A stretch of DNA of 64,000 nucleotides, taken from contig CAYIYK010000003.1 in assembly GCA_964367745.1 (NCBI GenBank), forward strand, positions 10,248 to 74,247, read 5' to 3'. This DNA is from an uncultured Candidatus Saccharibacteria bacterium (lineage in GTDB: Bacteria; Patescibacteriota; Minisyncoccia; Phycocordibacterales; PALSA-1337). Below are positions 1-64,000 of this stretch, piece by piece. Numbering within the stretch: position 1 is the stretch's first letter; every line of letters starts with the position of its first letter. The notes beneath the pieces were generated by a model, which did no database searches, was not told the origin of the DNA, and saw nothing but the letters and a program-made list of their open reading frames with translations. A program made the translations under genes and the position numbers.

Positions 1-283
1 TTGCTAGATATAGATGGCATTCTGGAGACTTTAGATATGGATATATACCTAGAGCGATAGAACGATTCACGATAAGTTCAGCAGGATTAAAGAATGCCAT
101 TAGGAACTCTACTGCGTGTCTTTCATCATCAGTCATTTTCTTCCAATCATCTAGGTCCTCTTTTAGAGTGATTTCGTGAGGAAACCAAGTATTACGTACA
201 GCTTGATTGTACAAATCATATGCCCACTTATACTTGATTGGATGTAAACTTGTATCTTCAGGTGCGGCTTTTCCGATAAGCAT
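1..283 (-). CDS. nrdB: Ribonucleotide reductase class I small (beta/R2) subunit. Only the 5' part is in the window: the start codon is at 283 and the gene runs off the window start.
   Basis: The minus-strand translation from the ATG at 283 reads MLIGKAAPEDTSLHPIKYKWAYDLYNQAVRNTWFPHEITLKEDLDDWKKMTDDERHAVEFLMAFFNPAELIVNRS... This matches the conserved R2 N-terminal pattern (W..Y......NFW.P.EI...D...W..L...E...FL.FF...E.IVN). It sits immediately downstream of nrdA on the same strand. Confidence 0.65.
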   Translation of the reverse strand, partial: MLIGKAAPEDTSLHPIKYKWAYDLYNQAVRNTWFPHEITLKEDLDDWKKMTDDERHAVEFLMAFFNPAELIVNRSIALGIYPYLKSPECHLYLA

Positions 284-307
284 AATATTTTATTTATTAA
301 TTTATAA

Positions 308-3010
308 TTACTGACAACTATCACACTGTGCTCTTTCTGCTGGATCTATAGGGCAAACTTTTGGTTGAGACTTTACTTGGAAGTTTGGATTGTTACTTAA
401 CTTTGCCATAATCTCATCTCTGGATAAAGAACTATCTTTTTTAACTTCAGGAACTGGTGACACTAGGGGCATACTTGGTTGTATTGTCGAGGCTTCTCTT
501 ACTTCATCTCTCATCTCTTCTCTTTGATAAACAGGTGTAGCAACCTTTGCAACTTCTACTCTTTGTATAATAAGTGGACTCTCTATTGGTTGTTTCACTT
601 CTGACACTACATCTTCTTTTGTTGCTGAAGCTACCGCTGCGAATCCTCTCTTTCCAATCTTTTCAGCTTTATTAACTTTAGTTGTACTTTGTTCTGCTGT
701 GTGTCGAGGTTTCATATGTAGATAATATGTAGACTTCAAACCTTTTTTCCAAGCAGTTGTGTAAATATCCATAGTTTCATCTATATCTCTTGTCTCAAGA
801 TACATATTTCTTGAAAGTGCTTGATCTACCCATTTCTGTGCACGTGCAGCTACTTCTACATAAGCTAAAGGTGAAGTTGTGAATGATGTTTTATAAACAT
901 CTTTGATATGTTGTGGAATACCTGGAATGTTTGAGATGTCTCCTTGATTCTCAATGATAGCTTCTCGAACCTTTTCCCAAATTCCCATATTCTTAAGATC
1001 TTTAACTAGGTTATGGTTTATGTCCATATATTTTCCTGAAATCTTATTTCTAGAAAATACTTGAGCAAAACGCGCATCGATTCCTGGAGTTGTTCCTACC
1101 ACTAGACCGATATTTGCATTTGGAGCAACAGCCATCAAAGTAGCATTTCTAATTCCCTTTTTAACTTTCTCTCTTAGAATCTGCCAATTAAGTCCTCTGT
1201 GTTTACTCTGACTATCTACAGTTACTGCAATTCCTCTTGAATCACCAACTTTGTTTAAAGTATCTATTGGAACTTTTCCTTTTGACCATTCTGAACCAGT
1301 GAAGTGACTATATGATCCTCTTTCTTGAGCTAGATTTGCACTTTCATCTATAGCCATATAACTTACGAATTCAAATATTCTGTCAGCAAAATCCCAAGCA
1401 TGTTCACTATCATAAGACATACCAAGTTGTTCAATAGTATCTGCAAATCCCATCACTCCAAGACCGATAGCACGATTCTCTCTATCTGATTTTGCCGCTT
1501 CTGCAATCGGTAGAATATTTATATCTATTAGGTTATCCAATTGTCGAACTGCAAGCCGAACACTTTCTTCCAATCTTCCCCAGTGTACTTCTTTATTCTT
1601 TATATGAGCTGCAAGGTTCAAAGATGCGAGGTTACATACAGCTACATTGTCTTTGTCTTGAGGTAGACAAATCTCCGTACAAAGATTCGACATATGAATC
1701 GTCCCTGTATTGTTATTCAAAGCACGGTTGTTTATTGTATCTTTCCAAACGAGCCATGGATGTGAAGTAGATTGTAGAGAAGTAAGTATTTGTCTGTATT
1801 GTTCTTTTGCTGGAACTTTTTTAAACATTACCAATTCTCCTCTCTCTGCTTTTTCTATGTATTGAGCATATTTTATACTGAATTCTTTTCCATATAGTTC
1901 ATTTAGATCTCCTGTTTCTGCAGGGTCGAACATATACCAATCTTGATCCTTTTCTACTCTAGACATGAATTCATCTGAAAGAAATGCAGCGGTATTTGCT
2001 GTACGCATACGCATATAGTCATCACCTGCATTGTGTTTCCAATCTAGGAATTCTGGAAAATCGTAATGCCAGTTCTCCATATAGAAACATAGAGCTCCCT
2101 TTTTCTTTCCACCTCTCATAACAGCACGGATGGCTGTATCGATTATTTTTGCAAAAGGAGTAGGTCCACTAGAAACCCCACCGAAATTTGATTTCAAAGG
2201 AGAACCAGTTGCTCGTAGTTTTGTAATAGATGCACCGATTCCTCCTGAGCCTTTTGATAGAAGTAGAACATCTGATACAGACTTCGCAATATGTCCCATA
2301 TCATCGTGTATCTCCATTAGATAACAGTTTGAAAGTGCTGGGCGTGTAGTACCTGAACCGAGGTTTGTAGATCCACCAGCTATATACTGATGACGAGACA
2401 TTTTGTCATAGAACTTCTTTGCATATTCATTTGGATTTTTCTCATTGTAACAAAGCCCCATAGCAACTCTCATGAAGAAGTATTGTGGTGTTTCTAGAGG
2501 ATGTTGCTTATCGTCTTTTAAGAAATATCTATTTATAAGTCCATCTAGACCTGCATAGACGAAGAGTTCATCTCTATCTAAAGATATATAATCAGCCAAC
2601 TCTTCGAGATTGAACTTTGATCCCATATCCTTGTGAAGACGATTTTGTTCTATTCCAGATTTAATGTAGTGGATAAAAGCGTCTCTGTGCTTTTTCTGTA
2701 AATCAGCTGGATTCTCTTTATCATATTCACCAATAACTCTACGATAAACAGTCTTTAGAAGAAGTCTAGTTGCTACTCTATCGTATTGGATATCCTCTTT
2801 AATATTTTGAACTGCAGCATTTATAGTTGCATGATCTAGTTCGTCAGTAGTAATACCATTATAAAGAGTCAAATATGTCTCTGTAGCTATTTGAGTAACC
2901 ATAGCTATAGGATCAACAAGTCCAGCACAAGCTCTCTCGATAGAACGATTTACTCTATCTGCATTATGCAATTCACGTGTACCATCAGTCTTCGTTATGT
3001 ATATGCTCAT
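308..3010 (-). CDS. nrdA: Ribonucleoside-diphosphate reductase large (alpha) subunit with an N-terminal ATP-cone
   Basis: A 900-aa ORF. The N-terminus is ATP-cone-like (ITKTDGTRELHNADRVNRSIERA). Catalytic-core motifs are present (LSNCYL, NLCTEICLP, GLGVMGFAD) and there is a C-terminal Cys cluster (CPIDPAERAQCDSCQ). nrdB follows on the same strand. Confidence 0.85.
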   Translation of the reverse strand: MSIYITKTDGTRELHNADRVNRSIERACAGLVDPIAMVTQIATETYLTLYNGITTDELDHATINAAVQNIKEDIQYDRVATRLLLKTVYRRVIGEYDKENPADLQKKHRDAFIHYIKSGIEQNRLHKDMGSKFNLEELADYISLDRDELFVYAGLDGLINRYFLKDDKQHPLETPQYFFMRVAMGLCYNEKNPNEYAKKFYDKMSRHQYIAGGSTNLGSGTTRPALSNCYLMEIHDDMGHIAKSVSDVLLLSKGSGGIGASITKLRATGSPLKSNFGGVSSGPTPFAKIIDTAIRAVMRGGKKKGALCFYMENWHYDFPEFLDWKHNAGDDYMRMRTANTAAFLSDEFMSRVEKDQDWYMFDPAETGDLNELYGKEFSIKYAQYIEKAERGELVMFKKVPAKEQYRQILTSLQSTSHPWLVWKDTINNRALNNNTGTIHMSNLCTEICLPQDKDNVAVCNLASLNLAAHIKNKEVHWGRLEESVRLAVRQLDNLIDINILPIAEAAKSDRENRAIGLGVMGFADTIEQLGMSYDSEHAWDFADRIFEFVSYMAIDESANLAQERGSYSHFTGSEWSKGKVPIDTLNKVGDSRGIAVTVDSQSKHRGLNWQILREKVKKGIRNATLMAVAPNANIGLVVGTTPGIDARFAQVFSRNKISGKYMDINHNLVKDLKNMGIWEKVREAIIENQGDISNIPGIPQHIKDVYKTSFTTSPLAYVEVAARAQKWVDQALSRNMYLETRDIDETMDIYTTAWKKGLKSTYYLHMKPRHTAEQSTTKVNKAEKIGKRGFAAVASATKEDVVSEVKQPIESPLIIQRVEVAKVATPVYQREEMRDEVREASTIQPSMPLVSPVPEVKKDSSLSRDEIMAKLSNNPNFQVKSQPKVCPIDPAERAQCDSCQ

Positions 3011-3124
3011 AAATTAATAATATTATTTCTACTAGTGGAGACATTTTACCTTTTTAGCAAGGTTAAAAAAAGGGGAAAATAACTTTTTTTATAGATAAGA
3101 GACAGAAATTTAAAAATGTAAATA

Positions 3125-3580
3125 CTACTCCTTCGTCAATTTTAAAATATTTCCCACCTCTATATTATTTTCATCAGAAAAACCAGCATTTGTCTCGATT
3201 ACGTATAGGCTTTTTTCTGGTGGGAAGAATTGTTCTGGATAACTATCTACTGATGCATTTTTCTCAATATCAACAACTTTTTTATTTTCATCTAGCCAAA
3301 TAATATCTATTGGGAATTTCATATCTTTCATCCAAAAACCATAAGTGTCAGGTTTATCAAAGACAAAAAGCATTGCGCTTCCCTTTACTAGAGTCGCTCT
3401 ACCACTTAGTCCAGCTATTCTCGACGCTTCTGTATCAGAAACAATGAGTGGAATATCCTTGTTATTTATATCGAGTTTATATTTAGAAATATTTTTAATA
3501 TTTGTATCTTTTGGTAAGACACAGAATATCCAAATAATAATAGCAACCAGTATTACGTAAAATGGTATTTTCTTTTTCAT
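3125..3580 (-). CDS. DUF192-family protein (COG1430) with an N-terminal membrane anchor
   Basis: 151 aa with an N-terminal TM/signal segment. The core SAMLFVFDKPDTYGFWMKDMKFPIDIIWLD is typical of DUF192. Confidence 0.55.
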   Translation of the reverse strand: MKKKIPFYVILVAIIIWIFCVLPKDTNIKNISKYKLDINNKDIPLIVSDTEASRIAGLSGRATLVKGSAMLFVFDKPDTYGFWMKDMKFPIDIIWLDENKKVVDIEKNASVDSYPEQFFPPEKSLYVIETNAGFSDENNIEVGNILKLTKE

Positions 3581-3649
3581 GTATATTATTATCCCCTTTT
3601 AATTATTTTTCATCAAGATGACTAAAATGAAAAAAGATATGTTAATATT

Positions 3650-4207
3650 ATGTATATGAAAATTTCTTTTGTAGGACCATTTGCAGTAGGAAAAGATGCT
3701 GTATCAAGCTATATAGAAAAAAAATACAATCTAACCCACATATCTAGTGGCAATATCATAAGAGACTATATAACAAAGAATAATCTAGGTGGTCTAGATA
3801 GAAAGAACCTACAAATAGTAGCAAATAAAATGAGGGTTGATGGTGGTGGTGATATTCTAGTCAAAATGGCTTTAGCTGAAGCAAAAGACAATGTAATTGT
3901 TAGTGGACTGCGCGCAATAGATGAAGTAGAGACCTTTAAGAAAATGGGTGGCAATATAATAGCAATCACCGCTCCGATCGAACAGAGGTATAAACTAGCA
4001 CAAATGAGAGGACGTGTAGATGATCATATTTCCTTCGAAGAATTTAAAAAAATTGAAGAGGAAGAAAATAGGAGTAAGGACCATAACGAACAAAATCTGT
4101 CCAAAGTCATAGCAATGGCAGATTTTGAAGTCATAAATGATGGAAGTCTTGAGGAGTTATTCGCGAAATGCGATAAGACTATTTCCCAGATTATGAATGG
4201 ATTCTAA
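3650..4207 (+). CDS. Small P-loop nucleotide-kinase-like protein (adenylate/cytidylate-kinase fold)
   Basis: 185 aa. There is a Walker-A-like GPFAVGKD near the N-terminus, and the size and layout resemble small NMP kinases. No specific family was recognised. Confidence 0.35.
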   Translation: MYMKISFVGPFAVGKDAVSSYIEKKYNLTHISSGNIIRDYITKNNLGGLDRKNLQIVANKMRVDGGGDILVKMALAEAKDNVIVSGLRAIDEVETFKKMGGNIIAITAPIEQRYKLAQMRGRVDDHISFEEFKKIEEEENRSKDHNEQNLSKVIAMADFEVINDGSLEELFAKCDKTISQIMNGF

Positions 4208-4209
4208 TA

Positions 4210-4713
4210 TTATCTTGAGAATATACTCATGATTGCATCCCATAGACTAGCAAGGTTTGCGCCGAAACTCTTTTCAACTGCAAAAGTCACATTGTCTACA
4301 CTTGATACACAACCACCTGTAAACTTTTCAGGGTTTCCACAACCAATTTCGATTTGTAGATTTTCACCTAGTTCATCTCTTTTTGGTGACCACTTGAAAC
4401 TTCCATCATTCTCAGTATTTGCAGCAATTTGCCTAACTAGTTCATAACTCACTGGTGAGTCTGAAACCTTTTTAATCAAGTTAATATTTATACTAGCTTC
4501 CGCTGGGAAATTCTCAGTAGTCCAAGTTATGCTTTGATTTGAACCTGTCTTTATTACAGATTTTGATACTGAAGATACAGAATTTACCTTTGCTTCATTT
4601 GAAGCATTGGCAATAGTAAAACCTGATGAAAATAATGCTAATGTGATTATTGAACTTGCTAATAGATAAGATGTTTTATTCATATTTTTTATTATTATTT
4701 TATAAGTATACAC
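4210..4713 (-). CDS. Hypothetical secreted/membrane-anchored protein
   Basis: 167 aa. It has an N-terminal hydrophobic signal/anchor, Ser/Thr-rich mature regions and Cys residues near the C-terminus. No recognisable domain. Confidence 0.3.
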   Translation of the reverse strand: MYTYKIIIKNMNKTSYLLASSIITLALFSSGFTIANASNEAKVNSVSSVSKSVIKTGSNQSITWTTENFPAEASININLIKKVSDSPVSYELVRQIAANTENDGSFKWSPKRDELGENLQIEIGCGNPEKFTGGCVSSVDNVTFAVEKSFGANLASLWDAIMSIFSR

Positions 4714-4752
4714 GAAATTCTCGAGTTGTCAAGGTCTATATAAAGTGGATAA

Positions 4753-5709
4753 CTACTTCATTTTTAACCTAGATCCTGCACCCAATAATAATAACACGAT
4801 AGCGATAGAAAAATGTGGTAAATGTCCCATAAGCTCCACAGGACCTAGCATAACTAATGTTGATAATAAGAATACAGCTAGGGTTATAGTTGTCGTTCGA
4901 GTAACAAGTCCGAGCATAAGGAACAATCCAAATAGCGCTTCTACAACGCCAGCTGAGAATGCAAACCAATAATCAGTAAACCAAGTAAAGCCGATATTAT
5001 GCATGAAATTCCAATGATACAGACTCAAGAAATTCTCAGTAAGTGAAGGAGACATTATCTTCTCAGAGAAGCCAAGAATAAAGAGATTTAGTCCTGTACC
5101 AATTCTTAGCAGTGGTAATCCATAAGAATGGATTTTATGTGTATATTCTTTGAATATTTCTGTATCAACTATTCTCCATTTTGGTCTTCCTACAATCATT
5201 GCAAATAAACTGAAACCAAGCATTTCGAATGTATCCATCATTTCCATAAAACCGTATTCTTTTATTCCAAGAATAAATAGAATCACGAGCAGAAAACCTC
5301 CGATTCTCTCATAATACCCTGCTAGTATCATTATTCCCGCTAGAGTTTGGGTAATGATAAGTAGTAAAGCTAGTGGACCGTTTGCAATTAGATTTGGAGC
5401 GAAGATAAAACCGTTATATGAAAATATAAGGAAAGACAATCCAAAACCAATACTTGAAATAGATATTACATAGGGTGCCCACTTCTCTTCTATACGACGA
5501 AACCATGCTGGAATCTTTAGCTTTTTTTCTAGGATATAACCAATGATGAGGATTACGATCACAGCTATAATAGCAATGATTACCGGAAGGTCTGTTAATT
5601 CATAAGGCCTTATTTCTTTTACTGGATGAGCAAACCATTTTACATGTGCTGAGACCAAAAAAGGAACTGAGAATAAAACTGAAACAATTGATAATATTTT
5701 TTTGTACAT
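4753..5709 (-). CDS. Polytopic integral membrane protein, uncharacterised
   Basis: 318 aa with an N-terminal signal-like segment and at least 8 hydrophobic helices. No catalytic motif recognised. Confidence 0.35.
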   Translation of the reverse strand: MYKKILSIVSVLFSVPFLVSAHVKWFAHPVKEIRPYELTDLPVIIAIIAVIVILIIGYILEKKLKIPAWFRRIEEKWAPYVISISSIGFGLSFLIFSYNGFIFAPNLIANGPLALLLIITQTLAGIMILAGYYERIGGFLLVILFILGIKEYGFMEMMDTFEMLGFSLFAMIVGRPKWRIVDTEIFKEYTHKIHSYGLPLLRIGTGLNLFILGFSEKIMSPSLTENFLSLYHWNFMHNIGFTWFTDYWFAFSAGVVEALFGLFLMLGLVTRTTTITLAVFLLSTLVMLGPVELMGHLPHFSIAIVLLLLGAGSRLKMK

Positions 5710-5780
5710 GTATCAATTATACATTACAGAAATCAGTCTTTTTTATAAATATGTGAAGAAATAGGATTGTTTGACAAATC

Positions 5781-5812
5781 ACCTGTTTTGGTGTATTATA
5801 TTAAAAGAATAG
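5781..5812 (+). promoter_or_regulatory. Sigma70-type promoter for the 5834 gene
   Basis: TTGACA, then a 17-nt spacer (aatcacctgttttggtg), then TATTAT. It lies about 20 nt upstream of the ORF start. Confidence 0.4.
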
Positions 5813-5833
5813 CTGCCGAACTATTTTGAATAT

Positions 5834-6628
5834 ATGAAGTATCTCCTAGCTCATGAGGCTAGTAGATGGACACAATCCCATTATTCTCAAAAGGCATTTA
5901 AAATGATTAATATCGAAAGCGCTCGCAGGTTACTCAACAAGGTTTCTCCCGAGATCGTAAAACATTGGGAGAAGGAAAAAGGGGTCGGTCTTGCTATGAC
6001 AATCGCTCAGATTGAACAGATCGAACAGAACAGGCAAAAACCTAGGACAAGGAATAGAAAGCTTGAATTGTTAGTTATTATGATAGTTATCACCGCATAC
6101 ATACTACTATTATCACTATTGAGAAATAGTGTAATAGCGATGATGATTCTGATGATCTTCATGGTTGCGTCAATTGGTTTTTATTACGGACGATTGAACC
6201 GAAAGGATCGTGAGTCTTTTCAAAAAGAATCCAATGAAGACGCGGAGCAAGCAAGGCTATCAGATTCAATCACCGCCTTCTGGGAAACCATTTTCAGTGT
6301 TTGTGAACACAACACACTTCCCCAAGACAACCTCGTAGATGCGGAATACCTGAAAGGTGTATTGCATACCACAATTAAGGACCTGCTTTTGAAACAAGCA
6401 GTACTCAGGATGAAAAACTCCAATCCAAGCTTTGATGTAGATAATGTCGCTGCAGCAGCGATTGAATACACAAGTGCAGATGTATACCTGGACAATCAAT
6501 GGGAAACCGTCAAGAATGAACTAGGTGTAGATATAAAAAGGAAAGAGATGTTCAAAAAAGCCGAAGATGAAATGCGAATTACCCATCCCGGCCTTAGTCA
6601 GTACTTCAAGACAACAGAGGGGCAATAA
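5834..6628 (+). CDS. Hypothetical protein with two central TM helices. The local GC is higher than in the neighbours.
   Basis: 264 aa. The hydrophobic stretch is LELLVIMIVITAYILLLSLLRNSVIAMMILMIFMVASIGFYY. The gene is flanked by its own promoter and terminator, and the true start may be an internal Met. Confidence 0.35.
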   Translation: MKYLLAHEASRWTQSHYSQKAFKMINIESARRLLNKVSPEIVKHWEKEKGVGLAMTIAQIEQIEQNRQKPRTRNRKLELLVIMIVITAYILLLSLLRNSVIAMMILMIFMVASIGFYYGRLNRKDRESFQKESNEDAEQARLSDSITAFWETIFSVCEHNTLPQDNLVDAEYLKGVLHTTIKDLLLKQAVLRMKNSNPSFDVDNVAAAAIEYTSADVYLDNQWETVKNELGVDIKRKEMFKKAEDEMRITHPGLSQYFKTTEGQ

Positions 6629-6644
6629 GCACAACCCTCTCACA

Positions 6645-6676
6645 GCCACGATTTTGCAAAAGATCGTGGCTTTTTT
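6645..6676 (+). terminator. Rho-independent terminator
   Basis: An 8-bp stem (gccacgat ... atcgtggc) with a 10-nt loop, followed by TTTTTT. It sits between two convergent genes. Confidence 0.6.
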
Positions 6677-6677
6677 A

Positions 6678-7547
6678 TTACCAAGATCCACTCGAACCTC
6701 CTCCACCAGAGCTTCCACCTCCAAATCCTCCGAAGCCACCAGATGATCCTCCCCTTCCTCCTCCGATAAATAATGGCCAAATACCTCCACCCTTACTTGG
6801 TGGATGTTTTGAAACAAAATAATCAAAAATAAGACCAGCAATAGTAAGAGCTATTGTTGTAATAATAATTTTAAATGTAAAACCAAAAGCTATACCGAGA
6901 GCGATACCAATAATAAAACCAATAACGCCACCGAGCCACCAAGACTTCGTTCTACCTAATATACTTGAAAAGAAGATGATTGCCGACCAGAATATAAAGA
7001 TAATAAATTCAATAGATTTCCCACCGACTTTTACACTATTAGATTCATTTTTTATAGAATAATCAACATCACTAGTCACCACAGAAACAATAGCATTCGT
7101 TCCATCAGTAATTCCTTTTGGTAAATTCCCTGCTTTGAATTCTGGTAGAACTATTTTTTGAATAATTCCATTTGATTGCAAATCGGTTAATACACCTTCC
7201 AAACCATAACCAACTTCTATTCTTACTTTTCTTTCGTTTGGTGCGATAAGGAACAATACTCCATTATCCTTAGCTGAATTACCTATACCCCATTCTTTAA
7301 AAAGTTTTACTGCGTAAGTTTCTATCGTTTCATTACCTAGAGAATTTATAGTCACTATTGCGACTTGTATTGTTGTTTTATTATTAAGATCATTTAATTT
7401 TGATTCTATTTGATCTTTATTTTCTTTAGATAAAATACTTGCATAGTCATTTACAAAGCCCTGTGGTTTTCCAGGGCTTGTAAAAGCATTAGCAATAGTG
7501 ATGCTAAGTGCAAATATTATTGTTGCAAATAAAGCAACTTTCTTCAT
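6678..7547 (-). CDS. TPM-domain (TLP18.3/Psb32/MOLO-1, YgcG-like) protein with a C-terminal TM segment and Gly-rich tail
   Basis: A signal peptide, then GFVNDYASILSKENKDQIESKLNDL...VAIVTINSLGNETIETYAVKLFKEWGIG...GVLFLIAPNERKVRIEVGYGLEG, which is the TPM fold signature. The C-terminal tail is rich in GGGSSGG. Confidence 0.7.
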   Translation of the reverse strand: MKKVALFATIIFALSITIANAFTSPGKPQGFVNDYASILSKENKDQIESKLNDLNNKTTIQVAIVTINSLGNETIETYAVKLFKEWGIGNSAKDNGVLFLIAPNERKVRIEVGYGLEGVLTDLQSNGIIQKIVLPEFKAGNLPKGITDGTNAIVSVVTSDVDYSIKNESNSVKVGGKSIEFIIFIFWSAIIFFSSILGRTKSWWLGGVIGFIIGIALGIAFGFTFKIIITTIALTIAGLIFDYFVSKHPPSKGGGIWPLFIGGGRGGSSGGFGGFGGGSSGGGGSSGSW

Positions 7548-7549
7548 AT

Positions 7550-8107
7550 TTAGAATTTAACTTGTGGAGCTTGTTCAGCGCCTTTTACTGCTTCAAAATA
7601 TGATCTTTCCTTGAATCCAAATATTGATGCGATTATTGAACCTGGAACTTTCATTACTTTCAAATTGTATAGTTTTACAGAATCATTGAATCTCATTCTT
7701 TCTACATTGATACGATTCTCAGTGCCTTCTAGTTGTGACATCATTGATTGTACAGTCTCTGAAGATTTCAATGTCGGATAACTTTCAACTATTACCATAA
7801 GTCTACTTAGAGCACTTTCTACCTGTCCTGCAGCTATAGCTTTGTCATTTACATTTGAAGCTCCTGAATATCTTGTTCTTGCATCAGATATAGCAGTAAA
7901 GACTACTTGTTCTTGTTTCATTACACCCTTTGCTGATTCGATAAGGTTTGGAATAAGGTCAAAACGTCTTTGATAGTTTGTTTCTACTTGTTTCCATTGT
8001 GCATCTGCATCAACGTTTAAAGATACGAGACTATTGTAAGTCATGACTGTATATCCTCCCAAAATAACTAGTACTGCAACAATAACGATAATTATTTTTT
8101 TATTCAT
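7550..8107 (-). CDS. lemA: LemA-family membrane protein
   Basis: An N-terminal TM segment, then YNSLVSLNVDADAQWKQVETNYQRRFDLIPNLIESAKGVMKQEQVVFTAISDARTRY. This is the canonical LemA core. LemA is classically encoded next to a TPM-domain gene. Confidence 0.8.
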   Translation of the reverse strand: MNKKIIIVIVAVLVILGGYTVMTYNSLVSLNVDADAQWKQVETNYQRRFDLIPNLIESAKGVMKQEQVVFTAISDARTRYSGASNVNDKAIAAGQVESALSRLMVIVESYPTLKSSETVQSMMSQLEGTENRINVERMRFNDSVKLYNLKVMKVPGSIIASIFGFKERSYFEAVKGAEQAPQVKF

Positions 8108-8132
8108 TTTTAATTTAATTAACTAGTAACTA

Positions 8133-8819
8133 CTATTTCTTTGGAGAAGCCTTTGTCTCGTCTGTTCCTGCTGGACCAGTTACGAATTTGAATGATTTAA
8201 CCATGTCCTTGAATTGTGTATCTGCTTCATCAACTAACTTTGTATTGTTTGTAGATGCTAGTTTTACATCATCACCCTTGAATCCTTTACTAGCTGGAGT
8301 TAGAACGATTGAAGAATATGTGAATAGGTAACAAATTGAATTGTTTTGTAGTGAATACATTCTGTTAAAATAATTTCTACCTTGAACTGTATTTGAGATA
8401 GAGATCATGTTTAGAGTTGAATCACCAACTGTTAGAGTAGATCTTTCTTTAACTGTTGTTACAAGTGGGAAAGCACACTTTCCAGATACGATATCAACCT
8501 TCACTTCCAATTTTCCTATAGAATTCTTGTCTTTTGTAACACTAACTGGAATAGCAAGAGTAAGGTTACTAGGAGCTTCTGACTTTTCCCATGCTGTTGG
8601 GTATTTTACAGAGAAACCAAGTTCATCATTCTTGTATTCAGAAAGTTTTGTAGATACTGGTACTGTCTGACTTGTCGGTACTGGAGGAGTTTTCTCAGTT
8701 GTATTTTCACCACCTGAAACTACAGGAGACGGTGTACTTGGTCCATTAAACTTCCAAATAACTGCACCTGCGATAATAATTACTATAACGAAAGCTAATA
8801 TTTTTTTCATATCGCACAT
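8133..8819 (-). CDS. Hypothetical membrane-anchored extracytoplasmic protein
   Basis: 228 aa (the real start is likely MKKIL, a few codons in). It has an N-terminal TM anchor and a Pro/Thr/Ser-rich linker. It is co-oriented with the LemA/TPM pair. Confidence 0.3.
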   Translation of the reverse strand: MCDMKKILAFVIVIIIAGAVIWKFNGPSTPSPVVSGGENTTEKTPPVPTSQTVPVSTKLSEYKNDELGFSVKYPTAWEKSEAPSNLTLAIPVSVTKDKNSIGKLEVKVDIVSGKCAFPLVTTVKERSTLTVGDSTLNMISISNTVQGRNYFNRMYSLQNNSICYLFTYSSIVLTPASKGFKGDDVKLASTNNTKLVDEADTQFKDMVKSFKFVTGPAGTDETKASPKK

Positions 8820-8830
8820 TATAACAGATA

Positions 8831-10471
<1,641 letters not shown>

Positions 10472-10804
10472 TTATTTGATTATTGCTAATAATTCGCTTT
10501 CTTTTACTATATAGTATTCTTCATCATTTATTTTTACTTTATCTCCCCATTGAAATAGAACTTCATCACCTACTGATACAGATACTGGTATAACCTTTCC
10601 ATCTTCTGTTCTACCTTGACCTATAGCTACAACCTCTCCTCTTTTACCTCCTTTGTCTTCATTCACTGTTACTGGAATAATAATTCCTGATGCTGTTTTA
10701 TTTTCTTTATGTTTTGAATCTTCTTTTATTAAAACTCTATCAAATAGAGGTATGATAATCGTCGAACTGTTATTTGTTTTCGTCTTTTTTGTATCTTTTA
10801 TCAT
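10472..10804 (-). CDS. groS: Co-chaperonin GroES (Cpn10) with an N-terminal K/T-rich extension of about 17 aa
   Basis: IIPLFDRVLIKE...ASGIIIP...GEVVAIGQGR...GDEVLFQWGDKVKINDEEYYIVKESELLAII. This is the GroES fold, and it lies upstream of groL. Confidence 0.85.
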   Translation of the reverse strand: MIKDTKKTKTNNSSTIIIPLFDRVLIKEDSKHKENKTASGIIIPVTVNEDKGGKRGEVVAIGQGRTEDGKVIPVSVSVGDEVLFQWGDKVKINDEEYYIVKESELLAIIK

Positions 10805-10838
10805 AATGGAATTAAATTTTATAGTAATGAATGATCAT

Positions 10839-10867
10839 AAGCAATATTGCACGTTTAAACTGGCTAT
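10839..10867 (+). promoter_or_regulatory. Sigma70-type promoter for secG
   Basis: TTGCAC, then a 17-nt spacer (gtttaaactggctatgc), then TATAGT. It is about 16 nt upstream of the secG start. Confidence 0.35.
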
Positions 10868-10883
10868 GCTATAGTGTTCCGTA

Positions 10884-11114
10884 ATGAAGACGATCGCCTC
10901 TATACTACCGTACATACAGATTGTACTTGCTGTAATACTTTTAACAGCAATACTTCTTCAAAGAACTGGAGCACAAATCGGTGGTGCTTTTGGTGGTAGT
11001 GACAATTTTAGTTCTGCATTCCACACAAGACGGGGCTTCGAAAAACAACTCTTCATTGTAACAATCATAGTTGCAATACTCTTTGCAATTTCAGCGCTTT
11101 TGAGTCTTATTTAA
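10884..11114 (+). CDS. secG: Preprotein translocase subunit SecG
   Basis: 76 aa with two TM helices flanking the Gly-rich loop LLQRTGAQIGGAFGGSDNFSSAFHTRRGFEKQL. This is the SecG signature. Confidence 0.7.
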   Translation: MKTIASILPYIQIVLAVILLTAILLQRTGAQIGGAFGGSDNFSSAFHTRRGFEKQLFIVTIIVAILFAISALLSLI

Positions 11115-11138
11115 CATTGACTAAAATCTATACATTAT

Positions 11139-12881
11139 ATGAAAGAGTTTCGCTTTAAAGGAAGTGAGAAACTTCTAGCTACTATTCATGCTTTTTCGGC
11201 CACAGAAAAGGTAGTTTTCACTTTTTTAACTATTGTTGCTTTGATCAGTTCACTTTCACTAGCTTGGAAAGTTAATTCTCTATTCCTTATACCTGTACCA
11301 GCTCATGGCGGTTCATTCTCTGAAGGCATGGTTGGATTACCACGATCTATAAACCCTGTTTTGGCTTTTACAGAAACCGACAAGAATCTTTCAAACCTTA
11401 TATATTCTGGTCTAATGAAATTCAATGGAAATGAAATAGTAAAGGATATCGCTGAATCATGTACAGTATCTGAAGATGGTTTGGTCTATGATTTTAAAAT
11501 TGGAGATAATGTGCGATTCCACGATGGAACTCAACTAACAACTGACGATATAGAATTTACAATACAAAAAATACAAGACAATGAAATAAAGAGTCCAAAA
11601 TATGTTGATTGGGCGAGTGTAATAGTTAAAAAGATCAGTCCTACTGAAATACAATTTATACTAAGACAACCTTATGCACCTTTTCTTTCAAATACAACTA
11701 TAGGTATCATTCCAAAGAATATTTGGAAAAATCAAAGTTCAGAACAATTTATTTTTAATCAAAAAAACCTTGAACCTATAGGTTCTGGACCATATAAAGT
11801 GAATAATATTGTAAAGGATAAGGCTGGCACTCCTACTCAGTATTCCCTTTCTTCATTTAATAAATATCACAGTGGAGAAGCATATATTTCAAATATAAAT
11901 ATATTCTTCTATCAAAACGAGGATATGGCTATTGATGCATTCAAATCTGGAACAATACAAAACTTCGCAGGAGTCTCGCCTCAGAAGTCATATGAAATAT
12001 CTTCATCTACACAAAGTGTAAATATAATACACAATCCACTTCCTAGAATTTTTGGAGTATTTTTTAATCAAAATAATTCACCAGTATTGGCGAATAAAGA
12101 AGTGAGACAAGCTTTGAATATGGTAGTAGATAAAGATGCAATCATCGAAAAAGCACTTTATGGATATGCGGTAAATATCGATAGTCCAATACCACTAGAC
12201 GATGCAAGTAGTACAATCAAAAAAGAAAAACTAGATGTAGATAAAAATATTCAACTAGCAAAAGATCTATTATCAAAATCTGGTTGGGCAATAAATGAAA
12301 ATGGAATTCTTGAAAAAAAGACAAAAACAGTAAAACAAACTCTTGAACTATCTATATCAACCGCCGATTCTACAGATTTGAAACTGATTGCAGAAATGAT
12401 AAAGAAAAGTTGGGAAGAACTAGGAGCGAAGGTAACGGTCAAGGTTTATGAATTCGGAGATCTATCACAAAACATCATAAAAACTAGAAAATATGATGCA
12501 TTACTTTTTGGTGAAATAATAAATAAAGACCTAGATTTGTATGCATTCTGGCATTCATCACAAAGGAATTCTCCAGGATTGAATGTATCAATGTATGTAA
12601 ATAGTAAAGCAGACAAAATACTAGAGGATGCAAGGACATCATTTGATGACAAAGCGAGAGATACCCTTTATAAATCTTTCGAAGAAATAATAAAAGATGA
12701 TGTACCAGCAATATTCCTTTATTCCCCAGAATATCTATACATGATGTCAAAAGAGATAAATGGATACGACATGAAAACAATATCAAGCCCATCAGACAGA
12801 TTCTCAAATATAGACAAATGGTATATCAAGACAGACAAGGTATGGGAGATATTCGTCAAAAATACAAAAACAAATAAATAA
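11139..12881 (+). CDS. Family-5 (peptide/nickel, OppA/DppA-like) ABC-type solute-binding protein, TM-anchored. No permease or ATPase genes are adjacent.
   Basis: 580 aa. It has an N-terminal TM anchor and the SBP_bac_5-like layout (GSGPYKV, a long bilobed alpha/beta protein). Confidence 0.6.
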   Translation: MKEFRFKGSEKLLATIHAFSATEKVVFTFLTIVALISSLSLAWKVNSLFLIPVPAHGGSFSEGMVGLPRSINPVLAFTETDKNLSNLIYSGLMKFNGNEIVKDIAESCTVSEDGLVYDFKIGDNVRFHDGTQLTTDDIEFTIQKIQDNEIKSPKYVDWASVIVKKISPTEIQFILRQPYAPFLSNTTIGIIPKNIWKNQSSEQFIFNQKNLEPIGSGPYKVNNIVKDKAGTPTQYSLSSFNKYHSGEAYISNINIFFYQNEDMAIDAFKSGTIQNFAGVSPQKSYEISSSTQSVNIIHNPLPRIFGVFFNQNNSPVLANKEVRQALNMVVDKDAIIEKALYGYAVNIDSPIPLDDASSTIKKEKLDVDKNIQLAKDLLSKSGWAINENGILEKKTKTVKQTLELSISTADSTDLKLIAEMIKKSWEELGAKVTVKVYEFGDLSQNIIKTRKYDALLFGEIINKDLDLYAFWHSSQRNSPGLNVSMYVNSKADKILEDARTSFDDKARDTLYKSFEEIIKDDVPAIFLYSPEYLYMMSKEINGYDMKTISSPSDRFSNIDKWYIKTDKVWEIFVKNTKTNK

Positions 12882-12889
12882 TTAATAAA

Positions 12890-14791
12890 ATGGAAAACAC
12901 AAAAACAAATACAAACACAACAGCAAATACGAATGCGAACACAAATACAACTGCAAGTACAAACACGCATGCAGGAACTGGTCATGCCAGAGGTTCACAT
13001 TCAGGTCATAGTCCTAGACGACCCGTATCTAGATCACATGGAATGAGACCAGCTCGTCCACCTGATGCTACACAAATGCATAAAAAAGTTGAGGACACTG
13101 TCCCGGCTTTGGCTCCAAACTCTATCCGTATAATTCCGCTTGGAGGTGTGGAGGAAATTGGTAAGAACATGACTATGGTTGAATATGGAAACGATATAAT
13201 CATTATCGATATAGGTTTCCAATTCAAAGATGAGAATACTCCTGGAATCGATTATATTCTTCCGAACACAAAGTATCTTGAAGAAAGAAAGGATAAAATA
13301 AGAGCTGTGATAATAACTCACGGTCACCTAGACCACATAGGTGGTATTCCTTATGTAATGCCAAGAATTGGTAATCCACCACTATATACAAGAATGCTTA
13401 CTTCAGTAATGGTGAAAAAGCGTCAAGAAGAATTTACTCATGTTCCACCTCTAGATATAAAAATAGTGGAAAAAGACGAAACAATATCATTGGGTGCTTT
13501 GAAAGTGAAATTCTTCGCTGTAACTCACACTATTCCAGATGCTATGGGAGTTGTTATACAAACTCCATTTGGTTCAGTAGTACACACCGGTGACCTAAAA
13601 CTAGATCACGTAGAAGGAATACCAACTGAAGCAGAAGAAGCTGAATACGATAGGGTTTTCAAGAATGAAAAAGTATTACTTCTAATGGCTGATTCTACAA
13701 ACGTAGAAAATCCTGGTTTCTCAATGCCAGAAAAAACAGTTCATAAAAATATTGAAGAAATAATCAAGAATACAAAAGGTAGATTGATCATTGCAACATT
13801 CGCTTCCCTACTAGAAAGAATGCTAAAGATTATAGAATTCTCAGAAAAATATGGAAAGAAAGTGGTTGTGGAAGGACGAAGTATGAAAACAAATATCGAG
13901 ATTTGTATGAATCTTGGTCTTTTGAAACCTAAAAAAGATACTTTGATCACAGTTGAAGAAATAGATAACTTCCCTCCTGAGAGAATCGTAGTTCTAGCAA
14001 CTGGGGCTCAAGGCGATGAATTCGCAGCGATGATGAGAATGTCTAATAAGACTCACAAATATATTAAGATAAATAAAAGAGATACTATTCTTCTTTCTTC
14101 ATCTATCGTTCCAGGGAATGAAAGAGCAGTTCAAAAACTAAAAGACAATCTTTCAAGACAAGGAGCTAGTATTATTCACTACAGAATTGCTGATGTTCAC
14201 TCTTCAGGACATGCAAACCATGATGAAACAGCTTGGATACATAAGAAAATAAATGCCAAGTTCTTCATACCAGTTCACGGTTATCACTATATGTTGAGAG
14301 TGCACGGTGAAATAGCAAAAGAAACAAATGGACTAACTGAAGATCAAATAGTAATCCCTGACAATGGTTCTATCATCGAGATACAAGATGGTGGTGCAAA
14401 GATAGTTAAAATAAAAGAAAAGGCACCATCTGGTATCGTTATGGTTGATGGATTCTCAGTTGGAGATATACAGGATGTTGTTATACGTGATAGACAAATG
14501 CTTGCTCAAGACGGAATCTTCATTGTCTTTGCAATTATAAATTCTCAAACAGGTAAACTAAAGAAATCACCGGATATTATATCTAGAGGATTCGTTTATC
14601 TAAGAGAATCACAAGAACTTCTACATCACACAAGAATAATAATCAAAAATACAATTGATGAATCTACAAAAGGAATGAATCCTATAAACATAGACTTCGT
14701 CAAAACAAGTATTAGTGATAATGTAAGTAAATTCCTACTTCAAAAGACTGCTAAAAGACCTATAGTTATCCCAGTATTACTGACTATTTAA
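12890..14791 (+). CDS. rnj: Ribonuclease J (metallo-beta-lactamase / beta-CASP) with an N-terminal Thr/Asn-repeat disordered extension of about 75 aa
   Basis: IIPLGGVEEIGKNMTMVEYGNDIIIIDIGFQFKDENTPGIDYILP...AVIITHGHLDHIGGIPYV..., with the beta-CASP and C-terminal domains present. The N-terminus is TNTNTTANTNANTNTTASTNT. Confidence 0.9.
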   Translation: MENTKTNTNTTANTNANTNTTASTNTHAGTGHARGSHSGHSPRRPVSRSHGMRPARPPDATQMHKKVEDTVPALAPNSIRIIPLGGVEEIGKNMTMVEYGNDIIIIDIGFQFKDENTPGIDYILPNTKYLEERKDKIRAVIITHGHLDHIGGIPYVMPRIGNPPLYTRMLTSVMVKKRQEEFTHVPPLDIKIVEKDETISLGALKVKFFAVTHTIPDAMGVVIQTPFGSVVHTGDLKLDHVEGIPTEAEEAEYDRVFKNEKVLLLMADSTNVENPGFSMPEKTVHKNIEEIIKNTKGRLIIATFASLLERMLKIIEFSEKYGKKVVVEGRSMKTNIEICMNLGLLKPKKDTLITVEEIDNFPPERIVVLATGAQGDEFAAMMRMSNKTHKYIKINKRDTILLSSSIVPGNERAVQKLKDNLSRQGASIIHYRIADVHSSGHANHDETAWIHKKINAKFFIPVHGYHYMLRVHGEIAKETNGLTEDQIVIPDNGSIIEIQDGGAKIVKIKEKAPSGIVMVDGFSVGDIQDVVIRDRQMLAQDGIFIVFAIINSQTGKLKKSPDIISRGFVYLRESQELLHHTRIIIKNTIDESTKGMNPINIDFVKTSISDNVSKFLLQKTAKRPIVIPVLLTI

Positions 14792-14814
14792 ACTTGATGT
14801 TATAATTAACATCA

Positions 14815-15987
14815 ATGAAGCATCATCACAGTATAAAAAAAGCGAGTGCACTTTATAGTATAAGTGTAATCGCTTTTTTCCTTGCACTACATACAAGTAT
14901 TCCAACTTACTTTAACTCTAGCTTTCTATCAGGAATAACTGATGCAAAAACAGTGAGTATTGTATATTTGATAATATCTCTAACTACGATTGTGGGATTA
15001 TTATCTATGGATAGTGTTTTACATAGATTTGGTAATCTAAATACATCTATCGCTTTTATACTAGTTCAGATTTTTGTGTTCTACGGTTTGATAACATCAA
15101 CTTCCCCAAACACTTTGCTTTTCTTATTTATCATCGGTTCCAGTATGATTAGTTTAATTGGTTTTACTATCGATATTTTCCTCCAAAAAGGCACCGATTT
15201 AGGTCATACCGGAGGTATACGAGGTATGGTTATGACTGCGACAAATAGCGCATGGATACTTGGACCACTTCTTGGAGGTATGTTGGTTATTGGAAATAAT
15301 TATAAAGGAATATACATTGCTGGATTCGCTCTACTTTTCCCGCTTATATACTTGGTACATAGAAACTTCAAAGATTTTAAAGATTCACACTATGTTCAGG
15401 TCTCAGCCAGACAAACATTCCTAAAGATCCTTAGAGACAAAGACATCAGTAAGATCTTTATAATCAACATTGTATTGCAGACTTTTTATGCGTGGATGAT
15501 AGTCTATACCCCGATGTACCTTCATGAATATATAAAGTTTGATTGGAGTGAAATAAGTGTGATCTTTACTATAATGCTAATACCATTCGTACTTGTTCAA
15601 CTTCCTCTTGGTAAACTTGCTGATAAAAAGTGGGGTGAAAAAGAGTTGTTGGCAATCGGTTTTACAATCATTGGTATGACAACTGCGTCTTTAGTATTTT
15701 TTGATACAAAAAGCATTATGATTTGGTCTATCGCTCTTTTCTTAACACGTATTGGTGCGGCAACTGCAGAGATTATGATTGAGACTTATTTTTTCAAGAA
15801 AACTGATAAAAGAGATCCTGAAGTCTTGAGTATGTTTAGAATAACAAGACCATTGTCATATTTTATTGCGCCAATCATTACAACAGTCGGTCTTTCATAT
15901 ACAACTCAACCTTATTTATTTGTTATTTTAGGAGTTATCTGTCTATTGACCCTTTATCCTATTCTAAATATTAGAGATACGAACTAA
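14815..15987 (+). CDS. MFS-type transporter
   Basis: 390 aa with about 12 TM helices. An MFS-like loop motif (GKLADKKWGEK) lies between TM halves. Confidence 0.55.
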   Translation: MKHHHSIKKASALYSISVIAFFLALHTSIPTYFNSSFLSGITDAKTVSIVYLIISLTTIVGLLSMDSVLHRFGNLNTSIAFILVQIFVFYGLITSTSPNTLLFLFIIGSSMISLIGFTIDIFLQKGTDLGHTGGIRGMVMTATNSAWILGPLLGGMLVIGNNYKGIYIAGFALLFPLIYLVHRNFKDFKDSHYVQVSARQTFLKILRDKDISKIFIINIVLQTFYAWMIVYTPMYLHEYIKFDWSEISVIFTIMLIPFVLVQLPLGKLADKKWGEKELLAIGFTIIGMTTASLVFFDTKSIMIWSIALFLTRIGAATAEIMIETYFFKKTDKRDPEVLSMFRITRPLSYFIAPIITTVGLSYTTQPYLFVILGVICLLTLYPILNIRDTN

Positions 15988-16056
15988 TTTTTTTATCCTA
16001 TTTATTTTTTGCTTTCCCACCCAAACTCATATATAATTTCGCTACAAAATTATTAA

Positions 16057-17364
<1,308 letters not shown>

Positions 17365-17391
17365 TTATTTAAGATAAACAAAATAAAAAAT

Positions 17392-17426
17392 AACCTCCAG
17401 ATCTAGAATTTGGAGGTTATTTTTAT
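17392..17426 (+). terminator. Rho-independent terminator of eno
   Basis: An aacctcca ... tggaggtt stem with an 11-nt loop, followed by ATTTTTAT. Confidence 0.6.
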
Positions 17427-17760
17427 GATTTCGACACAAACATTACATTTGTGTTGGCGCTGCAGGTGCTGGTGCAGCTGGCTTTGGTGTCTTTGCCATA
17501 TTATTCAAGTCACAGGTTGATTAGCTCCTGTGTGTACAAATTATACCGTCGTTTCAAGTCACTTGACCTTTCCCTCATTTAGTTGACATTGAGTCAAAAC
17601 GTTGGGTAAAAAAGCTATATAAAATGGTACTTTTTAGGTGTGGTGTAATGATTGGTGATATTAGAACATTTAGATCAAGTTTTGGCTATATATATTAAAC
17701 TGGATATGCCATAATCTTCAAAAACTTGACAAGATTATCATGGTATGCTAAGCTGTTTGT

Positions 17761-17877
17761 TAGAAGATAGCTTTACACGTTGGGGGCTACTTTCGTCCAC
17801 AAGGACTATCCAACGGTGAGGAGTGAGAGAATCCAATAAACAACCGGCGCTAATTTCTCTCTGGGCGCCGGTTTTTT
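17761..17877 (+). ncRNA. Candidate small structured RNA of about 115 nt, with its own promoter (17726-17754) and terminator (17844-17877). Identity unknown.
   Basis: TTGACA(17726), then a 17-nt spacer, then TAAGCT. No ORF follows. An internal cgttgg...ccaacg stem encloses a gtcc-acaa-ggac hairpin. The terminal hairpin ccggcgc-N14-gcgccgg is followed by TTTTTT. The next gene is on the opposite strand. Confidence 0.3.
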
Positions 17878-17896
17878 CTTGCCTAAATCTTAAACA

Positions 17897-18610
17897 TTAT
17901 AACGCCTGCTCTACCCCACCCTCCATCAAATAATATCTCTTCAAAGGTTTTAGATTCTCATCTAGCTCATAGACTATCGGAACTGCATTCTTTATCTCAA
18001 TTCCAACTATCTCATCATCACTTACGTTATCTATATGCTTCACCATTGCTCTTATACTATTGTTACTTGCAGAAATTAGAACTCTTTTACCACTCTTTAT
18101 AGCTGGCACGATCTCTGATTCCCAATATGGCATTACTCTCTTGATAGTATCTTCTAGTGATTCACCTAGCGGCAATTCACTTTCTGACAGATCAGCATAC
18201 ATTGGATCATGTCCTGGATATCTAGGATCATCTTTTGTTAATTGAAGTGGCTTGTCACTAAAACTTCTTCTCCATTTGTGTACTTGTTCTGGTGAATACT
18301 TTGCACCAATATCAGCATGCTTTTGTCCCTGCAAAGCTCCATAATGTCTTTCATTTAATCTCCAAGAGTATTTTATTGGTAAATCATTTATACCAATTTC
18401 ATTTACTACAGTATTTAAAGTATCTTTTGCTCTTTTAAGAACTGAACAAAAGGCCAAATCAAAACCGAAACCTGCATTTTTTAGATTTTTACCTGCAACT
18501 TTGGCTTCCTCAACTCCCTTCTCTGTTAGATCAACGTCTGTCCAACCACAAAACATCTTTTCAATATTATAAACTGTCTGTCCGTGTCTTATTATTACTA
18601 ATTTATACAT
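17897..18610 (-). CDS. gpmA: 2,3-bisphosphoglycerate-dependent phosphoglycerate mutase
   Basis: MYKLVIIRHGQTVYNIEKMFCGWTDVDLTEKGVEEAKVAG..., containing the RHG phosphohistidine motif. 237 aa. Confidence 0.9.
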   Translation of the reverse strand: MYKLVIIRHGQTVYNIEKMFCGWTDVDLTEKGVEEAKVAGKNLKNAGFGFDLAFCSVLKRAKDTLNTVVNEIGINDLPIKYSWRLNERHYGALQGQKHADIGAKYSPEQVHKWRRSFSDKPLQLTKDDPRYPGHDPMYADLSESELPLGESLEDTIKRVMPYWESEIVPAIKSGKRVLISASNNSIRAMVKHIDNVSDDEIVGIEIKNAVPIVYELDENLKPLKRYYLMEGGVEQAL

Positions 18611-18641
18611 AGACCGATATTATACAGTAAACGATATTTTA

Positions 18642-19925
18642 TTAAAAGTTATTTTTATCTTCAGCTTTTTTAAACAAAGCTAGTACGATACTTACATATT
18701 TTACAAGGAGGATAATAGAGGTTACCCAGAATAAACCAAAACCTATACCCGCAAGGACGTCCGATAACCAATGCACGCCGAGATATACCCTACTGAATGC
18801 AGTAAGAATTATAGACAATACACACAGTACAACCAATATTTCTCTAACTATCATTGATTTTACTTTTACAATAAAGAAATATATAAGGAGGGTGAAGAAA
18901 ATCGTTGATGCAACAGCATGTCCACTTGGGAAGCTATATCCTTTTACTAGAATAAAAGCATTCTCAGGTCTAATCCTTGTAACTATGTTTTTTATTATAA
19001 AAGTGAATACATAACCACCACCTAGTGAGAATATTGATATTAAAGAATAATAATAATTCTTTTTATGAATCAAATAAGCAATCAATACCAAACTAATTCC
19101 AGTAATAAGTGTTGGACTAAATATATTCGTAAATATAAGCATAAAATCTCTCAACACTTCAGATGAATGGATAAAGAAGAAATTGTTTACAAAAACATCT
19201 AGTTCAAGCAGAAAAACTTTATCTGTAATTGCATCTTGTAGTGTTTTAAAGAATAAATAAAGTCCAAACAGATTGAAACCTAGAGTAATTAGTTCGTATT
19301 TTGCGAATATATGGAATTGTTTATTTATAAATCTATAACCCCACACTATCAATATACCAATCAAGACTGCTATGAAAATATACTTACCCAATACCTTTGA
19401 CATTATGTGATAGCTAGCACCAAAAACATAACCTAGTAGGACTGATGTAATTGACCAGATAAAAACACCAATAAAATCCCAAATCCAGAATATTTTTGTA
19501 TGTATTCCACTCGCGCCGAGCATAAATGGTGTAAGTGTTCTTGTAATAGGGTTATACTTTCCGAAAATTATTGCTTTTGCTTTATGTTCCTTTACAAGTT
19601 TTAAGATTTTATCTAGATATTCCTTCTTAACAAAAAAATATGGACCTAATTTCTCTAGAAGAGATATACCGTACTTTTTTCCCAAAATAAAACCAATAAT
19701 ATCTCCTAGTAAAGCCCCAATACTTACTACAGGTATGACCACAAACAAATTTAATATACCTAATTTTGATAAGAAACCTGAAATAATTACAATAGTGTGT
19801 CCTGGAACGAATTGTCCAATTATTGGTATACCTTCTACAATGGTTATTAAGAAAAGAAGTAGGTAACCACCGTTTTCAACTATAGTCTGTAAGTTACTAG
19901 ATACTGAGTGAAGAAAATTATACAT
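18642..19925 (-). CDS. Fusion protein: N-terminal DedA/SNARE-associated (PF09335) membrane domain plus C-terminal PAP2 phosphatase (BcrC/PgpB-like undecaprenyl-diphosphatase family)
   Basis: N-terminus: LLLFLITIVEGIPIIGQFVPGHTIVIISGFL...GKYNPITRTLTPFMLG, the DedA core. C-terminus: KGYSFPSGHAVASTIFF...SRVYLGVHWLSDVLAG, which carries the PAP2 motifs (PSGH and SRxxxxxHxxxD). Confidence 0.65.
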   Translation of the reverse strand: MYNFLHSVSSNLQTIVENGGYLLLFLITIVEGIPIIGQFVPGHTIVIISGFLSKLGILNLFVVIPVVSIGALLGDIIGFILGKKYGISLLEKLGPYFFVKKEYLDKILKLVKEHKAKAIIFGKYNPITRTLTPFMLGASGIHTKIFWIWDFIGVFIWSITSVLLGYVFGASYHIMSKVLGKYIFIAVLIGILIVWGYRFINKQFHIFAKYELITLGFNLFGLYLFFKTLQDAITDKVFLLELDVFVNNFFFIHSSEVLRDFMLIFTNIFSPTLITGISLVLIAYLIHKKNYYYSLISIFSLGGGYVFTFIIKNIVTRIRPENAFILVKGYSFPSGHAVASTIFFTLLIYFFIVKVKSMIVREILVVLCVLSIILTAFSRVYLGVHWLSDVLAGIGFGLFWVTSIILLVKYVSIVLALFKKAEDKNNF

Positions 19926-20055
19926 AGATTAGGTATTTAATAATTATAACACAAACGAGATAAATTCCTGATAAAATTTTTATAATAGATTTCCACAAAT
20001 AAATTTGATTTAGAGCCATAATTATTCAATAATCAAATCATAAAAATACAATATT

Positions 20056-20724
20056 ATGAAAATCCTGATTATTGAAGACGATGTAGATATTTCCAGTTTC
20101 ATAAAGGACAATCTTACAGAGAGTACATATTCAGTTGAAGTCGCAAAGGATGGACCTGATGGATCATTTCTGGCCAGAACAAATTATCACGATGTTATCA
20201 TAATGGATTATTCACTTCCTTCAAAAGACGGAGTTTTGGTTTGTGAAGAGATAAGATCATCAGGTGTTGAAACACCCATAATATTCCTAACCGTACATAC
20301 AGACGTCAAAAAGAAGGTTAAAGCATTAGAAAAAGGTGCGGATGACTATATGACTAAACCTTTCTCTATCGAAGAGTTAAAAGCGAGGATACAAGCTCTA
20401 GTGCGTAGACCTAGGAAAATCGAAAGTCCTGTACTGATAGTTGGAGACCTAGTTTTGGATACACACAAAAGAACAGTTAGAAGAGGTGAAACACCTATTT
20501 ATCTAACTAGAAAGACTTATGATCTATTGGAATATCTTATGAGGAATAAAGGTATAGTGCTTTCAAGGGGATCTATAATGGAATATGTATGGAACTCAGA
20601 TAGTGATCCATTCTCAAATACCATAGAAGCACATATCCTAAACCTCAGAAAGAAAATCAATGTTAGAGGTAAAAAGGATATACTAAAGAATATTCCAGGT
20701 AGAGGTTATATTATGGGGTCCTAA
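20056..20724 (+). CDS. OmpR-family response regulator (receiver plus winged-helix). It is an orphan: no histidine kinase gene is adjacent.
   Basis: MKILIIEDDVDISSFIKDNL...DVIIMDYSLPSKDG...GADDYMTKPFSIEELKARIQALVRR...LTRKTYDLLEYLMRNKGIVLSR... Confidence 0.8.
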   Translation: MKILIIEDDVDISSFIKDNLTESTYSVEVAKDGPDGSFLARTNYHDVIIMDYSLPSKDGVLVCEEIRSSGVETPIIFLTVHTDVKKKVKALEKGADDYMTKPFSIEELKARIQALVRRPRKIESPVLIVGDLVLDTHKRTVRRGETPIYLTRKTYDLLEYLMRNKGIVLSRGSIMEYVWNSDSDPFSNTIEAHILNLRKKINVRGKKDILKNIPGRGYIMGS

Positions 20725-22957
20725 ACTTACCTTCTTCTATTTGCTTTATAGCCTCATCTACTTGAGACTTTATAAGTGGGAATCTTTCTTTTGCTTTCTT
20801 TAGAAGTTCAATCGCTTGGTATTCTTGTTTACTCAATAGATAAACATAAGCTAGAGATGAATATACTTCTTGATTGTCTTGATCTTTAGCTAATATCTTC
20901 TTATATATTTCAATAGCTTTATCGTACTGTTTTGACAATACATAAGCATTTATAACTCTTGGATCGCTGAATACTTCGAAATCATCTCCAAATAGCTTCT
21001 TCGCTTTTACTTCTTCACCTGCCGTTATAAGAGCTGTAACGTAAGTAGTCTTGGCGATTGGATTGTCTGTTGCTGATTGATACGCTTTGTCTAATATCTC
21101 AACTGCTTCTTTATTTTTACCGATATTTAGATAGTTGACGGCTAGTTCAAATATTATACTTTGCTTGTTTGGAGAAAGTTCATTTGCTTTTTCAAGTAGT
21201 GGTGTAGCTGTATTAAAATCTCTTATAGTATCATAATAACTTCCACCAATAATATATATTCTTGCATCATTCGGAGTTTTCTTTATTTGATTTTCTATTT
21301 CTTTCTTTGCCAAATCGTAGAATGCAGCCTTTTTATCTTGTTGCATTTGTGGATTTTGTATTACATTTGCTGAACAATTTAATAGTTGCTCAACCGACTC
21401 TTGATTTGCAACTGTCTGTCTTAGTTTGAATATTTTTTCAAATGGTACTACTGATACTGTTTGAGGATTTGAACAAGCTATAAGTGCATTTATAAGTCCT
21501 GTATTCGCTTGTATAGCGCGCACATTCACAAAATACATTGAAGTAATGAATAAGATAACAACAACAGGTACATATACATAATCTCTTACTGTTTCAGCAT
21601 CTTCAGATATTGATTTGCTGTAATTTTTAAATATAAATAAATCTTTATTCTTTCTTAATGAATGAACAAAAGCGAGCAATGTAAAGAACATTACATAACT
21701 TGTTTGATTGTCGAATACGAATACATTGTGTATTGCATATCCTACCAATAGACCGATAAGTATAGATTTTTCACCAATAGTTTTTTCACTTTTAATGATA
21801 AAGATTAGAGAGATTAAATATAGAGCTAGATACGCAACTAATCCTAGTATTCCTCCGGCAACAAACCAATCTAGGAAAACACTGTGTGCTCGATCAAACC
21901 ATTGCTCATGTCTCCACATTTCAGGATTGTAATGTGAATTGAATATATAGTTAAAGTTCTCTTGCCCAACTCCGATAATTGCTGTCTTTGGGCTCTCTGT
22001 AATTCCCTTTATAGCCATAGGCCAAATAAATCTTCTTGCTTGAGTCTTTGTATCTGAAATAGATATAGAAGCCAATCTTCCCAATACTTCATTCTTTTGA
22101 ATCCAACTAGCATTTCTATTGAAATAAAATAGTGTACCGATAACAACTACTAGTAGAATAACTGAACCAGAAACTACTCTACTTATATTTGATTGACCAC
22201 TACTCTTTCTACCAAAAATTGTATAAATAGCACATGAAGCAATAATAGCAATCGTCCAACCTATGATAGTTCCTCGAGTTGCTGTTTGAAACATTATAAA
22301 AGAGAAAAATGCTGCGGCAATAGCATATGAATAGAACAAATGCTTCTTTGCAAAATAACTTATAGCCAAATATCCCGCAATAAATGCATTAAATAACATA
22401 TAAACCGCCATGTATGCAGAGTTACCTAGAGATGCATCGACTCTACTTCCTTGATGTGTTTCTGCCCAACCGAAAAACTGTGTTAGACCGTAAAGTGCAG
22501 TTATAAATCCAGAAACAATTACAACATTGAAAAACTTATGCCAACTCTCTTTTGTCTTAAGTACTGAAGATAGAACCATGAAATAACCCCAAAGGTGTAT
22601 TATCATCAACCAACCTTCCATTCTTTCGAAGTTTGACCAAATACTTCTAAGTGGATTTAGACCAGCTAAGTCAGCAATCAGAGCAATAAGAGTAAATATA
22701 CCTATAGAAATAGATATTGCATTGCATCGCGGAAGAACACTTCTATCTGTTCCGACAACACTAGTGCCTCTTTCTCTGAAAACAAGAATCAGCCATAGAG
22801 CAAAGACAATTTCAACAATTATTCTAAAAGCGAATCCTTTACCAGTGATGAATGGAAAGAATAAAGAATTAACGACGTAAGTTGGGATAAATGGGATTAC
22901 TGCTAAACCGATAATAATTGCGTATTTGATTAAAGTATTTATTGTTGCATTGTTCAT
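20711..22957 (-). CDS. O-antigen-ligase-family (Wzy_C-like) polytopic membrane protein with a C-terminal TPR-repeat domain
   Basis: 748 aa. The N-terminal ~430 aa have about 12 TM helices and a large loop between late helices, as in WaaL/PglL. The C-terminal ~300 aa are TPR-like (YYDT..., AVNYLNIGKNKEAVEILDKAYQ, SSLAYVYLLSKQEYQAIELLKKA). Confidence 0.45.
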   Translation of the reverse strand: MNNATINTLIKYAIIIGLAVIPFIPTYVVNSLFFPFITGKGFAFRIIVEIVFALWLILVFRERGTSVVGTDRSVLPRCNAISISIGIFTLIALIADLAGLNPLRSIWSNFERMEGWLMIIHLWGYFMVLSSVLKTKESWHKFFNVVIVSGFITALYGLTQFFGWAETHQGSRVDASLGNSAYMAVYMLFNAFIAGYLAISYFAKKHLFYSYAIAAAFFSFIMFQTATRGTIIGWTIAIIASCAIYTIFGRKSSGQSNISRVVSGSVILLVVVIGTLFYFNRNASWIQKNEVLGRLASISISDTKTQARRFIWPMAIKGITESPKTAIIGVGQENFNYIFNSHYNPEMWRHEQWFDRAHSVFLDWFVAGGILGLVAYLALYLISLIFIIKSEKTIGEKSILIGLLVGYAIHNVFVFDNQTSYVMFFTLLAFVHSLRKNKDLFIFKNYSKSISEDAETVRDYVYVPVVVILFITSMYFVNVRAIQANTGLINALIACSNPQTVSVVPFEKIFKLRQTVANQESVEQLLNCSANVIQNPQMQQDKKAAFYDLAKKEIENQIKKTPNDARIYIIGGSYYDTIRDFNTATPLLEKANELSPNKQSIIFELAVNYLNIGKNKEAVEILDKAYQSATDNPIAKTTYVTALITAGEEVKAKKLFGDDFEVFSDPRVINAYVLSKQYDKAIEIYKKILAKDQDNQEVYSSLAYVYLLSKQEYQAIELLKKAKERFPLIKSQVDEAIKQIEEGKFRTP

Positions 22958-22992
22958 AATATGGAGATGATATCATATTATGAACATGTTAT

Positions 22993-23940
22993 CTATTGAA
23001 ATTTCTTTAATTTATTGGCTATAAATATATCAGTATCTCTTCTAGATTCATAAGTCATACCTCCTGTATGTGGAGCGATGATTACATTTGAATATTCTTT
23101 TGCAAACTTCACTAATGGATGATTCTTGCAACTATTTTTTGTAAATAGAATCTCACCATCTAGAACGTCAGCTGTATAACCGGCAATCTTTTTTTGCTTT
23201 ATCATAGTCATCAAATCACCTTCATGAACTATTTTGCCTCTTGAAGTATTTATAAGATACGCAGTTTTCTTCATAAGACTCATAGTCTTTTTATTGAAAA
23301 GGAATTCTGTTTCTGGATTCAAATGTACGTGTATAGAAATAAAATCACTTTGTTTTATAAGCTCTTCGAAACTAACTTTTTTCCAATTTAGATTTGATGA
23401 TTCAACTTTTGGATCAGTGAATAGAACTTTCATACCCAAAGCCTCTCCATATCTTGCCATCCATTTTCCAAGTCTACCAAGTCCAACAACTCCCAATGTC
23501 TGACCATTCAGTGAATGCCCTTTGAACTTTTCTCTATTCCATTCCCCCTTTAGAACTGATTGAGTTGAACTAGGAATATGTCTTGAAGAAGATATGAGTA
23601 ATCCCAAAGCTAGTTCAGCAGTGCCAGTAATAGTATTTAGGAAATCATCTTCACCCTTTAGACTTAGAACTTTTATACCCTTTTCCTCAGCGTATTTTAA
23701 ATCGATATGATCCAAACCAGTTGTTGCGGTAACAAGGAACTTTAGATTTTTAGCTTTTGATAGGACTTCACTATTAAAGTTCAATCCCAAACCACAAACT
23801 ACTACATCATATTTTTCTATCTTTTTTAATAGTTCTTGATTTGTAGGTATAACATAATCAACCTTACCTAGAATGTTTAGAATCTTTTTTGCTTCAGGGT
23901 CGAAATCTTTACCGATTGTATTTAGTATTTTGTAGGCCAT
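22993..23940 (-). CDS. D-isomer-specific 2-hydroxyacid dehydrogenase (NAD-binding)
   Basis: GVVGLGRLGKWMARYGEALGMKVLFTD is the Rossmann motif, and the catalytic region is R...E...H (NTSRGKIVHEGDL...APHTGG). Confidence 0.7.
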   Translation of the reverse strand: MAYKILNTIGKDFDPEAKKILNILGKVDYVIPTNQELLKKIEKYDVVVCGLGLNFNSEVLSKAKNLKFLVTATTGLDHIDLKYAEEKGIKVLSLKGEDDFLNTITGTAELALGLLISSSRHIPSSTQSVLKGEWNREKFKGHSLNGQTLGVVGLGRLGKWMARYGEALGMKVLFTDPKVESSNLNWKKVSFEELIKQSDFISIHVHLNPETEFLFNKKTMSLMKKTAYLINTSRGKIVHEGDLMTMIKQKKIAGYTADVLDGEILFTKNSCKNHPLVKFAKEYSNVIIAPHTGGMTYESRRDTDIFIANKLKKFQ

Positions 23941-23978
23941 TAAGTAATTATCTATAAAATGAAGGAAAAAGCAAATGG

Positions 23979-24422
23979 TTAAACCTTCGGCACCTTTATT
24001 ATAACCAACCTAGCTTTCGTAGAAGTCTTATGTTGATGTGGCTCTCCAGCAGGAATCCATAACCAATCTCCAGGTTTCATCACAACTTCTGTTCCACCCT
24101 TTATTTCTTTTGCTTTCCATTCCCTATCATCTATACTCCCATCAGCATTCTTTTTTACCCAAGGGTCTACCATTTCTCCTCCATAGATAAAGATAACTTC
24201 TCCTTCAAGACAAAACCATAGATCAGCTTCATGCTTGTGTATCTCTGCTTCATTTGAAATATTTATATCCTCCAATATATTCATAGGAACTTTATTCAAA
24301 GCAGAAAAAGCTTTTAGAGGTTCCAAAAGTTTTTTTGTTGGCGTGTCGGCACTAGGACTTGATAGAGTACTATCGATTAAATCTTTACTGATAAAAGCAC
24401 AATTTGATTTATTATTTTCCAT
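23979..24422 (-). CDS. Cupin-domain protein
   Basis: 147 aa. The beta-barrel motif FCLEGEVIFIYGGE...PGDWLWIPAGEPHQH is cupin-2-like. Confidence 0.4.
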   Translation of the reverse strand: MENNKSNCAFISKDLIDSTLSSPSADTPTKKLLEPLKAFSALNKVPMNILEDINISNEAEIHKHEADLWFCLEGEVIFIYGGEMVDPWVKKNADGSIDDREWKAKEIKGGTEVVMKPGDWLWIPAGEPHQHKTSTKARLVIIKVPKV

Positions 24423-24431
24423 TTAATTTAA

Positions 24432-26312
24432 TTAAAATTTAAATCCTTTTTTCTTTAATTCTTTTAACATGTACTCTGTGATAATCCAATCAAGTGGATA
24501 GTCTATATCTATAGATCTCTCTTTTGGTACTATATACCCTGCAATCTTATCTCCATATAACCTCTCTTCTTTCATAATCAAATCTCTTCTCATACAATAT
24601 ATTGCTGCACTTCTCTTGTATGCTACAGGTAGATCTTGTCTTCTTGTACCTTCTACTTCAGGAACAGAATATGCACTGATGAAGTCACCTTCTAATTTTT
24701 TAATCTTAATTGGATTTACATTACTTGGTACTTCAACTATTGATACTGCACTATCTGCTTTTGTATCTATAAGTTTTTGAATTGTTCCATCGATATCGTC
24801 TATAGTTCTAAAAGGTGAAGTTGGCTGAAGAATAACTACATAGTCGATAGTGATATTATTTTTCTTTTCATAAAAATCTATTGCATGTTGCATTACAGGA
24901 AGATGTGGAGTTGAATCTAGAGCCAATTCTTTTGGTCTCATAAAAGGTACATCTGCACCATACTTCTTACACACATCGGCAATCTCTTTGTCATCTGTTG
25001 AAACGATAAGATGATTTATCAATTTACTTTTCTTTGCAGCATCGATTGTATATGCAATAAGAGGTTTATTGCCAAGTTTCTTTATATTCTTACCCGGAAT
25101 ACCTTTTGACCCTCCGCGAGCTGTAATAACGCCAAGGACGTTTGGAGTTCTGTATTCCCTATCTACATGTTCTTCTGTAAGCGGTTCAAATTTCTTTATA
25201 TCTTTTATTATTTTTTTATCCAAAATATCATGGAAAAGATTCGAGAAAATTCCATTTAGATGAAGTCTTGGTCTCATAGCGTAAACCATATCACTCGTGA
25301 TTATTGTTCCAGCTTTAATATCTCTTGAAGCAACGAGTGTTTTGTTGAAATAAGGTCTAAACTTATTTTGTGCACCTTCCAATTCTTTTTCCTTTTGACC
25401 GTAGAAAATATTTGTATCTATTTTCTTATATTCATTTTTCTTAATACCAGAGACCAATTGTTTCATTTCTTCTGGAGTTACTGAAGCTTTATGGTCTGAA
25501 CCCCAAAGGCCTCGGTCTAGAGAAAAGTGTTTCTCTATAACCTGCGCACCCATTTTTACTGCAGCTAAAGGAATAGTATTATCTCCAACTGAATGATCAG
25601 AAAAACCGATGATCGCTTGAGGGTATTTTTCTCTAAAATATTCTATAGTAGAAAGGTTAAAAGCTTCTGGAGGACATGGATATTCACTAACGCAATATAG
25701 AATAATAATTGGTGACCCACGCTTTGTTATATAGTCAACAACGTCATCCAACTCTTTGTGACTAACCATTCCTGTTGAAATGATTATTGGTTTTTGTGTC
25801 TTTGTAATAAAGTCCAAAAGAACATGATCCTGAACATCACCAGAACCTACTTTCCAGAAAGGTACATCTAGATTCTCAAGCTTAACCGCTGCCATTCTAG
25901 ACATCGGAGTTGAGAAGAATATAATTCCCTTTTTTTCTGAATATCTTTTTATCTCTTTGAAGAATTCTATAGGTGCTTCTTCAGTATTTCTTTTAACCCA
26001 AGAATATCTATCACTGCCTTTGAAGTGCGGAGAAACTACATTTATATTTGCTTGTTCATCTTCAACTTCATGAGTTTGAAATTTCACAGCATGTGCACCA
26101 GCTTTTACTGCTTCGTCGATAAGCTTTTTTGCATTTTTAATATAGACTTTTAGAGGTTGAGACTCTTGTGTTTGTATAAAATTCTTACCGATTTCAGCAA
26201 TAACAAAAACTTTATCTTTTGATATGATCTTAGAGATAGCGTGAGGTTTCACTATTTTTGAATTTTTGTTCTTACTGGCTTTAGAAGATTTAACAGACTT
26301 TTTTGTTTTCAT
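24432..26312 (-). CDS. Bifunctional fusion: N-acylneuraminate (nonulosonic acid) synthase NeuB with SAF domain, plus CMP-N-acylneuraminate cytidylyltransferase NeuA
   Basis: N-terminal half: VFVIAEIGKNF...AVKFQTH...IIILYCVSEYPCPPEAFNLSTI...GFSDHSVGDNTIPLAAVKMGAQVIEKHFSLD, then an SAF domain (LVASRDIKAGTIITSDMV). C-terminal ~230 aa: LGVITARGGSKGIPGKNIKKLGNKPLIAYTIDAA...LIVSTDDKEIADVCKKYGADVPFMRPKELALDST, the NeuA/CMP-Kdo-synthase-like fold. The first ~25 aa are Lys-rich. Confidence 0.75.
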   Translation of the reverse strand: MKTKKSVKSSKASKNKNSKIVKPHAISKIISKDKVFVIAEIGKNFIQTQESQPLKVYIKNAKKLIDEAVKAGAHAVKFQTHEVEDEQANINVVSPHFKGSDRYSWVKRNTEEAPIEFFKEIKRYSEKKGIIFFSTPMSRMAAVKLENLDVPFWKVGSGDVQDHVLLDFITKTQKPIIISTGMVSHKELDDVVDYITKRGSPIIILYCVSEYPCPPEAFNLSTIEYFREKYPQAIIGFSDHSVGDNTIPLAAVKMGAQVIEKHFSLDRGLWGSDHKASVTPEEMKQLVSGIKKNEYKKIDTNIFYGQKEKELEGAQNKFRPYFNKTLVASRDIKAGTIITSDMVYAMRPRLHLNGIFSNLFHDILDKKIIKDIKKFEPLTEEHVDREYRTPNVLGVITARGGSKGIPGKNIKKLGNKPLIAYTIDAAKKSKLINHLIVSTDDKEIADVCKKYGADVPFMRPKELALDSTPHLPVMQHAIDFYEKKNNITIDYVVILQPTSPFRTIDDIDGTIQKLIDTKADSAVSIVEVPSNVNPIKIKKLEGDFISAYSVPEVEGTRRQDLPVAYKRSAAIYCMRRDLIMKEERLYGDKIAGYIVPKERSIDIDYPLDWIITEYMLKELKKKGFKF

Positions 26313-26408
26313 ATGTTATATCCTATGCTATTTAAAAATTTTTGCAACAAAAAAAATCCACCCAGTAAAACCAGGTGGAAATTGTGTTGAGTGTTCAGTA
26401 CTCGAAGA

Positions 26409-27347
26409 TCAAAGCCTGCGAGCGGTGACCACAACCGACGGGTGGTATGCGGTAAAGTTGAGGAGATTCTGGTCTGCCTCAAAAACGCTACGGATTCCAA
26501 TACCAACAATCTTGAGCTTGTCCTCAATCGGAAGCTTGTCGAGCGGTTCCCAACGGCACCAAGTGGCCCAGGCATTGCGAATGAAATCGACGATTCGACT
26601 CCCAACAACAGGAACGAGGGTTTCATTCACACGGAAGATCTCGAAACCATTTTGCTCGAGAGCAGACTTGAGATCAACAAGCGAGAATGCCTTTGCTTTG
26701 GGTGCCCAGAGATTTTCGCGAGTGAAATCAGGATACTTTGACCGAACATAATTGTAAGCTGCATCGTGCGCAATCCTATAAAGCGGATGCGAGAGTTCGG
26801 TTGTGATCTGATCCGGCCCCGGCTCAGACTTTGACCGGAAATCGTGCAAATTGCACTTCCAATCCGAATAATTGGACGGACCGAAGTCAAAACTGAGAGT
26901 TCCACGAACCTTGAGGCAAGAACTGATTGCTTTCAAGGAAGCATCGAGGGTATCCCGCAAAAGATGAAACATCTGACAACAGACAGCGGCGTCATGAAGA
27001 CCTACAACATGCCGATCCAGAAATTCCGCTTTCATTGTGTAAGCATTCACCCTCGGATTACCCATCAAATTGAGGAGAAGGAAATGCATCATGCTTTCAT
27101 TCGGCTCAACAGCCGAAACGAGCGCCTTCGTCCTCTTGAGAATAACTGCTGTACTGACACCAGTGCCGGCGCCAATCTCCAACACTGAATTGATTCCATT
27201 TTTGTTGGCTTGAATCGCCTCACTAACAACGAATTCAGCCATTTCAGTGTAGTATTTGTCACGACCATTGAAGGCCGAGTATGCTGCGCCGACATTCCCT
27301 TCGAAGAGTTTCGAACCGAGGATTGCACTAACATTACTTGTACTCAT
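26409..27347 (-). CDS. Class I SAM-dependent methyltransferase of unknown substrate, in a ~1-kb tract of anomalous GC (~50%)
   Basis: 312 aa. Motif I is VLEIGAGTGVST. The DNA of this gene is visibly GC-rich against a ~30% background, which produces many spurious overlapping ORFs in the six-frame track. Confidence 0.55.
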   Translation of the reverse strand: MSTSNVSAILGSKLFEGNVGAAYSAFNGRDKYYTEMAEFVVSEAIQANKNGINSVLEIGAGTGVSTAVILKRTKALVSAVEPNESMMHFLLLNLMGNPRVNAYTMKAEFLDRHVVGLHDAAVCCQMFHLLRDTLDASLKAISSCLKVRGTLSFDFGPSNYSDWKCNLHDFRSKSEPGPDQITTELSHPLYRIAHDAAYNYVRSKYPDFTRENLWAPKAKAFSLVDLKSALEQNGFEIFRVNETLVPVVGSRIVDFIRNAWATWCRWEPLDKLPIEDKLKIVGIGIRSVFEADQNLLNFTAYHPSVVVTARRL

Positions 27348-27523
27348 TTTTTTAAGAACTGCATCATGACTTTATTATCATGATTTTCGTTTAATCTATA
27401 ACATATTATTGTAAATTTAGCAATAGTACGATATTTAAATATTAAACTATAGAAAATAATTGACGTAATACTTTTTTAATGATATTGTATATTAAATTTA
27501 AACAAACAGTTCATTAAAAAAAT

Positions 27524-28477
27524 ATGACAGCAAAAAATGTTGGAAATTGGCAAAAATGGGCCTTCTTGGAAGGAATAACAAGGACCTTATCAAGGACTCT
27601 ACAAAAAGTTGTTGGTTCCGTATCTAACAACTGGGAGAATACCCTACTAGCTGCCGGCATAATCGGTTTTGTTCAAGTTCTGTCAGCTGTAATCATTACA
27701 AGAAAGACGAAAGAAAAACTTCTGTGTGATCCAGCAGGAATCATCGGCTGTTTGATTTTTGGTCTTATAGCTCTAGTATGTACTGTATTAGGCTTCGCAA
27801 CTTTCCTTTATGGAGGAGATATTACTGTTAGTACTTTTATCATTGCCCTGTCCATCATTCCAAGTATGATAATCGACATCGTCTTCTTCAACTACAAATC
27901 TAGTCGTAGAGAATGGATTGGGATTTTTGTGGCGGTTATAGCTGGTTGGGCAGTTCTAGACTTCCCAAACTTAGCTAGCATGCTTAAGTTGCCTATGTGG
28001 GTAGGCCTTTCATTCATCACCATGATCCTTGTGGCAATAAATCAAGGAATCACACAATCAATCAAAGATATTTCCCCGATGTTCAAAAACTTCTGGGGTG
28101 GTATGGTGGCACTAATACTGTCACCAGTTATCATGATCGTGATTGGCAAAGGTGGATTCTTACTCAGTTTCCCAGATAATAAAGTACTATGGTTTACCTC
28201 AGCTATGATTGGGATCATAGTGATAGCCATATGGTCTTTCAACCTTCTGAGCTACAAGGACGGTGCGAGTATCGCATTAAAAAAACTTGTAGTAAGTAGT
28301 ATTTACTTTATCAGTACCACGTTTCTTGGAAGCATCGTATTTAACGAAGCAATGACTGCTGGGAAAATTATTGCAATCCCTCTTTTTATTATTTCATACT
28401 TCCTTATGAGTAAGGAAGCCTACAATTTCGTACTAGCGAAGCGGATACCGAAGTGGATAAAGTGGATATTGAAGTGA
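27524..28477 (+). CDS. Polytopic membrane protein (about 10 TM helices), uncharacterised; possibly a transporter
   Basis: 317 aa, almost entirely hydrophobic helices. It sits between the methyltransferase and neuC on the opposite strand. Confidence 0.35.
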   Translation: MTAKNVGNWQKWAFLEGITRTLSRTLQKVVGSVSNNWENTLLAAGIIGFVQVLSAVIITRKTKEKLLCDPAGIIGCLIFGLIALVCTVLGFATFLYGGDITVSTFIIALSIIPSMIIDIVFFNYKSSRREWIGIFVAVIAGWAVLDFPNLASMLKLPMWVGLSFITMILVAINQGITQSIKDISPMFKNFWGGMVALILSPVIMIVIGKGGFLLSFPDNKVLWFTSAMIGIIVIAIWSFNLLSYKDGASIALKKLVVSSIYFISTTFLGSIVFNEAMTAGKIIAIPLFIISYFLMSKEAYNFVLAKRIPKWIKWILK

Positions 28478-28507
28478 TGTCTAAGTAAATACAGTAATCT
28501 CTCAAAG

Positions 28508-28537
28508 CCCTCACGTAAAAAGCGTGGGGGTCTTTTT
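28508..28537 (+). terminator. Rho-independent terminator
   Basis: A ccctcacg ... cgtggggg stem (8 bp, one G-U pair) followed by TCTTTTT. Confidence 0.5.
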
Positions 28538-29693
28538 ATTCAACAAAAGTCTTTTGAGTATAAAGAGGTACAGTAGCTATAACCTCTGCAATCTTTTTAC
28601 TTGTACCTTCTGCAAAATATAGACTTGATGATTCGTATCTGCCTTTTTTAACTTGTTTCTCTATTGCTTTCTTTATAGCTTTAATATCATGGTCTACAGT
28701 TACTACATTTTCTGCACTCAATCTTTTGAATTGTCTATTACCAATATTCACCACAGGCAAACCCATAAAAGAAGATTCCTTTATTCCAGCTGATGAATTC
28801 CCTATCAAACATAGACTGTTATTCAATAGCCAAATAAAATCCTTTGGACCCATATATCGCATGAAGCGTATTTTATGTCCTTTAACTTCATCTTTAAAAA
28901 TTCGAAGCTCATGTGATATATCTTCTGCACCGGCATCAGCATTTGGCCAAAACCAAAGTGTTGGAATCTTTAGACTATGTACAGCATCAAGGATTTTCTT
29001 TGTATTTTCATGTACATGCTTCACATCCATAATATCAGGATGATACATAACTATTAGATATCCTTTCTTTAGATCAAAAAGGGCCCCACTTCCTGTTTTC
29101 TTTATATCGAATTTATGTTTATTTTTTGCTAATTTTTGTACAACTTCTATTTCTGGACTACCAAAATTGAAAACGTGAGATTCTCTTTCTCCAAGTCTCA
29201 ATACTCTTTTTCTTGCTGGTTCATTTGTTGTAAAGTGAATATGAGAAAGTTTTGTGATAGCGTGTCTTACACTTTCATCTATTGATCCAGATACATCACC
29301 ACCTTCTATGTGTGCGATAGGTATAGATAAATATGCAGCTGCAATTGTAGCTGATAGAACTTCAAATCTATCACCTCTTACCACAACGACATCAGGTTTA
29401 ATCTGATTAAAAAGTGTAGTGAATTCTATTATTCCTAGTCCTGTTGTTTTTGCTTTTACGATTGTATCATTCCCTTCTAGATTGAAATGTAGTTCGTATA
29501 GCTTGTTATATCCGTCTTCCGTCAAAAGTTTTCTTATATCAGCAAGTTTTGAAGTATAACGAGACAATAAAGCTGTACCTCCAACTATTATATGTAGGTC
29601 AATATCCTTTCTTTTCTTTAGTTCTTCTAGAATAAGAAAGTTACGACTATAGTGTATGAAACTTGTAATAACAAAGCAGACTTTTCTCTTCAT
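28536..29693 (-). CDS. neuC: UDP-N-acetylglucosamine 2-epimerase (NeuC-type, hydrolysing)
   Basis: 385 aa. VVVRGDRFEVLSATIAAAYLSIPIAHIEGGDVSGSIDESVRHAITKLSHIHFTT is the conserved epimerase core, and the GT-B-like two-domain layout is present. Confidence 0.75.
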   Translation of the reverse strand: MKRKVCFVITSFIHYSRNFLILEELKKRKDIDLHIIVGGTALLSRYTSKLADIRKLLTEDGYNKLYELHFNLEGNDTIVKAKTTGLGIIEFTTLFNQIKPDVVVVRGDRFEVLSATIAAAYLSIPIAHIEGGDVSGSIDESVRHAITKLSHIHFTTNEPARKRVLRLGERESHVFNFGSPEIEVVQKLAKNKHKFDIKKTGSGALFDLKKGYLIVMYHPDIMDVKHVHENTKKILDAVHSLKIPTLWFWPNADAGAEDISHELRIFKDEVKGHKIRFMRYMGPKDFIWLLNNSLCLIGNSSAGIKESSFMGLPVVNIGNRQFKRLSAENVVTVDHDIKAIKKAIEKQVKKGRYESSSLYFAEGTSKKIAEVIATVPLYTQKTFVE

Positions 29694-29696
29694 AGT

Positions 29697-30680
29697 CTAG
29701 CTAATATGCAGTATTTTTCGTAAAAATGCAAATCTATTTGAATACTTTATTATGTATATTATTTTAACCAAGATTGGTGATAGTGATACGCGCGCTTTAA
29801 GATAAATATTCTTCGGAATTTCTATATCTTTTGATAATGTATCCTTCCTTGCAACCAAACGTATATGGTGGGTATTCAATCCATCTTGTTTTTGCTTCTT
29901 TATTTGTTCTTGCTTTTTACCTTCATCAACATCCATATAGACGATTACGAAACCTGCTTTTTTACACATTAAAGAAAGTGTCTCTGGTGTAAACATATAG
30001 ACATGGTCAATCTGCACTCCAGACTGAAGCTTCCCCATTCTTCTAACTTGATGTCTCCAGTTTTTCACTGCAAGGAAAATATGACCACCTGGTTCCAGTG
30101 CTTCATGTGACCAATTTAGGAATTTCATTGGATCTAAAAGATGGTTCAAACTTTGAACACAAAGAATATTTTTTACTTTATTCTTAATATCCATATTCAC
30201 ATCTTCAAAAAGCCCGCGAATAGTCTTTACGCCTTTTGATTCTGCATAACCCGATTCTTCAAGCGAAGGTTCAATACCTAGCAGTTCTAGATTTTTCCTA
30301 GATTCCCTCATACCAAAAAGGATTCCACCAGTACTTGAACCAACGTCGATAGTAAGTCCGTCTTTTACATATTTACCCATATAACTGACTATAGCCTTAC
30401 CGAATCTTCTAGCATTCTCGAAGTTCTTCTCTAGATCAGAATTGTATTCACGATTCTTTATACTAGCTCTATCTTGTCTATAAAAAGACATATAGTATTC
30501 ATCATAATCTTTTGCAGTCATACGTGGGTTAATAAAGACTAGACTGCACTTCTTACACATTACTGTATTTGCTTTGAGATTGTTTACACTTCTTTTAACA
30601 ATTATTTTAAAATCATTTCCACCACAAAGATTACATGCGATGTATTCTAAATTCTTTTTATTATAATCAAATCCTTCCAT
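29697..30680 (-). CDS. SAM-dependent methyltransferase with an N-terminal CxxC...CxxC zinc ribbon (architecture like NDP-hexose C-methyltransferases of the TylCIII type); paralog 1
   Basis: CNLCGG...CKKCSLVFINPRMT zinc ribbon, then motif I IDVGSSTGGILFG, then IDHVYMFTPETL. It is a clear paralog of the ORFs at 33365-34312 and 34384-35520. Confidence 0.55.
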   Translation of the reverse strand: MEGFDYNKKNLEYIACNLCGGNDFKIIVKRSVNNLKANTVMCKKCSLVFINPRMTAKDYDEYYMSFYRQDRASIKNREYNSDLEKNFENARRFGKAIVSYMGKYVKDGLTIDVGSSTGGILFGMRESRKNLELLGIEPSLEESGYAESKGVKTIRGLFEDVNMDIKNKVKNILCVQSLNHLLDPMKFLNWSHEALEPGGHIFLAVKNWRHQVRRMGKLQSGVQIDHVYMFTPETLSLMCKKAGFVIVYMDVDEGKKQEQIKKQKQDGLNTHHIRLVARKDTLSKDIEIPKNIYLKARVSLSPILVKIIYIIKYSNRFAFLRKILHIS

Positions 30681-30681
30681 T

Positions 30682-32040
30682 TTATTTAATTAAATTAATT
30701 ATATAATCTGCAATTCTCTTTCCTGATAAACCGTCTGTATAACTTGTCTGTTCTTTTACCAAGATCTCTCTTTCTTTACTCTTTACTGATGGATCATCAA
30801 GATATTTATTTATTGAATCCAATAACTCTTGTTTGCTATTAACTAGATCGATAGCACCGGTCTTTAATGCATTCTTATAATGCCAAGTTCTATAGTATTG
30901 TACAGGAGATTTCAATAATTTTGGAATTATATTTATTTCAAAATTTATATTTATTACAGGTTTATTAAAAATACTTGCATCGATACTAATACTTGAAGCA
31001 TAGCAAACCAAAACAGACATATGATAAAGAGTATCCTGCAAATGTTCTAGATCTGCTTTATTCATATCCCAATCTACACCTCTTTTTGTACCAAAACGTA
31101 TACCAGGCTTATCATATTTTAGATCTGGTCTCTTTGATATTTCTTCTTCATCAACAAAGTCATTTGGTTGGAATCGGACCAATAATTCACATTCGTATTT
31201 CAATTCATTTGAGTGAATAGTTTTTTGCAAAAGGTCGATTATATCCCAATCTGCAGAACTGAACGCTCTCCCCATTGGAGCGTATACTATCAATTTCTTA
31301 TCACTTGATATTTTTATTTTATTAAAAAATTCTTCTCTTAAAATAGGTTTCCTTGTGTAGAAGAAATCGTATTGTGGCAGACCGCTGATAAAAATATCTT
31401 CCGATTTCATTTCATTCAAATCAATCATCTCCTTTTTTACGATATCGTTAAAAACTATAGCTTTATCAGGTAATAATCTTAAAATGCATCTTGATGTAAC
31501 TTTGTCCCAAGAGTTTATATAGCCTATCGTTTTTATTTTTCTTTTTTTTGCTTCTCTTAAAAGATTGATTTCTATTTCTTCAAATAGATGTGCGGTGAAA
31601 ACAAGATCTGGTGAATATTTATCAAAATATTCACTATATGTATTGTCTTTTATTAAAATAAAATCCAAATATCGTACGATTCTTCTTATCACAGGCCAAG
31701 CCAAAATATAGTTCGATACTTTACCAAAATAGTATCCGAAAAATCTTCCTTCATATTCACTTACCATTTTCCTTTTTAAATCTGTTGTTTCAGTTCTAAG
31801 TAAAGTGAATTTCATCTTTGAGAAAAACCCATCAAACATTGGTACAGATTTTTGCTCGACAAATTCAAATACTATTCTTGGATCATTGAATTCATTTTTA
31901 TAATAATCAACTTTTTGTTGTGATTTTGTAAATAGAACAATTTTAATATCTTTATTTAAAAGAAGATTTTCCAAAATCGGTGTTCGTAGAATATTTTTTA
32001 CTTCTACACCCTCAAAGATTGTTACAAATATTGTCTTCAT
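30682..32040 (-). CDS. TagF-like / 'HP-motif' GT-B family protein (CDP-alditol-phosphotransferase-like or CMP-sugar-transferase-like); paralog A
   Basis: 452 aa. The shared core with the paralogs is IKTIGYINSWDKVTSR, IVFNDIVK, GLPQYDFFY, LLVRFQPNDF, KPVININ. Here the His of the HP-type motif is replaced (RFQP). Confidence 0.4.
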   Translation of the reverse strand: MKTIFVTIFEGVEVKNILRTPILENLLLNKDIKIVLFTKSQQKVDYYKNEFNDPRIVFEFVEQKSVPMFDGFFSKMKFTLLRTETTDLKRKMVSEYEGRFFGYYFGKVSNYILAWPVIRRIVRYLDFILIKDNTYSEYFDKYSPDLVFTAHLFEEIEINLLREAKKRKIKTIGYINSWDKVTSRCILRLLPDKAIVFNDIVKKEMIDLNEMKSEDIFISGLPQYDFFYTRKPILREEFFNKIKISSDKKLIVYAPMGRAFSSADWDIIDLLQKTIHSNELKYECELLVRFQPNDFVDEEEISKRPDLKYDKPGIRFGTKRGVDWDMNKADLEHLQDTLYHMSVLVCYASSISIDASIFNKPVININFEINIIPKLLKSPVQYYRTWHYKNALKTGAIDLVNSKQELLDSINKYLDDPSVKSKEREILVKEQTSYTDGLSGKRIADYIINLIK

Positions 32041-33365
32041 TTATTTATTGATTCTAGTATTGCATTAAAAAGTCTTTCAGTATTTTTGCCATCCAAAAAT
32101 CCAGTTTCCATCTCTGCTAGTTTCTTTCTTTTATCTTTATCCAGACTAGGATTTTTAACGTATTCTTCTACATAGTCTTTAAATTGACGCATAGATTCAG
32201 CCAGCTTCACACCTCCACTCTCTATTACTGGAATAAAATTGTTATAATCATAATATCTTCTTATACTATCAAAATATTCCCTTTTTTCATGTCCGTCAAA
32301 ACCAAAAAGGATTATTGGTTTATCCATATATGCAGAATCCAAAACTAAAGTTGATGGTGAGCTGATAACCAATTCTGACCAGAACAATGTATGAGCAAGA
32401 TGTATATCATCATCTTTATCGATCTCTGTAATTTTTATATTATCAAATTTAGGTTTTGCTCTGTCATACATAACCTTAATATTTGGAAACTTCGGACTAT
32501 TCTCCAATTCTCTAACATAATCTCCAGGTGGAAGTCTGACTAGAAGTTGATAATCATTTGGTAAAGTCTTATCCAAAATATCTACAATATCTCTGTCTAC
32601 AGTATTTTTTCTCAAATATCGATCACCTAGAGGTATAAATAAAGCCAGCTTTTTATTCTGATCACCACCTATTTTTTCTATAAATTCTTTTCTATTTGTA
32701 AATACATTCTTTTTATAATCATCATAGTGTGGAATTCCGACAATAGATATTATTGATTCATTTATTCCTTGAAGATCTTTTGCTTCATCTTTAATGATAT
32801 TGTTCCAAACAAAAAGTCTATTCGGAATCGTTCGAATGATACCTTTTGAAGTAAGATTGTCCCAAGAACGAACCATACCGATAGTCTTTATACCTGAGGA
32901 ATTACCTTCATTTAAAATCGCTATATCGATTTCGCTTTGAATATCGGTAGCGAATACGCAATCAGGTTTATACTGCTCAAATAATTTATCAAATTTTTTA
33001 TTTTTATAACTTACTCTTTCCAAGAATCTTACGAATTTATGCCCGATTTTATTTGATAATAAATAAGTTAAATACATTCCACTCCCTTTCATCTCTGTCT
33101 TCCTTTTTATATAAAGAGTTTTTGTATTTAATGCTGTTAGCGAAAGATACTTTAATAAATTTTCTCTTTTAGCATTTTTAAATTCTATTCCTTCAACAAC
33201 TACCCCATCTCTTTCAAAACTTTCTTTAAAAAAACTCTCTTTATTTTTTGGAGCAATTATTACAACTTTTATTTCATTCTTAACAAAGAGATCCAAAATT
33301 CCAGATGAAAGAATATTTCTTGATATTAGAGGATGGCAACTAGTTATAAAAATTGTCTTTTTCAT
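32037..33365 (-). CDS. TagF-like / 'HP-motif' GT-B family protein; paralog B
   Basis: 442 aa. IKTIGMVRSWDNLTSKG, FVWNNIIK, GIPHYDDY, LLVRLPPGDY, KPIILFG. The His is also replaced here (RLPP). Confidence 0.4.
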   Translation of the reverse strand: MKKTIFITSCHPLISRNILSSGILDLFVKNEIKVVIIAPKNKESFFKESFERDGVVVEGIEFKNAKRENLLKYLSLTALNTKTLYIKRKTEMKGSGMYLTYLLSNKIGHKFVRFLERVSYKNKKFDKLFEQYKPDCVFATDIQSEIDIAILNEGNSSGIKTIGMVRSWDNLTSKGIIRTIPNRLFVWNNIIKDEAKDLQGINESIISIVGIPHYDDYKKNVFTNRKEFIEKIGGDQNKKLALFIPLGDRYLRKNTVDRDIVDILDKTLPNDYQLLVRLPPGDYVRELENSPKFPNIKVMYDRAKPKFDNIKITEIDKDDDIHLAHTLFWSELVISSPSTLVLDSAYMDKPIILFGFDGHEKREYFDSIRRYYDYNNFIPVIESGGVKLAESMRQFKDYVEEYVKNPSLDKDKRKKLAEMETGFLDGKNTERLFNAILESINK

Positions 33366-34312
33366 TATCTTTTAAGGAATTGCTGTAGACGTACTGTAAG
33401 TAAATATCTTAAATAAATATAATATTTGTTTATTGATAATAAAGTAAAAATATAATTACCCTTACCTATTGTTAAATCCTTGAAGGGGGTTTTATTCAAT
33501 CTTTTAGCCACAATGCGAATATGTACTTTTGGAATTCCCTGCATGACCTTCTTTTTTGTATATTCATTAGCTTCAAAGAAAAGGATTTCGAATCCAGCTG
33601 ATACAATGAAATCTCTCAAAACCTCAGGTGTATACATATAGACATGGTCGATCTTTACACTATTTTCATACTTTCCTGCTTTTTGTAATTGCTGTCGAAA
33701 ATTCATAACTTCAACTACAAGAAGTCCATTATCAAAAAGAGACTCGTGAGCCCATTTGAAAAAATATCTAGGATCCAAATAGTGATTTAAAGCTTGAGTA
33801 CTGACTATAACTGCGAATTTTTCTTTTTTATTATGATCTTCGATTAGAGCATGATAAGTCTTTATTCCTTGAGAATTCGCATAATCTGATTCAATCTTTG
33901 ATGGCTCAAGACCAATTACTTCTCTATTCAAAAATCTTTTCATTCCTTCCAAAACTCCTCCGACACCAGAACCGACTTCCATTATTGAGCCTTTTACTTT
34001 TAGATATGGTGATATAAGCTCACCCAAGAATTTGCCGTGTCCGATGGTTGATTCGAACAATTTCTTACAATCAAAATCTGAACCTGCTTCGCCATTGTTT
34101 ATAGTTTTTTGTCTGTATTCTTCTTCATAATAGAATTTGTAACCAGACTTTGTCATTCTAGGATTTATATAAATAAGCCCGCATTTTTTACAAATAACAG
34201 AATTCAAAGCAAGACCATCAGTGCCTTTTTTTGACAGGATTTTATAATTGTTACTTAAACAGAAACTGCAAGCAATATTCTCCTTTTCAATTGTATTGTA
34301 TGGGAAAGACAT
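33365..34312 (-). CDS. Zn-ribbon SAM-dependent methyltransferase; paralog 2. The likely start is at 34312; the six-frame ORF extends to 34432.
   Basis: CSFCLS...CKKCGLIYINPRMT, then MEVGSGVGGVLEG, then IDHVYMYTPEVL. It is collinear with paralog 1. Confidence 0.55.
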   Translation of the reverse strand: MSFPYNTIEKENIACSFCLSNNYKILSKKGTDGLALNSVICKKCGLIYINPRMTKSGYKFYYEEEYRQKTINNGEAGSDFDCKKLFESTIGHGKFLGELISPYLKVKGSIMEVGSGVGGVLEGMKRFLNREVIGLEPSKIESDYANSQGIKTYHALIEDHNKKEKFAVIVSTQALNHYLDPRYFFKWAHESLFDNGLLVVEVMNFRQQLQKAGKYENSVKIDHVYMYTPEVLRDFIVSAGFEILFFEANEYTKKKVMQGIPKVHIRIVAKRLNKTPFKDLTIGKGNYIFTLLSINKYYIYLRYLLTVRLQQFLKR

Positions 34313-34383
34313 TTTATGATAAACAAGTATATCACAACAAAATATTGCTTCAATTAAGATTAAATTCTGATATACTGTCTCAA

Positions 34384-35520
34384 ATGGAAATAAAAATCGA
34401 TAAGGTCGCAAATCTAAGTGGCTGGAAATCATATACAGTAGACAATACTAATGATTTTATAACTATAAATGATTGCTTGTGTTGCAAAGGAAAACTAAAA
34501 GTTACAATTCGAAATAAAAATCAAACAGACGATACAAAGATTGATATTGGAACTTGTGTAAATTGTGGTTTTACAACCTATATTAATAAACCAAGTCACA
34601 AATGGATTATCGATTTCTACAATTCAACTTGGAATAAAGAAGAGGGTGAAGAGAATAATTTTGTAAATAAAGATCTACAATCTAGCAAACTAACAATAGC
34701 CCTAGAAAAAATAAATTTCCCAAAGAATGGTTCAATATGTGAAATCGGCACAGGAAGAGGCGGTAACTTTGCTGCGCTTATAAATAATGGTTATAACAAT
34801 CTTATTGGTGTAGAGAATTCAATACACAGAGCTGATACAGTGAGTAAAGCTCTAAATGATGTTCCTATATACACAGGAGGTTTTGAAGAAGAAAAAGTAC
34901 AAAATGCTCTAGCGAAACATGGAAGTTTCGATTTGATATACACTGCTCATGTAATGGAACATATTTATAATCCTGAAGAGACTATTGAACTATGTTCAAA
35001 ACTTCAGAATGAAAATGGTCATTTGATAGTCGCTGTGCCGAACTTCGTAGGTGAACCTAGTATAGGTATTTCTTCTTTCCTTCCCCATTTACATTCTTTT
35101 ACAAAAGAATCGATGATAAGACTTTTGAATAATAAAGGGTATCAAGTTATAGATGATAGTTACACTACAGAGTTTGAATTGTTTCTTATTGCTCAAAAGA
35201 AAAGTAATATTAATAAAAAACTAGATAATAAGACTGATTATATAAAACCTGCTCAAGACAAATTTATTAAAGAATTAAAATTGAATGAAATTCCCCTAAA
35301 TCAGTCTGTATTCTATTTTTTCTCTAAGAAAAATTATTCAGTATCTGGATATAAAATACTAAATAAAATATCAATAATAAAAACAATTCAAGCTATGTTT
35401 TTCAAATTCATTCAAAGAAAAAAAGGTTATAGATCTTTCGTATTTACTTTGATGAATAAAGATAAAAATCAACCAATTGTATTGAATTGGAAGAAATCTA
35501 TTATTCTTTTCTATAAATAA
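34384..35520 (+). CDS. Zn-ribbon SAM-dependent methyltransferase; paralog 3, divergent. The likely start is at 34384; the six-frame ORF begins at 34231.
   Basis: CLCCKG...CVNCGFTTYINKPSHKW, then EIGTGRGGNFAALI. The architecture matches paralogs 1 and 2. Confidence 0.5.
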   Translation: MEIKIDKVANLSGWKSYTVDNTNDFITINDCLCCKGKLKVTIRNKNQTDDTKIDIGTCVNCGFTTYINKPSHKWIIDFYNSTWNKEEGEENNFVNKDLQSSKLTIALEKINFPKNGSICEIGTGRGGNFAALINNGYNNLIGVENSIHRADTVSKALNDVPIYTGGFEEEKVQNALAKHGSFDLIYTAHVMEHIYNPEETIELCSKLQNENGHLIVAVPNFVGEPSIGISSFLPHLHSFTKESMIRLLNNKGYQVIDDSYTTEFELFLIAQKKSNINKKLDNKTDYIKPAQDKFIKELKLNEIPLNQSVFYFFSKKNYSVSGYKILNKISIIKTIQAMFFKFIQRKKGYRSFVFTLMNKDKNQPIVLNWKKSIILFYK

Positions 35521-36471
35521 TTAGAAATTATAGAATTTCGGCTCCTTCTTTATCTTATTTGAAACTGCGATTTTAGCTTCATTAGATAGTCCATTTGTAT
35601 CTAGTGATTTCGGATATTTATATAGTATAGGCCAAACAGATGCTGGAGAAGTGTATACACTTGTATACATGAATCTATTACTTGTCTTTGCATGACCGCC
35701 TCTATGCAAACCGCTTGTATCGCAGAATATTATTGTTCCAGCTTTACCTGTACACACAATTTTGTCTTCATTAGGAATTAAGGAATCCTGGCTTGCACTA
35801 CCTCGTGGTGGCTGTTGTGGTGATATATGTCTCCATTTACCGAAGATATGAGACTTTTTAACATAAATAAAAGGGCCAGCATTGTCATCAACATCATTTA
35901 GATAAAGGAACACTTTTACAAGTTGTTGATCTTCAGGATCTCTGTGCCACTCTTGTGATGCGTAACTTCTCATTCCTTCAGGCATAGGTACGGTCACTTG
36001 GAATCTCCAATCAAAAAACTTCATATACATTTTCATATATGCATTCACTGTTCCGAGAATTTGATTACTCAGACTCATTTTGGTGAGAGGATGTTTTAGA
36101 TCCAATATTCTCTCTCCATTCCAAAGATCGATCAAAAAGAAATTCTTACTTTTCAACTTGTCACCATCCAATAGATTACCTCTAGAGTCGTATCTTTCTT
36201 TAACGTCTTTATCATTCCATCGATTCTGTGCAATCTTCTCCAATTCAGCATATACGTGCTTTGGAAAAAGTTTATCGATATGACTTATTGCAATACCGTC
36301 TCTATTTAGATCTTCGACGATTTTCTTCTGTTCATCTGACAATTTATTTTCACTCTTTTTATAAAGTCTAATACTTGAGATATTTAGTAGAGTCCAGACA
36401 AATCGACTTGCTCTGATGCGATGATAAAAACGTGCGATTATACCTATAACACTTTTTATTATTTTCTTCAT
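35521..36471 (-). CDS. Phytanoyl-CoA-dioxygenase (PhyH)-family Fe(II)/2-oxoglutarate oxygenase
   Basis: WHRDPED (HxD) ... GTIIFCDTSGLHRGG (distal His). The size and spacing fit PhyH-like hydroxylases. Confidence 0.55.
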   Translation of the reverse strand: MKKIIKSVIGIIARFYHRIRASRFVWTLLNISSIRLYKKSENKLSDEQKKIVEDLNRDGIAISHIDKLFPKHVYAELEKIAQNRWNDKDVKERYDSRGNLLDGDKLKSKNFFLIDLWNGERILDLKHPLTKMSLSNQILGTVNAYMKMYMKFFDWRFQVTVPMPEGMRSYASQEWHRDPEDQQLVKVFLYLNDVDDNAGPFIYVKKSHIFGKWRHISPQQPPRGSASQDSLIPNEDKIVCTGKAGTIIFCDTSGLHRGGHAKTSNRFMYTSVYTSPASVWPILYKYPKSLDTNGLSNEAKIAVSNKIKKEPKFYNF

Positions 36472-36478
36472 AAATAAA

Positions 36479-37873
36479 TTAAATAATTTTTCCTAAAAAA
36501 TCGACATTTCTCTTATAAGACAAACCGTCTCTAAAGAAAATAAAATCATTGAATACTTTCTCTTGTTGCTTCTTTTTTACATCGTGATTTTTCAAACAAA
36601 TATTAACATGTTCAACGATATTATCGAAACTCTTTGAGAGAAAAACTGCATCAGCATCTACTATAGGTTTATAGTGACGGAAATTGTATGCTCTATGATA
36701 CTTTTCTGGATAATCTATATTTACAACTGGTTTTCCGAAGATAAAAGATTCAAGGGTCATTGTTGAAACGTAGTTTATAACTACATCAGAATATTTTAGA
36801 GTTAATTTTAGATTCAAAATATCATCTTCATGTATTTCAATTCTTGTACCCATTTCTTGTGAAAGTAACTTGCCTGGATATTCAACATGGAGATTTGGAA
36901 TTTTACTATCAATATATACTTTGAACTTATCAAACTCTTCTTTTGGATGCATTCGCACTAGAATATTGGGTTTACCATCGAATTTGCCTTGATCACGAGC
37001 TTTCAATAGTTCACCAAGAAGAATATCTTCATCAGGGTAATTCCCCTTTGTAACTGTAGTTATAAGTATTGTTTTTTCTTTTGGATTCAATCCTTTACTC
37101 AAAAGGAACGCTTCTCTAGACTGTTCACTTGGATTGTTTACAGAATAAGAGTCGAAACGCATTGTACCTGAGACAAATACATTATCTTCTGAATATCCAT
37201 ATTCTTTAACTGCGGTATTTTTTATTATTTTATTCCAAACGATTAGATAATCTGGTCTTCTAAAATGCATTCCTCCATTGTGAAGATTGTCCCAACTGAA
37301 GTTTACTGCAGCAGTCTTTATACCAAACTTCTTAGCATATATTATTGCTTCAGCATCAGGATGACTGAAGCCAGGAGTTGCTGTTAGAAACATAACTGGG
37401 TTGTATTCTTTAATCTTTTCTTCAAGAGCCTTTGATCTTGGTATAAAAATTTTCTCAAGTTTAGTAAATAAATCATTTGTCCAAAAAGATGCAGGGGCAA
37501 TGTAAGAAAAATACTTCAAAAATCTTCTTCTCCAATCCTTCATCCCCTTTTCTTTATTTCTTACAACCACTGGTTCAAAATCGTATTTACGGATTATTGA
37601 ATATCTAAAATATTTACCAAATAGATTCCAAAATCCTGGATTTTGTAATTTCCAAGGAACATAAGTCACATTTTCTGATTTAAAATATGGTTTATTATCT
37701 TCACAAAAAGCTTGTGGGGACATAAATACGACTACTTTGTATTTTGTTGATAAATACTTTATATAATCTGTACGCAAAAAATCTGATGAGTAAACAAAGT
37801 TCGAAATAAAAAGAAATATTGTTTTCATAGAAAGGTATTGTAGCATATATGTTATAATCCTTATTATTACCAC
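36479..37873 (-). CDS. TagF-like / 'HP-motif' GT-B family protein; paralog C. It is the only one of the three that retains the His-Pro motif.
   Basis: 464 aa. IKTAAVNFSWDNLHNGG, IVWNKIIK, LVRMHPKEEF, KPVVNIDYP. Confidence 0.4.
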   Translation of the reverse strand: MVIIRIITYMLQYLSMKTIFLFISNFVYSSDFLRTDYIKYLSTKYKVVVFMSPQAFCEDNKPYFKSENVTYVPWKLQNPGFWNLFGKYFRYSIIRKYDFEPVVVRNKEKGMKDWRRRFLKYFSYIAPASFWTNDLFTKLEKIFIPRSKALEEKIKEYNPVMFLTATPGFSHPDAEAIIYAKKFGIKTAAVNFSWDNLHNGGMHFRRPDYLIVWNKIIKNTAVKEYGYSEDNVFVSGTMRFDSYSVNNPSEQSREAFLLSKGLNPKEKTILITTVTKGNYPDEDILLGELLKARDQGKFDGKPNILVRMHPKEEFDKFKVYIDSKIPNLHVEYPGKLLSQEMGTRIEIHEDDILNLKLTLKYSDVVINYVSTMTLESFIFGKPVVNIDYPEKYHRAYNFRHYKPIVDADAVFLSKSFDNIVEHVNICLKNHDVKKKQQEKVFNDFIFFRDGLSYKRNVDFLGKII

Positions 37874-38992
37874 ATGAAAAAGCCTATTCTGCTACTCTGG
37901 ATAATTTCATCATGGATTCTCTATCCTTTTTTTAGTCTATCTTCAAAAATTAAGAGTAAGAAACTAGGTAAAAAGAAAAGGATACTTGTATTACCTCAGC
38001 TTTCTAGAATTGGGGACATCGTCTGTTCTACAGGCGTATTTTATAACATAAAAAAATCATATCCTGATAGTTATGTATCTGTACTAGTATCAAAGAGAGC
38101 ATTTGGAATTATAAAAAACAATAAAAGAATCGATAATTTTATTATTTATGAAGACTATTCTTTTTTTGGTTTAATAAATAAAATTAAATCAGAGAATTTT
38201 AACTATTCAATAAACCTCACAGCAACATCAATAAATACATGTTTAACACTTTGGAGTTGTATAGATCACAGAATAAAGACTGTGGTAGAAAATCCCCCGA
38301 TTACTGAGAGACTAACTGATTGTATGTCTAATCATCGATTGTTATACAAGAATCATACGTATTTACCGCTTCATCATATAAAGTTGTTGAATTTTATTGG
38401 AATAAATAATCCTGAAGATAAAAAAGAAATCTGGCTAAGTGATACAGCAGAAATAAAAGCGAATGATTTTGTTAAAAATCTTGGAGAAAATAAGAAAATA
38501 ATTGGAATAAGTATAACCGCAGGAAATAAAATAAAAGAACTCGGTGATGAGAGATTTGAAAAATTAATAAATAAACTATTAGAAAATAAAGAAAATATTG
38601 TTTGTTGTATAGGATCAAAAAACGATTCAGAAAGAATAGATAAAATAATATCAAGCGTAAATAATCCTCGTTTCATTAAAGCAACAGATTTTAACTTGGA
38701 AGAGTTACCATCTCTTATGAAAAGATTCTCACTTTATATAGCAGTTGATACAGGCCCTATTTATATCGCACATGCTCTGGGAGTACCTCTAATAGACATA
38801 ATAGGTCCAGTAGATCCGGATGAACAACCACCAAAAGACAGTAAGAGTATACGAATTCTTCCTAGAGGAGATATTAAGCCTAGTTCATTTGTATTTAAGA
38901 GACGTGGAACTCAAGATGAAATCATCTCAGCAATACAAAATACTGATATAAACGATATCTATAAAGCAGCAAGTATACTATTGAGTAAGTAG
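37874..38992 (+). CDS. Glycosyltransferase family 9 (heptosyltransferase-like)
   Basis: KRILVLPQLSRIGDIVCSTGVFYNIKKSYPDSYVSVLV is the GT9 N-terminal signature, and DTGPIYIAHALGVPLIDIIGP is the GT9 C-terminal motif. Confidence 0.65.
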   Translation: MKKPILLLWIISSWILYPFFSLSSKIKSKKLGKKKRILVLPQLSRIGDIVCSTGVFYNIKKSYPDSYVSVLVSKRAFGIIKNNKRIDNFIIYEDYSFFGLINKIKSENFNYSINLTATSINTCLTLWSCIDHRIKTVVENPPITERLTDCMSNHRLLYKNHTYLPLHHIKLLNFIGINNPEDKKEIWLSDTAEIKANDFVKNLGENKKIIGISITAGNKIKELGDERFEKLINKLLENKENIVCCIGSKNDSERIDKIISSVNNPRFIKATDFNLEELPSLMKRFSLYIAVDTGPIYIAHALGVPLIDIIGPVDPDEQPPKDSKSIRILPRGDIKPSSFVFKRRGTQDEIISAIQNTDINDIYKAASILLSK

Positions 38993-40366
38993 ACCGTATC
39001 TAACAAACCATCCTCGAACTATTGATATTCCCTTTCGAAGGATTATTTTATCTTCTTCTTTGAAACCAAAGATAATTTTAAAATCAAAATGGAATCCTTT
39101 ATCCTGATTTTTTGTGTATATATAGTTTGCAATAACCATAATTAAAGGTACGAGTACAAATTCAAGAGACAATCCCCAAAGACCGATAATTGGTAGGGTA
39201 GAAACGATGAGACCAAGAGTCAAACTATTTCTTAATAGATGTAGAAAGAAAAGGTATTTTTGTTTTCGTAGTGCTATGAGATAGTTGCCGATTATGATTC
39301 CACTTGCAAATATTGGTAAATTCAAGAGCATAAAGTAGAACAATGGTATTGATTGTGCGTATTTTGAGAAGAAAGTATAGACGACTGGTGGCACGACAAC
39401 AATCGCTGATATAACCACCAATATACTTCCAAGTACAAAATATTTTATTCCATAAGAAAACATTTTTACCGATAGATGTTTGTCTTTTATCCAAAGTGGT
39501 ACGAGAGATTGCATTGTATTACTTGGAATTAGATCTTGAATAGTTGTAACAATAGTCTCTGCGATAGAATATATAGCCACTGCTTCTGTGCCAATGAAAA
39601 GTTTAACCAGCCAAGGTTTAACCCTGAAAGTTATTTTATTTATAAATTGTCGAAGCACATCCCAAGTACCATAGGTGGTGAAAATATTCCACAACAATAC
39701 ATTTGGAGTAGCTACAATATGACTCCATTTGAAATATACCTTGAAGAATTGATATGAAACTGCCAAAACACTGAGTGATGAAGCGATGATTATAGATAGT
39801 ATCAATTGTTTCAAACCAAGATTGCCTTGCAGGAAATAATAAATAAGTACAATAGATTGAATAGCTTTATTTATAGTATATCTCTGAGCAACTACTGAGA
39901 ACTTCAATCTGACTAGACATAGTAATCGTATAAGAACGAACAATCCTTCACTCAAAATCACAAAAGAAATCATTCTCATATCTTTTACGAAATCGATATC
40001 GTAAGATTTAAAGAAGTAAACTGAACCGAAGAATATTATTGCCCAAGCAATGAAAGTTATAACTATTCTAACCAAAGAATATTCTAAGAAAATTCTCTTT
40101 GCATCACTAAGTCTATTGTCAGCAATTGCTCGAGACATTTCATTTGAGATAATAGCTGAACCAAGATTCAAAACATCAGACGGTACACCTGAAAAAGAAA
40201 GTAGGAGTTGGAATACACCGTACTGATACAGGGTAAGAGATGTAATGGTTAAGAATGTATTCAATAGACCTATTGCCTTTGTCACAAGATTCCAAAAGGT
40301 TGAAATAGCTTCCCCTTTTAAGAAAATAGCCATAAATGACGGCTTTTTTTGAGTATTTGTATCCAT
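38978..40366 (-). CDS. Polytopic membrane protein, Wzx-like oligosaccharide flippase (MOP superfamily) candidate
   Basis: 462 aa with about 12-14 TM helices. It sits inside the glycan locus. No catalytic motifs, and the topology resembles Wzx. Confidence 0.4.
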   Translation of the reverse strand: MDTNTQKKPSFMAIFLKGEAISTFWNLVTKAIGLLNTFLTITSLTLYQYGVFQLLLSFSGVPSDVLNLGSAIISNEMSRAIADNRLSDAKRIFLEYSLVRIVITFIAWAIIFFGSVYFFKSYDIDFVKDMRMISFVILSEGLFVLIRLLCLVRLKFSVVAQRYTINKAIQSIVLIYYFLQGNLGLKQLILSIIIASSLSVLAVSYQFFKVYFKWSHIVATPNVLLWNIFTTYGTWDVLRQFINKITFRVKPWLVKLFIGTEAVAIYSIAETIVTTIQDLIPSNTMQSLVPLWIKDKHLSVKMFSYGIKYFVLGSILVVISAIVVVPPVVYTFFSKYAQSIPLFYFMLLNLPIFASGIIIGNYLIALRKQKYLFFLHLLRNSLTLGLIVSTLPIIGLWGLSLEFVLVPLIMVIANYIYTKNQDKGFHFDFKIIFGFKEEDKIILRKGISIVRGWFVRYGLLTQ

Positions 40367-40389
40367 AACTCAATATACTATCATAAATT

Positions 40390-41814
40390 GTGATAACCAT
40401 ATATAATCTTAAAAAATACAATTTTATGAAAAATATATCCAAAAAGGCTTTCATTATCATATTTTTAATAATCGTATCCGTAAATTTCCTTTATGCTATA
40501 TCATATAAAATAAAACCAGCTGTAGATGCTGAAGCATATGATGAAATAGCGACAAATATCGTTGAACACGAACAGTACAGATCGAGCTTTAACGTTCCTC
40601 TAGAACTTGATGGTTCAATATCAAGAATCGGTCCTGGATATGAATTGTTCTTAGCTACAAATTATCTATTCTTTGGAAAACATTTTTGGATTATTTGGTT
40701 ATTCCAAGCAATACTTTATGCTTTGACTATTGTAATGCTTGGCTTGATGAGTCTAAAGTTATTCCCTGTTTTAAATCAAAACACAAAAATCCTTTATGGT
40801 TCGATGATTGTCTTTGGTCTACTTATCGATATTATTCAGTTGAATGCAATGATAATGACCGAATCCCTTTTCCTATTTCTTCTAACTCTTTCTTTCTTTA
40901 TTTGGTCACAAATTTACAATCATGATCCAAAGATAAAATATGGACTGTGGATTATCCTTGGTTTCGTCTTGGGATTGTTAACCCTTACAAGACCAACAGG
41001 TCTTCTAGTTTTTGTTTTATTAAGTGGAGCAACTATATATAGGAAAAAACTTGGTTCAATACTTGCAATATGCCTTATTGCTATTCCTTTTATCTTAATC
41101 CAAGTTCCTTGGTTTGTAAGAAATTATCATGTATATAATCAATTCATTTTTCACTCTAGTGCTGATGGTCTGAATTTCTTAAGTGGCAACTATCCCGGTA
41201 ATCATGGAGAATTTACTTCTGATTTCCCTTTTTATAAAGAATTAAAAGAGAAATACCCATCCCCAGTAGAATTAAATAGTGAAGCAAAGAAGTGGTATAA
41301 AGATTTTGTATTACATCACCCTATTCAAGCTACAAAAATACTAATTGAAAAAGCTTTAATATTCTTTTCACTTACCAAAACTTCTGGCTTTTGGTTCCAT
41401 TATTTTGGAAAGACTGATCAGATACTTACGATCCTCATATCAATATTTCAAAACTTTATAATACTTGGAAGTATTATATTGTATGGAACGATGGTTGTTA
41501 AAAGATGGATAAATAAACAATTCCTTCTACCAGACATATTCCTTGCTTCAACTTTTGTAGTATTAACAGTAACTCCAATAATTTCAGTTATAGCAAATAG
41601 ACATAGACTTCCACTAGTTATAATGTCTCTGCCTTTATTCGTCTATGTTGCATATATAATAAAAAATAACTTTAGAAAAATGAAATGGGAAATCGCTATT
41701 ACGATTCTTATCCTTATCGCAAGTACAGGTTTTGATCTATTCTTACAATTCGATAAATTCAAATCAAAGATACATTCAGTGAATAAAAATCCAGCAGAAA
41801 CAGTAACTAAATAA
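40390..41814 (+). CDS. GT-C fold membrane glycosyltransferase (ArnT/PMT-like). The six-frame ORF starts at a GTG; an ATG at 40426 is an alternative start.
   Basis: 474 aa. An N-terminal TM, then a periplasmic-loop acidic motif (AVDAEAYDE), then many TM helices. It is paired with a second GT-C and a Dpm1-like GT2. Confidence 0.5.
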   Translation: MITIYNLKKYNFMKNISKKAFIIIFLIIVSVNFLYAISYKIKPAVDAEAYDEIATNIVEHEQYRSSFNVPLELDGSISRIGPGYELFLATNYLFFGKHFWIIWLFQAILYALTIVMLGLMSLKLFPVLNQNTKILYGSMIVFGLLIDIIQLNAMIMTESLFLFLLTLSFFIWSQIYNHDPKIKYGLWIILGFVLGLLTLTRPTGLLVFVLLSGATIYRKKLGSILAICLIAIPFILIQVPWFVRNYHVYNQFIFHSSADGLNFLSGNYPGNHGEFTSDFPFYKELKEKYPSPVELNSEAKKWYKDFVLHHPIQATKILIEKALIFFSLTKTSGFWFHYFGKTDQILTILISIFQNFIILGSIILYGTMVVKRWINKQFLLPDIFLASTFVVLTVTPIISVIANRHRLPLVIMSLPLFVYVAYIIKNNFRKMKWEIAITILILIASTGFDLFLQFDKFKSKIHSVNKNPAETVTK

Positions 41815-41817
41815 TTT

Positions 41818-43476
41818 ATGATTAAGAAAATTATAAAACACCCATTAAGTTATATATTACTTTTTGCTTTTTTAATTCGTATAGTAATGATCAAATACGG
41901 TTTGCCATTCTGGCTATACAATGACGAACCACCTTTTGTACTTACAACACTGAAGATGTTCCAACTAAAAACACTGTTACCAGTGTTACATGAAGCTGAT
42001 TTCAAGCCTTTCATGTATTACCCTCCTTATATTAGTTATCTATATATTCCCTTCTTTTTATTTTCTATAGCACTATCATGGATTGGTTTTGATGGAAACC
42101 TTAGTGAGTTACAGAATGTCTTGGCTAGTGATCCTTCTATATTTTTCATAACAGCGAGAGTAATAATGATTTTTATTAGTATATTAACAATTTATTTAAT
42201 ATATAAAATAACTCAATCATTAACTCAAAGTAAGACAGCATCACTTTATTCTGCAATCCTTTCTTCAACAAGTTTAATGTTTATAAGTCTTTCAATCACA
42301 GGCAAACACTGGGTACCAATACTTTTCTTTTATACACTTTGTCTTTTTATACTTACACGTCCGAATTGGTCTATTAAAAAGAGATATATATTGTCAGCAG
42401 TTACTATTGGTATCGGAACTGGTGTAGGTACTGTGGTGATTCTTTTTTCAGTTGTTATTTTCCTTTGGTATATAACGTACGATAAAGTAAGTATGAAAGA
42501 AAGTTTGACTAGCTTACTTATGTACAAACTAGGTTTTATCGTAGTTATTTTATCTTTTATTCCAGTTCTTCTTTATCCTGCAAGTCTTGGTTTCGTACCA
42601 GACACAACATTACATGGAGGTAAAACTCTTTTAGGATTCATAACTAGTCCTTTTGTCTTTCCATTCCCTTTTATCGCCACGGAACCAGTTTTGGTATTAC
42701 TTAGTCTTATTGGTTTATATCTCGGTTTTAAAAAATACAAACCATTCTATATAACATCTATCATTTTTACAGTGTTTTACAGTATGATATTCTATGTATT
42801 TTTCAGATTCGAATACCGTTTCCTTTTACCTCTTGTATTGTTCTTAATAGTTGGATCAGCAATAGGAATAAATGAGATTAGGAATAAATACCCAAACAAA
42901 TATTCTAAAGCATTTATTTATCTAATTCTTCTAATCCCAATATTATTCTCTTTGAGACTTAGTTATCTTGGTTATGTAAATGATTCAAGAATAAAAGCAA
43001 AAGAATGGTTGAATGCCAATACCGAAGCTGATGACAAAGTTATCGTCTATGCAAACCTTATGAGAATAGCGAATAATAAAAATGGAATATTGGAACAAGA
43101 ATTCATCGATTCTAGATCATTGAGGACAAATGATAAAAACATGTTGAATATTCGAGACGGTTTGATAAAAGAGAAGACATTCCACGCTTTAAATCTATAT
43201 ACAGTTGAGAACGACAATTTCTACAAAATGATTGATGTTTATGCAAAAAAGAATGGCTATAAATATCTAATATTTAGTAAAAAAGATTTCTTAGATAAAT
43301 CTGAACAGTTTGAGTATGTTAAAAATCTTACAAAAGATGCTAAACTTATGGCAAGCTATGGTAATAATGAGAGTAACTATTCCCTATCAAAAACAGACAT
43401 TGGACCTAATTTATTACCTTTCTTTAGAATAAATGAATTCGGACCAGAGATAGAGATATATAAATTGAATAACTAA
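41818..43476 (+). CDS. GT-C fold membrane glycosyltransferase (PMT_2 / dolichyl-phosphate-mannose protein-mannosyltransferase-like) with a C-terminal soluble domain
   Basis: 552 aa. MIKYGLPFWLYNDEPPF is the typical first-loop motif of ArnT/PMT-like enzymes. About 11 TM helices are followed by a ~180-aa soluble C-terminal domain. Confidence 0.55.
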   Translation: MIKKIIKHPLSYILLFAFLIRIVMIKYGLPFWLYNDEPPFVLTTLKMFQLKTLLPVLHEADFKPFMYYPPYISYLYIPFFLFSIALSWIGFDGNLSELQNVLASDPSIFFITARVIMIFISILTIYLIYKITQSLTQSKTASLYSAILSSTSLMFISLSITGKHWVPILFFYTLCLFILTRPNWSIKKRYILSAVTIGIGTGVGTVVILFSVVIFLWYITYDKVSMKESLTSLLMYKLGFIVVILSFIPVLLYPASLGFVPDTTLHGGKTLLGFITSPFVFPFPFIATEPVLVLLSLIGLYLGFKKYKPFYITSIIFTVFYSMIFYVFFRFEYRFLLPLVLFLIVGSAIGINEIRNKYPNKYSKAFIYLILLIPILFSLRLSYLGYVNDSRIKAKEWLNANTEADDKVIVYANLMRIANNKNGILEQEFIDSRSLRTNDKNMLNIRDGLIKEKTFHALNLYTVENDNFYKMIDVYAKKNGYKYLIFSKKDFLDKSEQFEYVKNLTKDAKLMASYGNNESNYSLSKTDIGPNLLPFFRINEFGPEIEIYKLNN

Positions 43477-44240
43477 TGAAAATCACGATAATAATACCAA
43501 CATACAATGAGGGTGAAGCAATCGGTAATCTTCTCGATGCGGTTATTGCTGAGACAAAGGAAATAAAGAATCATATATTTTCTATTCTTATCGTTGACGG
43601 GAATTCAAAAGACAATACTCAAGAGAATGTTAGAAACAAATCAAATAAATACAACAATATAAAACTAATTGTTGAAAAAAGTAAATGCGGTCTTGGGAAT
43701 GCGTATCTAGAAGGAATGAATTATGCAATAAACAATCTTGGTGCGGATGCCTTCATGGAATTTGATGGTGATTTCCAGCACAATCCAAAAGATATAAAGA
43801 AGTTGGTAGAAAAACTAGATCAAGGATACGAATATATAATCGGATCAAGATATATAAAAGGAGGAACGATTCCAAAAGAATGGCCTTGGTACAGGAAAGC
43901 TATTAGTTCATTCGGAAATATCGTTATAAGTATAGGATTAAGACTTGGTATAAATGATGCAACTTCAGGATTCAAACTATCAAGAGTTGGTAAATTCAAA
44001 GACTCGATGCCATTAAAACAAGGACAATTGATCTCTCTTCGACATGCATATAAGATCCATTTTCTTTATAATATAGTAAAAGCTGGAGCAAAAACAGTAG
44101 AAGTTCCCATAGAATTCTTGAATCGAAATAAAGGAATATCAAAGAGTACTTTCGAAGATATTATAGAATCATTAAGAGTTGTCTTTGTTTTGATTATCAA
44201 AGGTAGAAACAACAGCATTGTTTTTAAAAATAAATCTTGA
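43476..44240 (+). CDS. GT2 polyprenol-phosphate glycosyltransferase (Dpm1/GtrB/ArnC-like)
   Basis: ITIIIPTYNEGEAIGNLLDAV...LIVDGNSKDNTQENV...GLGNAYLEGMNYA...FMEFDGDFQHNPKDIKKLVEKL (the DxD and QH motifs). Confidence 0.75.
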   Translation: MKITIIIPTYNEGEAIGNLLDAVIAETKEIKNHIFSILIVDGNSKDNTQENVRNKSNKYNNIKLIVEKSKCGLGNAYLEGMNYAINNLGADAFMEFDGDFQHNPKDIKKLVEKLDQGYEYIIGSRYIKGGTIPKEWPWYRKAISSFGNIVISIGLRLGINDATSGFKLSRVGKFKDSMPLKQGQLISLRHAYKIHFLYNIVKAGAKTVEVPIEFLNRNKGISKSTFEDIIESLRVVFVLIIKGRNNSIVFKNKS

Positions 44241-44603
44241 ATAGATAAAGTAACTACTGATAGCAAGTAAACCTGAAGCTAGTATTTGACTTAGGAAATA
44301 GTGAATATGGAAGTGATCTACAAATAAATACATTAAAAGTGTATTCACACCAAGATTTACGCTTGAGACAATAAAATAAATAGTTGTTTGTTTGTGAACA
44401 TCTTCGATACTTTTATCCTGAAATGTCCAGAACTTTTGCAATATAAAACTAACAGAGAATGCTATTAGGAAAGCAAGAATTGCTGAAATCAAATAATTTA
44501 TCTTAAAAATATCAACAAAAATAGCTAGGAAGGCCAAGTTAACAACCGCTGCAGTTCCACCAGATATTATATATTTTATTGTCTTAATTATTTTGGTTCT
44601 CAT
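44172..44603 (-). CDS. GtrA-family small membrane protein (polyprenol-P-sugar flippase-associated)
   Basis: 143 aa with 4 TM helices. YIISGGTAAVVNLAFLAIFVDIFKINYLISAILAFLIAFSVSFILQKFWTF is the GtrA signature. Its 3' end overlaps the convergent GT2 gene by 69 nt. Confidence 0.65.
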   Translation of the reverse strand: MRTKIIKTIKYIISGGTAAVVNLAFLAIFVDIFKINYLISAILAFLIAFSVSFILQKFWTFQDKSIEDVHKQTTIYFIVSSVNLGVNTLLMYLFVDHFHIHYFLSQILASGLLAISSYFIYSRFIFKNNAVVSTFDNQNKDNS

Positions 44604-45289
44604 TGCTTAACAATCACGCACTGACCAACTGTAGTAACTATTGGAATTTCCTTTTTATCAATCAAGAATTCATCTAAAGCTTTTTTAACTCCTGGAGTAT
44701 TCTTGCCCATATAGTCATCGAAAAATATGAATCCCCCTTTTAACATCTTTGGATAGAAGAAGTTCAACGAATCAAGAGTTGATTGATAAATATCAACATC
44801 AATATAGACAAAAGAGAAATTCTCACTTTGTGCTGGAGCACTTGTATCTGGGAAAAATCCTGGGCAAAAAACTATGTCCTTTGCATCTTTAAAAATCTCT
44901 TTTACACCTTCTAAAGAAGTATTTATAAAATCACCTTCTTTATGTAAATCTATCTCTTCATTTACCTTTGGCATTCCTTTGAAAGTATCGAAAAGATAAA
45001 ACTTCTTACCATTTCCTTCTTTTGCATGAGCTATTAGTCTCGCAGACCCACCACGAAATACTCCTACTTGCGCCATCGCTCCAGGGAAGCGTTTTGCTTG
45101 TCTTGCAAACTGCCAAAGCATAAACAATCTATCTCTTTCAAGCATTGTATATGGACTTACTTTTTTGTAAGCATTCTCAAAATCATTATCCTTTGCCCAA
45201 GAGATAAAATCCATTCTTACATCTGTACGAGTAATGGTATAGCCTGTTTTATCAATTATTTTTTTAATTAAATCTTTTATTTTTTTCAT
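44600..45289 (-). CDS. TylF/MycF-family (macrocin-O-methyltransferase-like) sugar O-methyltransferase
   Basis: GAMAQVGVFRGGSARLIAHA...KKFYLFDTFKGMP...VYIDVDIYQSTLDSLNFFYPKMLKGGFIFFDDY. These are the characteristic TylF-family motifs. Confidence 0.65.
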   Translation of the reverse strand: MKKIKDLIKKIIDKTGYTITRTDVRMDFISWAKDNDFENAYKKVSPYTMLERDRLFMLWQFARQAKRFPGAMAQVGVFRGGSARLIAHAKEGNGKKFYLFDTFKGMPKVNEEIDLHKEGDFINTSLEGVKEIFKDAKDIVFCPGFFPDTSAPAQSENFSFVYIDVDIYQSTLDSLNFFYPKMLKGGFIFFDDYMGKNTPGVKKALDEFLIDKKEIPIVTTVGQCVIVKQ

Positions 45290-45879
45290 TTTGTTGCGTA
45301 TAAATAATAACCGTAAGTTGTTGTCTTTTTTGCAGTACCAAAAATCTTATCCAAAATAGTTGATAATGGATGCAAAATAAATTTCAATTTATGTTGCATT
45401 GGAAAGAAGAAAGATAAGGTCTTAAAGTATCCTCCAGCTTTTATAAGTTCAACCTTAGAAAAGCCTTCGAACATAAATAATAACGAATCATCGAAGAATC
45501 TCCAATAGTCAGGATATGAGCCTTTTCTTGCATGGTATGGATATATAGAAGGAACATAAACAAATATCTTACCTCCCTTTTTCAATACCCTTTTTAGCTC
45601 CAAAACTGCTCTTATAGGGTCTTTTACATGCTCTAGCACCGAACTACATATAACAGCGTCTACACTTTCATCCTTTAATGGTATAGCGTGTATATCACCG
45701 ATAACATCTGCACCCGTATGTGCATCATAATCCATTGTCTTGTAATCACAGTTCTTAAATAGATCCTTATAAGGTTCTAGCCATTTCTGGAATCGATCGC
45801 CTCCACCAATATCTAATACGATCTTTTCTTTACTTATCAAAACCATCTTTTCATCTACAAATTTTTGATAGTGTGTCAT
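45286..45879 (-). CDS. Class I SAM-dependent methyltransferase (Methyltransf_11-like)
   Basis: VLDIGGGDRF (motif I) ... DAVICSSVLEHVKDP...LKKGGKIFVYVP. Confidence 0.6.
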   Translation of the reverse strand: MTHYQKFVDEKMVLISKEKIVLDIGGGDRFQKWLEPYKDLFKNCDYKTMDYDAHTGADVIGDIHAIPLKDESVDAVICSSVLEHVKDPIRAVLELKRVLKKGGKIFVYVPSIYPYHARKGSYPDYWRFFDDSLLFMFEGFSKVELIKAGGYFKTLSFFFPMQHKLKFILHPLSTILDKIFGTAKKTTTYGYYLYATK

Positions 45880-45883
45880 ATAT

Positions 45884-46573
45884 TTATTTTGTAAATCTTG
45901 TTCTTATAATAGTACCGAGAATCATAAATCCGTGCTTCCAATTTATTTTCTTACCTTCTGAATAACTTCGTGGGTTGTAATGTATTGGTACATCTACAGT
46001 CTTATATCCCATTTTCAAAGCCTTACAAACCAATTCATTCTCATAATCAAAACTATTTGCTTTAACATCGATTTTTCTTGCTAATTCTTTTGTTATGGCT
46101 TTATAACATCCTTCATATTCACCTGCATGATTTAAGTATAAAATATTTGTAAGCCAAGTTATAGTGAAGTTCCCTATTGTACCAAGGAAATAAAGTACTT
46201 TTCTCCCCGTATGTCTATCTTCTATTCTAACCCCTAGAGTCACTTCAGTTTTACTATCAAGTATAGGTTGAATAACCGCTTTAAAATCATTTGGATCATA
46301 TTCTAGATCTGCATCTTGTATTATAAAAATATCTCCTGTTGCTTCTTTGAAGCCTTTTTTAACAGCTGCACCTTTTCCAGGAATAGTTTCTTTAAAAACC
46401 CTAACTCCTTGTATTGAACTAGCGATGTTGTAAGTATTATCTTTTGAATTGTTATCGACAACAATAATCTCTTTTTCGATATTCCCAATATCCGCCTTTT
46501 TTACCAATTCTACTATCTTTTGAATTGTCTTTTCTTCATTGTATGCAGGAATAACGATGGAAAGTTTTTTCAT
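45884..46573 (-). CDS. GT2 glycosyltransferase (Dpm1-like polyprenol-phosphate sugar transferase)
   Basis: LSIVIPAYNEEKTIQKIV...IIVVDNNSKDNT...GKGAAVKKGFKEATGDIFIIQDADLEYDP. Confidence 0.7.
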   Translation of the reverse strand: MKKLSIVIPAYNEEKTIQKIVELVKKADIGNIEKEIIVVDNNSKDNTYNIASSIQGVRVFKETIPGKGAAVKKGFKEATGDIFIIQDADLEYDPNDFKAVIQPILDSKTEVTLGVRIEDRHTGRKVLYFLGTIGNFTITWLTNILYLNHAGEYEGCYKAITKELARKIDVKANSFDYENELVCKALKMGYKTVDVPIHYNPRSYSEGKKINWKHGFMILGTIIRTRFTK

Positions 46574-47709
46574 AATTTTTTAACTATTATAACATCTTTA
46601 ACTATAGATATATGGGTATCAGTAACTACATCCCATGATTGATTTAATGGCAATGAATTGACGATTTCTATCATGTTTGGATAGAGTTTTTTATCAAACA
46701 TATTTAATATTTTATTCTCCAATTCCTTTTTATCAAATGGATCAAATAAGAACTCTTCTGGCAAGACAACAGATAGACCGTTTCCTTTTGTAAGTAGTAC
46801 CGGTTTGCCCAAAGAAAGAGATTCGAGTATAAAGTTTGGATTGAATTCTGAAAGAGCTGGTCCAATACATACAGTTGAATTTCTAATATAATCAAATAAT
46901 TCATTTTGAGGAACTGAATTCTTAAAGATTACAATTTCTTTCATTGATAATTTATCTACCAAATCAACTAATTTATTTTTATCTGGACCACTACCAACCA
47001 AGATAAACTTTCCCTTACCGATCTTTTTTACTACATTATTAAAAACTTTGATCACTAATTCTAGATTTTTATAACTAACGAATCTTCCAGCAAAAAGTAG
47101 TGTTGGTATATCCTGTATTTGAGAATTAGACTTTTCTTTTCTTACTACAGGATTCTTAACTATTACAATTTTATCTTGATTTGCATCGTAATAATTTATA
47201 TAAAAATCTTTAAAAAATTGACCGTAAACTATTATTTTATCTGCTTTTTTTATAATAAATCTTATTAGTTTATAAAGTATTGGTTTATCAATTCTATATA
47301 ATCCTTGTTTATAGTAATCATCAATAGTTATAAACCTCTTCCCCATTTCTACTGTCCTTTCCCAAATAGGATCACCCCCAATTCTTATAATAAATGGCTT
47401 TCTAAAGATAATAGATGCCAAGCAAGCAGGTAAGCCGGCAGCAGTTGGATCAAAAGCATAAATTGCTTTACTACCAATACCCTTACACATAACAATAAAA
47501 TAGTATGTTAACCATTGCAAAACCTTAGGCAAACGTCTCGATACTCGAATAACTTTGAATGGAAATTTCTTATTTGTCTTATCATCTCCATAAGCAAGTA
47601 CAGTTACATCGAAACCATTAGCCTGTAAAGCCTCAGCAATTTTCTGTACATGTATAGCGGGACCTCCAACATCAGGATAAAAAATTCCAGCTGCAAATAA
47701 GATTTTCAT
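46570..47709 (-). CDS. GT4-family (GT-B) glycosyltransferase
   Basis: MKILFAAGIFYPDVGGPAIHVQKIAEALQANGFDVTVLAYGDD. It is a paralog of 51735-52757. The C-terminal half is GT-B with LVGSGPDK...GPALSEFNPNFILESLSLGKPVL. Confidence 0.6.
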   Translation of the reverse strand: MKILFAAGIFYPDVGGPAIHVQKIAEALQANGFDVTVLAYGDDKTNKKFPFKVIRVSRRLPKVLQWLTYYFIVMCKGIGSKAIYAFDPTAAGLPACLASIIFRKPFIIRIGGDPIWERTVEMGKRFITIDDYYKQGLYRIDKPILYKLIRFIIKKADKIIVYGQFFKDFYINYYDANQDKIVIVKNPVVRKEKSNSQIQDIPTLLFAGRFVSYKNLELVIKVFNNVVKKIGKGKFILVGSGPDKNKLVDLVDKLSMKEIVIFKNSVPQNELFDYIRNSTVCIGPALSEFNPNFILESLSLGKPVLLTKGNGLSVVLPEEFLFDPFDKKELENKILNMFDKKLYPNMIEIVNSLPLNQSWDVVTDTHISIVKDVIIVKKL

Positions 47710-47754
47710 ATTTTAATATTGTCACCTTAATAATATTGCTATACTATATCAAAC

Positions 47755-48663
47755 ATGGATAAAAAACTAAATGTCGCAATAATCGGTATAGGTAAATGGG
47801 GTAAGAACCTAACTGAAGCTTTTTTGAGACAAGGTGCAAATATTAAATACTGTTTTAATAAAGGTTCAATAGAAAATGTAAAATGGTTAAAAGAAAAGCA
47901 TCCTGATATTGAACTAGCTTCAAGCTATGAAGATATTCTTTCAGACAAAACAATTGATTCAATAATAGTTGCTACTCCTATAAAGACTCACTTTGAAATT
48001 ACAAAAAAGGCTTTGCTAGCAAAAAAAAATGTTTTTCTTGAAAAACCTGGAACTGAGACTGTGGAAGAATTGGAAGAACTCAAAAAACTTCATGTAGATA
48101 ACGATCTAATACTTACTGTTGGTTATATTTTTGTACACCATCCAGTCTGCACATATATTAAAAAACTACTAAATAACGAGAAAATAATTAGTATACATTT
48201 CGAATGGAATAAATGGGGATCATTCGGAGAGGATATAATACTTAATCTTTTTTCACATGAGATTTCATTATTAAAAACTTTTGGTATAGATATTGAAGAA
48301 AAGACGATAAGTTTCGAAACCCATTCTCATATTTCTGAAAAAGATATTGTTGTATTTAATGCAGAGGGTAAAAATGGAGAAAAAATAACAATAAATATAA
48401 ATAGAGTGAGTTTGGATAAGAAAAAAACAGTCACTATTAAAACTAATAAGAACTCATACATTTGGCTAAATAATGAATTAAAAATTATTAATATGGATCA
48501 GATTAATACAAACATTGAAGTATCAAATGTGCCAGCATTAGATATTGAAGTTGCAAATTTTATATCTAATATACAAAACAAAAATAAGCCTTTAGTTGAT
48601 CTGGATTTTTCAATAGATGTACTTAAAACTACTTCTTTTTTATTAGATTCAAAACATCCTTAG
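47755..48663 (+). CDS. Gfo/Idh/MocA-family NAD(P)-dependent oxidoreductase (sugar dehydrogenase-like)
   Basis: LNVAIIGIGKWGKNLTEAF is the N-terminal Rossmann motif, followed by FLEKPGTETVEELEELKKL (the EKP motif). Confidence 0.65.
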   Translation: MDKKLNVAIIGIGKWGKNLTEAFLRQGANIKYCFNKGSIENVKWLKEKHPDIELASSYEDILSDKTIDSIIVATPIKTHFEITKKALLAKKNVFLEKPGTETVEELEELKKLHVDNDLILTVGYIFVHHPVCTYIKKLLNNEKIISIHFEWNKWGSFGEDIILNLFSHEISLLKTFGIDIEEKTISFETHSHISEKDIVVFNAEGKNGEKITININRVSLDKKKTVTIKTNKNSYIWLNNELKIINMDQINTNIEVSNVPALDIEVANFISNIQNKNKPLVDLDFSIDVLKTTSFLLDSKHP

Positions 48664-49675
48664 CTGCTTGAACACAGTTCCCTATTTTCCCAGAAAAAAC
48701 TTGTATTAGACGCTTATTTAACTTACTTACAATAGTTGGCCTTTCATCTGTCTTATCTTTATTTGGTAGTACCGTTCTTATTGTATACATTGAACCTATA
48801 TGTTCTGCTTTTGCCATATCGGGAATTATTTCTGAAGCAGATTTAAGAAATTTTTTGATATTTGTAATAGAAGGATCCTTAATTATCCCTTTATTTAAAA
48901 ATGGAACAATTTTTTTTGGAATCTTTGGAAAGGATCCGTTGTTTGTAGAATGTATAGCATGAACGACATTACCCATCACATGCATATCAGTCCTACCGTA
49001 AGGATCGATACAGAAAAATGGCCCATCTAAAATAACTATACTTTTTTTATTATATTCTTTAGGTAGTTTTATTAAGGGTTTTTCACAAACTTCAAATTGA
49101 TACTCATTGTGATTATCTTTGTTTTCTATAACAGAATTTAGATTGGCATAAGTACAATTTATAATATAATCATAATCATTTGAATTATTTGAAAAGCTTG
49201 TATTTAAAAATTGTTTTACTTTATTTTTATAAAGACGATTACTAACTATTTCTTTAAGTTTAGCGTGATCTATAATCGATTCTTTAACCCTAACGGATAG
49301 TTCGATCTTGTCTTTCTTTGCATGAGGCAAATCAACTATTTCAAAATCTAAATCACATCTTTTACAAAAATCCATGAATTGTTTAGCGGAAACCTTACTT
49401 CCTTGTGATGCTATACAATAATAATGCTCATTATCATTCACTACAGAATCTTTATACTCTTTTCTAAAAGAATTCTCTGAGTCACGAGAAGAAATAGCGG
49501 TCTCATCACTTCTTGGATAATGATAACCAACATGCAACCTAAACTGATTTGCACCAGATGCACCCATCAATATATCTGATTCTCTCTCAAAAATTTCAAC
49601 CTTAAAACCTTTTTCAGCAAGCTTGATAGCTACAGTAGTTCCAAATATTCCAGCTCCGACAACTGCGATTTTCAT
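48629..49675 (-). CDS. FAD-dependent oxidoreductase
   Basis: MKIAVVGAGIFGTTVAIKLAEKGFKVEIFERE is the GxGxxG dinucleotide-binding fold at the N-terminus. Confidence 0.55.
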   Translation of the reverse strand: MKIAVVGAGIFGTTVAIKLAEKGFKVEIFERESDILMGASGANQFRLHVGYHYPRSDETAISSRDSENSFRKEYKDSVVNDNEHYYCIASQGSKVSAKQFMDFCKRCDLDFEIVDLPHAKKDKIELSVRVKESIIDHAKLKEIVSNRLYKNKVKQFLNTSFSNNSNDYDYIINCTYANLNSVIENKDNHNEYQFEVCEKPLIKLPKEYNKKSIVILDGPFFCIDPYGRTDMHVMGNVVHAIHSTNNGSFPKIPKKIVPFLNKGIIKDPSITNIKKFLKSASEIIPDMAKAEHIGSMYTIRTVLPNKDKTDERPTIVSKLNKRLIQVFSGKIGNCVQAAKDVLNLIKKK

Positions 49676-49676
49676 T

Positions 49677-50687
49677 CTATTTTATTATCTTAAAAAGCTT
49701 GTCTGACAAAATAGACAATGAATGCTTGTTTGAAAAATCACTTAGTCTAGACAAAATATCCAATCGCTCTTTTTCAGAATAATTCATAACTCTCTCAATT
49801 TTATTTTTTAATTCATCTGTATCCCCTTGTTTAAAAATCAAATCATCACTTATTTCTCCTCTCAAATTATCATTTGAAGCAATAACAATACAACCACAAG
49901 CCATAGCCTCAAATATTGTCTTATCATACATTCCACTTGAAGATAGATTTATAAAAATTTCGTATTTAGAATATAGATCTATAGTTTCAATATTTGGAAC
50001 TCCTTTATGAAATTCTATTAATCCAGAAGATTTATTTTTTAATTCTTCATAATAAATTTTATCTTTTTCGATTGGATCACCGTAGACTGCAACTTTGATA
50101 CTTGGATCATTTATTTTATTTATTACATCTACTAAAACATGAATATTTTTTGAAGGTGATATTCTACCTATAGACAATATAGATTTTCCTAATCTAGTTA
50201 TATTTTTATTCGGTTTAAAGTTTTCTAAATCTACACCTACTGGCATTATTTCAGTCTTTCTGTATTTTGCTGTATATGAAAACTTAGATGTGCAAAACAC
50301 CTTTTTACAGAACATTGAAGCTATATCAGTAAGCATTGAACCTGAATGATGATTCCTCCACATGTATATATTCTTATTCATGATCTTCCACATAACTCCA
50401 GCGAGTAAGATATACTCTTGGTTCATATGAACAAAAACACTGTTGTATTCATTTCTCAATCGCCAAATATATTTATAAAAATTTAAAATATATTTTATCT
50501 TTGATTCCCCTTTTTCTTTACCCAAAGAAAATACTCTAACATTTTTAGGTAAATCGTATTCGCCTTTATAAAGACATATTACATTTACACTTTCATAGTT
50601 TTCTGAGAAAACTCTTACCCAATTATGAAAAAAGCCTAGTACAGGATCATTTTTATCAATCTTTTGAGTTATGATTAATAATTTCAT
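49677..50687 (-). CDS. GT4-family glycosyltransferase
   Basis: The C-terminal domain is GRISPSKNIHVLVDV...KVAVYGDP...IFINLSSSGMYDKTIFEAMACGCIVIASN (the EX7E-type motif). Confidence 0.65.
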   Translation of the reverse strand: MKLLIITQKIDKNDPVLGFFHNWVRVFSENYESVNVICLYKGEYDLPKNVRVFSLGKEKGESKIKYILNFYKYIWRLRNEYNSVFVHMNQEYILLAGVMWKIMNKNIYMWRNHHSGSMLTDIASMFCKKVFCTSKFSYTAKYRKTEIMPVGVDLENFKPNKNITRLGKSILSIGRISPSKNIHVLVDVINKINDPSIKVAVYGDPIEKDKIYYEELKNKSSGLIEFHKGVPNIETIDLYSKYEIFINLSSSGMYDKTIFEAMACGCIVIASNDNLRGEISDDLIFKQGDTDELKNKIERVMNYSEKERLDILSRLSDFSNKHSLSILSDKLFKIIK

Positions 50688-51775
50688 TTAATTTTATCTA
50701 TAATCTTTGAAGCTATATCTTCGCTTGTCCAATCGACAATACTTGCTCCTACATCCTTTGCGATACCTACGTCAGTTGAGATTATTTTGCAATTATTCGC
50801 TTCAGCTTCTTTGAATGTAAGACCGTAACCTTCATACCATGAACAAACTAGAAATACATCGCAACCTTTATAGTATGAGGTGAGATCAGTCTGCCACCCT
50901 TCAAATACAATATTTGATGAAATCTTCAGAATTTCAGATTTTCTTTTAAGATAATCCTGCATTGTTCCAGAACCGACAATCACGAGTCCTGTATCTGGTT
51001 TTTTAGCCAGAACAATCTTCATCGCATCTATAGCCATTGAGAAATTCTTTTCAGCTTCTATTCTTGAAACCATAAGAATGATATTTTTAAATTGAGGGAA
51101 TTTTTCTTTTAAAATAAAAGATGTTTTATCATTCTTTATATAATCAATATTTATATCTATAGGTTTTACTATTATATCTTCTGGATTAAATCCCCTTTTA
51201 GCTAGTGAATCTGCAATTTTATTTGATACTACTCTTATGATATTTGCATGATTTAAAGTAAAACGAGATATAAAAAGTCTTATTCTATTTAAAATAGAAT
51301 TCAAAATACCGATTCTTGCATCGACGAAATACGGACTATGCAGATCGGTATGTATTTGTATCAACAATTCAGAATTCTTTCTTTTACTATTTAGACATTT
51401 CCCCACCAAAGCGGTTTCAAAAGGATCTTGGCAAGTTATAAGTATTGGTATTTCTGAGTTTATTTCATTAATAATTTTTACACCGATCTTTCTCGCATCG
51501 CTTACATAGTTCCATCTTACAAATGATTTCGTAGAATAGATTTTGCAGTTTTTTGCTATTTCTTCATCATTAACTTTTGAATCTGAAAAGACAATAATAT
51601 GTAATTCTTTATATTGCTTTGAATATTCAAGCATTCTTCTTCTAACAGCACTTTTCTCTACAAGTATTTGTCTATCAGTTGAAATCATTATCACAGAATG
51701 ATTGGAATAATCTTTATATGTTGTTTTATAAACATTATTTGATTCTTTCATAAATCGAAATGATTTCATTCCCAA
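50684..51775 (-). CDS. GT4-family glycosyltransferase
   Basis: ILMVSRIEAEKNFSMAIDAMKIV...GLVIVGSG...VFLVCSWYEGYGLTFKEAEANNCKIISTDVGIAKD. Confidence 0.7.
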   Translation of the reverse strand: MGMKSFRFMKESNNVYKTTYKDYSNHSVIMISTDRQILVEKSAVRRRMLEYSKQYKELHIIVFSDSKVNDEEIAKNCKIYSTKSFVRWNYVSDARKIGVKIINEINSEIPILITCQDPFETALVGKCLNSKRKNSELLIQIHTDLHSPYFVDARIGILNSILNRIRLFISRFTLNHANIIRVVSNKIADSLAKRGFNPEDIIVKPIDINIDYIKNDKTSFILKEKFPQFKNIILMVSRIEAEKNFSMAIDAMKIVLAKKPDTGLVIVGSGTMQDYLKRKSEILKISSNIVFEGWQTDLTSYYKGCDVFLVCSWYEGYGLTFKEAEANNCKIISTDVGIAKDVGASIVDWTSEDIASKIIDKIK

Positions 51776-52757
51776 TATTCTCCCAACTATGAACCCAATT
51801 AAACTTCTTTACCTTATCTGCTTGTATTTTTCTATTCTTAGGGTCAGATATCCAGACAATCTTTTCGACTATATCATTTTTATTCATTGGATCTATAAAA
51901 ATCGCGCAATCTTTTACTCTATCTGATATACCATTCTCTTTTGTAAGAATAAAAGGAGTACCAACTCTTATGGCGTCAAAAATCATATTTGGACTTATAT
52001 CGCCAATCGAATTTAAAATCACCGCATAAGATCGTCTCATTCTCTCTTGGAAATTATCATAGACTGCTTTTGTAGTATCGAATTCTATATCTTCAAAACC
52101 TTTTTCTTTGACTTTATCCTGAGCAATTTTAAATGAACTCTTTAACAATTCTAGATTCTTCCACTTCAATTCTCTTGTACCAGCAACAAAAACTCTATTC
52201 TCTGGCTCTATTTGTTCATCTCTTTCTCCACAGAAATTCTCAACGATCATATTCTTTTCTGAATCAAGTTTATATACTTTTTCAAAAATATCTCTTTGCC
52301 ATTTTGTACTAAATATTATTGCTGAAGCATTCCTCATAGAATCACCTCCAACTTTAAATATTACTTTTTCTTTTTTAGATAGCTTATTAAGTGATGTATT
52401 ATAGAAATTTTTAAATAAAACCAAGTCTCCTGTTCTTTCAACATAATTTTCCCATAAGAAATCTCCTCCAGTTCTTATGATGTATTTTTTCCTCATAAGC
52501 TTGCAGGCATACATAGTAGGTACTGCTGCACTCCATGTATCAAGTACGAGTATCAAATCCGCATTCCATCCTTTTCTAAAAATCTTTAGAAAAAATAAAA
52601 AGTGTCTGAGGAATTTTGGGAATGCTCTCTCCCAACGATATGCAGCAACTTTTACATCATGACCCTGCTTTTTCCAGGTTTCATAAAGATTTCTAGCATA
52701 TTGAGCTGGACCACCAATATCTGGTGGATATATTCCTGATGAGATTAGAATTTTCAT
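51735..52757 (-). CDS. GT4-like glycosyltransferase; N-terminal paralog of 46570-47709
   Basis: MKILISSGIYPPDIGGPAQYARNLYETWKKQGHDVKVAAYRWE, with a GT-B C-terminal domain. Confidence 0.5.
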   Translation of the reverse strand: MKILISSGIYPPDIGGPAQYARNLYETWKKQGHDVKVAAYRWERAFPKFLRHFLFFLKIFRKGWNADLILVLDTWSAAVPTMYACKLMRKKYIIRTGGDFLWENYVERTGDLVLFKNFYNTSLNKLSKKEKVIFKVGGDSMRNASAIIFSTKWQRDIFEKVYKLDSEKNMIVENFCGERDEQIEPENRVFVAGTRELKWKNLELLKSSFKIAQDKVKEKGFEDIEFDTTKAVYDNFQERMRRSYAVILNSIGDISPNMIFDAIRVGTPFILTKENGISDRVKDCAIFIDPMNKNDIVEKIVWISDPKNRKIQADKVKKFNWVHSWENIGNEIISIYERIK

Positions 52758-53944
52758 ATTACCTTTAAGAATACCTTATTCTTCATATCACTTGCAATGA
52801 GGTTCCATTGATACTTTCTTTCTACCATATCCAAAGCATTTTTGACTATTTTCTCTTTTAAACTCTTATCATTTAAAAGCATTTCAACTTTCCAAGCTAT
52901 GCTCTTTGGATTTTTTACTTCACACAAAAGGCCTGTTTCTCCATCTTTAAGAAAATCTACTATTCCTCCAACCGGTGTTGCTATAACAGGAATTCCAGCA
53001 GCCATCGCTTCTATATATGAATTACCAAAACCTTCAGACAAAGATGGTCTTATGAAAATATCTGATACATGGAGATATTTTGGCATATCTACATGTTTAA
53101 CAAAACCTAAGAAGATCACTCTGTTATCGAGATTTAATCTCTTAGTTCTTTGCTTTAGCATTTCTTCTTCATGACCTGTACCCAAGACAAGGAATTTAAC
53201 ATTTTCTGGTAGATATGTTAGAGAATCAATGATATCTATAGTTGCATTTTTCTCAACCAATCTACTTGTAGTTACAATAAAAATATCTTTATCTTTTTTA
53301 TTCAGACTCTTTTTTAAATCATTAAATTCATTTTCATTTTTTCTATTTGAAAATAGAGAAAAATTCACGCCATTTGGTACAACAACAATCGGTGAACTTG
53401 CTCCCATATTTTTTGACCAGGTTGATAGGAAATTTGATATTACTTGAACAATATCCGCCTTTCTAAAAATCCTCATGAAAGATGATTTGAATATTCCTTG
53501 GCGAATCTTGAAGTTATCACCTTCTTGTATTGAAAGTACAAATGGAATATTTGGATTGAATATTTTAAATAAATAACCAGCAAAACCAGCATAACTTGCC
53601 ATCATTGACCATACTAAATCGTATTTATTTTTTCTATTTAGTTGTAGTGCCTTTATAAAAGCAAAAACTGGAAAAGTTAGTTTTGATAATGGGAATATCT
53701 TTGAACTTTTTGTATTACTACCAAACCAAGGCATACCAGCTCTATATACATTTATATTCCCTATTCTTTCAAATTTAGGAGCCTGTTTTCTTAAGGTTAT
53801 CATATCGAATTCCATATCAGACGGAAGGATACGATCAGTAATTTCTTTAATCGCTATTTCTGCCCCACCTATGAATCTTGGATAGTAAACTAGCGAAAAA
53901 ATGAGTATTTTCTTACTTTTTTGTTCATTTTTTACTTGTTCCAT
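52754..53944 (-). CDS. GT4-family glycosyltransferase
   Basis: IVTTSRLVEKNATIDIIDSL...FLVLGTGHEEEMLKQ...FIRPSLSEGFGNSYIEAMAAGIPVIATPVGGIVDFLKDGETGLL. Confidence 0.7.
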   Translation of the reverse strand: MEQVKNEQKSKKILIFSLVYYPRFIGGAEIAIKEITDRILPSDMEFDMITLRKQAPKFERIGNINVYRAGMPWFGSNTKSSKIFPLSKLTFPVFAFIKALQLNRKNKYDLVWSMMASYAGFAGYLFKIFNPNIPFVLSIQEGDNFKIRQGIFKSSFMRIFRKADIVQVISNFLSTWSKNMGASSPIVVVPNGVNFSLFSNRKNENEFNDLKKSLNKKDKDIFIVTTSRLVEKNATIDIIDSLTYLPENVKFLVLGTGHEEEMLKQRTKRLNLDNRVIFLGFVKHVDMPKYLHVSDIFIRPSLSEGFGNSYIEAMAAGIPVIATPVGGIVDFLKDGETGLLCEVKNPKSIAWKVEMLLNDKSLKEKIVKNALDMVERKYQWNLIASDMKNKVFLKVI

Positions 53945-53948
53945 TTTA

Positions 53949-55823
53949 TTACTTTACCTTAAGTACATCACGAAGTACATCTTCAGGAACCTCTCTTTTT
54001 GTGTCACTTTTTTCGTGATGATTAGCATGACTTTTATGTATTTCATTTGGTTTATGGTCACTTGAAGTATTTTGATGATTCGAATGATTTGAACCATCTG
54101 AATCTTTTTTTACATGCTCGTCCTTATGTGCCAAAACTGATGCCAAAGCACTCTTTAATTCATTTATTCTTTGTGGATGTGCATCTTTATGATGATTATG
54201 AGCCTTAGGTGTATTTGTTAGAGAATTCAGAGATACAGACTTTAACTTAGGAAGATTTGGTTGGGGTTTTGGATAATTTGATTGTTGCACATGATTTTGG
54301 ACACTTGGCTGTACAGGTGCTTGGACTGATTGTTGAGGTGGTTGCTGAATAGGCTGTTCTGCGACAATTGGCTTTGGTGGAGGTGGAGGTATATGTGCAG
54401 GTGCAGGTGTGGGTGCAACTGTAGCTACTGGTTTGGGCGGTTGTGTATTTGTTGCAGGAGTACTAGAACCATTCTGAGTAGAATTCGAAGCGGTAGATGC
54501 ACCGGGCGTAGGATTCTTTGGAGTTACAACAGGCTTTATTGGTGCAAGCCATTCTTCGATTTTCTTTTCTACTTCTGGTCTCTTACTAGCAAACTGTCTT
54601 CTTGATTCTTCAATCACAGCAAGAGCATTGGACTTCTCTGGTAAAGGAATGGGTGGCAATGTTGTAGCAGAAAATGGTGATGAACTTATACCATCAATCA
54701 TCAGTTTCAAATATATTTGAAATATTCCGAGATTAACAATATCTTCAGCGGTGAACTGTGGTGCGAATTCTTTTTCCAAAACTTCTGCATCATAAGCGCC
54801 AACACGGAACACGATCATTGTTCCAACGTTTCCAAAAACCGCAGCTCTAACCTCTTCTTCCATTTGCTCTATATACTGGTGAGCCATAGTAAGATTCAGT
54901 TTATATTTTCGAGCTTCAGAGAGAATATCTGCAAAAGATTCATTTGCAAATGATTGGAATTCGTCTACGAATAGATAGAAGTTTGGAAGTTTTTTTATAA
55001 CATTATCTGACACATCAGCACGAGAAAGTGCAGCGAGATATATCTTGGTTATTATCATTCCACCCAAAAGATTTGCATTCGATTCTCCGATTCTTCCTTT
55101 TGATAAGTTAACTATAAATATCTTACTCTTATCCATCATTTCACGGAGATTGAAAGATGATTTTGGTTGACCGATCATATTTCGTATCAGAGCATTCGCA
55201 GTGAACTGACCGATTTTATTTTGTATTGCAGGAACAGCTTCGGCAGCCATTCTTTCTGTATAGTTTGCAAATTCTTGTACCCAGAATGATTTTACTGATG
55301 GATCAGTAACACAGGCCACTACTTGCTTCCTGAATTCTTTATCAGAAAGCATTCTATTTACCCCAAGCAGGGTTGCGTCAGGATATTCAAGTAAAGCCAA
55401 AAGAGTATTTGTAAGAATATACTCCATTCTCGCTGACCAAGCATCTTGCCAGATCTTTTTGAATGTACTCATAAGACCAGATACAACTAGATGTCTTTTG
55501 TCATGATCAACGTTTTCAAGTACGTTGAATGATATAGGATAGTCCATATCAAAAGGTGCAAAATACACAACGTCTTGTCTTCTATTCTCAGGAATATATT
55601 CTAGTAGCAATTCCGCTGTCTTACCGTGAGGGTCGAGGAAGGCCATACCTTCCCCATTTTTTATATCTTGCACAGCCATGTTTTCAAGTAGAGTAGATTT
55701 ACCCATACCTGTCTTACCGATCACATAAACGTGCTTTGTTCTATCTTTGGCTTTAATACCAAAACTTACCTTTTTATTTCTGGCATCAGTTTGACCAAAA
55801 TATGTAATCTTTTCTTCATTCAT
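53949..55823 (-). CDS. Soluble P-loop ATPase of the VirD4/TraD (type IV coupling protein)/HerA-like superfamily, with a long C-terminal Pro/Gln-rich then His-rich disordered tail
   Basis: 624 aa. Walker A: HVYVIGKTGMGKSTLLENM. Walker B: NFYLFVDEFQSF. There is no N-terminal TM anchor. The C-terminal ~200 aa read PKPVATVAPTPAPAHIPPPPPKPIVAEQPIQQPPQQSVQAPVQPSVQ... and then HNHHKDAHPQ...HSNHQNTSSDHKPNEIHKSHANHHEKSD. Confidence 0.5.
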   Translation of the reverse strand: MNEEKITYFGQTDARNKKVSFGIKAKDRTKHVYVIGKTGMGKSTLLENMAVQDIKNGEGMAFLDPHGKTAELLLEYIPENRRQDVVYFAPFDMDYPISFNVLENVDHDKRHLVVSGLMSTFKKIWQDAWSARMEYILTNTLLALLEYPDATLLGVNRMLSDKEFRKQVVACVTDPSVKSFWVQEFANYTERMAAEAVPAIQNKIGQFTANALIRNMIGQPKSSFNLREMMDKSKIFIVNLSKGRIGESNANLLGGMIITKIYLAALSRADVSDNVIKKLPNFYLFVDEFQSFANESFADILSEARKYKLNLTMAHQYIEQMEEEVRAAVFGNVGTMIVFRVGAYDAEVLEKEFAPQFTAEDIVNLGIFQIYLKLMIDGISSSPFSATTLPPIPLPEKSNALAVIEESRRQFASKRPEVEKKIEEWLAPIKPVVTPKNPTPGASTASNSTQNGSSTPATNTQPPKPVATVAPTPAPAHIPPPPPKPIVAEQPIQQPPQQSVQAPVQPSVQNHVQQSNYPKPQPNLPKLKSVSLNSLTNTPKAHNHHKDAHPQRINELKSALASVLAHKDEHVKKDSDGSNHSNHQNTSSDHKPNEIHKSHANHHEKSDTKREVPEDVLRDVLKVK

Positions 55824-55875
55824 ATGGAGTTCTATATGTTTAATATTTTACCATGGTTTTTTATATTAAGTATAG

Positions 55876-57441
55876 TTAATTATGACTGTATATTGTATAT
55901 AAATTATCACTATATACCCTCTTCAAATTTGAGTATTTTAATAAATCATTTCTATTATCCTGTATTACATATTGAATATCGTATTTTTCTAGATTTTTTA
56001 ATATCCTTTCTTGTGTGTTTGAACTCATAACATCATGAATTCTCTCTGGCTTTGATATCCACTGCCCCGCATATAATGTCCAAAAAACATAATTTCTTGA
56101 ATAAAGCGGTATATATTGTGAAAGAGATTCCGGTGCCATAAATATTGAATCTTTAGAATTCGACTTTATCCAATTAAGTATGGGGACATATCTTTGAACA
56201 TAAATAGTATAATCTAAAGAGTTTTTATATGAATTAATTTGAATCAAAATAGAATTAAAAATACAAAGAATAGACAGCAGGTATATTATTGCAATACAAA
56301 TTTTTGATTTTATATTGTCAGACAGAAATTCCTTTATAAAATAGACTATTGAGATAACCAAGACTGGACTGAATACATACATTTCGAAATGACCATATTG
56401 CATTATAAGTCCAGTTATAACATGTTCATTTCTAGTTAGAAAACAAGCAGATATTAGGCCTGAAATAAATATAAATTCATCATTAATAATTTTATTCTTC
56501 TTATAAACCAAAAAGAGCAGCGTAGAACAGACTATAAAAATTGATATTCCAAACAAACTAACATCAGGAATATGACTCATTCTTAAATATTCATGTGGGA
56601 TGGTTAAATAGTACTCATGAGACATTAGATTCACAATCTGATAAAAGACTGGAATAGCCAATATTATACCTACTGATAAACTGACAACAAGACCCTTAAG
56701 TCTGTCAAATTCTTTTCTAAAAAAATAAATCCCAATAAAAACTAGATTTAACACAGTTAAATATGCATATGTAAAGAAATAAACATAGAATGACAAACCA
56801 AAGAAAATACCGAGGATGATATACCACAGTCTAGTATTCTTTTTAATTGCTAAATACAAAATATTTAAATATAAGAAAAAATACAAAGAACTGAATTGAG
56901 GATTAACAGGTCTAGAGAATATAAGGAATTGATCCTCATCAGTTACAAACCTAAACAGATTCAATAAATCATGAATATTTAACAGATCAACGAAATTCAA
57001 GAGATTATACCCAAGCACAATAAACAGTGACCCGAGTATAGATATGTGAATATTCCTAGTAATTCTATCGAGCAGCAAAAAAGACAGAAGGAAGATAATG
57101 ATCGGCAACACAAGTTCGTACAAAATCTTTAAATCCAGCGTATCTATACTTAATATGATACCTGGCAGTGCCAATATCATAGACGAAATAGATGAATCAA
57201 AGTGTGGGAAATTATAGCCATACTCTTTTATAAAAGGATTACAATTAAACGTACAACCCATGTATGCTCCTTGAATTTTATTCAGATATAGTGACTCTGC
57301 ATCGGTATTCATTATTGGTATACCACTAAAGTTAGTACTGTGAATAAATAAAATATTTGGCAATACATAAATAACACCGCAAACTAGAGAGATGATAAGG
57401 ATCGATAGAAATTTCTTAGAAAACATAAATAAATTATACAT
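55876..57441 (-). CDS. Large polytopic membrane protein immediately downstream of pilA. It is a candidate pilin glycosylation/assembly factor, in the position of tfpO/pilO O-oligosaccharyltransferases. The likely ATG is at 57441; the six-frame ORF starts at a TTG at 57444.
   Basis: About 520 aa with at least 12 predicted TM helices and several larger loops. It is on the same strand as pilA, 51 nt downstream. No soluble enzymatic motif was recognised by eye. Confidence 0.35.
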   Translation of the reverse strand: MYNLFMFSKKFLSILIISLVCGVIYVLPNILFIHSTNFSGIPIMNTDAESLYLNKIQGAYMGCTFNCNPFIKEYGYNFPHFDSSISSMILALPGIILSIDTLDLKILYELVLPIIIFLLSFLLLDRITRNIHISILGSLFIVLGYNLLNFVDLLNIHDLLNLFRFVTDEDQFLIFSRPVNPQFSSLYFFLYLNILYLAIKKNTRLWYIILGIFFGLSFYVYFFTYAYLTVLNLVFIGIYFFRKEFDRLKGLVVSLSVGIILAIPVFYQIVNLMSHEYYLTIPHEYLRMSHIPDVSLFGISIFIVCSTLLFLVYKKNKIINDEFIFISGLISACFLTRNEHVITGLIMQYGHFEMYVFSPVLVISIVYFIKEFLSDNIKSKICIAIIYLLSILCIFNSILIQINSYKNSLDYTIYVQRYVPILNWIKSNSKDSIFMAPESLSQYIPLYSRNYVFWTLYAGQWISKPERIHDVMSSNTQERILKNLEKYDIQYVIQDNRNDLLKYSNLKRVYSDNLYTIYSHN

Positions 57442-57471
57442 CAAAAAACACCCTATGGGTGTTTTTTGATG
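57439..57471 (-). terminator. Perfect 15-bp inverted repeat with a 3-nt loop between pilA and the downstream gene. On the minus-strand transcript it is a hairpin followed by a U-rich tract whose 3' arm contains the downstream gene's AUG.
   Basis: catcaaaaaacaccc-tat-gggtgttttttgatg on the plus strand, about 25 nt after the pilA stop codon. The minus-strand RNA reads 5'-caucaaaaaacaccc-aua-ggguguuuuuugAUG-uauaauuuauuuauguuuuc. Confidence 0.55.
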
Positions 57472-57495
57472 TAACCGTATTGTTACCAGATTGTA

Positions 57496-57975
57496 TTAAG
57501 ACGCAGGGCAAGCTGTAGCATTTATTGCAAGAACAGTTGTAACTTGTCTTGAAGCGCCTGTATTATCTACACACCATCCAACTGGTGTACCACTCACTGA
57601 AGCCTTCAGCGGAGCCCAGATAACCCATGTTGCTGATGCATCGTGACATTGTGCAGTGTTCCAAGTTGAAGCAGTTCCATCAGCAAATACCGCAGCTGTT
57701 CCTCCGAAAGCGGCTTGAGCAGCCATTACACTGTCTCCAATAACATTAGCACCTGTTAACGCACATACGGCATCATAAACATTAGTTCCATTATCATAGA
57801 ACAATTCTGCCTCAGCTCTAGCACCTGCTAGGTTTGACTTTATAGCTGTATCAGCTCCCTTTGAACGTGCTGTGTTTAGTGAAGCCAAAACAACTGATGA
57901 CAATATACCGATAATAGCGATAACTACAAGCAACTCAATCAATGTAAAACCTTTTTGCAAATATGATTTCTTCAT
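57496..57975 (-). CDS. pilA: Type IV (class III signal peptide) major pilin
   Basis: MKKSYLQKGFTLIELLVVIAIIGILSSVVLASL is the prepilin leader (a G-F cleavage site, with Glu at +5). The C-terminal disulfide loop is CVDNTGASRQVTTVLAINATAC, followed by PAS-stop. The protein is Ala/Gly/Thr-rich. pilC, pilT and pilB lie upstream. Confidence 0.85.
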   Translation of the reverse strand: MKKSYLQKGFTLIELLVVIAIIGILSSVVLASLNTARSKGADTAIKSNLAGARAEAELFYDNGTNVYDAVCALTGANVIGDSVMAAQAAFGGTAAVFADGTASTWNTAQCHDASATWVIWAPLKASVSGTPVGWCVDNTGASRQVTTVLAINATACPAS

Positions 57976-58015
57976 AACGAAATAATTAACTTAATAAATA
58001 AAACTAATAATTCAA

Positions 58016-58044
58016 CTTATACACGTAAGTATATCAAACCTCAA
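58016..58044 (-). promoter_or_regulatory. Candidate sigma70-type promoter for pilA
   Basis: On the minus strand: TTGAGG, then 17 nt, then TATAAG, about 40 nt upstream of the pilA ATG. No sigma54-type GG-N10-GC element was found. Confidence 0.3.
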
Positions 58045-58085
58045 AAAAATAGCGCAATATCGTATGGGGATAAGTAGTTGATAAC

Positions 58086-59294
58086 TTATTGAGCACTTGC
58101 AACGTTGTATATAGGTATAAGAACTGAAGCAAGCAGTGTAGCAACACCAAGTCCCAAAAGGACGATCATAGCGGGTTCAATAAGATCGACTAGTGCATCT
58201 ACAGCAGTTACTACTTCTCTAGAGTAAAATCTCGACAAAGTCTTCAATATTGCACCGAGTTCTCCTGATTCTTCTCCCACTCTCATCATTTGAATCATAA
58301 TTCCGGGGATTTCACCGTTACCTGAAAGTGCTTCTGATACCGTCTTTCCTGCTTTTACTGAATCTACAGCATCAGAAAGTATTTTTTTATAAATACTATT
58401 GTTTATAACAGATGAAGTTAGTTCTAGTGAACGAATCATTGGAATTCCTGACATAAGCATAGTATTCATATTGTCAGAAAGTCTTGCCCAATATAGTTTC
58501 CTAAAAAGATTACTCATATAAGGGATACTAAGTTTGAATTGATCAAAAACGATTGTGCCACTTGGAGTTCTTATATATCTAATTAAAATAAATCCAAGCA
58601 CCACAACGATCGCAACAACAATAAAGCCTTTTTCTACCAAGAAATTACTTATACCCAGAACAACTTTTGTATATATTGGAATATCTTGTCCAGACTCAGT
58701 CAAAATTGTACTGATCTTTGGAATAACCATAGTGAACATAAGTATCATCACGGTTATAAATGTCATCATAACGAAAGCTGGATATATAAGAGCACTCTTG
58801 GCTTTTGAAACAAGTTCATATGTTCTATCTAGATAGTCAGCAAGGTAAGCAAAAGTCTCATTTAGTTTACCTGACTCTTCTCCTGCTTTTACCATACTTA
58901 CATAAAATTCTGAGAATACCTTTGGATGTTTCTCTAGAGCGCTTGATATCTGACTTCCCGCTTGTAGATCATCGGCGATCTGGATTAGCTTTGTACCCAA
59001 AACTTTATTATCACATTCAGCGCCTAAGAGTCTAAAGATTCTCAGAGCCGAAACCTGTGCTTCAAAAAGTGTTGCTAGTTGTCTTGAAAGTATAACTATC
59101 TCTTTATTTGACACTCTATCAAGAAAAGATAGGTTCATTGAAAGAAGTCCTCCCTTTTTATCTGCTTCATTTATAGAAGTAATAACCAGGCCTCTTCTTT
59201 GCAAAGAAGCAATAGCAATATCGACATTCGCAGCATCTATAGAGCCTTTTTGTTGTGTTCCCGCTTGATCTACTGATTGATAATTAAATAACAT
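58086..59294 (-). CDS. pilC: Type IV pilus inner-membrane platform protein (GspF/PilC family)
   Basis: 402 aa. It has two T2SS_F repeats (LATLFEAQVSALRIFRLL...; LSRFYSREVVTAVDALVDLIEPAMIVLLGLGVATLLASVLIPIY) and 3 TM segments. Confidence 0.9.
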   Translation of the reverse strand: MLFNYQSVDQAGTQQKGSIDAANVDIAIASLQRRGLVITSINEADKKGGLLSMNLSFLDRVSNKEIVILSRQLATLFEAQVSALRIFRLLGAECDNKVLGTKLIQIADDLQAGSQISSALEKHPKVFSEFYVSMVKAGEESGKLNETFAYLADYLDRTYELVSKAKSALIYPAFVMMTFITVMILMFTMVIPKISTILTESGQDIPIYTKVVLGISNFLVEKGFIVVAIVVVLGFILIRYIRTPSGTIVFDQFKLSIPYMSNLFRKLYWARLSDNMNTMLMSGIPMIRSLELTSSVINNSIYKKILSDAVDSVKAGKTVSEALSGNGEIPGIMIQMMRVGEESGELGAILKTLSRFYSREVVTAVDALVDLIEPAMIVLLGLGVATLLASVLIPIYNVASAQ

Positions 59295-59302
59295 ATAAAA
59301 TA

Positions 59303-60361
59303 TTATATCATTCTCTCAAGATTTTTTGGATTCGCAGAATTTATATAAGCATTTTCAGGACTAATCTCACCTCTTCTTACAAGTTCTGCCAAAGAACGAT
59401 TCATATCGATCATACCTTCTGCAGAACTAGTCTCTATAACAGTATTTATTTCATGTATTCTTTTTTCTCGGATTAGGTTTGCAACCGCAGAATTGTTTAT
59501 CAGAAGTTCATATGCTGGTATAAGTCCTCCTGAAATTCTAGGAATCAATCTTTGAGAGAAAATACCTGTCATACTTCCTGCAAGTTGAACTCTAATTTGA
59601 TCTTGTTGAGAGGCTGGAAAAGAGTCGATGATACGGTTTATAGTCTGAGAAGCAGTATTTGTGTGTAGTGTTGAGAATACCAAGTGACCTGTTTCAGCAG
59701 CAGTAACCGCTGTAGATATAGTCTCTGGATCTCGCATCTCGCCCACCAAAGCAACGTCTATATCTTCTCGAAACATTGCGATCAAAGCATTCTTAAAGTC
59801 TGGAGTATCTATTCTGACCTCTCTTTGATCTATAATAGATTTCTTTGATTCATAAATATATTCAATAGGATCCTCTATCGTCATAATGTGCTCATTTCTA
59901 GTTTGATTTATTATTTCAATTAAAGAAGCCAAGGTTGTACTTTTTCCTTGTCCGATCGGTCCTACGCAAAGGAAGAATCCTTGTTGTTTTCTAGTAAAAG
60001 ATTCAAGAATTGGTGGAAGATTCAACTCTGTAAGAGTCTTTATTTGTTTTGGAATAAGTCTAAGGGCAATAGAGATGAGGCTTTGTCTATAATACGCATT
60101 TCCTCGGAATCTTGCATTGGTCAAACTATAAGAAAAGTCTACGTCTTTGTCTTTATCAAAAAGTTCTTTATTTTCATCAGAAAGAAAAGTATTTATATAA
60201 CCTTTCATATCTGCAGCGGTGATTATAGGTTTTTTTGCAAGAGGTATAAGGCTTCCAGATACTCGAATAAGTGGGTGTCTACCTTCAGAAAGATGAAGGT
60301 CTGATGCACCCTCGTTTATCACGGTTGTAACAAGTTCTTCTATATCCCTTTTATAATCCAT
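59303..60361 (-). CDS. pilT: Type IV pilus retraction ATPase
   Basis: 352 aa. GFFLCVGPIGQGKSTTLASLIEIIN (Walker A), HIMTIEDPIEYIY, VALVGEMRD, and the His box FSTLHTN. Confidence 0.9.
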   Translation of the reverse strand: MDYKRDIEELVTTVINEGASDLHLSEGRHPLIRVSGSLIPLAKKPIITAADMKGYINTFLSDENKELFDKDKDVDFSYSLTNARFRGNAYYRQSLISIALRLIPKQIKTLTELNLPPILESFTRKQQGFFLCVGPIGQGKSTTLASLIEIINQTRNEHIMTIEDPIEYIYESKKSIIDQREVRIDTPDFKNALIAMFREDIDVALVGEMRDPETISTAVTAAETGHLVFSTLHTNTASQTINRIIDSFPASQQDQIRVQLAGSMTGIFSQRLIPRISGGLIPAYELLINNSAVANLIREKRIHEINTVIETSSAEGMIDMNRSLAELVRRGEISPENAYINSANPKNLERMI

Positions 60362-60381
60362 ATAATTTAATTATGAAAAAA

Positions 60382-60768
60382 CTATTTTTTAATATTTGAA
60401 CAAATCTTCTCAACTTCAGACATAACTTCAGAAGGAATTGTGGTTGCTTTTATTATATAACCATCAACATTCAAAGCTTTTGCTCTAGCAATATCATCAG
60501 GAAGACCTTGATTTGTTAGCATGATTATAACTGATTTCTTTACCAAACCTTCTTTTCTTAGATTTGAAAGTAATTCGATACCATCCATTCCTGGCATAAC
60601 AATATCTAAAAGTAGAATATCAGGTTCCAATCCATCTCTTATTAACTTCAACGCTTCTTCTGTATCTGCTGATGTGTGGACGATAAAATCATTCTTTGAA
60701 AACTTCAGAGAATACATATCGAGTAGAAACTTGTCATCATCTACAAAAAGTATTGAGCGTTGTTTCAT
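60382..60768 (-). CDS. Single-domain response-regulator receiver (CheY/PilH-like)
   Basis: 128 aa. ILFVDDD...DILLLDIVMPGMDGIELL...VIIMLTNQG...GYIIKA. Confidence 0.7.
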   Translation of the reverse strand: MKQRSILFVDDDKFLLDMYSLKFSKNDFIVHTSADTEEALKLIRDGLEPDILLLDIVMPGMDGIELLSNLRKEGLVKKSVIIMLTNQGLPDDIARAKALNVDGYIIKATTIPSEVMSEVEKICSNIKK

Positions 60769-60791
60769 AGATATATTATATCATAGTTAAA

Positions 60792-62507
60792 TTAAAGCTT
60801 ATTCACTTCTTCAAACGGTATTTTCTTTTCAAATGCTTTTAGCATTGCATCTTCTTTCATCGTAATCATCCCCTTTTGTCTCAACAATCTACTTATCTCC
60901 AATTCAGTCGGGCTTTTCAAAATAACATTTTCTATCTCTTTATCCATTTTAAATATTTCAAATATTGCCATACGTCCTCTAGTACCCTTTGGACAATCTG
61001 GAGTCGGCTCTATTCCATAAACTGTATCTGAAAAAGGTATTTCTTTTTTATATTGTTCTGGAAGATCTGAGAATTGCTTATCGATCATCATTTTTATACT
61101 TCCTTCAACCGGTATTGGTTTACCAGCACCTGGAGGGAAAGTTGAAACAAGTCTTTGGGCAATAGCTAGGATAAGAGTCGGAGCAATAAGGTATGGATCT
61201 ACTCCCATGTCTATCAGACGAGGAATAACACCAGCAGAGTTGTTAGTGTGTAGTGTTGAGAATACCAAGTGACCAGTAAGCGCTGCTTGCACAGCAAGCT
61301 GCGCAGTCTCTTTGTCTCGGATCTCTCCCACCATGATTATATCCGGGTCTTGTCTAAGAGTTGTTCTAAGTCCTGATGCAAAAGTATAACCAATTTCAGG
61401 GTGTACTTGTGATTGACTCACGCCGTCCATATTGTATTCAATAGGATCTTCGAGAGAAAGAACGTTCATACTCTCTCTATCAACTTCGTTTAGCATAGAA
61501 TAAAGTGTTGTAGATTTTCCTGAACCTGTCGGACCTGTGATTAGAATAAGTCCATAAGGTCTTGTAATTGCATCTTTTATATAAGCGAGGTTTTTCGGGG
61601 TTAGACTCATATCGTCTATCTTTTTTACTCCCTTTTCCTGATCGAGGATACGCATCACAACCTTCTCACCATAATATGCCGGGAAAGTTGAAACTCGGAA
61701 GTCGATTTTTCTTCCATCAATACGCGCAGAGAATCTACCGTCTTGAGGTTTTCTCTTTTCATCAAGCTTCATATTACATAAAACTTTAATACGAGCCACA
61801 ACAGCATTGTGCACTTGTGGAGGCAGAACTAGACTGGTATTTAGAGTACCGTCCACACGGAATCGGACACGAACCTTATCTCTCATATGTTCGATATGAA
61901 CGTCGGAAGCATTACCTTCTGTAGCGTATCGAACTATAGTAGCTACGATCTTTATAACTGGAGCATCTTCTATAATAACTGCATCACTTTTCTTTTCAGA
62001 CTTATTTTGTGCCAAATCTAGAGTTGCAGCTTTGTCTACAGATAGTACAGATTCAAGTTCAGTAAGAGCCTTTGATACTTCTCCACCAATTCCTTTGTAT
62101 GATTCAATTACTTTTTGGAAATCATCTATAGTGATAAGAAAAACTTTGTATGGAATATTTTTCTTTGAGGCAATGAAGTTTAGAGCATCTCTAGCTTCGA
62201 TATTGTCTGGGTCTACAATTCCAACCTCGAGTGTACTGTCATGAATTCCAACTGGTACGAATTTATAATGTTTCGCTGATTCTTCTGGAATATAATCCAA
62301 TGCTTCAAAAGGAACCATAGTATCCCCTAGGGCTTTTACAGGAATATTCAGGAACTCTCCTCTTGCAGTGAGAATATCTTCAGGTCTTATACCCTTTTCA
62401 ATTAAAATTTGATCCAAAGCCTCACCCTTTGCAGCGAGTTTTTTTATTTCTGCAACATCATCTTTGGTTATAAGATTTTTATTTAATAAAATATCAACAA
62501 TACTCAT
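60792..62507 (-). CDS. pilB: Type IV pilus assembly/extension ATPase (GspE/PilB family) with an N-terminal T2SSE_N domain
   Basis: 571 aa. GLILITGPTGSGKSTTLYSML, LSLEDPIEY, VGEIRDKETAQLAVQAALTGHLVFSTLHTN, and a tetracysteine-like region (CPKGTRGR...). Confidence 0.9.
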   Translation of the reverse strand: MSIVDILLNKNLITKDDVAEIKKLAAKGEALDQILIEKGIRPEDILTARGEFLNIPVKALGDTMVPFEALDYIPEESAKHYKFVPVGIHDSTLEVGIVDPDNIEARDALNFIASKKNIPYKVFLITIDDFQKVIESYKGIGGEVSKALTELESVLSVDKAATLDLAQNKSEKKSDAVIIEDAPVIKIVATIVRYATEGNASDVHIEHMRDKVRVRFRVDGTLNTSLVLPPQVHNAVVARIKVLCNMKLDEKRKPQDGRFSARIDGRKIDFRVSTFPAYYGEKVVMRILDQEKGVKKIDDMSLTPKNLAYIKDAITRPYGLILITGPTGSGKSTTLYSMLNEVDRESMNVLSLEDPIEYNMDGVSQSQVHPEIGYTFASGLRTTLRQDPDIIMVGEIRDKETAQLAVQAALTGHLVFSTLHTNNSAGVIPRLIDMGVDPYLIAPTLILAIAQRLVSTFPPGAGKPIPVEGSIKMMIDKQFSDLPEQYKKEIPFSDTVYGIEPTPDCPKGTRGRMAIFEIFKMDKEIENVILKSPTELEISRLLRQKGMITMKEDAMLKAFEKKIPFEEVNKL

Positions 62508-62512
62508 AAAAT

Positions 62513-62878
62513 TTAATTTGAACCTTTAGGAAGCTTAACTGGATTAACCGCAGGAACTGCAGAACCACCGATTGGAGCAAAAGGGTTTGGTCGTCCAACA
62601 TTCTGTTCTGGAATAGTTATTGTATAGTCGACAAGAGAATTATACACCGGAGACTTAAATATTTCTCCATCAATTTTAAGTGAATTTATTGTATTCAAAA
62701 GCATCAATACTCTTGTAGCTGCGGCTTGTGCACCAACTGAAGCTACAGTACTTGAGGTCGTCAATGAAGAACCTGTATCAGTAGGTGTTCCTTTATAATA
62801 AAAATAAATTCCAAGTGATACTAATACTATTAGTATCAAAGCTATGAATGTTCCTTTTGATGGTGATTGTTGTTGCAT
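62513..62878 (-). CDS. Small membrane-anchored protein in the pilus operon (PilP-like position), uncharacterised
   Basis: 121 aa with an N-terminal TM and a Ser/Thr-rich linker. It lies between pilO-like and pilB on the same strand. Confidence 0.3.
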   Translation of the reverse strand: MQQQSPSKGTFIALILIVLVSLGIYFYYKGTPTDTGSSLTTSSTVASVGAQAAATRVLMLLNTINSLKIDGEIFKSPVYNSLVDYTITIPEQNVGRPNPFAPIGGSAVPAVNPVKLPKGSN

Positions 62879-62882
62879 AATA

Positions 62883-63458
62883 TTATTGTTTTAACCAAAA
62901 TGTTTTAACTTCAACACTGTAATCATACACCCCAGTTTCATTTGATTTAATTGTAATTTTTGAAATCTCAATAATTCTTAGACTTGCTTCGATATCTTTT
63001 AGAAAATTTAAGAAATTCTGATAGTTACTAGAAACATCGAAGTTCAAAGTAACAGTACTGTAACTACCTTGTTTTGGTGCTGAAACCCCCATACCTTGCC
63101 CCATAGCTGTATCAACTACTGGTTCAGAAGCGTCTTTTGGTGTGGTGGTCTTCACATTCTTCATTACAATACCGTGCCTTGCAGCGACACCACTTACATC
63201 AATTATAAGTCTTACATTGTCTACATTGTCTGGCAAAATCTTCTCCAGTCTTTCTTGATCATCCTGACTTATCTTATTGTAATTATCCCTAACAGTGTCT
63301 CTTACCTTTACCAGTTTCTCTGAATTCTTAAGAGCTTGTTCATATTGTGCATTTACCTGTCTAATAGCCTGCAATTCATCGATTTTTGCACGAGTAAAAG
63401 TAAAATAAATTCCGACTGACAAAACTATGAGGATGAGAGGTGTGAGGTTTTTGTTCAT
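62883..63458 (-). CDS. pilO: PilO-like type IV pilus alignment-subcomplex protein
   Basis: 191 aa. N-terminal TM, then a coiled coil (ELQAIRQVNAQYEQALKNSEKLVKVRD), then a C-terminal ferredoxin-like domain. Its position is right after pilN-like. Confidence 0.5.
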   Translation of the reverse strand: MNKNLTPLILIVLSVGIYFTFTRAKIDELQAIRQVNAQYEQALKNSEKLVKVRDTVRDNYNKISQDDQERLEKILPDNVDNVRLIIDVSGVAARHGIVMKNVKTTTPKDASEPVVDTAMGQGMGVSAPKQGSYSTVTLNFDVSSNYQNFLNFLKDIEASLRIIEISKITIKSNETGVYDYSVEVKTFWLKQ

Positions 63459-63459
63459 A

Positions 63460-63996
63460 TTATTGTGTAGGATTATTTGGTGTCACACCTCCAGTTAACA
63501 CTTTTTCATAATAAATATCATTTGGATCAAAACTTGCAGTCATAGTAAAACCAACATTCCCTTTTTCATCAAGTATTAAATCTCCCAAGACTGGATTTTT
63601 AACTATTTTGTTTTTCCCGTATTTTATAGATTGACCCAAAACGTCAGACTGCCAAGCAATTGAACTGAAACTATTTCCAACCCCTCTCACTGTTATACGA
63701 GCTGAATCACCTGTAGCAACTGGTGAAGTGAATTCAAAATTATCAAAACGGATACCTTCGGTAGTAAGACTATTAACAATATCAAAAACTTCAGAAACCG
63801 CGACATGCTTCTTTAATAATTGGTTTGCAAGATCAATCTTCGTATTTGCTTTCTTTAGCTTTTCAATCAAACCAATATCAAATCTTTTTTCTGCTTTTTC
63901 TAATTCAACTTGGTATGAAGCCTGTTGCTTCGTCAAAACATCTTTCCAAAAAAAAGTAAAACCTGCACCTGCAAGAGATAGTATAAAAATGATCAC
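63460..63996 (-). CDS. pilN: PilN-like type IV pilus alignment-subcomplex protein. The N-terminus may extend beyond the window.
   Basis: An N-terminal TM (IIFILSLAGAGFTFF) and a coiled coil (QQASYQVELEKAEKRFD...), with a size and position typical of PilN. The ORF begins 4 nt from the window end. Confidence 0.5.
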   Translation of the reverse strand: MIIFILSLAGAGFTFFWKDVLTKQQASYQVELEKAEKRFDIGLIEKLKKANTKIDLANQLLKKHVAVSEVFDIVNSLTTEGIRFDNFEFTSPVATGDSARITVRGVGNSFSSIAWQSDVLGQSIKYGKNKIVKNPVLGDLILDEKGNVGFTMTASFDPNDIYYEKVLTGGVTPNNPTQ

Positions 63997-64000
63997 AGAT

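Follow-up and report, generated by a model that had tools for sequence, protein, structure and literature searches.

A DedA–PAP2 fusion protein encoded opposite an OmpR/PhoB-type regulator in a Saccharibacteria-like genome and its possible part in undecaprenyl carrier recycling

Proteins in which a DedA domain is fused to a PAP2 phosphatase were described in publications of 2022-2023, which also interpreted them as units for recycling of the undecaprenyl lipid carrier. Roney & Rudner reported synteny and fusion of dedA and pap2 for about 1.3 % of dedA genes (bioRxiv 2022.02.03.479048, Fig. 3A/S11), and took both as evidence that UptA acts right after the dephosphorylation of undecaprenyl diphosphate (Und-PP). 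Similarly, Sit et al. noted "many instances" of DedA–PAP2 fusion as evidence for undecaprenyl-phosphate (Und-P, C55-P) flippases (PMC9876793), and a fusion with PF01569 is listed within COG0586 by Todor et al. (PMC9881974). The only fused protein studied experimentally so far is PA4011 of Pseudomonas aeruginosa (437 aa, PF09335 and PF01569), which affected the emergence of colistin resistance, and which neither complemented nor aggravated the loss of the flippase PA4029; its function was called elusive and a role in lipid remodelling was suggested (PMC12893004). No relevant publication was retrieved in a literature search for Saccharibacteria and undecaprenyl recycling. A first-pass annotation of the locus described here proposed that fusion of the two domains would couple dephosphorylation of Und-PP to the return of Und-P, which is the mainstream hypothesis for this architecture and not a new one.

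The free-standing relatives of both halves provide the residues against which a fused protein can be compared. The hallmark of Und-P-flipping COG0586 proteins comprises Glu39, Asp51, Arg130 and Arg136 in the numbering of Escherichia coli YghB, with the acidic pair Glu39/Asp51 treated as a signature of flipping driven by the proton motive force (Todor et al., PMC9881974). In Bacillus subtilis UptA (YngC), the residues E32, R112, R118 and W146 matter for the binding of C55-P (PMC11474028). The closest solved PAP2 protein, B. subtilis YodM (bsPgpB), is primarily described as a PGP phosphatase, and can also act as an Und-PP phosphatase (PMC11804483).

Within the 64-kb stretch of DNA analysed here (hereafter the window), a single ORF with an ATG start on the minus strand (18642..19925) encodes a DedA (VTT)–PAP2 fusion protein of 427 aa. 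The Pfam VTT_dom/DedA domain (PF09335) is found at aa 40-166 (62.5 bits, cutoff 33.9; E 6.7e-17) and the PAP2 domain (PF01569) at aa 295-410 (63.8 bits, cutoff 27.2; E 1.7e-17), so that the joining of DedA and PAP2 in one polypeptide, as claimed in the first-pass annotation, is borne out, and the motifs quoted there all occur at the places given for them. An origin of the fusion in a sequencing error, misassembly or frameshift is extremely improbable, with the identical ORF present in two independent assemblies, and is further ruled out by a conserved linker, by relatives with the same layout and by the product name in use at NCBI. This name, "bifunctional DedA family/phosphatase PAP2 family protein", is carried by several relatives from Patescibacteria with 40-55 % identity. 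More than 1,200 relatives of the fusion protein were retrieved in a word-indexed search, the best 120 of which (E<1e-97) are all two-domain proteins of about 400-450 aa. A profile search against 1.84 billion representatives of 50 % identity clusters returned 1,710 cluster representatives at E<=1e-30, with nearly all of the best 150 spanning both halves. Three-domain variants also occur, including DedA-PAP2-LssY_C and DedA-PAP2-methyltransferase proteins. The nearest genome match is in a Candidatus Saccharibacteria MAG (78 % identity). With both domains present in that order and full-length homologues of the same layout, the protein belongs to the bifunctional DedA/PAP2 class. It resembles the published fusions in its N-terminal DedA and C-terminal PAP2 domains, its length (about 420-450 aa among these proteins) and its proposed role, and nothing essential differs, the window copy being Saccharibacteria-like (Patescibacteria) and carrying Lys in place of Arg at the first of two conserved basic positions. 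It is an ordinary new example of a known architecture. PA4011, by its published description, likewise shares its two-domain architecture and is of similar length.

The DedA module (19335..19925, minus strand; aa 1-197), as delimited by PF09335, NCBIfam, alignment to E. coli proteins and the helices of an AlphaFold2 (AF2) model, is predicted to consist of TM1, re-entrant loop 1, TM2, K/R-rich cytoplasmic amphipathic helices, re-entrant loop 2, TM3 and TM4. This predicted pattern, with two re-entrant loops, corresponds to that of the COG0586 DedA proteins UptA, YghB, YqjA and DedA. The AF2 helices fit two re-entrant elements, with breaks at residues 32-41 and 125-142, a correspondence of helix pattern only; sequence-profile and Foldseek searches of the PDB matched no solved DedA structure to this half. 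Among the NCBIfam models, the DedA model PRK10847 is matched with E 1.3e-20, and two UptA models are matched with E-values of 5e-9 and 8e-8, their scores of 36.4 and 32.4 bits falling below the equivalog cutoffs of 250 and 300, respectively. The half shares 20-26 % identity with the E. coli proteins, with DedA as the closest paralogue (26 %), and tblastn matches YghB, YqjA and DedA, and neither of the COG0398 proteins YdjX and YdjZ. The first-pass annotation had named poor alignment to DedA as a finding that would overturn it; the PF09335 score lies above the cutoff, NCBIfam DedA and UptA models are matched and the half can be aligned to YghB, YqjA and DedA. Assignment to a different four-TM family was considered and rejected on the basis of Pfam, NCBIfam, the E. 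coli alignment and tblastn. The N-terminal half is a genuine COG0586-type DedA domain, of the YghB-DedA-UptA type.

This half agrees with the hallmark of flippase-type DedA proteins at three of its four positions. The tip of re-entrant loop 1, EGIPIIGQFVPGH (19797..19835, minus strand; aa 31-43), begins with the acidic residue E31, which aligns with Glu39 of YghB and E32 of UptA. The two basic residues of re-entrant helix 2 are located in KYNPITR (19539..19559, minus strand), where K123, a conservative change, aligns with Arg130 of YghB and R112 of UptA, and R129 with Arg136 and R118. The position of YghB Asp51 is occupied by His43, a difference from YghB, and Asp is absent there. W157 is conserved in the alignment to E. 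coli YghB, YqjA and DedA, and corresponds to W146 of UptA, with the UptA equivalents E32, R112, R118 and W146 matched through the published residue numbers. Across 27 fused homologues with 38-78 % identity, the invariant residues of the DedA half are E31, P34, G37, P41, G42, D75, K117, R129 and W157, and R123 is kept in more than 90 % of them. D75, which lies in TM2, is also present in E. coli DedA but is lacking in YghB and YqjA. In a larger set of fused proteins, E31, D75, R129 and W157 are each conserved in 235-236/240 (E31 in 236, R129 in 235), and the first basic position is Arg in 225/240 and Lys in ten, including the window protein. At the Asp51 position the residues listed for these 240 proteins are His (115), Gln (56), Glu (25) and Ala (10), and do not include Asp. 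At the aligned positions, the Glu/Arg/Arg/Trp network that binds C55-P in UptA is kept in the DedA half, with K123 in place of the first Arg.

The two halves are connected by a basic linker, RFINKQFHIFAKY (19296..19334, minus strand; aa 198-210), which is conserved and predicted to be cytoplasmic, with low pLDDT at residues 205-207. In this region Y197, N201 and F207 are invariant, and H205 nearly so, among the 27 fused homologues. The PAP2 module that follows (18645..19295, minus strand; aa 211-427) is a six-TM lipid phosphatase most like YodM/bsPgpB, and contains the three PAP2 motifs: C1 KNIVTRIRP (KX6RP; 18966..18992, minus strand; aa 312-320), C2 PSGH (18918..18929, minus strand; aa 333-336) and C3 SRVYLGVHWLSD (SRX5HX3D; 18759..18794, minus strand; aa 378-389). 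The catalytic motifs are invariant in the 27 homologues, except for S378, which is nearly invariant, and the loss of conserved motif residues, which the first-pass annotation had considered damaging to its proposal, is not seen. A profile search of the PDB retrieved YodM/bsPgpB (5jki) with E 1.2e-31 (aa 220-401 against residues 24-206 of the chain), and Foldseek comparison of the AF2 model (mean pLDDT 82, pTM 0.64, the termini and linker residues 205-207 being the only parts of low confidence) with 5jki gave a TM-score of 0.79 over 201 columns and along the whole chain, indicating a six-TM PAP2 fold. This fold, the three motifs and a predicted outward-facing site are common to YodM/bsPgpB, BcrC, E. 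coli PgpB, YbjG and LpxE; the window protein differs from YodM/bsPgpB and other membrane PAP2 proteins in its low identity (about 22 %) and in being fused to DedA instead of free-standing. Matches of the PAP2 half to NCBIfam are weak and include PgpB, SepP, PRK11837 and LpxE, all of them far below the equivalog level; PgpB (26 bits), SepP (24.4 bits) and PRK11837 (20.2 bits) compare with cutoffs of 229-261 for these Und-PP phosphatase equivalogs.

The outward orientation of the phosphatase site, for which the first-pass annotation had suggested a topology prediction, was assessed with helix boundaries from the AF2 model and counts of Lys and Arg across 27 sequences. On average 23.6 such residues occur in the predicted cytoplasmic segments against 6.4 in the outer segments, the latter count including the catalytic K312, R319 and R379. 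In the predicted topology the large basic loop 83-125 is inside, re-entrant loop 2 enters from the inside, TM3 runs outward and TM4 inward, the linker 198-210 is inside, PAP2 TM1 runs outward and the catalytic motifs are outside. The register of the PAP2 half agrees with that of YodM, which is N-in, and together with the Lys/Arg counts places the motifs outside. The PAP2 active site is thus predicted to face the extracytoplasmic side, and the fusion appears topologically coherent in the model.

The locus is a mosaic. A patch at approximately 19341..19970, comprising the core promoter and codons 1-195 (the DedA module), is ~35 % diverged from a near-isogenic locus (L092), whereas the flanking genes are mostly 96-100 % identical at the nucleotide level. 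The halves of the protein have opposite affinities in two relatives: compared with P0002 the PAP2 half is 99 % and the DedA half 64 % identical, while compared with P0008 the DedA half is 83 % and the PAP2 half 70 % identical. On the basis of the diverged tract and these opposing half identities, the DedA module has been swapped by recombination as a sharply bounded cassette, with the crossover near the conserved linker.

The fusion gene is separated by a spacer of 130 nt from a divergently transcribed gene for an OmpR/PhoB-family response regulator (20056..20724, plus strand), as the first-pass annotation had reported. The regulator has receiver and Trans_reg_C domains, and its phospho-acceptor pocket (D8, D9, D51, T79, K101) is intact. 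It had also been described as lacking a kinase partner, and no histidine kinase (HisKA/HATPase) was detected in the scanned ORFs, which cover almost all those of at least 110 aa in the 64-kb window, nor was one detected in the syntenic loci L009, L010 and L092. Upstream of the fusion gene, a TATAAT -10 box preceded by TGn (19943..19948, minus strand) lies 17 nt before the ATG. In the loci that have a TATAAT box, only 7-21 nt separate it from the ATG, which points to leaders that are very short or missing. The direct repeat TTTATC-N5-TTTATC, with an 11-nt period (19959..19975, minus strand), ends 10 nt upstream of the -10 box, and a conserved 12-mer, TTTGTGGAAATC (19988..19999, minus strand), lies between the two divergent promoters. 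In nine loci the geometry of the repeat is fixed, with the first repeat starting 27 nt before the -10 box (28 nt in L009), and in two of them both half-sites co-vary (TTTAAT/TTTAAT in L009 and TTCATC/TTCATC in L014); in the locus at 41 % fusion-protein identity the repeat is degenerate. As 12.5 % of shuffles of one AT-rich spacer yield some exact 6-mer repeat with an 11-nt period, the significance of a single sequence is weak, and the case for the repeat consequently rests on conservation, fixed geometry and co-variation. The fusion promoter contains the only exact match to the repeat in the 64-kb window, and the three matches with one mismatch found in a search of the window for a regulon are not above chance. 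An intergenic palindrome, TGATTA-N-TAATCA, was also considered as an operator and rejected, being most simply explained as the -35 and -10 elements of the regulator's own promoter.

In Pho boxes, and in class II activation by OmpR-family regulators, direct repeats take the place of the -35 element. The fusion promoter resembles the PhoB/Pho box system in that a pair of direct repeats, with a period of 11 nt, ends 10 nt upstream of the -10 box and a gene for an OmpR/PhoB-family regulator is adjacent; it is unlike that system in the repeat itself, which is TTTATC and not CTGTCAT. It is plausible that the TTTATC repeat is a candidate site for the divergent OmpR/PhoB-type regulator.

Beyond the regulator, and in synteny with the fusion gene, the minus strand (20711..22957) encodes a membrane protein of 748 aa that is of the Wzy_C type (O-antigen ligase/polymerase-like) and carries a TPR domain at its C-terminus. 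The order Wzy_C-TPR, regulator, divergent DedA-PAP2, phosphoglycerate mutase and enolase is kept in loci with fusion proteins of 82 %, 78 %, 63 %, 60 % and 50 % identity. At 55 %, 53 % and 41 % identity the regulator alone adjoins the fusion gene, and in one locus at 44 % identity the arrangement is gone. Glycans linked to Und-PP are the substrates of Wzy_C enzymes at the outer face of the membrane, where these enzymes release Und-PP, and by analogy this neighbour would fit the idea of Und-PP recycling. Furthermore, a large glycan island is located at about 23 to 53 kb of the window. It encodes a NeuB/CMP-sugar synthetase fusion, a UDP-GlcNAc 2-epimerase, two TagF-like glycerophosphotransferases, a Wzx-like flippase, a GT-C PMT_2 protein adjoining GT2 and GtrA, and many glycosyltransferases of the GT4, GT2 and GT9 families. 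The many polyprenol-dependent steps encoded there agree with the first-pass description of an island next to the fusion gene that consumes the polyprenol carrier. Among the scanned ORFs of the 64-kb window, no other Und-PP phosphatases or flippases were detected.

On balance, the protein is somewhat more probably than otherwise a bifunctional Und-PP phosphatase and Und-P translocase under the control of the neighbouring regulator. Polymerases or ligases of peptidoglycan and glycans, the syntenic Wzy_C-TPR protein among them, would release Und-PP on the outside. The PAP2 half would hydrolyse this outer-face Und-PP to Und-P, and the DedA half would return the Und-P to the cytoplasmic leaflet, two consecutive recycling steps being carried out within one polypeptide. 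Transcription would be controlled by the divergent OmpR/PhoB-type regulator through the Pho-box-like repeat, which stands where a -35 element would otherwise be. In the fused family, His or Gln would occupy the position of the second acidic residue that binds protons in stand-alone flippases (Asp51 of YghB), and the direction of transport may accordingly be set in part by the irreversible phosphatase reaction and not by full proton coupling. The recycling unit proposed in the first-pass annotation is accordingly upheld in part: the domains, motifs, predicted topology and genetic context are coherent with it, but the equivalent of Asp51 is missing and the equivalog scores lie far below the cutoffs. 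The absence of this Asp, the Lys at the Arg130 position and the sub-cutoff NCBIfam scores all weaken the recycling interpretation, as do the result obtained with PA4011 and the main description of YodM as a PGP phosphatase.

These last two observations are also what speaks for the main rival explanation, in which the PAP2 half dephosphorylates an outer-face glycerophospholipid (PGP, PA or similar) and the DedA half scrambles or moves phospholipid, as PetA does with PE, carrier recycling not being the main task. The closest solved relative of the PAP2 half is a PGP phosphatase, phospholipids can be substrates of transport by DedA proteins (PMC10193950; PMC11804483 discussion), PA4011 does not seem to take part in C55-P recycling, with lipid remodelling suggested instead (PMC12893004), and the Asp51 hallmark is missing. 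However, Und-PP is also hydrolysed by YodM (PMC11804483), the DedA half keeps the E-R-W network of the Und-P-type COG0586 proteins together with both basic residues that bind phosphate, the phospholipid-scramblase-like COG0398 proteins are without these residues (Todor et al., PMC9881974), and synteny with an Und-PP-releasing Wzy_C enzyme is conserved. A pairing of phospholipid phosphatase and scramblase is thus regarded as unlikely, at about one chance in a handful.

The missing Asp also bears on the direction of transport. Und-PP is made inside the cell, but its dephosphorylation takes place solely outside, and no flippase for it is known (PMC12826051); the module may activate the de novo carrier by outward delivery of Und-PP, instead of, or besides, returning Und-P. 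A phosphatase fusion would suit the handing over of substrate as well as the removal of product, loss of the proton-coupling Asp would be tolerable where hydrolysis pulls the flux, and PA4011 is without flip-back activity (PMC12893004). More broadly, the fused DedA module could be a facilitated channel for the lipid carrier, its direction set by the phosphatase, and not a proton-driven importer, and could even represent the missing outward Und-PP flippase; this would explain both the loss of the Asp51 proton site and the failure of PA4011 to replace a flip-back flippase. Outward delivery is nevertheless purely inferential, movement of Und-PP having been shown for no DedA protein, and it is the monophosphate that the corresponding residues bind in UptA (PMC11474028). 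Both the delivery of Und-PP and the wider channel interpretation are given a low probability. Equally improbable is a DedA half that does not transport and instead provides an inducible, BcrC-like Und-PP phosphatase with a membrane scaffold, a dimerisation domain or a regulatory domain. Replacement of the DedA half as a cassette (64 % identity), next to a PAP2 half that hardly changed, would be in keeping with such a role, as would the one missing hallmark residue, but E31, D75, R123, R129 and W157 are conserved in about 235/240 fused proteins (R123 in 225), and this conservation of the DedA site argues for selection on a transport site, and not on a scaffold only.

To the published architecture the present locus adds the synteny with the regulator and Wzy_C-TPR genes, conserved to about 50 % identity (and further for the regulator alone), the Pho-box-like repeat and the exchange of the DedA cassette. 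The fused class lends itself naturally to the study of how transport by DedA proteins gains direction; of the two residues proposed to bind protons it lacks one, and its sole tested member behaved unexpectedly. Peptidoglycan synthesis and the synthesis of all surface glycans depend on recycling of the lipid carrier. If the published hypothesis is true, one protein performs two consecutive steps of this recycling, and the fusion could be a main recycling route in a reduced genome of the Saccharibacteria type.

The DedA-PAP2 fusion gene (window 18642-19925, minus strand) carries a recombinant tract of approximately 630 nt (window 19341-19970), which spans the core promoter and codons 1-195, encoding the DedA module. 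Comparison with L092, the locus of a near-isogenic strain, and with the comparison loci L001 and L093, showed this tract to be approximately 35 % diverged with sharp edges, and its surroundings to be mostly 96-100 % identical. The nearest relatives of the fusion protein differ between its DedA and PAP2 halves. Between the phosphoglycerate mutase and enolase genes, a portion of the spacer (window ~17800-17900) is only ~57-59 % identical to L092, with flanks of 94-100 % identity, and may represent another small tract that was replaced or altered by indels.

Across 240 fused DedA-PAP2 proteins, the position equivalent to YghB Asp51, a hallmark residue of flippase-type DedA proteins, is mostly occupied by His, Gln, Glu or Ala, with Asp absent among the residues listed. 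The acidic D75 in TM2 is near-invariant in this set; E. coli DedA also has this residue, whereas YghB and YqjA lack it. Three-domain variants, DedA-PAP2-LssY_C and DedA-PAP2-SAM methyltransferase, occur among the collected relatives P0242 and P0258 (~670-711 aa) and P0199 (680 aa).

The fusion gene is preceded by a Pho-box-like promoter (window 19941-19999, minus strand), where a TTTATC-N5-TTTATC repeat lies upstream of a TGn-TATAAT box, the repeat ending 10 nt from it. This geometry is constant across nine loci, namely the window, L001, L009, L010, L012, L013, L014, L016 and L092, with the half-sites jointly changed in 2/9. The promoter region also includes a conserved 12-mer, TTTGTGGAAATC (19988-19999, minus strand). 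Since the start codon follows the -10 box by 7-21 nt among the syntenic loci (7 nt in L012), and no Shine-Dalgarno sequence was evident by eye in the leaders of L012 and the other syntenic loci, the sequence suggests that the fusion-gene transcripts are leaderless or near-leaderless.

A large surface-glycan island (window 23000-53900) encodes a NeuB-cytidylyltransferase fusion (24432-26312), a Wzx-like flippase (38978-40366) and a GT-C PMT_2 protein (41818-43476) together with GT2 and GtrA, as well as a UDP-GlcNAc 2-epimerase, two TagF-like glycerophosphotransferases, many methyltransferases and GT4, GT2 and GT9 enzymes. The region 53949-63996 begins with the gene for a TraG/VirD4-like coupling ATPase (53949-55823) and continues with a type IV pilus cluster encoding pilin-like N_methyl, PilC-like, PilT-like, PilB-like and PilO-like proteins. 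Within this cluster is a receiver-only response regulator (60382-60768), with no kinase nearby, as is the case for the OmpR/PhoB-family regulator beside the fusion gene.

The 3' ends of the gene for the latter regulator and of the convergent Wzy_C-TPR gene overlap over 14 nt (window 20711-20724), an arrangement recurring in L001, L009, L010 and L092. Directly downstream of the fusion gene lies a cofactor-dependent-type (His_Phos_1) phosphoglycerate mutase (17897-18610), whereas in loci of 50-60 % identity this slot is occupied by a cofactor-independent iPGM encoded on the opposite strand (L009 7276-8802; L010 7284-8804), which looks like a non-orthologous replacement.

Follow-up and report, generated by a model that had tools for sequence, protein, structure and literature searches.

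The enzyme TfpW is a GT-C glycosyltransferase encoded immediately 3′ of the pilin gene pilA (bioRxiv 10.1101/2020.04.19.049825). In Tannerella, genetics shows that members of the BFO_1060 family are transferases of Pse/Leg derivatives (PMC5420450). Here we describe a window, a stretch of 64,000 nucleotides, from the metagenome-assembled genome (MAG) of an uncultured, ultra-small member of the Paceibacteria (CPR/Patescibacteria). It contains a cell-surface glycan biosynthesis locus of about 30 kb (20.7-53.9 kb) in a fixed chromosomal slot, with a type IV pilus (T4P) operon on one side. The explanation that we favour, with modest confidence, is a variable glycan locus plus a separate candidate enzyme for pilin glycosylation. 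Gene calls combine open reading frames with Pfam and NCBIfam matches and, for some proteins, PDB and hhalign profile comparison (Table 1).

Layout and gene content of the glycan locus

On the T4P side the slot is bordered by the pilus operon together with the gene of a soluble TraD-like ATPase and three pilus-proximal GT4 genes (50684-53944). The middle GT4 gene, GT4_2 (51735-52757), is unusually conserved: its identity is 75-95%, whereas the genes next to it, L001 excepted, reach 58-70% (identities over L001-L006, L012 and L082). The ATPase, in which a search for a hydrophobic segment found none, is a conserved flank gene not obviously related to the glycan. The opposite flank consists of the highly conserved WaaL-fold ligase with TPR repeats, an OmpR-type response regulator convergent with it, and a DedA-PAP2 gene. 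From 63996 down to 44172, genes are co-oriented on the minus strand and tightly spaced, as the earlier note had described, except for the plus-strand Gfo/Idh/MocA gene. This gene and the PhyH-like dioxygenase gene were absent from that note's gene list. GC content is 0.29-0.31 over 30-52 kb versus 0.33-0.36 in the flanks, and a scan of the window found no tRNA or Rfam element marking an island boundary.

The island encodes a GT9, a Wzx flippase, a GtrB-like GT2, GtrA, a second GT2, five GT4 and three Glyphos_transf (TagF-like) proteins, together with six SAM methyltransferases (starting at 26409, 29697, 33365, 34231, 44600 and 45286), in agreement with the earlier estimate of at least six. The gene list given previously stands, coordinates included, save for one of its two GT-C enzymes (40390-41814), a polytopic protein without a match in Pfam, PDB or hhalign profile comparison; the other (41818-43476) has only a sub-threshold PMT_2 match. 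The window encodes no initiating phosphoglycosyltransferase of the WbaP/WecA type, leaving a lipid-linked route without its first enzyme here. That enzyme may be encoded elsewhere in the genome; E. coli wecA is a precedent for an initiating enzyme located away from the glycan locus.

Table 1. Features of the window, in order of position. L numbers denote related loci; L095 is the sister species.
Feature	Position	Strand	Evidence or remark	Related loci
VTT(DedA)+PAP2 fusion	18642-19925	-	PAP2 1.7e-17, VTT_dom 6.7e-17	adjoins response regulator and Wzy_C-TPR gene in L095, L097
OmpR-type response regulator	20056-20724	+	Response_reg, Trans_reg_C	position kept in L094-L097
WaaL-fold glycan ligase	20711-22957	-	Wzy_C E 1.5e-16, C-terminal TPR; boundary gene of locus	conserved
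D-2-hydroxyacid dehydrogenase	22993-23940	-	2-Hacid_dh_C 2e-49; conserved cassette member	adjoins ligase in L086, L087, L095
Small cupin, variable accessory gene	23979-24422	-	Cupin_2 7.5e-10, DUF386 4.7e-4	L086, L088
NeuB+SAF fused to NeuA-type synthetase	24432-26312	-	Pfam; NeuB 4e-66, SAF, CTP_transf_3 1e-27
SAM methyltransferase	26409-27347	-	Methyltransf_12/25; patch of GC 0.40
EamA/DMT-family transporter	27524-28477	+	EamA 5.7e-7	position kept in L086, L088, L095 (only 59% identity to L095)
UDP-GlcNAc 2-epimerase, hydrolysing (NeuC/LegG class)	28536-29693	-	TIGR03568
Methyltransferase, paired with TagF-like genes	29697-30680	-	Methyltransf_23	L086, L087, L095
Two TagB/TagF-like GT-B paralogues	30682-33365	-	Glyphos_transf 8e-11, 1.7e-8
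Methyltransferase	33365-34432	-	Methyltransf_23	315-316 aa in L094/L095, L087
Methyltransferase, variable gene	34231-35520	+	Methyltransf_23	44% in L086; none in L095
PhyH-like Fe(II)/2-oxoglutarate dioxygenase, variable gene	35521-36471	-	PhyH 9.8e-5, 23.2 bits (cutoff 22)	68% in L086
Third TagB/TagF-like GT-B paralogue	36479-37873	-	NF046086 82.9 bits
GT9 glycosyltransferase	37874-38992	+	Glyco_transf_9 1.2e-17	L087
Wzx-type lipid-linked oligosaccharide flippase	38978-40366	-	Polysacc_synt 30.9 bits (cutoff 28.2)	65% in L087
Polytopic membrane protein	40390-41814	+
Probable GT-C glycosyltransferase	41818-43476	+	PMT_2 8.6e-5, 23.2 bits (cutoff 26.1)	GT-C-type gene at equivalent position in L087
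GtrB-like polyprenyl-phosphate sugar synthase (GT2)	43476-44240	+	Glycos_transf_2 1e-24; top NCBIfam matches PpgS, PgfS (sub-threshold)
GtrA-family small protein, putative polyprenyl-P-sugar flippase	44172-44603	-	GtrA_DPMS_TM 3.8e-25
Two methyltransferases (TylF-type O-methyltransferase; Methyltransf_11)	44600-45879	-	TylF 7.7e-26, Methyltransf_11 3.6e-15
Second short GT2, AglJ/dolichyl-P-hexose synthase type	45884-46573	-	Glycos_transf_2 9e-30; AglJ 119.5 bits (NCBIfam, sub-threshold)
GT4	46570-47709	-	Pfam
Gfo/Idh/MocA NAD oxidoreductase (GFO)	47755-48663	+	Pfam	with GT4_5 in L090
FAD (DAO-family) oxidoreductase (FADox)	48629-49675	-	Pfam	with GFO and GT4_5 in L091
Four GT4	49677-53944	-	Pfam
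TraD/VirD4-like (TrwB/TraD-like) P-loop ATPase	53949-55823	-	TrwB_AAD_bind 5e-9, T4SS-DNA_transf 5.6e-9, DUF87; low-complexity tail
522-aa GT-C-fold glycosyltransferase, directly 3′ of pilA	55876-57444	-	fold comparison
Terminator-like hairpin after pilA	57437-57473	-	17-bp stem, T-rich tail
pilA, major pilin	57496-57975	-	N_methyl 2.3e-9; class III signal, Ala/Gly/Ser/Thr-rich globular part
PilC, PilT, receiver, PilB, 121-aa protein, PilO-like, PilN-like	58086-63996	-	Pfam	gene order kept in 80/80

Nonulosonic acid synthesis and a proposed route of glycan assembly

The earlier note had read a CMP-sialic-acid route into the locus. A pathway of the NeuC/NeuB/NeuA type is indeed complete in the island, although the identity of its sugar is less secure. 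NeuC passes the TIGR03568 cutoff (342.7 bits against 235.9), but in PDB comparison it resembles LegG (5xvs, 190.7 bits) about as well as human GNE (185.5 bits). The 626-aa NeuB-NeuA fusion, whose NeuA domain is the sole cytidylyltransferase in the island, reaches no NCBIfam equivalog cutoff in either domain (NeuB_NnaB 252 bits against 399.65; PseI 214; PseF 172.5 against 205.7), and its PDB matches include N. meningitidis NeuB (7e-46), SpsE (2e-42) and PseI (5e-39). The fusion is real rather than an assembly artefact: 15 members of its cluster, drawn from four data sources, share it. The simplest reading of the sequences, to which we give an even chance, is that the product is Neu5Ac, the sole reason being that Leg/Pse-specific genes are absent. 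The product may instead be a legionaminic-type sugar. The cupin gives a weak YhcH/N-acetylneuraminate-anomerase-like signal (NF040884, 20 bits, far under cutoff).

The three TagB-like paralogues are candidate CMP-nonulosonic acid (NulO) transferases on the basis of matches to NF046086 (BFO_1060 family) that lie far under the family cutoff of 200 bits. The best is the third (E 2e-23; 52.7 and 47.8 bits for the other two), which also matches the surface carbohydrate biosynthesis protein model TIGR04396 at 44 bits; it is 26-32% identical to the others and has the SWD, LVR..P and KP motifs in common with them. No gene for CDP-glycerol synthesis was found in the island. The adjacent methyltransferase (33365-34432) probably starts at 34312, for a true length of 315 aa.

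From the observed gene content we infer the following order of steps. NeuC and then the NeuB-NeuA fusion would yield a CMP-activated nonulosonic acid. On the cytoplasmic side of the membrane, GT4, GT2 and GT9 enzymes would assemble an oligosaccharide on undecaprenyl-PP, the TagB-like paralogues would attach the nonulosonic acid from its CMP donor, and the six methyltransferases and the dioxygenase would modify the sugars. Wzx would flip the lipid-linked glycan, which the WaaL-fold/TPR enzyme would then transfer as a whole to a conserved acceptor on the outer side of the membrane. The adjacent DedA-PAP2 protein would then recycle the carrier lipid by dephosphorylating undecaprenyl-PP and flipping undecaprenyl-P back, as the known functions of the VTT and PAP2 families suggest. 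GtrB-like synthases, GtrA and GT-C enzymes would add single sugars outside the cell from polyprenyl-P donors.

The acceptor may be one or more surface proteins, with the ligase acting as a general O-oligosaccharyltransferase like PglL/TfpO, a reading that falls just short of an even chance. A wall or lipid acceptor is only slightly less likely, and it is unlikely that the enzyme is a polymerase.

Comparison with related genomes

All 80 PilB-anchored loci come from Patescibacteria MAGs. The sister species (PilB 97%) carries the whole island and the T4P genes on one contig with the same NulO cassette and gene order, a large glycan locus being physically joined to the T4P operon in both. Its ligase (29520-31766) and PilB (64815-66527) lie 33.0 kb apart compared with 37.8 kb here, a spacing 4.8 kb shorter, and it lacks the cupin, the GC-rich methyltransferase (26409-27347), MT_d and the PhyH-like gene. 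As it is absent from between the EamA and NeuBA genes there, the GC-rich methyltransferase is probably a recent gain.

Another close relative (PilB 88%) has T4P genes, pilA, GT-C, GT2, ATPase and GT4 genes on one 81-kb contig (L082/L097). About 27 kb beyond, GT11, GT2, methyltransferase and Wzm/Wzt genes directly adjoin the Wzy_C-TPR ligase gene (65% identity), followed by the response regulator and PAP2/VTT. An ABC-transporter-type glycan set thus stands at the ligase instead of the NulO cassette; no NeuBA or NeuC was found within 10 kb of the ligase, but NulO genes may lie in about 15 kb of this contig beyond the part examined. The comparative check proposed in the earlier note therefore gives an accessory-island picture: what lies between the flanks can be exchanged from lineage to lineage.

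The NulO cassette and the ligase travel together as one block (L086, L087, L088). In other CPR genomes the pair is bordered on the ligase side by MurB/SecA, as in L088, or by a sensor kinase, and no T4P genes were found within about 10 kb to the left or right of the gene queried.

The pilus and its adjacent GT-C enzyme

It had been proposed from adjacency that the island glycan decorates the pilus. Because island and T4P genes remain linked in the sister species, this could be so, and pilin could be one substrate if the ligase is a broad O-oligosaccharyltransferase. However, of 52 related T4P loci only 9 retain the junction from pilA to the ATPase/GT4 genes and 43 lack it, and elsewhere the NulO cassette and ligase occur beside MurB/SecA with no T4P genes found within about 10 kb of the queried gene. 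In addition, pilA ends in a strong terminator-like hairpin that extends over the GT-C start codon. Adjacency to the T4P operon is thus lineage-specific synteny and no evidence of target.

Pilin glycosylation is plausible by another route. The "membrane protein" that had been correctly located after pilA, the only pilin gene found by a motif scan of the window, is itself a GT-C-fold enzyme with a conserved D-x-E in loop 1. It is sporadic, carried by only 3 of the 80 PilB loci, yet its homologues with at least 31% identity lie among pilin genes in all seven contexts, two of which (L081, L092) show no glycan locus in the examined flank. A GT2 partner adjoins it in L002 and L082, the latter a 68% homologue of the GtrB-like GT2 at 43476-44240; its donor is possibly the product of one of two GtrB-like GT2s encoded in the island. 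The GT-C enzyme is the only supported functional link to the pilus.

The earlier statement that no LPS or capsule context could explain the locus does not hold, as it behaves like O-antigen and capsule loci, with swappable genes set between conserved flanks that include, on one side, a WaaL-fold ligase. The previously unnamed GT-C enzyme, separate from the NulO island, is a genuine candidate enzyme for glycosylating the pilin. Like P. aeruginosa TfpW, it is encoded directly 3′ of pilA, and by this analogy it would, on a slight balance of probability, glycosylate pilin with a polyprenyl-P-linked sugar as TfpW does.

The locus and its relatives

The gene list of the earlier note was reproduced, coordinates included, by the ORF map and by Pfam and NCBIfam scans; a plus-strand Gfo/Idh/MocA oxidoreductase in the middle of the island had been overlooked. 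The type IV pilus (T4P) genes run on the minus strand and encode PilN-like and PilO-like proteins, a 121-aa protein, PilB, a receiver domain, PilT, PilC and one pilin. On the same strand follow a 522-aa polytopic protein, a TraD/TrwB-like ATPase, four GT4 glycosyltransferases, an FAD oxidoreductase, a fifth GT4 and a short GT2, and then two methyltransferases and GtrA. The lower island contains a GtrB-like GT2, two polytopic proteins, Wzx, a GT9, three TagF-like proteins alternating with methyltransferases, a PhyH-like dioxygenase, NeuC, an EamA transporter, a NeuB-SAF-cytidylyltransferase fusion in a single ORF (NeuBA, 626 aa), a cupin, a 2-hydroxyacid dehydrogenase and the Wzy_C-TPR protein, here called the ligase. 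The island encodes six SAM methyltransferases. Core genes occupy the region below it, and no tRNA or Rfam element marking an island boundary was found in the window.

Positions of the features discussed, in ascending order
Feature	Position	Strand	Remark
Core genes	1-20 kb		ribonucleotide reductase, GroES/EL, RNase J, enolase, phosphoglycerate mutase
DedA(VTT)-PAP2 fusion	18642-19925		
Wzy_C-TPR protein (ligase)	20711-22957	-	748 aa
Cupin	23979-24422		absent from sister species
Patch around a methyltransferase	26300-27400		GC 0.40, against about 0.33 around it
Methyltransferase	26409-27347		absent from sister species
NeuC	28536-29693		
Low-GC stretch	30-52 kb		GC 0.29-0.31, against 0.33-0.36 outside (GC profile)
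Divergent methyltransferase ORFs	33365-35520	-, +	overlap of about 200 nt as listed
Methyltransferase	34231-35520		absent from sister species
PhyH gene	35521-36471		absent from sister species
Polytopic protein of the lower island	40390-41814		
GT4 next to Gfo/Idh/MocA	46570-47709	-	
Gfo/Idh/MocA oxidoreductase	47755-48663	+	
Oxidoreductase pair	47755-49675		
Conserved GT4	51735-52757	-	
TraD/TrwB-like ATPase	53949-55823	-	
Pilin-adjacent GT-C	55876-57444	-	522 aa
Hairpin after pilA	57473-57437		17-bp stem, T-rich tail
Pilin (pilA)	57496-57975	-	
T4P genes	from 63996 down	-	

Some details of the island need adjustment. The earlier note had counted two GT-C proteins in the lower island, but one of them has no family detectable with Pfam, PDB or hhalign; when it and a second island membrane protein were compared with the family of the pilin-adjacent GT-C, the hhalign probabilities were 0.4% and 9.8%, and neither matched in the PDB. 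For the two overlapping methyltransferase ORFs, homologue lengths of 315-316 aa indicate a true start near 34312 for the minus-strand gene, and the plus-strand gene probably starts near 34387. The GT4 next to the Gfo/Idh/MocA gene was used as a metagenome query to trace the middle of the island and returned two short, unrelated contigs (L090 and L091). The two genes are kept together in both, and the FAD (DAO-family) oxidoreductase accompanies them in L091 only. By analogy with DprE1/DprE2, the oxidoreductase pair could constitute a two-step, oxidation-reduction sugar epimerase.

The window proteins were placed on a 76.5-kb NCBI MAG contig. A PilB search with one genome per GTDB species gave 80 loci, all from Patescibacteria/CPR MAGs, labeled Paceibacteria, “Ca. 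Taylorbacteria” or Parcubacteria and, in many cases, generically “uncultured Ca. Saccharibacteria”. The nearest relative is CAZVQB010000002.1, with a PilB that is 97% identical. The order of the T4P machinery is universal among the 80 loci. To follow the junction between pilus and glycan genes, the window proteins were compared by tblastn with the 80 loci, 52 of which have at least 4 kb downstream of pilC. A TraD-like ATPase follows the pilins in nine of the 52, with the three conserved GT4 genes after it wherever the locus is long enough, and all nine have a PilB identity of at least 83%. The other 43 have one to five more pilin genes and then no match to a window protein. Since only these nine loci, all close relatives by PilB, continue into the ATPase, the junction is a trait of one subclade and not of T4P operons generally.

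The window encodes a single pilin but lacks a prepilin peptidase gene. Elsewhere in the Paceibacteria (loci L081, L092 and L023), minor pilins and the prepilin peptidase PilD come directly after pilA, in L081 and L092 with a DNA ligase gene as well, and those of the window's clade must be located elsewhere in the genome. The ATPase at the junction has no hydrophobic segment, unlike membrane-anchored coupling proteins, and carries a Pro/Gln/His-rich C-terminal tail of about 230 aa; DNA uptake and secretion are candidate roles. The second GT4 gene after it (the conserved GT4 of the table) is 75-95% identical across the clade, compared with 58-70% for its GT4 neighbors outside the sister species, and has weak Pfam GT4 signals and no NCBIfam match. 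It behaves like a core gene, unlike a locus-specific glycosyltransferase.

In the sister species (L095), ligase (29520-31766, 92% identical) and PilB (64815-66527) are on one contig, at a spacing of 33.0 kb compared with 37.8 kb in the window. The gene order matches that of the window: core genes, response regulator, ligase, 2-hydroxyacid dehydrogenase, fused NeuBA (97% identical), EamA, NeuC, methyltransferase, two TagF-like genes, methyltransferase and a third TagF-like gene. Missing are the cupin, the PhyH gene and two methyltransferases, one of them in a patch of raised GC, and EamA is only 59% identical between the two species, compared with 92-98% for its neighbors. These differences look like small insertions and deletions of glycan-modifying genes, together with a local recombination hot spot.

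A more distant relative (PilB 88% identical) is represented by two parts, L082 and L097, of one 81-kb contig (GROS21-1 scaffold_153). L082 has the T4P genes, pilA, a GT-C, a GT2, a PemK toxin, the ATPase and two GT4 genes. About 27 kb further on, L097 has a different set: GT4, methyltransferase, GT2, GT11, more glycosyltransferases, another methyltransferase, and Wzt and Wzm, which adjoin a ligase of 65% identity followed by the response regulator and a PAP2/VTT gene. No NeuBA or NeuC was found within 10 kb of this ligase; about 15 kb between the two parts (23.4-38.5 kb) is outside the view.

A nonulosonic acid (NulO) cassette with the order Wzx, GT9, three TagF-like genes with methyltransferases, NeuC, NeuB, NeuA, dehydrogenase and ligase recurs on two other CPR contigs, L087 and L086, with ligases of 61% and 39% identity, respectively. 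A third, the Kaiserbacteria-like L088 (ANAN16-1 scaffold_677), has two NeuB genes, two NeuC-like epimerases, two CTP_transf_3 genes and a dehydratase-like gene, as if one CPR organism made nonulosonic acids of two kinds; there, the NulO genes adjoin a Wzy_C-TPR gene and then MurB and SecA. The earlier note had proposed that its view of a pilus-bound island would fall if the island were found beside unrelated genes elsewhere, and for the NulO cassette and ligase next to MurB and SecA this is at least partly the case. The T4P adjacency of the island is lineage-specific synteny at the edge of a slot for variable glycan genes.

The pilin-adjacent GT-C

The most specific evidence for pilin glycosylation comes from a gene that the earlier note had not singled out, the one directly after pilA. 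Its 522-aa product has a GT-C fold in the structure comparison and matches no Pfam or NCBIfam model. The residues D48 and E50 (T-D-A-E) belong to the first extracytoplasmic loop, right after the first helix; both show a conservation of 90% or more and are presumed to be catalytic. Residues 430-522 form a small α/β domain in the structure model, not TPR. In the public annotation, the protein (P0001, 478 aa) starts 44 codons after the ORF, which would drop a first transmembrane helix that is confidently modeled and present in homologues. The start of the longer form lies inside the terminator hairpin of pilA.

Close homologues, with at least 31% identity, are found among pilin genes in seven of seven contexts. 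The gene comes directly after pilA in the window and in L001, and in L028/L092 and L081 it does so ahead of minor pilins and PilD; on the P0020 contig, it is among pilins, again followed by minor pilins and PilD. In L082 it follows pilA together with a GtrB-like GT2, and in L002 a pilin copy flanks it on either side, and a GtrB-like GT2 and a methyltransferase accompany it. It shares the strand of pilA in six of the seven and is inverted only in L002. No glycan locus was found in the flanks examined in L081 and L092. A family member is present in only three of the 80 PilB loci, and the GT-C is therefore a sporadic accessory of pilin loci. The family as a whole is large: an exhaustive profile search gave 3425 representatives, 1121 of them at E <= 1e-30. 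An apparent size of 28 members was an artifact of a word-indexed search.

Other genes are found at the same site. In L023 (14557-18995) the order is pilin, AAA_14/DUF4143 ATPase, GtrB-like GT2, pilin, PilD, pilin. The PemK toxin gene of L082 comes after the GT-C/GT2 pair, and a Y1 transposase lies between pilins on the P0020 contig. The site after pilA thus seems to gather accessory cargo. Two near-identical pilin genes of L002 (14542-18538), 3697 nt apart, have a perfect direct repeat of 300 nt or more over their 5' parts, and its copies bracket the inverted cassette of GT-C homologue, GtrB-like GT2 and methyltransferase. Either a recent event at the pilin locus, by insertion or duplication, or an artifact of assembly could account for this.

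Such cargo raises the possibility that the GT-C merely sits at a recombination hot spot after pilA and modifies something else outside the cytoplasm, for instance a lipid or a polymer of the wall. This is the strongest of the alternatives considered here, with a probability that falls somewhat short of even. The size of the family is in keeping with it, as are the toxin, ATPase and transposase genes found at the site, and members at 24-29% identity belong to general glycan loci that also encode GtrA, GT2 and further GT-C proteins and have no pilin nearby. However, all of the close members are flanked by pilin genes, mostly on the pilA strand, and in L081, L092 and the P0020 contig the gene is embedded in a run of pilA, minor pilins and PilD. 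The glycosyltransferases TfpW and TfpO of Pseudomonas provide precedents for pilin modification from exactly that position. Modification of the pilin by the GT-C is the reading followed here.

The sugar donor could come from the island itself. Its two short GT2 proteins have the polyprenyl-phosphate-sugar synthases PpgS, PgfS and AglJ as their best NCBIfam matches, all below threshold, and could serve as the donor source for the GT-C. No D-Araf pathway genes were found.

A hairpin 22 nt past the pilA stop codon overlaps the start codon of the GT-C gene. This would suit strong expression of the pilin, with most transcripts stopping at that point. The hairpin weakens the argument for co-transcription of pilus and island genes and is compatible with read-through.

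Nonulosonic acid, ligase and glycan target

The earlier note had read the three Neu genes as the complete route to CMP-Neu5Ac. The genes are of the NeuC, NeuB and NeuA types, but the identity of the sugar is less secure, with both domains of the fusion scoring below the NCBIfam cutoffs. NeuC matches TIGR03568 at 342.7 bits (cutoff 235.9). The NeuB domain scores 223 bits with Pfam NeuB, 252 with NeuB_NnaB (cutoff 399.65) and 214 with PseI, and its closest solved structures are N. meningitidis NeuB, slightly ahead of SpsE and PseI, with close scores. The cytidylyltransferase domain matches CTP_transf_3 at 97.8 bits; its best NCBIfam model is PseF (172.5 bits, cutoff 205.7), and its PDB matches are CMP-Neu5Ac synthetases (6ifd, 6e-32). 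These matches do not separate the NulO types from one another. Because neither the 64-kb window nor the cassettes of L086, L087 and L095 contain a Leg/Pse dehydratase, aminotransferase or N-acetyltransferase, Neu5Ac made from UDP-GlcNAc would be the simplest product.

The three enzymes might instead make a legionaminic-type or other non-Neu5Ac sugar from a diacetamido-trideoxyhexose whose biosynthetic genes are outside the window. The top PDB match of NeuC is LegG, a GDP/UDP-diNAcBac 2-epimerase, at 190.7 bits, from which NeuC cannot be separated, although human GNE epimerase follows closely at 185.5 bits. Similarly, the PseF match of the cytidylyltransferase domain, a JGI label of legionaminate synthase on a 60%-identical homologue and the double NulO set with a dehydratase-like gene in L088 point away from Neu5Ac, but the higher score with NeuB_NnaB than with PseI, the N. 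meningitidis enzyme as the best solved match and the missing 4,6-dehydratase, aminotransferase and N-acetyltransferase genes point back to it. A sugar other than Neu5Ac is accordingly a minority possibility, but one to be taken seriously, and Neu5Ac is retained as the simplest candidate.

The NeuBA fusion recurs in 15 near-identical sequences from four sources (NCBI, JGI, ENA and Logan) and is thus real. Other metagenome proteins (P0038, P0064, P0045-P0048) combine NeuB with NeuA, with NeuC (762 aa) or with both (986 aa), and L089, an archaeal-looking contig with Nre and TrmB context, encodes a 625-aa protein with NeuA and NeuB domains. NeuB homologues are abundant in CPR genomes (4566 at E <= 1e-20, including NeuB-NeuC and triple fusions), and the presence of NeuB is therefore not unusual in this radiation. 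Sialic acid genes were noted in Peregrinibacteria genomes in 2016, as annotation only (PMC4736985). A literature search found no paper connecting Patescibacteria with nonulosonic acids.

The three TagF-like paralogues have 26-32% mutual identity and flank NeuC and NeuBA (or their counterparts) in the window, L086, L087, L095 and L088. Two of them match Glyphos_transf at 41.9 and 34.2 bits (cutoff 22.1), while the third falls below at 17.8. With NF046086, the model of the BFO_1060 family, they score 52.7, 47.8 and 82.9 bits over part of the profile each, well below the cutoff of 200. They would thus be distant relatives, at best, of the BFO_1060/Tanf_01245 family. BFO_1060, from strain 92A2, is the homologue of Tanf_01245 and TFUB4_00887, TagB-like proteins needed to add the terminal Pse/Leg derivative to the protein O-glycan of Tannerella forsythia (PMC5420450). 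The window has no TagD or TarIJ for the supply of CDP-glycerol or CDP-ribitol, and the NeuA domain is the only cytidylyltransferase of the island. Because of this, and of the sub-threshold BFO_1060 matches, the paralogues may use CMP-NulO, a lead that stops short of family membership.

The ligase is a polytopic protein whose Wzy_C domain (residues 214-377; PF04932 at 60.9 bits, cutoff 31.7) is part of a large extracytoplasmic loop. It has a WaaL-type transmembrane fold, the closest solved fold being that of the LPS O-antigen ligase WaaL. In a Foldseek search only the TPR part was matched, including by the TPR domain of O-GlcNAc transferase. This domain is presumably outside the cell, though the hydropathy profile is too noisy for placement. 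There are 3471 homologues at E <= 1e-10, with more than 120 clusters full-length at 45-96% identity, and an alignment of 26 sequences has a mean column identity of 55% with about 100 invariant columns. A serotype-specific Wzy polymerase is unlikely: the protein is highly conserved, it is kept beside both Wzx-type and ABC-type cassettes and it is fused to a domain of a protein-binding type. The same features argue for a putative ligase or oligosaccharyltransferase with a conserved acceptor. The DedA(VTT)-PAP2 fusion, kept beside response regulator and ligase in both L095 and L097, could by analogy dephosphorylate undecaprenyl-PP and flip undecaprenyl-P, recycling the carrier freed by the ligase.

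What this acceptor is decides the target of the glycan. It could be a lipid or the wall, or the protein could polymerize after all, so that the locus would make a non-protein product (for example, a lipoglycan or a polymer of the capsular, teichoic-acid-like or secondary cell-wall type) and glycosylate no protein. Wzx, a Wzy_C-family protein and TagF-like proteins form the standard set for making polysaccharides and teichoic acids, the cassette of the 88% relative is of the Wzm/Wzt type used for O-polysaccharides, and the fold of the ligase is closest to WaaL. Nevertheless, the window has neither lipid A-core genes nor an LCP-family ligase, the conservation of the ligase disfavors a polymerase, and the fused TPR domain would be at least as well suited to recognizing a protein partner. 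Such a polymer is a minority reading, though one of some weight, and the locus, which is real, rich and variable, may well serve in surface-protein glycosylation.

It is improbable that the surface protein is the pilin and the product a methylated sialo-oligosaccharide, transferred to PilA by the ligase acting as a TfpO/PglL-type O-oligosaccharyltransferase, with the T4P fusion reflecting co-regulation. This was the strongest claim of the earlier note, and both the pilus link and the sialic acid identity go beyond what the genomes support. The island is contiguous and co-oriented with the T4P genes, a linkage kept on one contig in the sister species; the pilin is rich in Ser/Thr; Wzy_C is common to the pilin O-oligosaccharyltransferases TfpO and PglL; and TPR domains bind proteins. 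However, the ATPase/GT4 junction is absent from most related T4P loci, a terminator-like hairpin follows pilA, and 35 kb separate pilA from the ligase, which closes the locus at its other end. Elsewhere, NulO cassette and ligase are found by MurB/SecA or a sensor kinase, and the ligase is also kept with the ABC-transporter-type cassette, and is therefore not tied to sialo-glycans. Finally, a C-terminal serine on the pilin, as used by TfpO, was considered and rejected: the pilins of the window and the sister species end in CPAS, and other GT-C-associated pilins end in C, CI, CP or CPAN.

Implications and comparison with known systems

Three elements are new: a conserved WaaL-fold/TPR ligase that, among the relatives examined, marks where the variable glycan genes lie; a NulO cassette that recurs together with three TagB-like candidate NulO transferases; and a Pfam-less GT-C subfamily whose close members are found inside CPR pilin clusters. 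All functional assignments given here are predictions from sequence, predicted structure and gene context. To our knowledge, every CPR bacterium brought into culture so far lives attached to other microbial cells. The attachment of Saccharibacteria depends on type IV pili. A speculative and rather improbable synthesis is that the locus acts as a CPR “glyco-serotype” locus, in which the ligase would serve as a general O-oligosaccharyltransferase placing variable, methylated sialic-type glycans on pili and surface proteins and the GT-C would add a pilin-specific sugar, tuning host-cell recognition and the evasion of phages and host defenses in T4P-attached episymbionts. If the genes of the locus work as suggested, they would account for differences in cell surface between strains across a large, uncultured section of the bacterial tree, and pilin glycosylation by GT-C enzymes would extend beyond Pseudomonas. 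If not, this is an ordinary polysaccharide cluster that lies by chance beside a pilus operon. Pilin glycosylation in CPR bacteria has so far only been predicted by software (PMC11623550).

The closest counterpart of the 522-aa protein is TfpW of P. aeruginosa group IV, a GT-C that adds arabinose to the pilins and whose gene comes right after pilA; in group I strains, TfpO takes its position (bioRxiv 10.1101/2020.04.19.049825). The two proteins share the GT-C fold, the place directly after the major pilin gene, an acidic motif in loop 1 and a sporadic distribution. TfpW uses a polyprenyl-phosphate-linked monosaccharide as its donor. However, TfpW has 646 aa and a TPR domain that the window protein lacks, and the host of the latter belongs to the CPR, regarded as monoderm-like. 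The 522-aa protein is an analogue of TfpW and not a member of its family, set apart by the absence of TPR and by family models, not by direct alignment. The combination of a GT2 synthase, a GtrA-like protein and a GT-C-type protein is also found in the three-component systems of phage Gtr O-antigen modification, Gram-positive CsbB/GtcA/YfhO and S. mutans PgfS/PgfM protein glycosylation, although the NCBIfam matches in the window are sub-threshold and one adjacent membrane protein lacks a GT-C signature.

The NulO cassette recalls the O-glycosylation system of Tannerella forsythia, which has TagB-like GT-B enzymes encoded next to its NulO synthesis genes and methylated or otherwise modified glycans, and whose targets are the S-layer and other surface proteins (PMC5420450; PMC12871550). 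In contrast to that system, the window has three paralogues and its NulO is probably not Pse. The O-oligosaccharyltransferase of the Bacteroidota is still unidentified (PMC12871550). PglL of Neisseria and TfpO/PilO of P. aeruginosa group I resemble the ligase in having a Wzy_C domain in a polytopic membrane fold. They accept Und-PP-linked glycans with little demand on structure and transfer them to pilin, among other proteins, and tfpO is at the pilin locus, whereas the window ligase is encoded at a distance from pilA and carries a TPR domain.

CPR bacteria are generally described as lacking LPS. The host and the absence of lipid A-core genes from the window thus set the locus apart from the O-antigen and capsule loci with WaaL ligases of the Enterobacteria and others, as do the C-terminal TPR domain and the unusual conservation of the ligase. 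The shared features are exchangeable genes of low GC between conserved flanks, an initiating transferase missing from the cluster, a Wzx flippase in the window and Wzm/Wzt in the relative, and one WaaL-fold enzyme for both cassettes. Conserved flanks with exchangeable content are the pattern of an O-antigen or capsule locus.

What the first reader, a model, noticed from the sequence alone, without database searches (positions are those of the whole stretch)
24432..29693. NeuB-NeuA single-polypeptide fusion (synthase + SAF + cytidylyltransferase) with a Lys-rich N-terminal tail, next to a hydrolysing NeuC
A 626-aa ORF joins a complete N-acylneuraminate synthase (TIM barrel plus SAF domain) to a complete CMP-NeuAc synthetase domain. 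Fusion of consecutive pathway enzymes suggests channeling of free sialic acid straight to the CMP-activated donor. The first ~25 residues (KTKKSVKSSKASKNKNSKIVKP) are a basic, low-complexity extension. The adjacent 2-hydroxyacid dehydrogenase and cupin genes might modify the nonulosonate, but that is speculation. Which nonulosonic acid is made (Neu5Ac versus a Leg/Pse/Kdn-type variant) cannot be read from the sequence. The absence of a PseB/LegB-type dehydratase and an aminotransferase in the window favours Neu5Ac or a Kdn-like sugar.
Basis: partly seen in the sequence, partly recalled or inferred. Interest (0 to 1): 0.55.

Follow-up and report, generated by a model that had tools for sequence, protein, structure and literature searches.

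The report
Recent NeuB–NeuA enzyme gene fusion
In one uncultured ultra-small (Patescibacteria) bacterium, two neighbouring genes that build and then CMP-activate a sialic-acid-like sugar have recently merged into a single gene; the fusion is real but ordinary, because the same two enzymes are fused repeatedly, usually in the opposite order, in other environmental microbes.

Summary
The 626-aa ORF (24432-26312, minus strand) is real. It joins a NeuB-family nonulosonate synthase (TIM barrel plus SAF) to a NeuA-type CMP-nonulosonate synthetase through a 7-residue linker (DREYRTP). Catalytic residues are intact in both halves.

The fusion is recent. It occurs only in one cluster of at least 90% identity (15 variants from NCBI, JGI, ENA and Logan, all with the same junction). 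Relatives at 72-81% identity have the same gene order but separate neuB and neuA genes, 1-11 nt apart or overlapping by 4 nt.

The architecture is not unique. Among the top 150 cluster representatives, 56 are NeuA-NeuB fusions (reverse order) and about four are NeuB-NeuA. NeuB-NeuC and NeuB-NeuC-NeuA fusions also exist.

The Lys-rich tail is disordered and hypervariable. It is also present on unfused relatives, so it is unrelated to the fusion.

NeuC is the hydrolysing type but lies two genes away from the fusion. No LegB/C or PseB/C/G homologue occurs in the window or in about ten syntenic loci. This favours a Neu5Ac-type product, although the synthase belongs to a deep, uncharacterised clade. 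Channelling is untested.

Overall: a new variant of a known kind, of modest interest.

The parts
24432..26312 (-). neuB-neuA fusion ORF, 626 aa plus stop codon: a nonulosonate synthase joined to a CMP-nonulosonate synthetase
   Evidence: ORF list. Pfam NeuB, SAF and CTP_transf_3. 15 public variants.
26238..26312 (-). N-terminal Lys/Ser-rich tail, aa 1-25: a disordered, hypervariable extension
   Evidence: pLDDT is 44-56 for aa 1-20. It is variable or absent in unfused relatives and is the most variable part among the cluster variants.
25413..26216 (-). NeuB TIM-barrel domain, aa ~33-300 (Pfam NeuB aa 64-294). Catalytic equivalents are E40, K77, Q79, K154, D159 (in place of Nm E134), H240, E260 and H262
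   Evidence: Pfam. Residue mapping onto N. meningitidis NeuB. AF2 pLDDT 93. Foldseek hit to 1xuu at E 9e-26.
26145..26186 (-). Clade-specific beta1-alpha1 loop, aa 43-56 (KNFIQTQESQPLKV): canonical NHxG is replaced by NF plus a 9-residue insertion directly after catalytic Glu40
   Evidence: Alignment against Neu5Ac, Leg-context, Pse-context and SpsE references. Conserved in alignment A3. Confidently modelled as coil.
25164..25337 (-). SAF (antifreeze-like) domain, aa 326-383, with Arg347 equivalent to Nm Arg314
   Evidence: Pfam SAF at 27.4 bits. The Arg is conserved in all 32 clade members sampled.
25143..25163 (-). Fusion junction and linker DREYRTP, aa 384-390. It occupies the place of the neuB stop codon and neuA start codon of the relatives
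   Evidence: DNA alignment A1 against L001-L003. Identical in 13 variants. No in-frame ATG or GTG nearby; the only start-like codon is a TTG at aa 364.
24435..25133 (-). NeuA-type cytidylyltransferase domain, aa 394-626, with P-loop ARGGSKG (398), QPTSP (496), RRQD (557) and DID (602)
   Evidence: Pfam CTP_transf_3. PDB hits 6ifd at 116 bits and 1eyr at 87 bits with the motifs aligned. 79-83% identical to the stand-alone NeuA of syntenic relatives.
28536..29693 (-). NeuC: hydrolysing UDP-sugar 2-epimerase, the first step of the pathway
   Evidence: TIGR03568 at 342.7 bits against a cutoff of 235.9. PDB: LegG 5xvs at 191 bits and human GNE epimerase 4zht at 186 bits, against 57 bits or less for non-hydrolysing enzymes.
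26409..27347 (-). SAM-dependent methyltransferase, a strain-specific insertion between the EamA gene and neuBA. Probably not part of the core pathway
   Evidence: Pfam Methyltransf_12/25. GC is 0.40 against about 0.33 in the surroundings. Absent in L010, the 97%-identical relative.
26357..26379 (-). Terminator-like hairpin followed by T8, lying between the inserted methyltransferase and the neuBA start
27524..28477 (+). EamA-like 10-TM permease on the opposite strand, in the variable spacer between neuC and neuBA
   Evidence: Pfam EamA. Only 48-59% identical to the copies in L002 and L010, and absent in L001 and L012.
23979..24422 (-). Small cupin protein of unknown role, an accessory member of the locus
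   Evidence: Pfam Cupin_2, plus a weak YhcH / NeuAc-anomerase-like hit at E 5e-4. Present in L002/L003 at 77% identity but absent in L010, L001 and L012.
22993..23940 (-). D-2-hydroxyacid dehydrogenase (short PGDH / glyoxylate-reductase-like), a conserved companion of this neuB clade. Role unknown
   Evidence: Pfam. PDB 1wwk at 158 bits. Syntenic in L001, L002/3/11, L007, L010, L012, L013, L015, L017 and L018.
29697..30680 (-). Methyltransferase conserved next to neuC (73-98% identical in relatives)
   Evidence: Pfam Methyltransf_23. Synteny.
30682..32040 (-). TagF-like (Glyphos_transf) glycosyltransferase, a candidate nonulosonate transferase
   Evidence: Pfam Glyphos_transf at E 8e-11. NCBIfam BFO_1060 family at E 3.6e-14, which is below its cutoff. 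BFO_1060 is the orthologue of the genetically proven Pse/Leg-derivative transferases of T. forsythia (PMC5420450).
32037..33365 (-). Second TagF-like glycosyltransferase, also a candidate nonulosonate transferase
   Evidence: Pfam Glyphos_transf at E 1.7e-8. BFO_1060 family at E 1.1e-12, below cutoff. Syntenic in relatives.
20711..22957 (-). Wzy_C (O-antigen-ligase / O-oligosaccharyltransferase-like) membrane protein with C-terminal TPR repeats, at the end of the conserved locus
   Evidence: Pfam Wzy_C and TPR. Syntenic in L001, L002, L010, L012 and L013.

Best explanation
The ORF is a genuine bifunctional enzyme created recently, in one species-level lineage of Patescibacteria, by read-through fusion of two adjacent genes, neuB and neuA. 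The neuB stop codon and the neuA start codon were replaced by a 7-residue linker. The protein carries out steps 2 and 3 of a three-step pathway. Step 1: NeuC hydrolyses and epimerises UDP-GlcNAc to ManNAc. Step 2: the N-terminal NeuB/SAF module condenses that sugar with PEP to give a nonulosonic acid, most probably with a Neu5Ac-type core. Step 3: the C-terminal NeuA module uses CTP to make the CMP-activated donor. The two neighbouring TagF-like transferases then probably add the sugar to a surface glycan, which the locus's methyltransferases may decorate. The fusion guarantees 1:1 stoichiometry and co-localisation of the two activities. Proximity channelling of the free sugar is possible but not required, because close relatives do the same job with two translationally coupled genes. 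Shown here: the domains, the intact catalytic residues, the recency and independent recurrence of the fusion, and the locus conservation. Inferred: the activities, the identity of the sugar, the transferase roles, and any kinetic benefit.
For: Domain composition and order are established by Pfam. Fold: the AF2 model of the NeuB half has pLDDT 93.4 and pTM 0.90, and its best structural matches are NeuB, PseI and SpsE. Catalytic residues of the NeuB half are conserved: E25, K53, Q55, K129, H215, E234, H236, D247 and R314 in N. meningitidis numbering. The roles of E25, E134, E234 and R314 are taken from PMC8208679. The NeuA motifs (P-loop, QPTSP, RRQD, DID) align to solved CMP-NeuAc synthetases. 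Recency: the NeuB half nests inside a clade of stand-alone NeuBs in an NJ tree. The nearest relatives (NeuB 72-81% identical, NeuA 78-83%, NeuC 78-80%) have the same gene order with separate genes: TAA-C-ATG in L001, an ATGA overlap in L002/L003 and an 11-nt gap in L012. All 120 best relatives of the NeuA half are stand-alone proteins. Reality: 15 variants from four data sources share an identical junction, and there is no in-frame ATG or GTG from which a separate NeuA could start. Pathway context: NeuC is of the hydrolysing type. The locus is conserved with two TagF/BFO_1060-like transferases, a methyltransferase, a dehydrogenase and a Wzy_C protein. No LegB/LegC/PglD/PseB/PseC/PseG homologue occurs in the window or in the syntenic loci L001-3, L007, L010-16 and L018.
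Against: No activity has been measured. Both halves fall below every equivalog cutoff: NeuB_NnaB 252 bits against 400, PseI 214 against 340, PseF 172 against 206. The synthase clade has an altered active-site loop (NF plus a 9-residue insertion in place of NHxG) and carries E134D, so its substrate could differ from ManNAc. Automated KO-type names for clade members lean towards legionaminic acid enzymes. NeuC scores equally well against LegG and against the human GNE epimerase domain. Genes for diacetamido precursors could lie outside the 64-kb window. The conserved 2-hydroxyacid dehydrogenase has no place in the simple three-step scheme.
Confidence: 0.8

Rival explanations
1. The pathway makes legionaminic acid or another 5,7-diacetamido-type nonulosonate, not Neu5Ac. 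The ORF would then be a LegI-LegF fusion and the epimerase a LegG acting on UDP- or GDP-diNAcBac made by genes elsewhere in the genome.
For: JGI KO-type names for clade members are 'N,N'-diacetyllegionaminate synthase' (P0074) and 'CMP-N,N'-diacetyllegionaminic acid synthase' (10 named NeuA relatives). The highest reference identity of the NeuB half is to a Leg-context haloarchaeal enzyme: 36.7%, against 34.1% for N. meningitidis NeuB. The best PDB hit of NeuC is LegG at 191 bits. The best NCBIfam model for the NeuA half is a diacetamido-sugar enzyme, PseF.
Against: The differences are marginal: 37% against 34% identity, and 191 bits against 186 for human GNE. No dehydratase, aminotransferase or N-acetyltransferase of the Leg/Pse routes occurs in the window or in about ten independent syntenic loci with 6-10 kb flanks. 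Such genes do sit beside the unrelated fusion in L004 and in the reference loci L008 and L009.
Confidence: 0.25
2. The fusion was selected because it channels free nonulosonate from the synthase active site straight to the cytidylyltransferase.
For: Fusions among neuB, neuA and neuC recur many times independently in Patescibacteria and DPANN archaea, as AB, BA, BC and BCA arrangements. The linker is short (7 residues) and invariant within the species cluster. It tethers NeuA to the SAF domain, which in NeuB dimers caps the partner's active site; this last point is my own knowledge of the 1XUZ structure, not something tested here.
Against: Both domain orders occur, and the reverse order dominates by 56 to about 4, so no single geometry is favoured. 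The closest relatives keep separate genes. Each fusion follows the local gene order, as expected from simple loss of a stop codon between overlapping or abutting genes. No kinetic or structural test was possible.
Confidence: 0.2
3. The fusion is an artefact (a sequencing or assembly indel), or a decaying pseudogene in which one half is inactive.
For: The fused state needs only one substitution in the stop codon and a 1-nt frame change relative to L001, which is the kind of change an error could produce.
Against: There are 15 distinct variants from four independent data sources on about 25 contigs, 11 of them of exactly 626 aa, and the junction peptide is identical in all. Catalytic motifs are intact in both halves. 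The halves remain 78-83% identical to functional-looking relatives.
Confidence: 0.02
4. This divergent NeuB clade, together with its conserved 2-hydroxyacid dehydrogenase, makes a chemically different keto-deoxy sugar acid. That would mean a different hexose acceptor or a further redox-modified nonulosonate, so calling the ORF NeuB/NeuA would mislabel the chemistry.
For: The clade has an invariant signature at the active-site face: NF plus a 9-residue insertion after the catalytic Glu, together with E134D, N74F and N184S. It forms a deep separate branch. All equivalog cutoffs are missed. The dehydrogenase is syntenic in at least 9 independent loci.
Against: The metal ligands, the PEP-binding lysines and serines, and the acetamido-binding Arg314 equivalent are all conserved. 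E134D is common in environmental NeuBs (PMC8208679). The partner epimerase is a canonical hydrolysing NeuC.
Confidence: 0.15

Closest known systems
N-acetylneuraminate synthase NeuB of Neisseria meningitidis (PDB 1XUU/1XUZ), with its relatives PseI (8H2C) and SpsE (1VLI)
   Same: Same TIM-barrel plus SAF fold (Foldseek E 9e-26 to 5e-23). Conserved metal-binding His pair, PEP-binding Lys and Ser residues, E25, E234 and R314.
   Different: Only 31-37% identical. The beta1-alpha1 loop has NF plus a 9-residue insertion in place of NHxG, and E134 is Asp. It scores below the TIGR03569 and TIGR03586 cutoffs. It carries a disordered Lys-rich tail and a fused C-terminal NeuA.
CMP-N-acetylneuraminate synthetases (NeuA/CNS: Vibrio 6IFD, N. 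meningitidis 1EYR, mouse 1QWJ)
   Same: Full-length alignment at 84-116 bits with the P-loop, QPTSP, RRQD and DID motifs.
   Different: It has no start codon of its own and exists only as the C-terminal domain of NeuB. Its best NCBIfam model is PseF, at 172 bits against a cutoff of 206.
NeuA-NeuB(-SAF) fusions of metagenomic Patescibacteria and DPANN archaea (e.g. P0018 Woesearchaeota, P0123 Patescibacteria), plus the rarer NeuB-SAF-NeuA fusions (P0127, P0214, P0261)
   Same: The same two enzymatic modules in one polypeptide. P0127 is also followed by a 2-hydroxyacid dehydrogenase.
   Different: 56 of the top 150 representatives have the opposite order. The same-order fusions lie on other branches of the NeuB tree, so they arose independently. 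P0214 sits in a Pse/Leg-type locus with a dehydratase and an aminotransferase. I found no publication that describes any of these fusions.
Other natural fusions in sialic-acid pathways: mammalian GNE (epimerase-kinase), the Leptospira interrogans NeuB-phosphatase fusion (PMC3438082), and E. coli K1 NeuA with a C-terminal esterase domain (Liu et al. 2004, reference seen)
   Same: Consecutive or auxiliary pathway steps joined in one reading frame.
   Different: Different domain pairs. In the L. interrogans case the authors argued that the fused phosphatase domain points to an animal-like route through a phosphorylated intermediate. Here the fusion adds no new step.
Tannerella forsythia nonulosonate transferases Tanf_01245 / TFUB4_00887 / BFO_1060 (PMC5420450)
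   Same: The window ORFs 30682-32040 and 32037-33365 are of similar size (452 and 442 aa). They hit the BFO_1060 family model at E 3.6e-14 and 1.1e-12, and they lie next to the CMP-sugar genes and a methyltransferase, as in T. forsythia.
   Different: The scores (53 and 48 bits) are far below the family cutoff of 200, so this is a resemblance and not membership.

Membership tests
NeuB family of nonulosonate synthases (Pfam PF03102 + SAF PF08666) | Significant match to the NeuB TIM-barrel model and presence of a C-terminal SAF domain | tested here: met
   NeuB 223 bits (cutoff 22) and SAF 27.4 bits (cutoff 21). AF2 model plus Foldseek to 1xuu, 8h2c and 1vli.
NeuB family of nonulosonate synthases | Catalytic and ligand residues of N. 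meningitidis NeuB: E25, K53, Q55, K129, E134, H215, E234, H236, D247, R314 | tested here: met
   All are conserved except E134, which is Asp (D159). E134D is a documented natural variant (PMC8208679).
N-acetylneuraminate synthase equivalog (NCBIfam TIGR03569 NeuB_NnaB) | Whole-protein score above the curated cutoff of 399.65 bits | tested here: not met
   252.4 bits.
Pseudaminic acid synthase equivalog (TIGR03586 PseI) | Score above 340.25 bits, and a PseB/PseC/PseG context | tested here: not met
   214.5 bits. No PseB/C/G homologue in the window or in syntenic loci.
Legionaminic acid synthase LegI | Groups with characterised LegI, and sits in a locus with a LegB/PglF-type dehydratase, a LegC/PglE aminotransferase and a LegH/PglD acetyltransferase | tested here: inconclusive
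   No characterised LegI sequence was available. 36.7% identity to a Leg-context haloarchaeal enzyme. The context genes are absent locally but could lie elsewhere in the genome.
   DAHPS models give 25-27 bits. Foldseek gives DAHPS and KDO8PS at E ~1e-8, against 1e-25 for NeuB.
CMP-nonulosonate synthetases (NeuA/LegF/PseF; Pfam CTP_transf_3) | Full-length match with the P-loop (R/K-GGSKG), QPTSP, RRQD and DxD motifs | tested here: met
   97.8 bits. Alignments to 6ifd, 9ftb and 1eyr cover aa 5-228 of the domain with the motifs conserved.
PseF equivalog (TIGR03584) | Score above 205.7 bits | tested here: not met
   172.5 bits.
KdsB (CMP-Kdo synthetase) | Full-length match to KdsB models or structures | tested here: not met
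   29-48 bits against cutoffs of 155-281, and only the N-terminal ~60-130 residues align.
Hydrolysing UDP-GlcNAc 2-epimerase NeuC (TIGR03568) | Score above 235.9 bits and clearly better than the non-hydrolysing WecB | tested here: met
   342.7 bits against 69.1 for wecB. Hydrolysing LegG and GNE structures give 186-191 bits, against 57 or less for non-hydrolysing enzymes.
BFO_1060 family nonulosonate transferases (NF046086) | Score above 200 bits | tested here: not met
   52.7 and 47.8 bits. This is a resemblance only.
Substrate-channelling bifunctional enzyme | Kinetic or structural evidence that the intermediate passes between the active sites without equilibrating with bulk solvent | not testable with these tools
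   Needs enzyme kinetics or a structure of the oligomer. The full-length MSA for AF2 was unusable.

The most novel reading that the evidence does not exclude
The fusion itself is incidental. What would be interesting is the synthase clade it belongs to. This clade is large, dominated by Patescibacteria and DPANN archaea, and uncharacterised. It has a rebuilt active-site loop (NF plus a 9-residue insertion in place of NHxG, with E134D). It always travels with a hydrolysing NeuC, a NeuA, TagF-like transferases, methyltransferases and a D-2-hydroxyacid dehydrogenase. It might make a so-far undescribed (for example redox-modified or O-methylated) sialic-acid-like sugar that decorates the surface or pili of ultra-small episymbiotic cells. 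In that case the repeated AB, BA, BC and BCA fusions would reflect selection for compact, coupled pathways in minimal genomes.
Probability: 0.15. Interest if true: 0.6.

Novelty: new variant of a known kind. Interest (0 to 1): 0.3.

Why it matters
This is a clean natural example of how bifunctional enzymes arise. Sister lineages at 72-81% identity still have abutting or overlapping neuB and neuA genes, while one species-level lineage has lost the stop and start codons and fixed a 7-residue linker. The split and fused forms are natural isogenic-like pairs, so they could be used to test whether fusing a synthase to its activating enzyme gives any kinetic benefit. A one-polypeptide route from ManNAc to the CMP-sugar could also be useful for chemoenzymatic sialylation. 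More broadly, the locus shows that Patescibacteria carry a conserved cluster for sialic-acid-like sugars whose synthase, dehydrogenase partner and product are all uncharacterised. The fusion alone does not change what is known about nonulosonate biosynthesis.

Tried and rejected
(1) tRNA and Rfam scans of the window found nothing.

(2) A look-up of contigs encoding the window's exact protein returned nothing, although the cluster look-up did find the protein.

(3) Literature searches for a described NeuB/NeuA fusion, for nonulosonic acids in Patescibacteria/CPR, and for a link between nonulosonates and 2-hydroxyacid dehydrogenases gave nothing relevant. Lewis et al. 2009 is not held in the library.

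(4) tblastn of the NeuB half against plasmids gave only hits of 36% identity or less, labelled pseI, neuB or BpsE. These were of no use for assigning specificity beyond supplying two context-labelled references.

(5) A combined alignment of the fusion with NeuB-only and NeuA-only relatives, meant for a full-length AF2 model, was mis-aligned: MAFFT stretched the NeuB-only rows over the NeuA half. I therefore modelled only the NeuB half, so domain-domain geometry was not assessed.

(6) I tried to decide Neu5Ac versus Leg from identity to references, from NCBIfam scores and from the NeuC PDB hits. All differences were too small to count.

(7) The idea that the Lys-rich tail marks the fusion was rejected.

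(8) The idea that the cupin is a core pathway enzyme was weakened, because it is absent from the 97%-identical relative L010.

(9) The artefact and pseudogene explanations were rejected.

Full report
OBSERVATION. The window contains an ORF at 24432-26312 on the minus strand that encodes 626 aa. Its ATG is preceded by AGGA 8 nt upstream; the only alternative in-frame start in the first 33 codons is a GTG at codon 21, which has no Shine-Dalgarno-like sequence. Pfam places three domains in one frame: NeuB at aa 64-294 (223 bits), SAF at aa 326-383 (27.4 bits, cutoff 21) and CTP_transf_3 at aa 394-612 (97.8 bits). The gene at 28536-29693 passes the hydrolysing-epimerase equivalog TIGR03568 (342.7 bits against 235.9) and scores only 69 bits on the non-hydrolysing wecB model. 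In the PDB it matches the hydrolysing enzymes LegG (191 bits) and the human GNE epimerase domain (186 bits), far above the non-hydrolysing epimerases (57 bits or less). It is not directly adjacent to the fusion: a methyltransferase (26409-27347, minus strand) and an EamA-like permease (27524-28477, plus strand) lie between them.

The NeuB half matches solved NeuB (1xuu, 160 bits), SpsE (149 bits) and PseI (138 bits). An AlphaFold2 model of aa 1-388, built on 88 relatives, has mean pLDDT 93.4 and pTM 0.90. Its best structural neighbours are NeuB, PseI and SpsE (E 9e-26 to 5e-23), whereas DAHP and KDO8P synthases appear only at about 1e-8. I mapped the window protein onto N. meningitidis NeuB. 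The equivalents of K53, Q55, K129, S132, S154, Y186, S213, H215, E234, H236, D247 and the SAF-domain R314 are conserved (window K77, Q79, K154, H240, E260, H262, R347), and so is E25 (window E40). The one change among the proposed catalytic residues is E134 to D159. PMC8208679 names E25, E134 and E234 as the residues potentially involved in catalysis and R314 as the conserved SAF-domain residue, and it reports E134D in 29% of environmental NeuBs and in the archaeal and eukaryotic profiles. The change is therefore a known variant, not a defect. The NeuA half aligns over its full length to CMP-NeuAc synthetases (6ifd 116 bits, 9ftb 110, 1eyr 87, mouse 1qwj 86), with the ARGGSKG P-loop and the QPTSP, RRQD and DID motifs in place. 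KdsB structures match only the first ~60 residues, at about 30 bits.

THE FUSION IS REAL AND RECENT. The exact protein is in public collections. Its 90%-identity cluster holds 15 variants from NCBI, JGI/IMG, ENA and Logan on about 25 contigs, and 11 of them are 626 aa long. JGI already labels them 'sialic acid synthase SpsE/CMP-N-acetylneuraminic acid synthetase'. All 13 long variants carry the same junction, HVDREYRTPN(V/I)LGVITARGG. The next-closest NeuB relatives (70-81% identity) are all stand-alone proteins of about 365 aa, and all 120 best relatives of the NeuA half (64-83% identity) are stand-alone proteins of about 240 aa. Three independent syntenic loci have the same gene order with separate genes:
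- L001 (Logan): neuB and neuA are 1 nt apart (TAA C ATG).
- L002/L003/L011 (NCBI and ENA MAGs): they overlap by 4 nt (ATGA).
- L012: they are 11 nt apart.
In the DNA alignment, the window has GAA where L001 has the stop codon TAA, the ATG is gone, and a one-base length difference puts the two frames in register. In a neighbour-joining tree of NeuB domains, the window plus P0001 form a terminal twig inside a clade of unfused enzymes. There is no in-frame ATG or GTG near the junction (only a TTG at codon 364, inside SAF), so NeuA can be made only as part of the fusion. The nearest species-representative genome (L010, 97% identity, also fused) is titled 'uncultured Candidatus Saccharibacteria bacterium'. 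Named protein relatives come from Parcubacteria/Paceibacterota MAGs. I therefore place the organism in Patescibacteria without resolving the class.

THE ARCHITECTURE IS NOT UNIQUE. I searched 1.84 billion cluster representatives exhaustively with the full protein and classified the best 150 with BLAST. The result was 56 NeuA-NeuB fusions (the opposite order) and 1 NeuB-NeuA (P0127). Pfam adds three more in the window's order: P0214, P0261 and a NeuB-NeuB-SAF-NeuA protein, P0156. NeuB-NeuC fusions (P0036, P0122) and a 986-aa NeuB-NeuC-NeuA triple fusion (P0010) also exist. These fusions lie on different branches of the NeuB tree, so they arose independently. Each reflects the local gene order. 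For example, L018 has separate neuB-neuC-neuA-dehydrogenase genes in the same order as the triple fusion of L007. Reverse-order examples come from Woesearchaeota and Patescibacteria. I found no paper describing any NeuB/NeuA fusion. Known fusions in this pathway involve other partners, such as the Leptospira NeuB-phosphatase fusion and mammalian GNE.

THE LYS-RICH TAIL. Unfused relatives carry comparable tails (P0002 MKAKPVKKSKKSKKSVSH; P0005 MPKKVSKIKKPKIAKTIKAKNKVRS) or none at all (P0009, P0019). Within the species cluster the tail is the most variable segment, with several substitutions and one 3-residue deletion. In the model it has pLDDT 44-56. It is a disordered, fast-evolving basic extension of this NeuB lineage and is unrelated to the fusion. 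Any role, such as membrane or nucleic-acid affinity, is speculation.

WHICH SUGAR? Sequence does not decide it. Both halves miss every equivalog cutoff: NeuB_NnaB 252 bits against 400, PseI 214 against 340, PseF 172 against 206. Identity to a Neu5Ac reference (N. meningitidis NeuB) is 34%, to a Leg-context haloarchaeal enzyme 37%, to a Pse-context PseI 32.5% and to SpsE 31%. The whole clade forms a separate deep branch. It has its own signature at the active-site face: AEIGKNF(I/V)Q(T/S) plus a 9-residue insertion where every reference has AExGxNHxG, together with E134D, N74F and N184S. Automated KO-type names lean towards Leg enzymes. Context points the other way. Reference LegB-, LegC-, PglD-, PseB-, PseC- and PseG-type proteins find nothing by tblastn in the 64-kb window or in the syntenic loci L001-3, L007, L010-16 and L018. 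They do find their homologues next to the unrelated fusion in L004. With a hydrolysing NeuC as the only upstream enzyme, the most economical pathway is UDP-GlcNAc to ManNAc to a Neu5Ac-type acid to its CMP ester. I rate this at about 0.6, Leg-type at about 0.25 and something else at about 0.15.

THE LOCUS. The following block recurs in relatives: two TagF-like transferases, a methyltransferase, neuC, a variable spacer, neuB, neuA, a variable region and then a 2-hydroxyacid dehydrogenase and a Wzy_C/TPR protein. The two TagF-like proteins (30682-33365) give weak hits (E 4e-14 and 1e-12, below the cutoff) to the BFO_1060 family. The T. forsythia members of that family are genetically proven Pse/Leg-derivative transferases that sit next to the CMP-sugar genes and a methyltransferase (PMC5420450). 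They are therefore the best candidates for the nonulosonate transferases, but this is an inference. Further downstream the window holds more methyltransferases, a PhyH-like dioxygenase, a GT9, a Wzx-like flippase and many GT2/GT4 genes up to about 53.9 kb, followed by type IV pilus genes. The terminator-like hairpin at 26379-26357, followed by T8, lies after the inserted methyltransferase. It suggests that neuBA, the cupin, the dehydrogenase and Wzy_C form a transcription unit separate from neuC.

MECHANISM AND VERDICT. The best-supported reading is a functional bifunctional nonulosonate synthase / CMP-nonulosonate synthetase that arose by loss of the stop codon between abutting genes and became fixed in one species-level lineage. 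The fusion enforces equal amounts and co-localisation of the two activities. Channelling remains an untested possibility. Three things weaken it as the driver: unfused sister lineages, the predominance of the opposite domain order, and the fact that each fusion mirrors the local gene order. This is a new variant of a known kind, already present and auto-annotated in databases. Its main value is as a natural fused/split pair for testing the benefit of fusion, and as a pointer to an uncharacterised sialic-acid-like pathway in Patescibacteria. Interest: 0.3.

Noticed in passing
window 26145-26186 (aa 43-56 of the fusion) and D159; also P0002-P0125 and loci L001-L018: The whole NeuB clade to which the window's enzyme belongs has AEIGKNF(I/V)Q(T/S) plus a 9-residue insertion in place of the canonical AExGxNHxG loop. 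This holds for stand-alone and fused members alike, from Patescibacteria and from some archaeal MAGs. The clade also has invariant E134D, N74F and N184S, and it forms a deep branch apart from the Neu5Ac, Leg-context and Pse-context references. It has not been characterised biochemically, as far as I could find.
   Followed up: partly
window 22993-23940 (-); L001 11209-12156, L002 11383-12327, L007 5707-6666, L010 7896-8843, L012 ~9080-10018, L013, L015, L017, L018: A D-2-hydroxyacid dehydrogenase (short PGDH / glyoxylate-reductase-like; best PDB hit 1wwk at 158 bits) is syntenic with neuB/neuC/neuA of this clade in at least 9 independent loci. In L005 and L007 it directly follows the fused genes. 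It has no role in the textbook CMP-Neu5Ac pathway, and I found no literature link.
   Followed up: partly
window 26357-27523: The methyltransferase at 26409-27347 has a higher GC content (0.40 against ~0.33) and its own terminator-like hairpin followed by T8. It is absent from the 97%-identical relative L010, whose EamA gene is only 59% identical although the flanking genes are 92-98% identical. The neuC-neuBA spacer is therefore a variable cassette site: empty in L001 and L012, EamA only in L002 and L010, EamA plus methyltransferase here.
   Followed up: partly
window 23979-24422 (-): The small cupin between neuBA and the dehydrogenase gives a weak hit to the YhcH / N-acetylneuraminate anomerase family (E 5e-4). 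It is present in L002/L003 (77% identical) but missing in L010, L001 and L012. Conversely, L001, L002 and L012 carry a gene of 331-343 aa with no Pfam match at that position, and this gene is absent from the window.
   Followed up: partly
P0010 / L007 2744-5704; P0036, P0122; P0156; L004 18365-20314: Other fusions of nonulosonate-pathway genes occur in metagenomes: a 986-aa NeuB-NeuC-NeuA triple fusion, NeuB-NeuC fusions, a NeuB-NeuB-SAF-NeuA protein, and a 649-aa Epimerase_2 + Glyphos_transf (NeuC-like + TagF-like transferase) fusion.
   Followed up: partly
P0018, P0123 and 54 other representatives: The reverse-order NeuA-NeuB(-SAF) fusion is about 14 times more frequent than NeuB-NeuA among the best 150 cluster representatives. 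It occurs in Woesearchaeota and in Patescibacteria. PGAP names one of them simply 'N-acetylneuraminate synthase', ignoring the NeuA domain.
   Followed up: partly
window 30682-33365 (-), perhaps also 36479-37873 (-): There are two tandem TagF-like (Glyphos_transf) proteins of about 445 aa with weak similarity to the T. forsythia BFO_1060 / Tanf_01245 nonulosonate transferases. In L001 a further 452-aa gene with no Pfam match, upstream of these, is 24% identical to one of them. This could be a family of CMP-sugar transferases specific to this group.
   Followed up: partly
window 20711-22957 (-): A 748-aa Wzy_C (O-antigen ligase / O-oligosaccharyltransferase-like) membrane protein with C-terminal TPR repeats closes the conserved locus, and type IV pilus genes lie at 57.5-64 kb. 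Whether the glycan is attached to pilin or to another protein was not examined.
   Followed up: no
window 33365-36471: Two methyltransferases with N-terminal Cys-rich extensions lie at 33365-34432 and 34231-35520. The mechanically listed ORFs overlap by about 200 nt, so the start of the second is probably downstream. A PhyH-like dioxygenase lies at 35521-36471. All three flank the transferases and may be glycan-tailoring enzymes.
   Followed up: no
window 53949-55823 (-): A TraG/VirD4-like type IV coupling-protein ATPase (624 aa) lies between the glycosyltransferase block and the pilus genes.
   Followed up: no
L014, L017, L018: Some relatives carry a second, more distant neuB/neuA (and neuC) set within 6 kb of the clade-type set, at 27-39% identity. 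This suggests that two different nonulosonate pathways sit side by side in those genomes.
   Followed up: no
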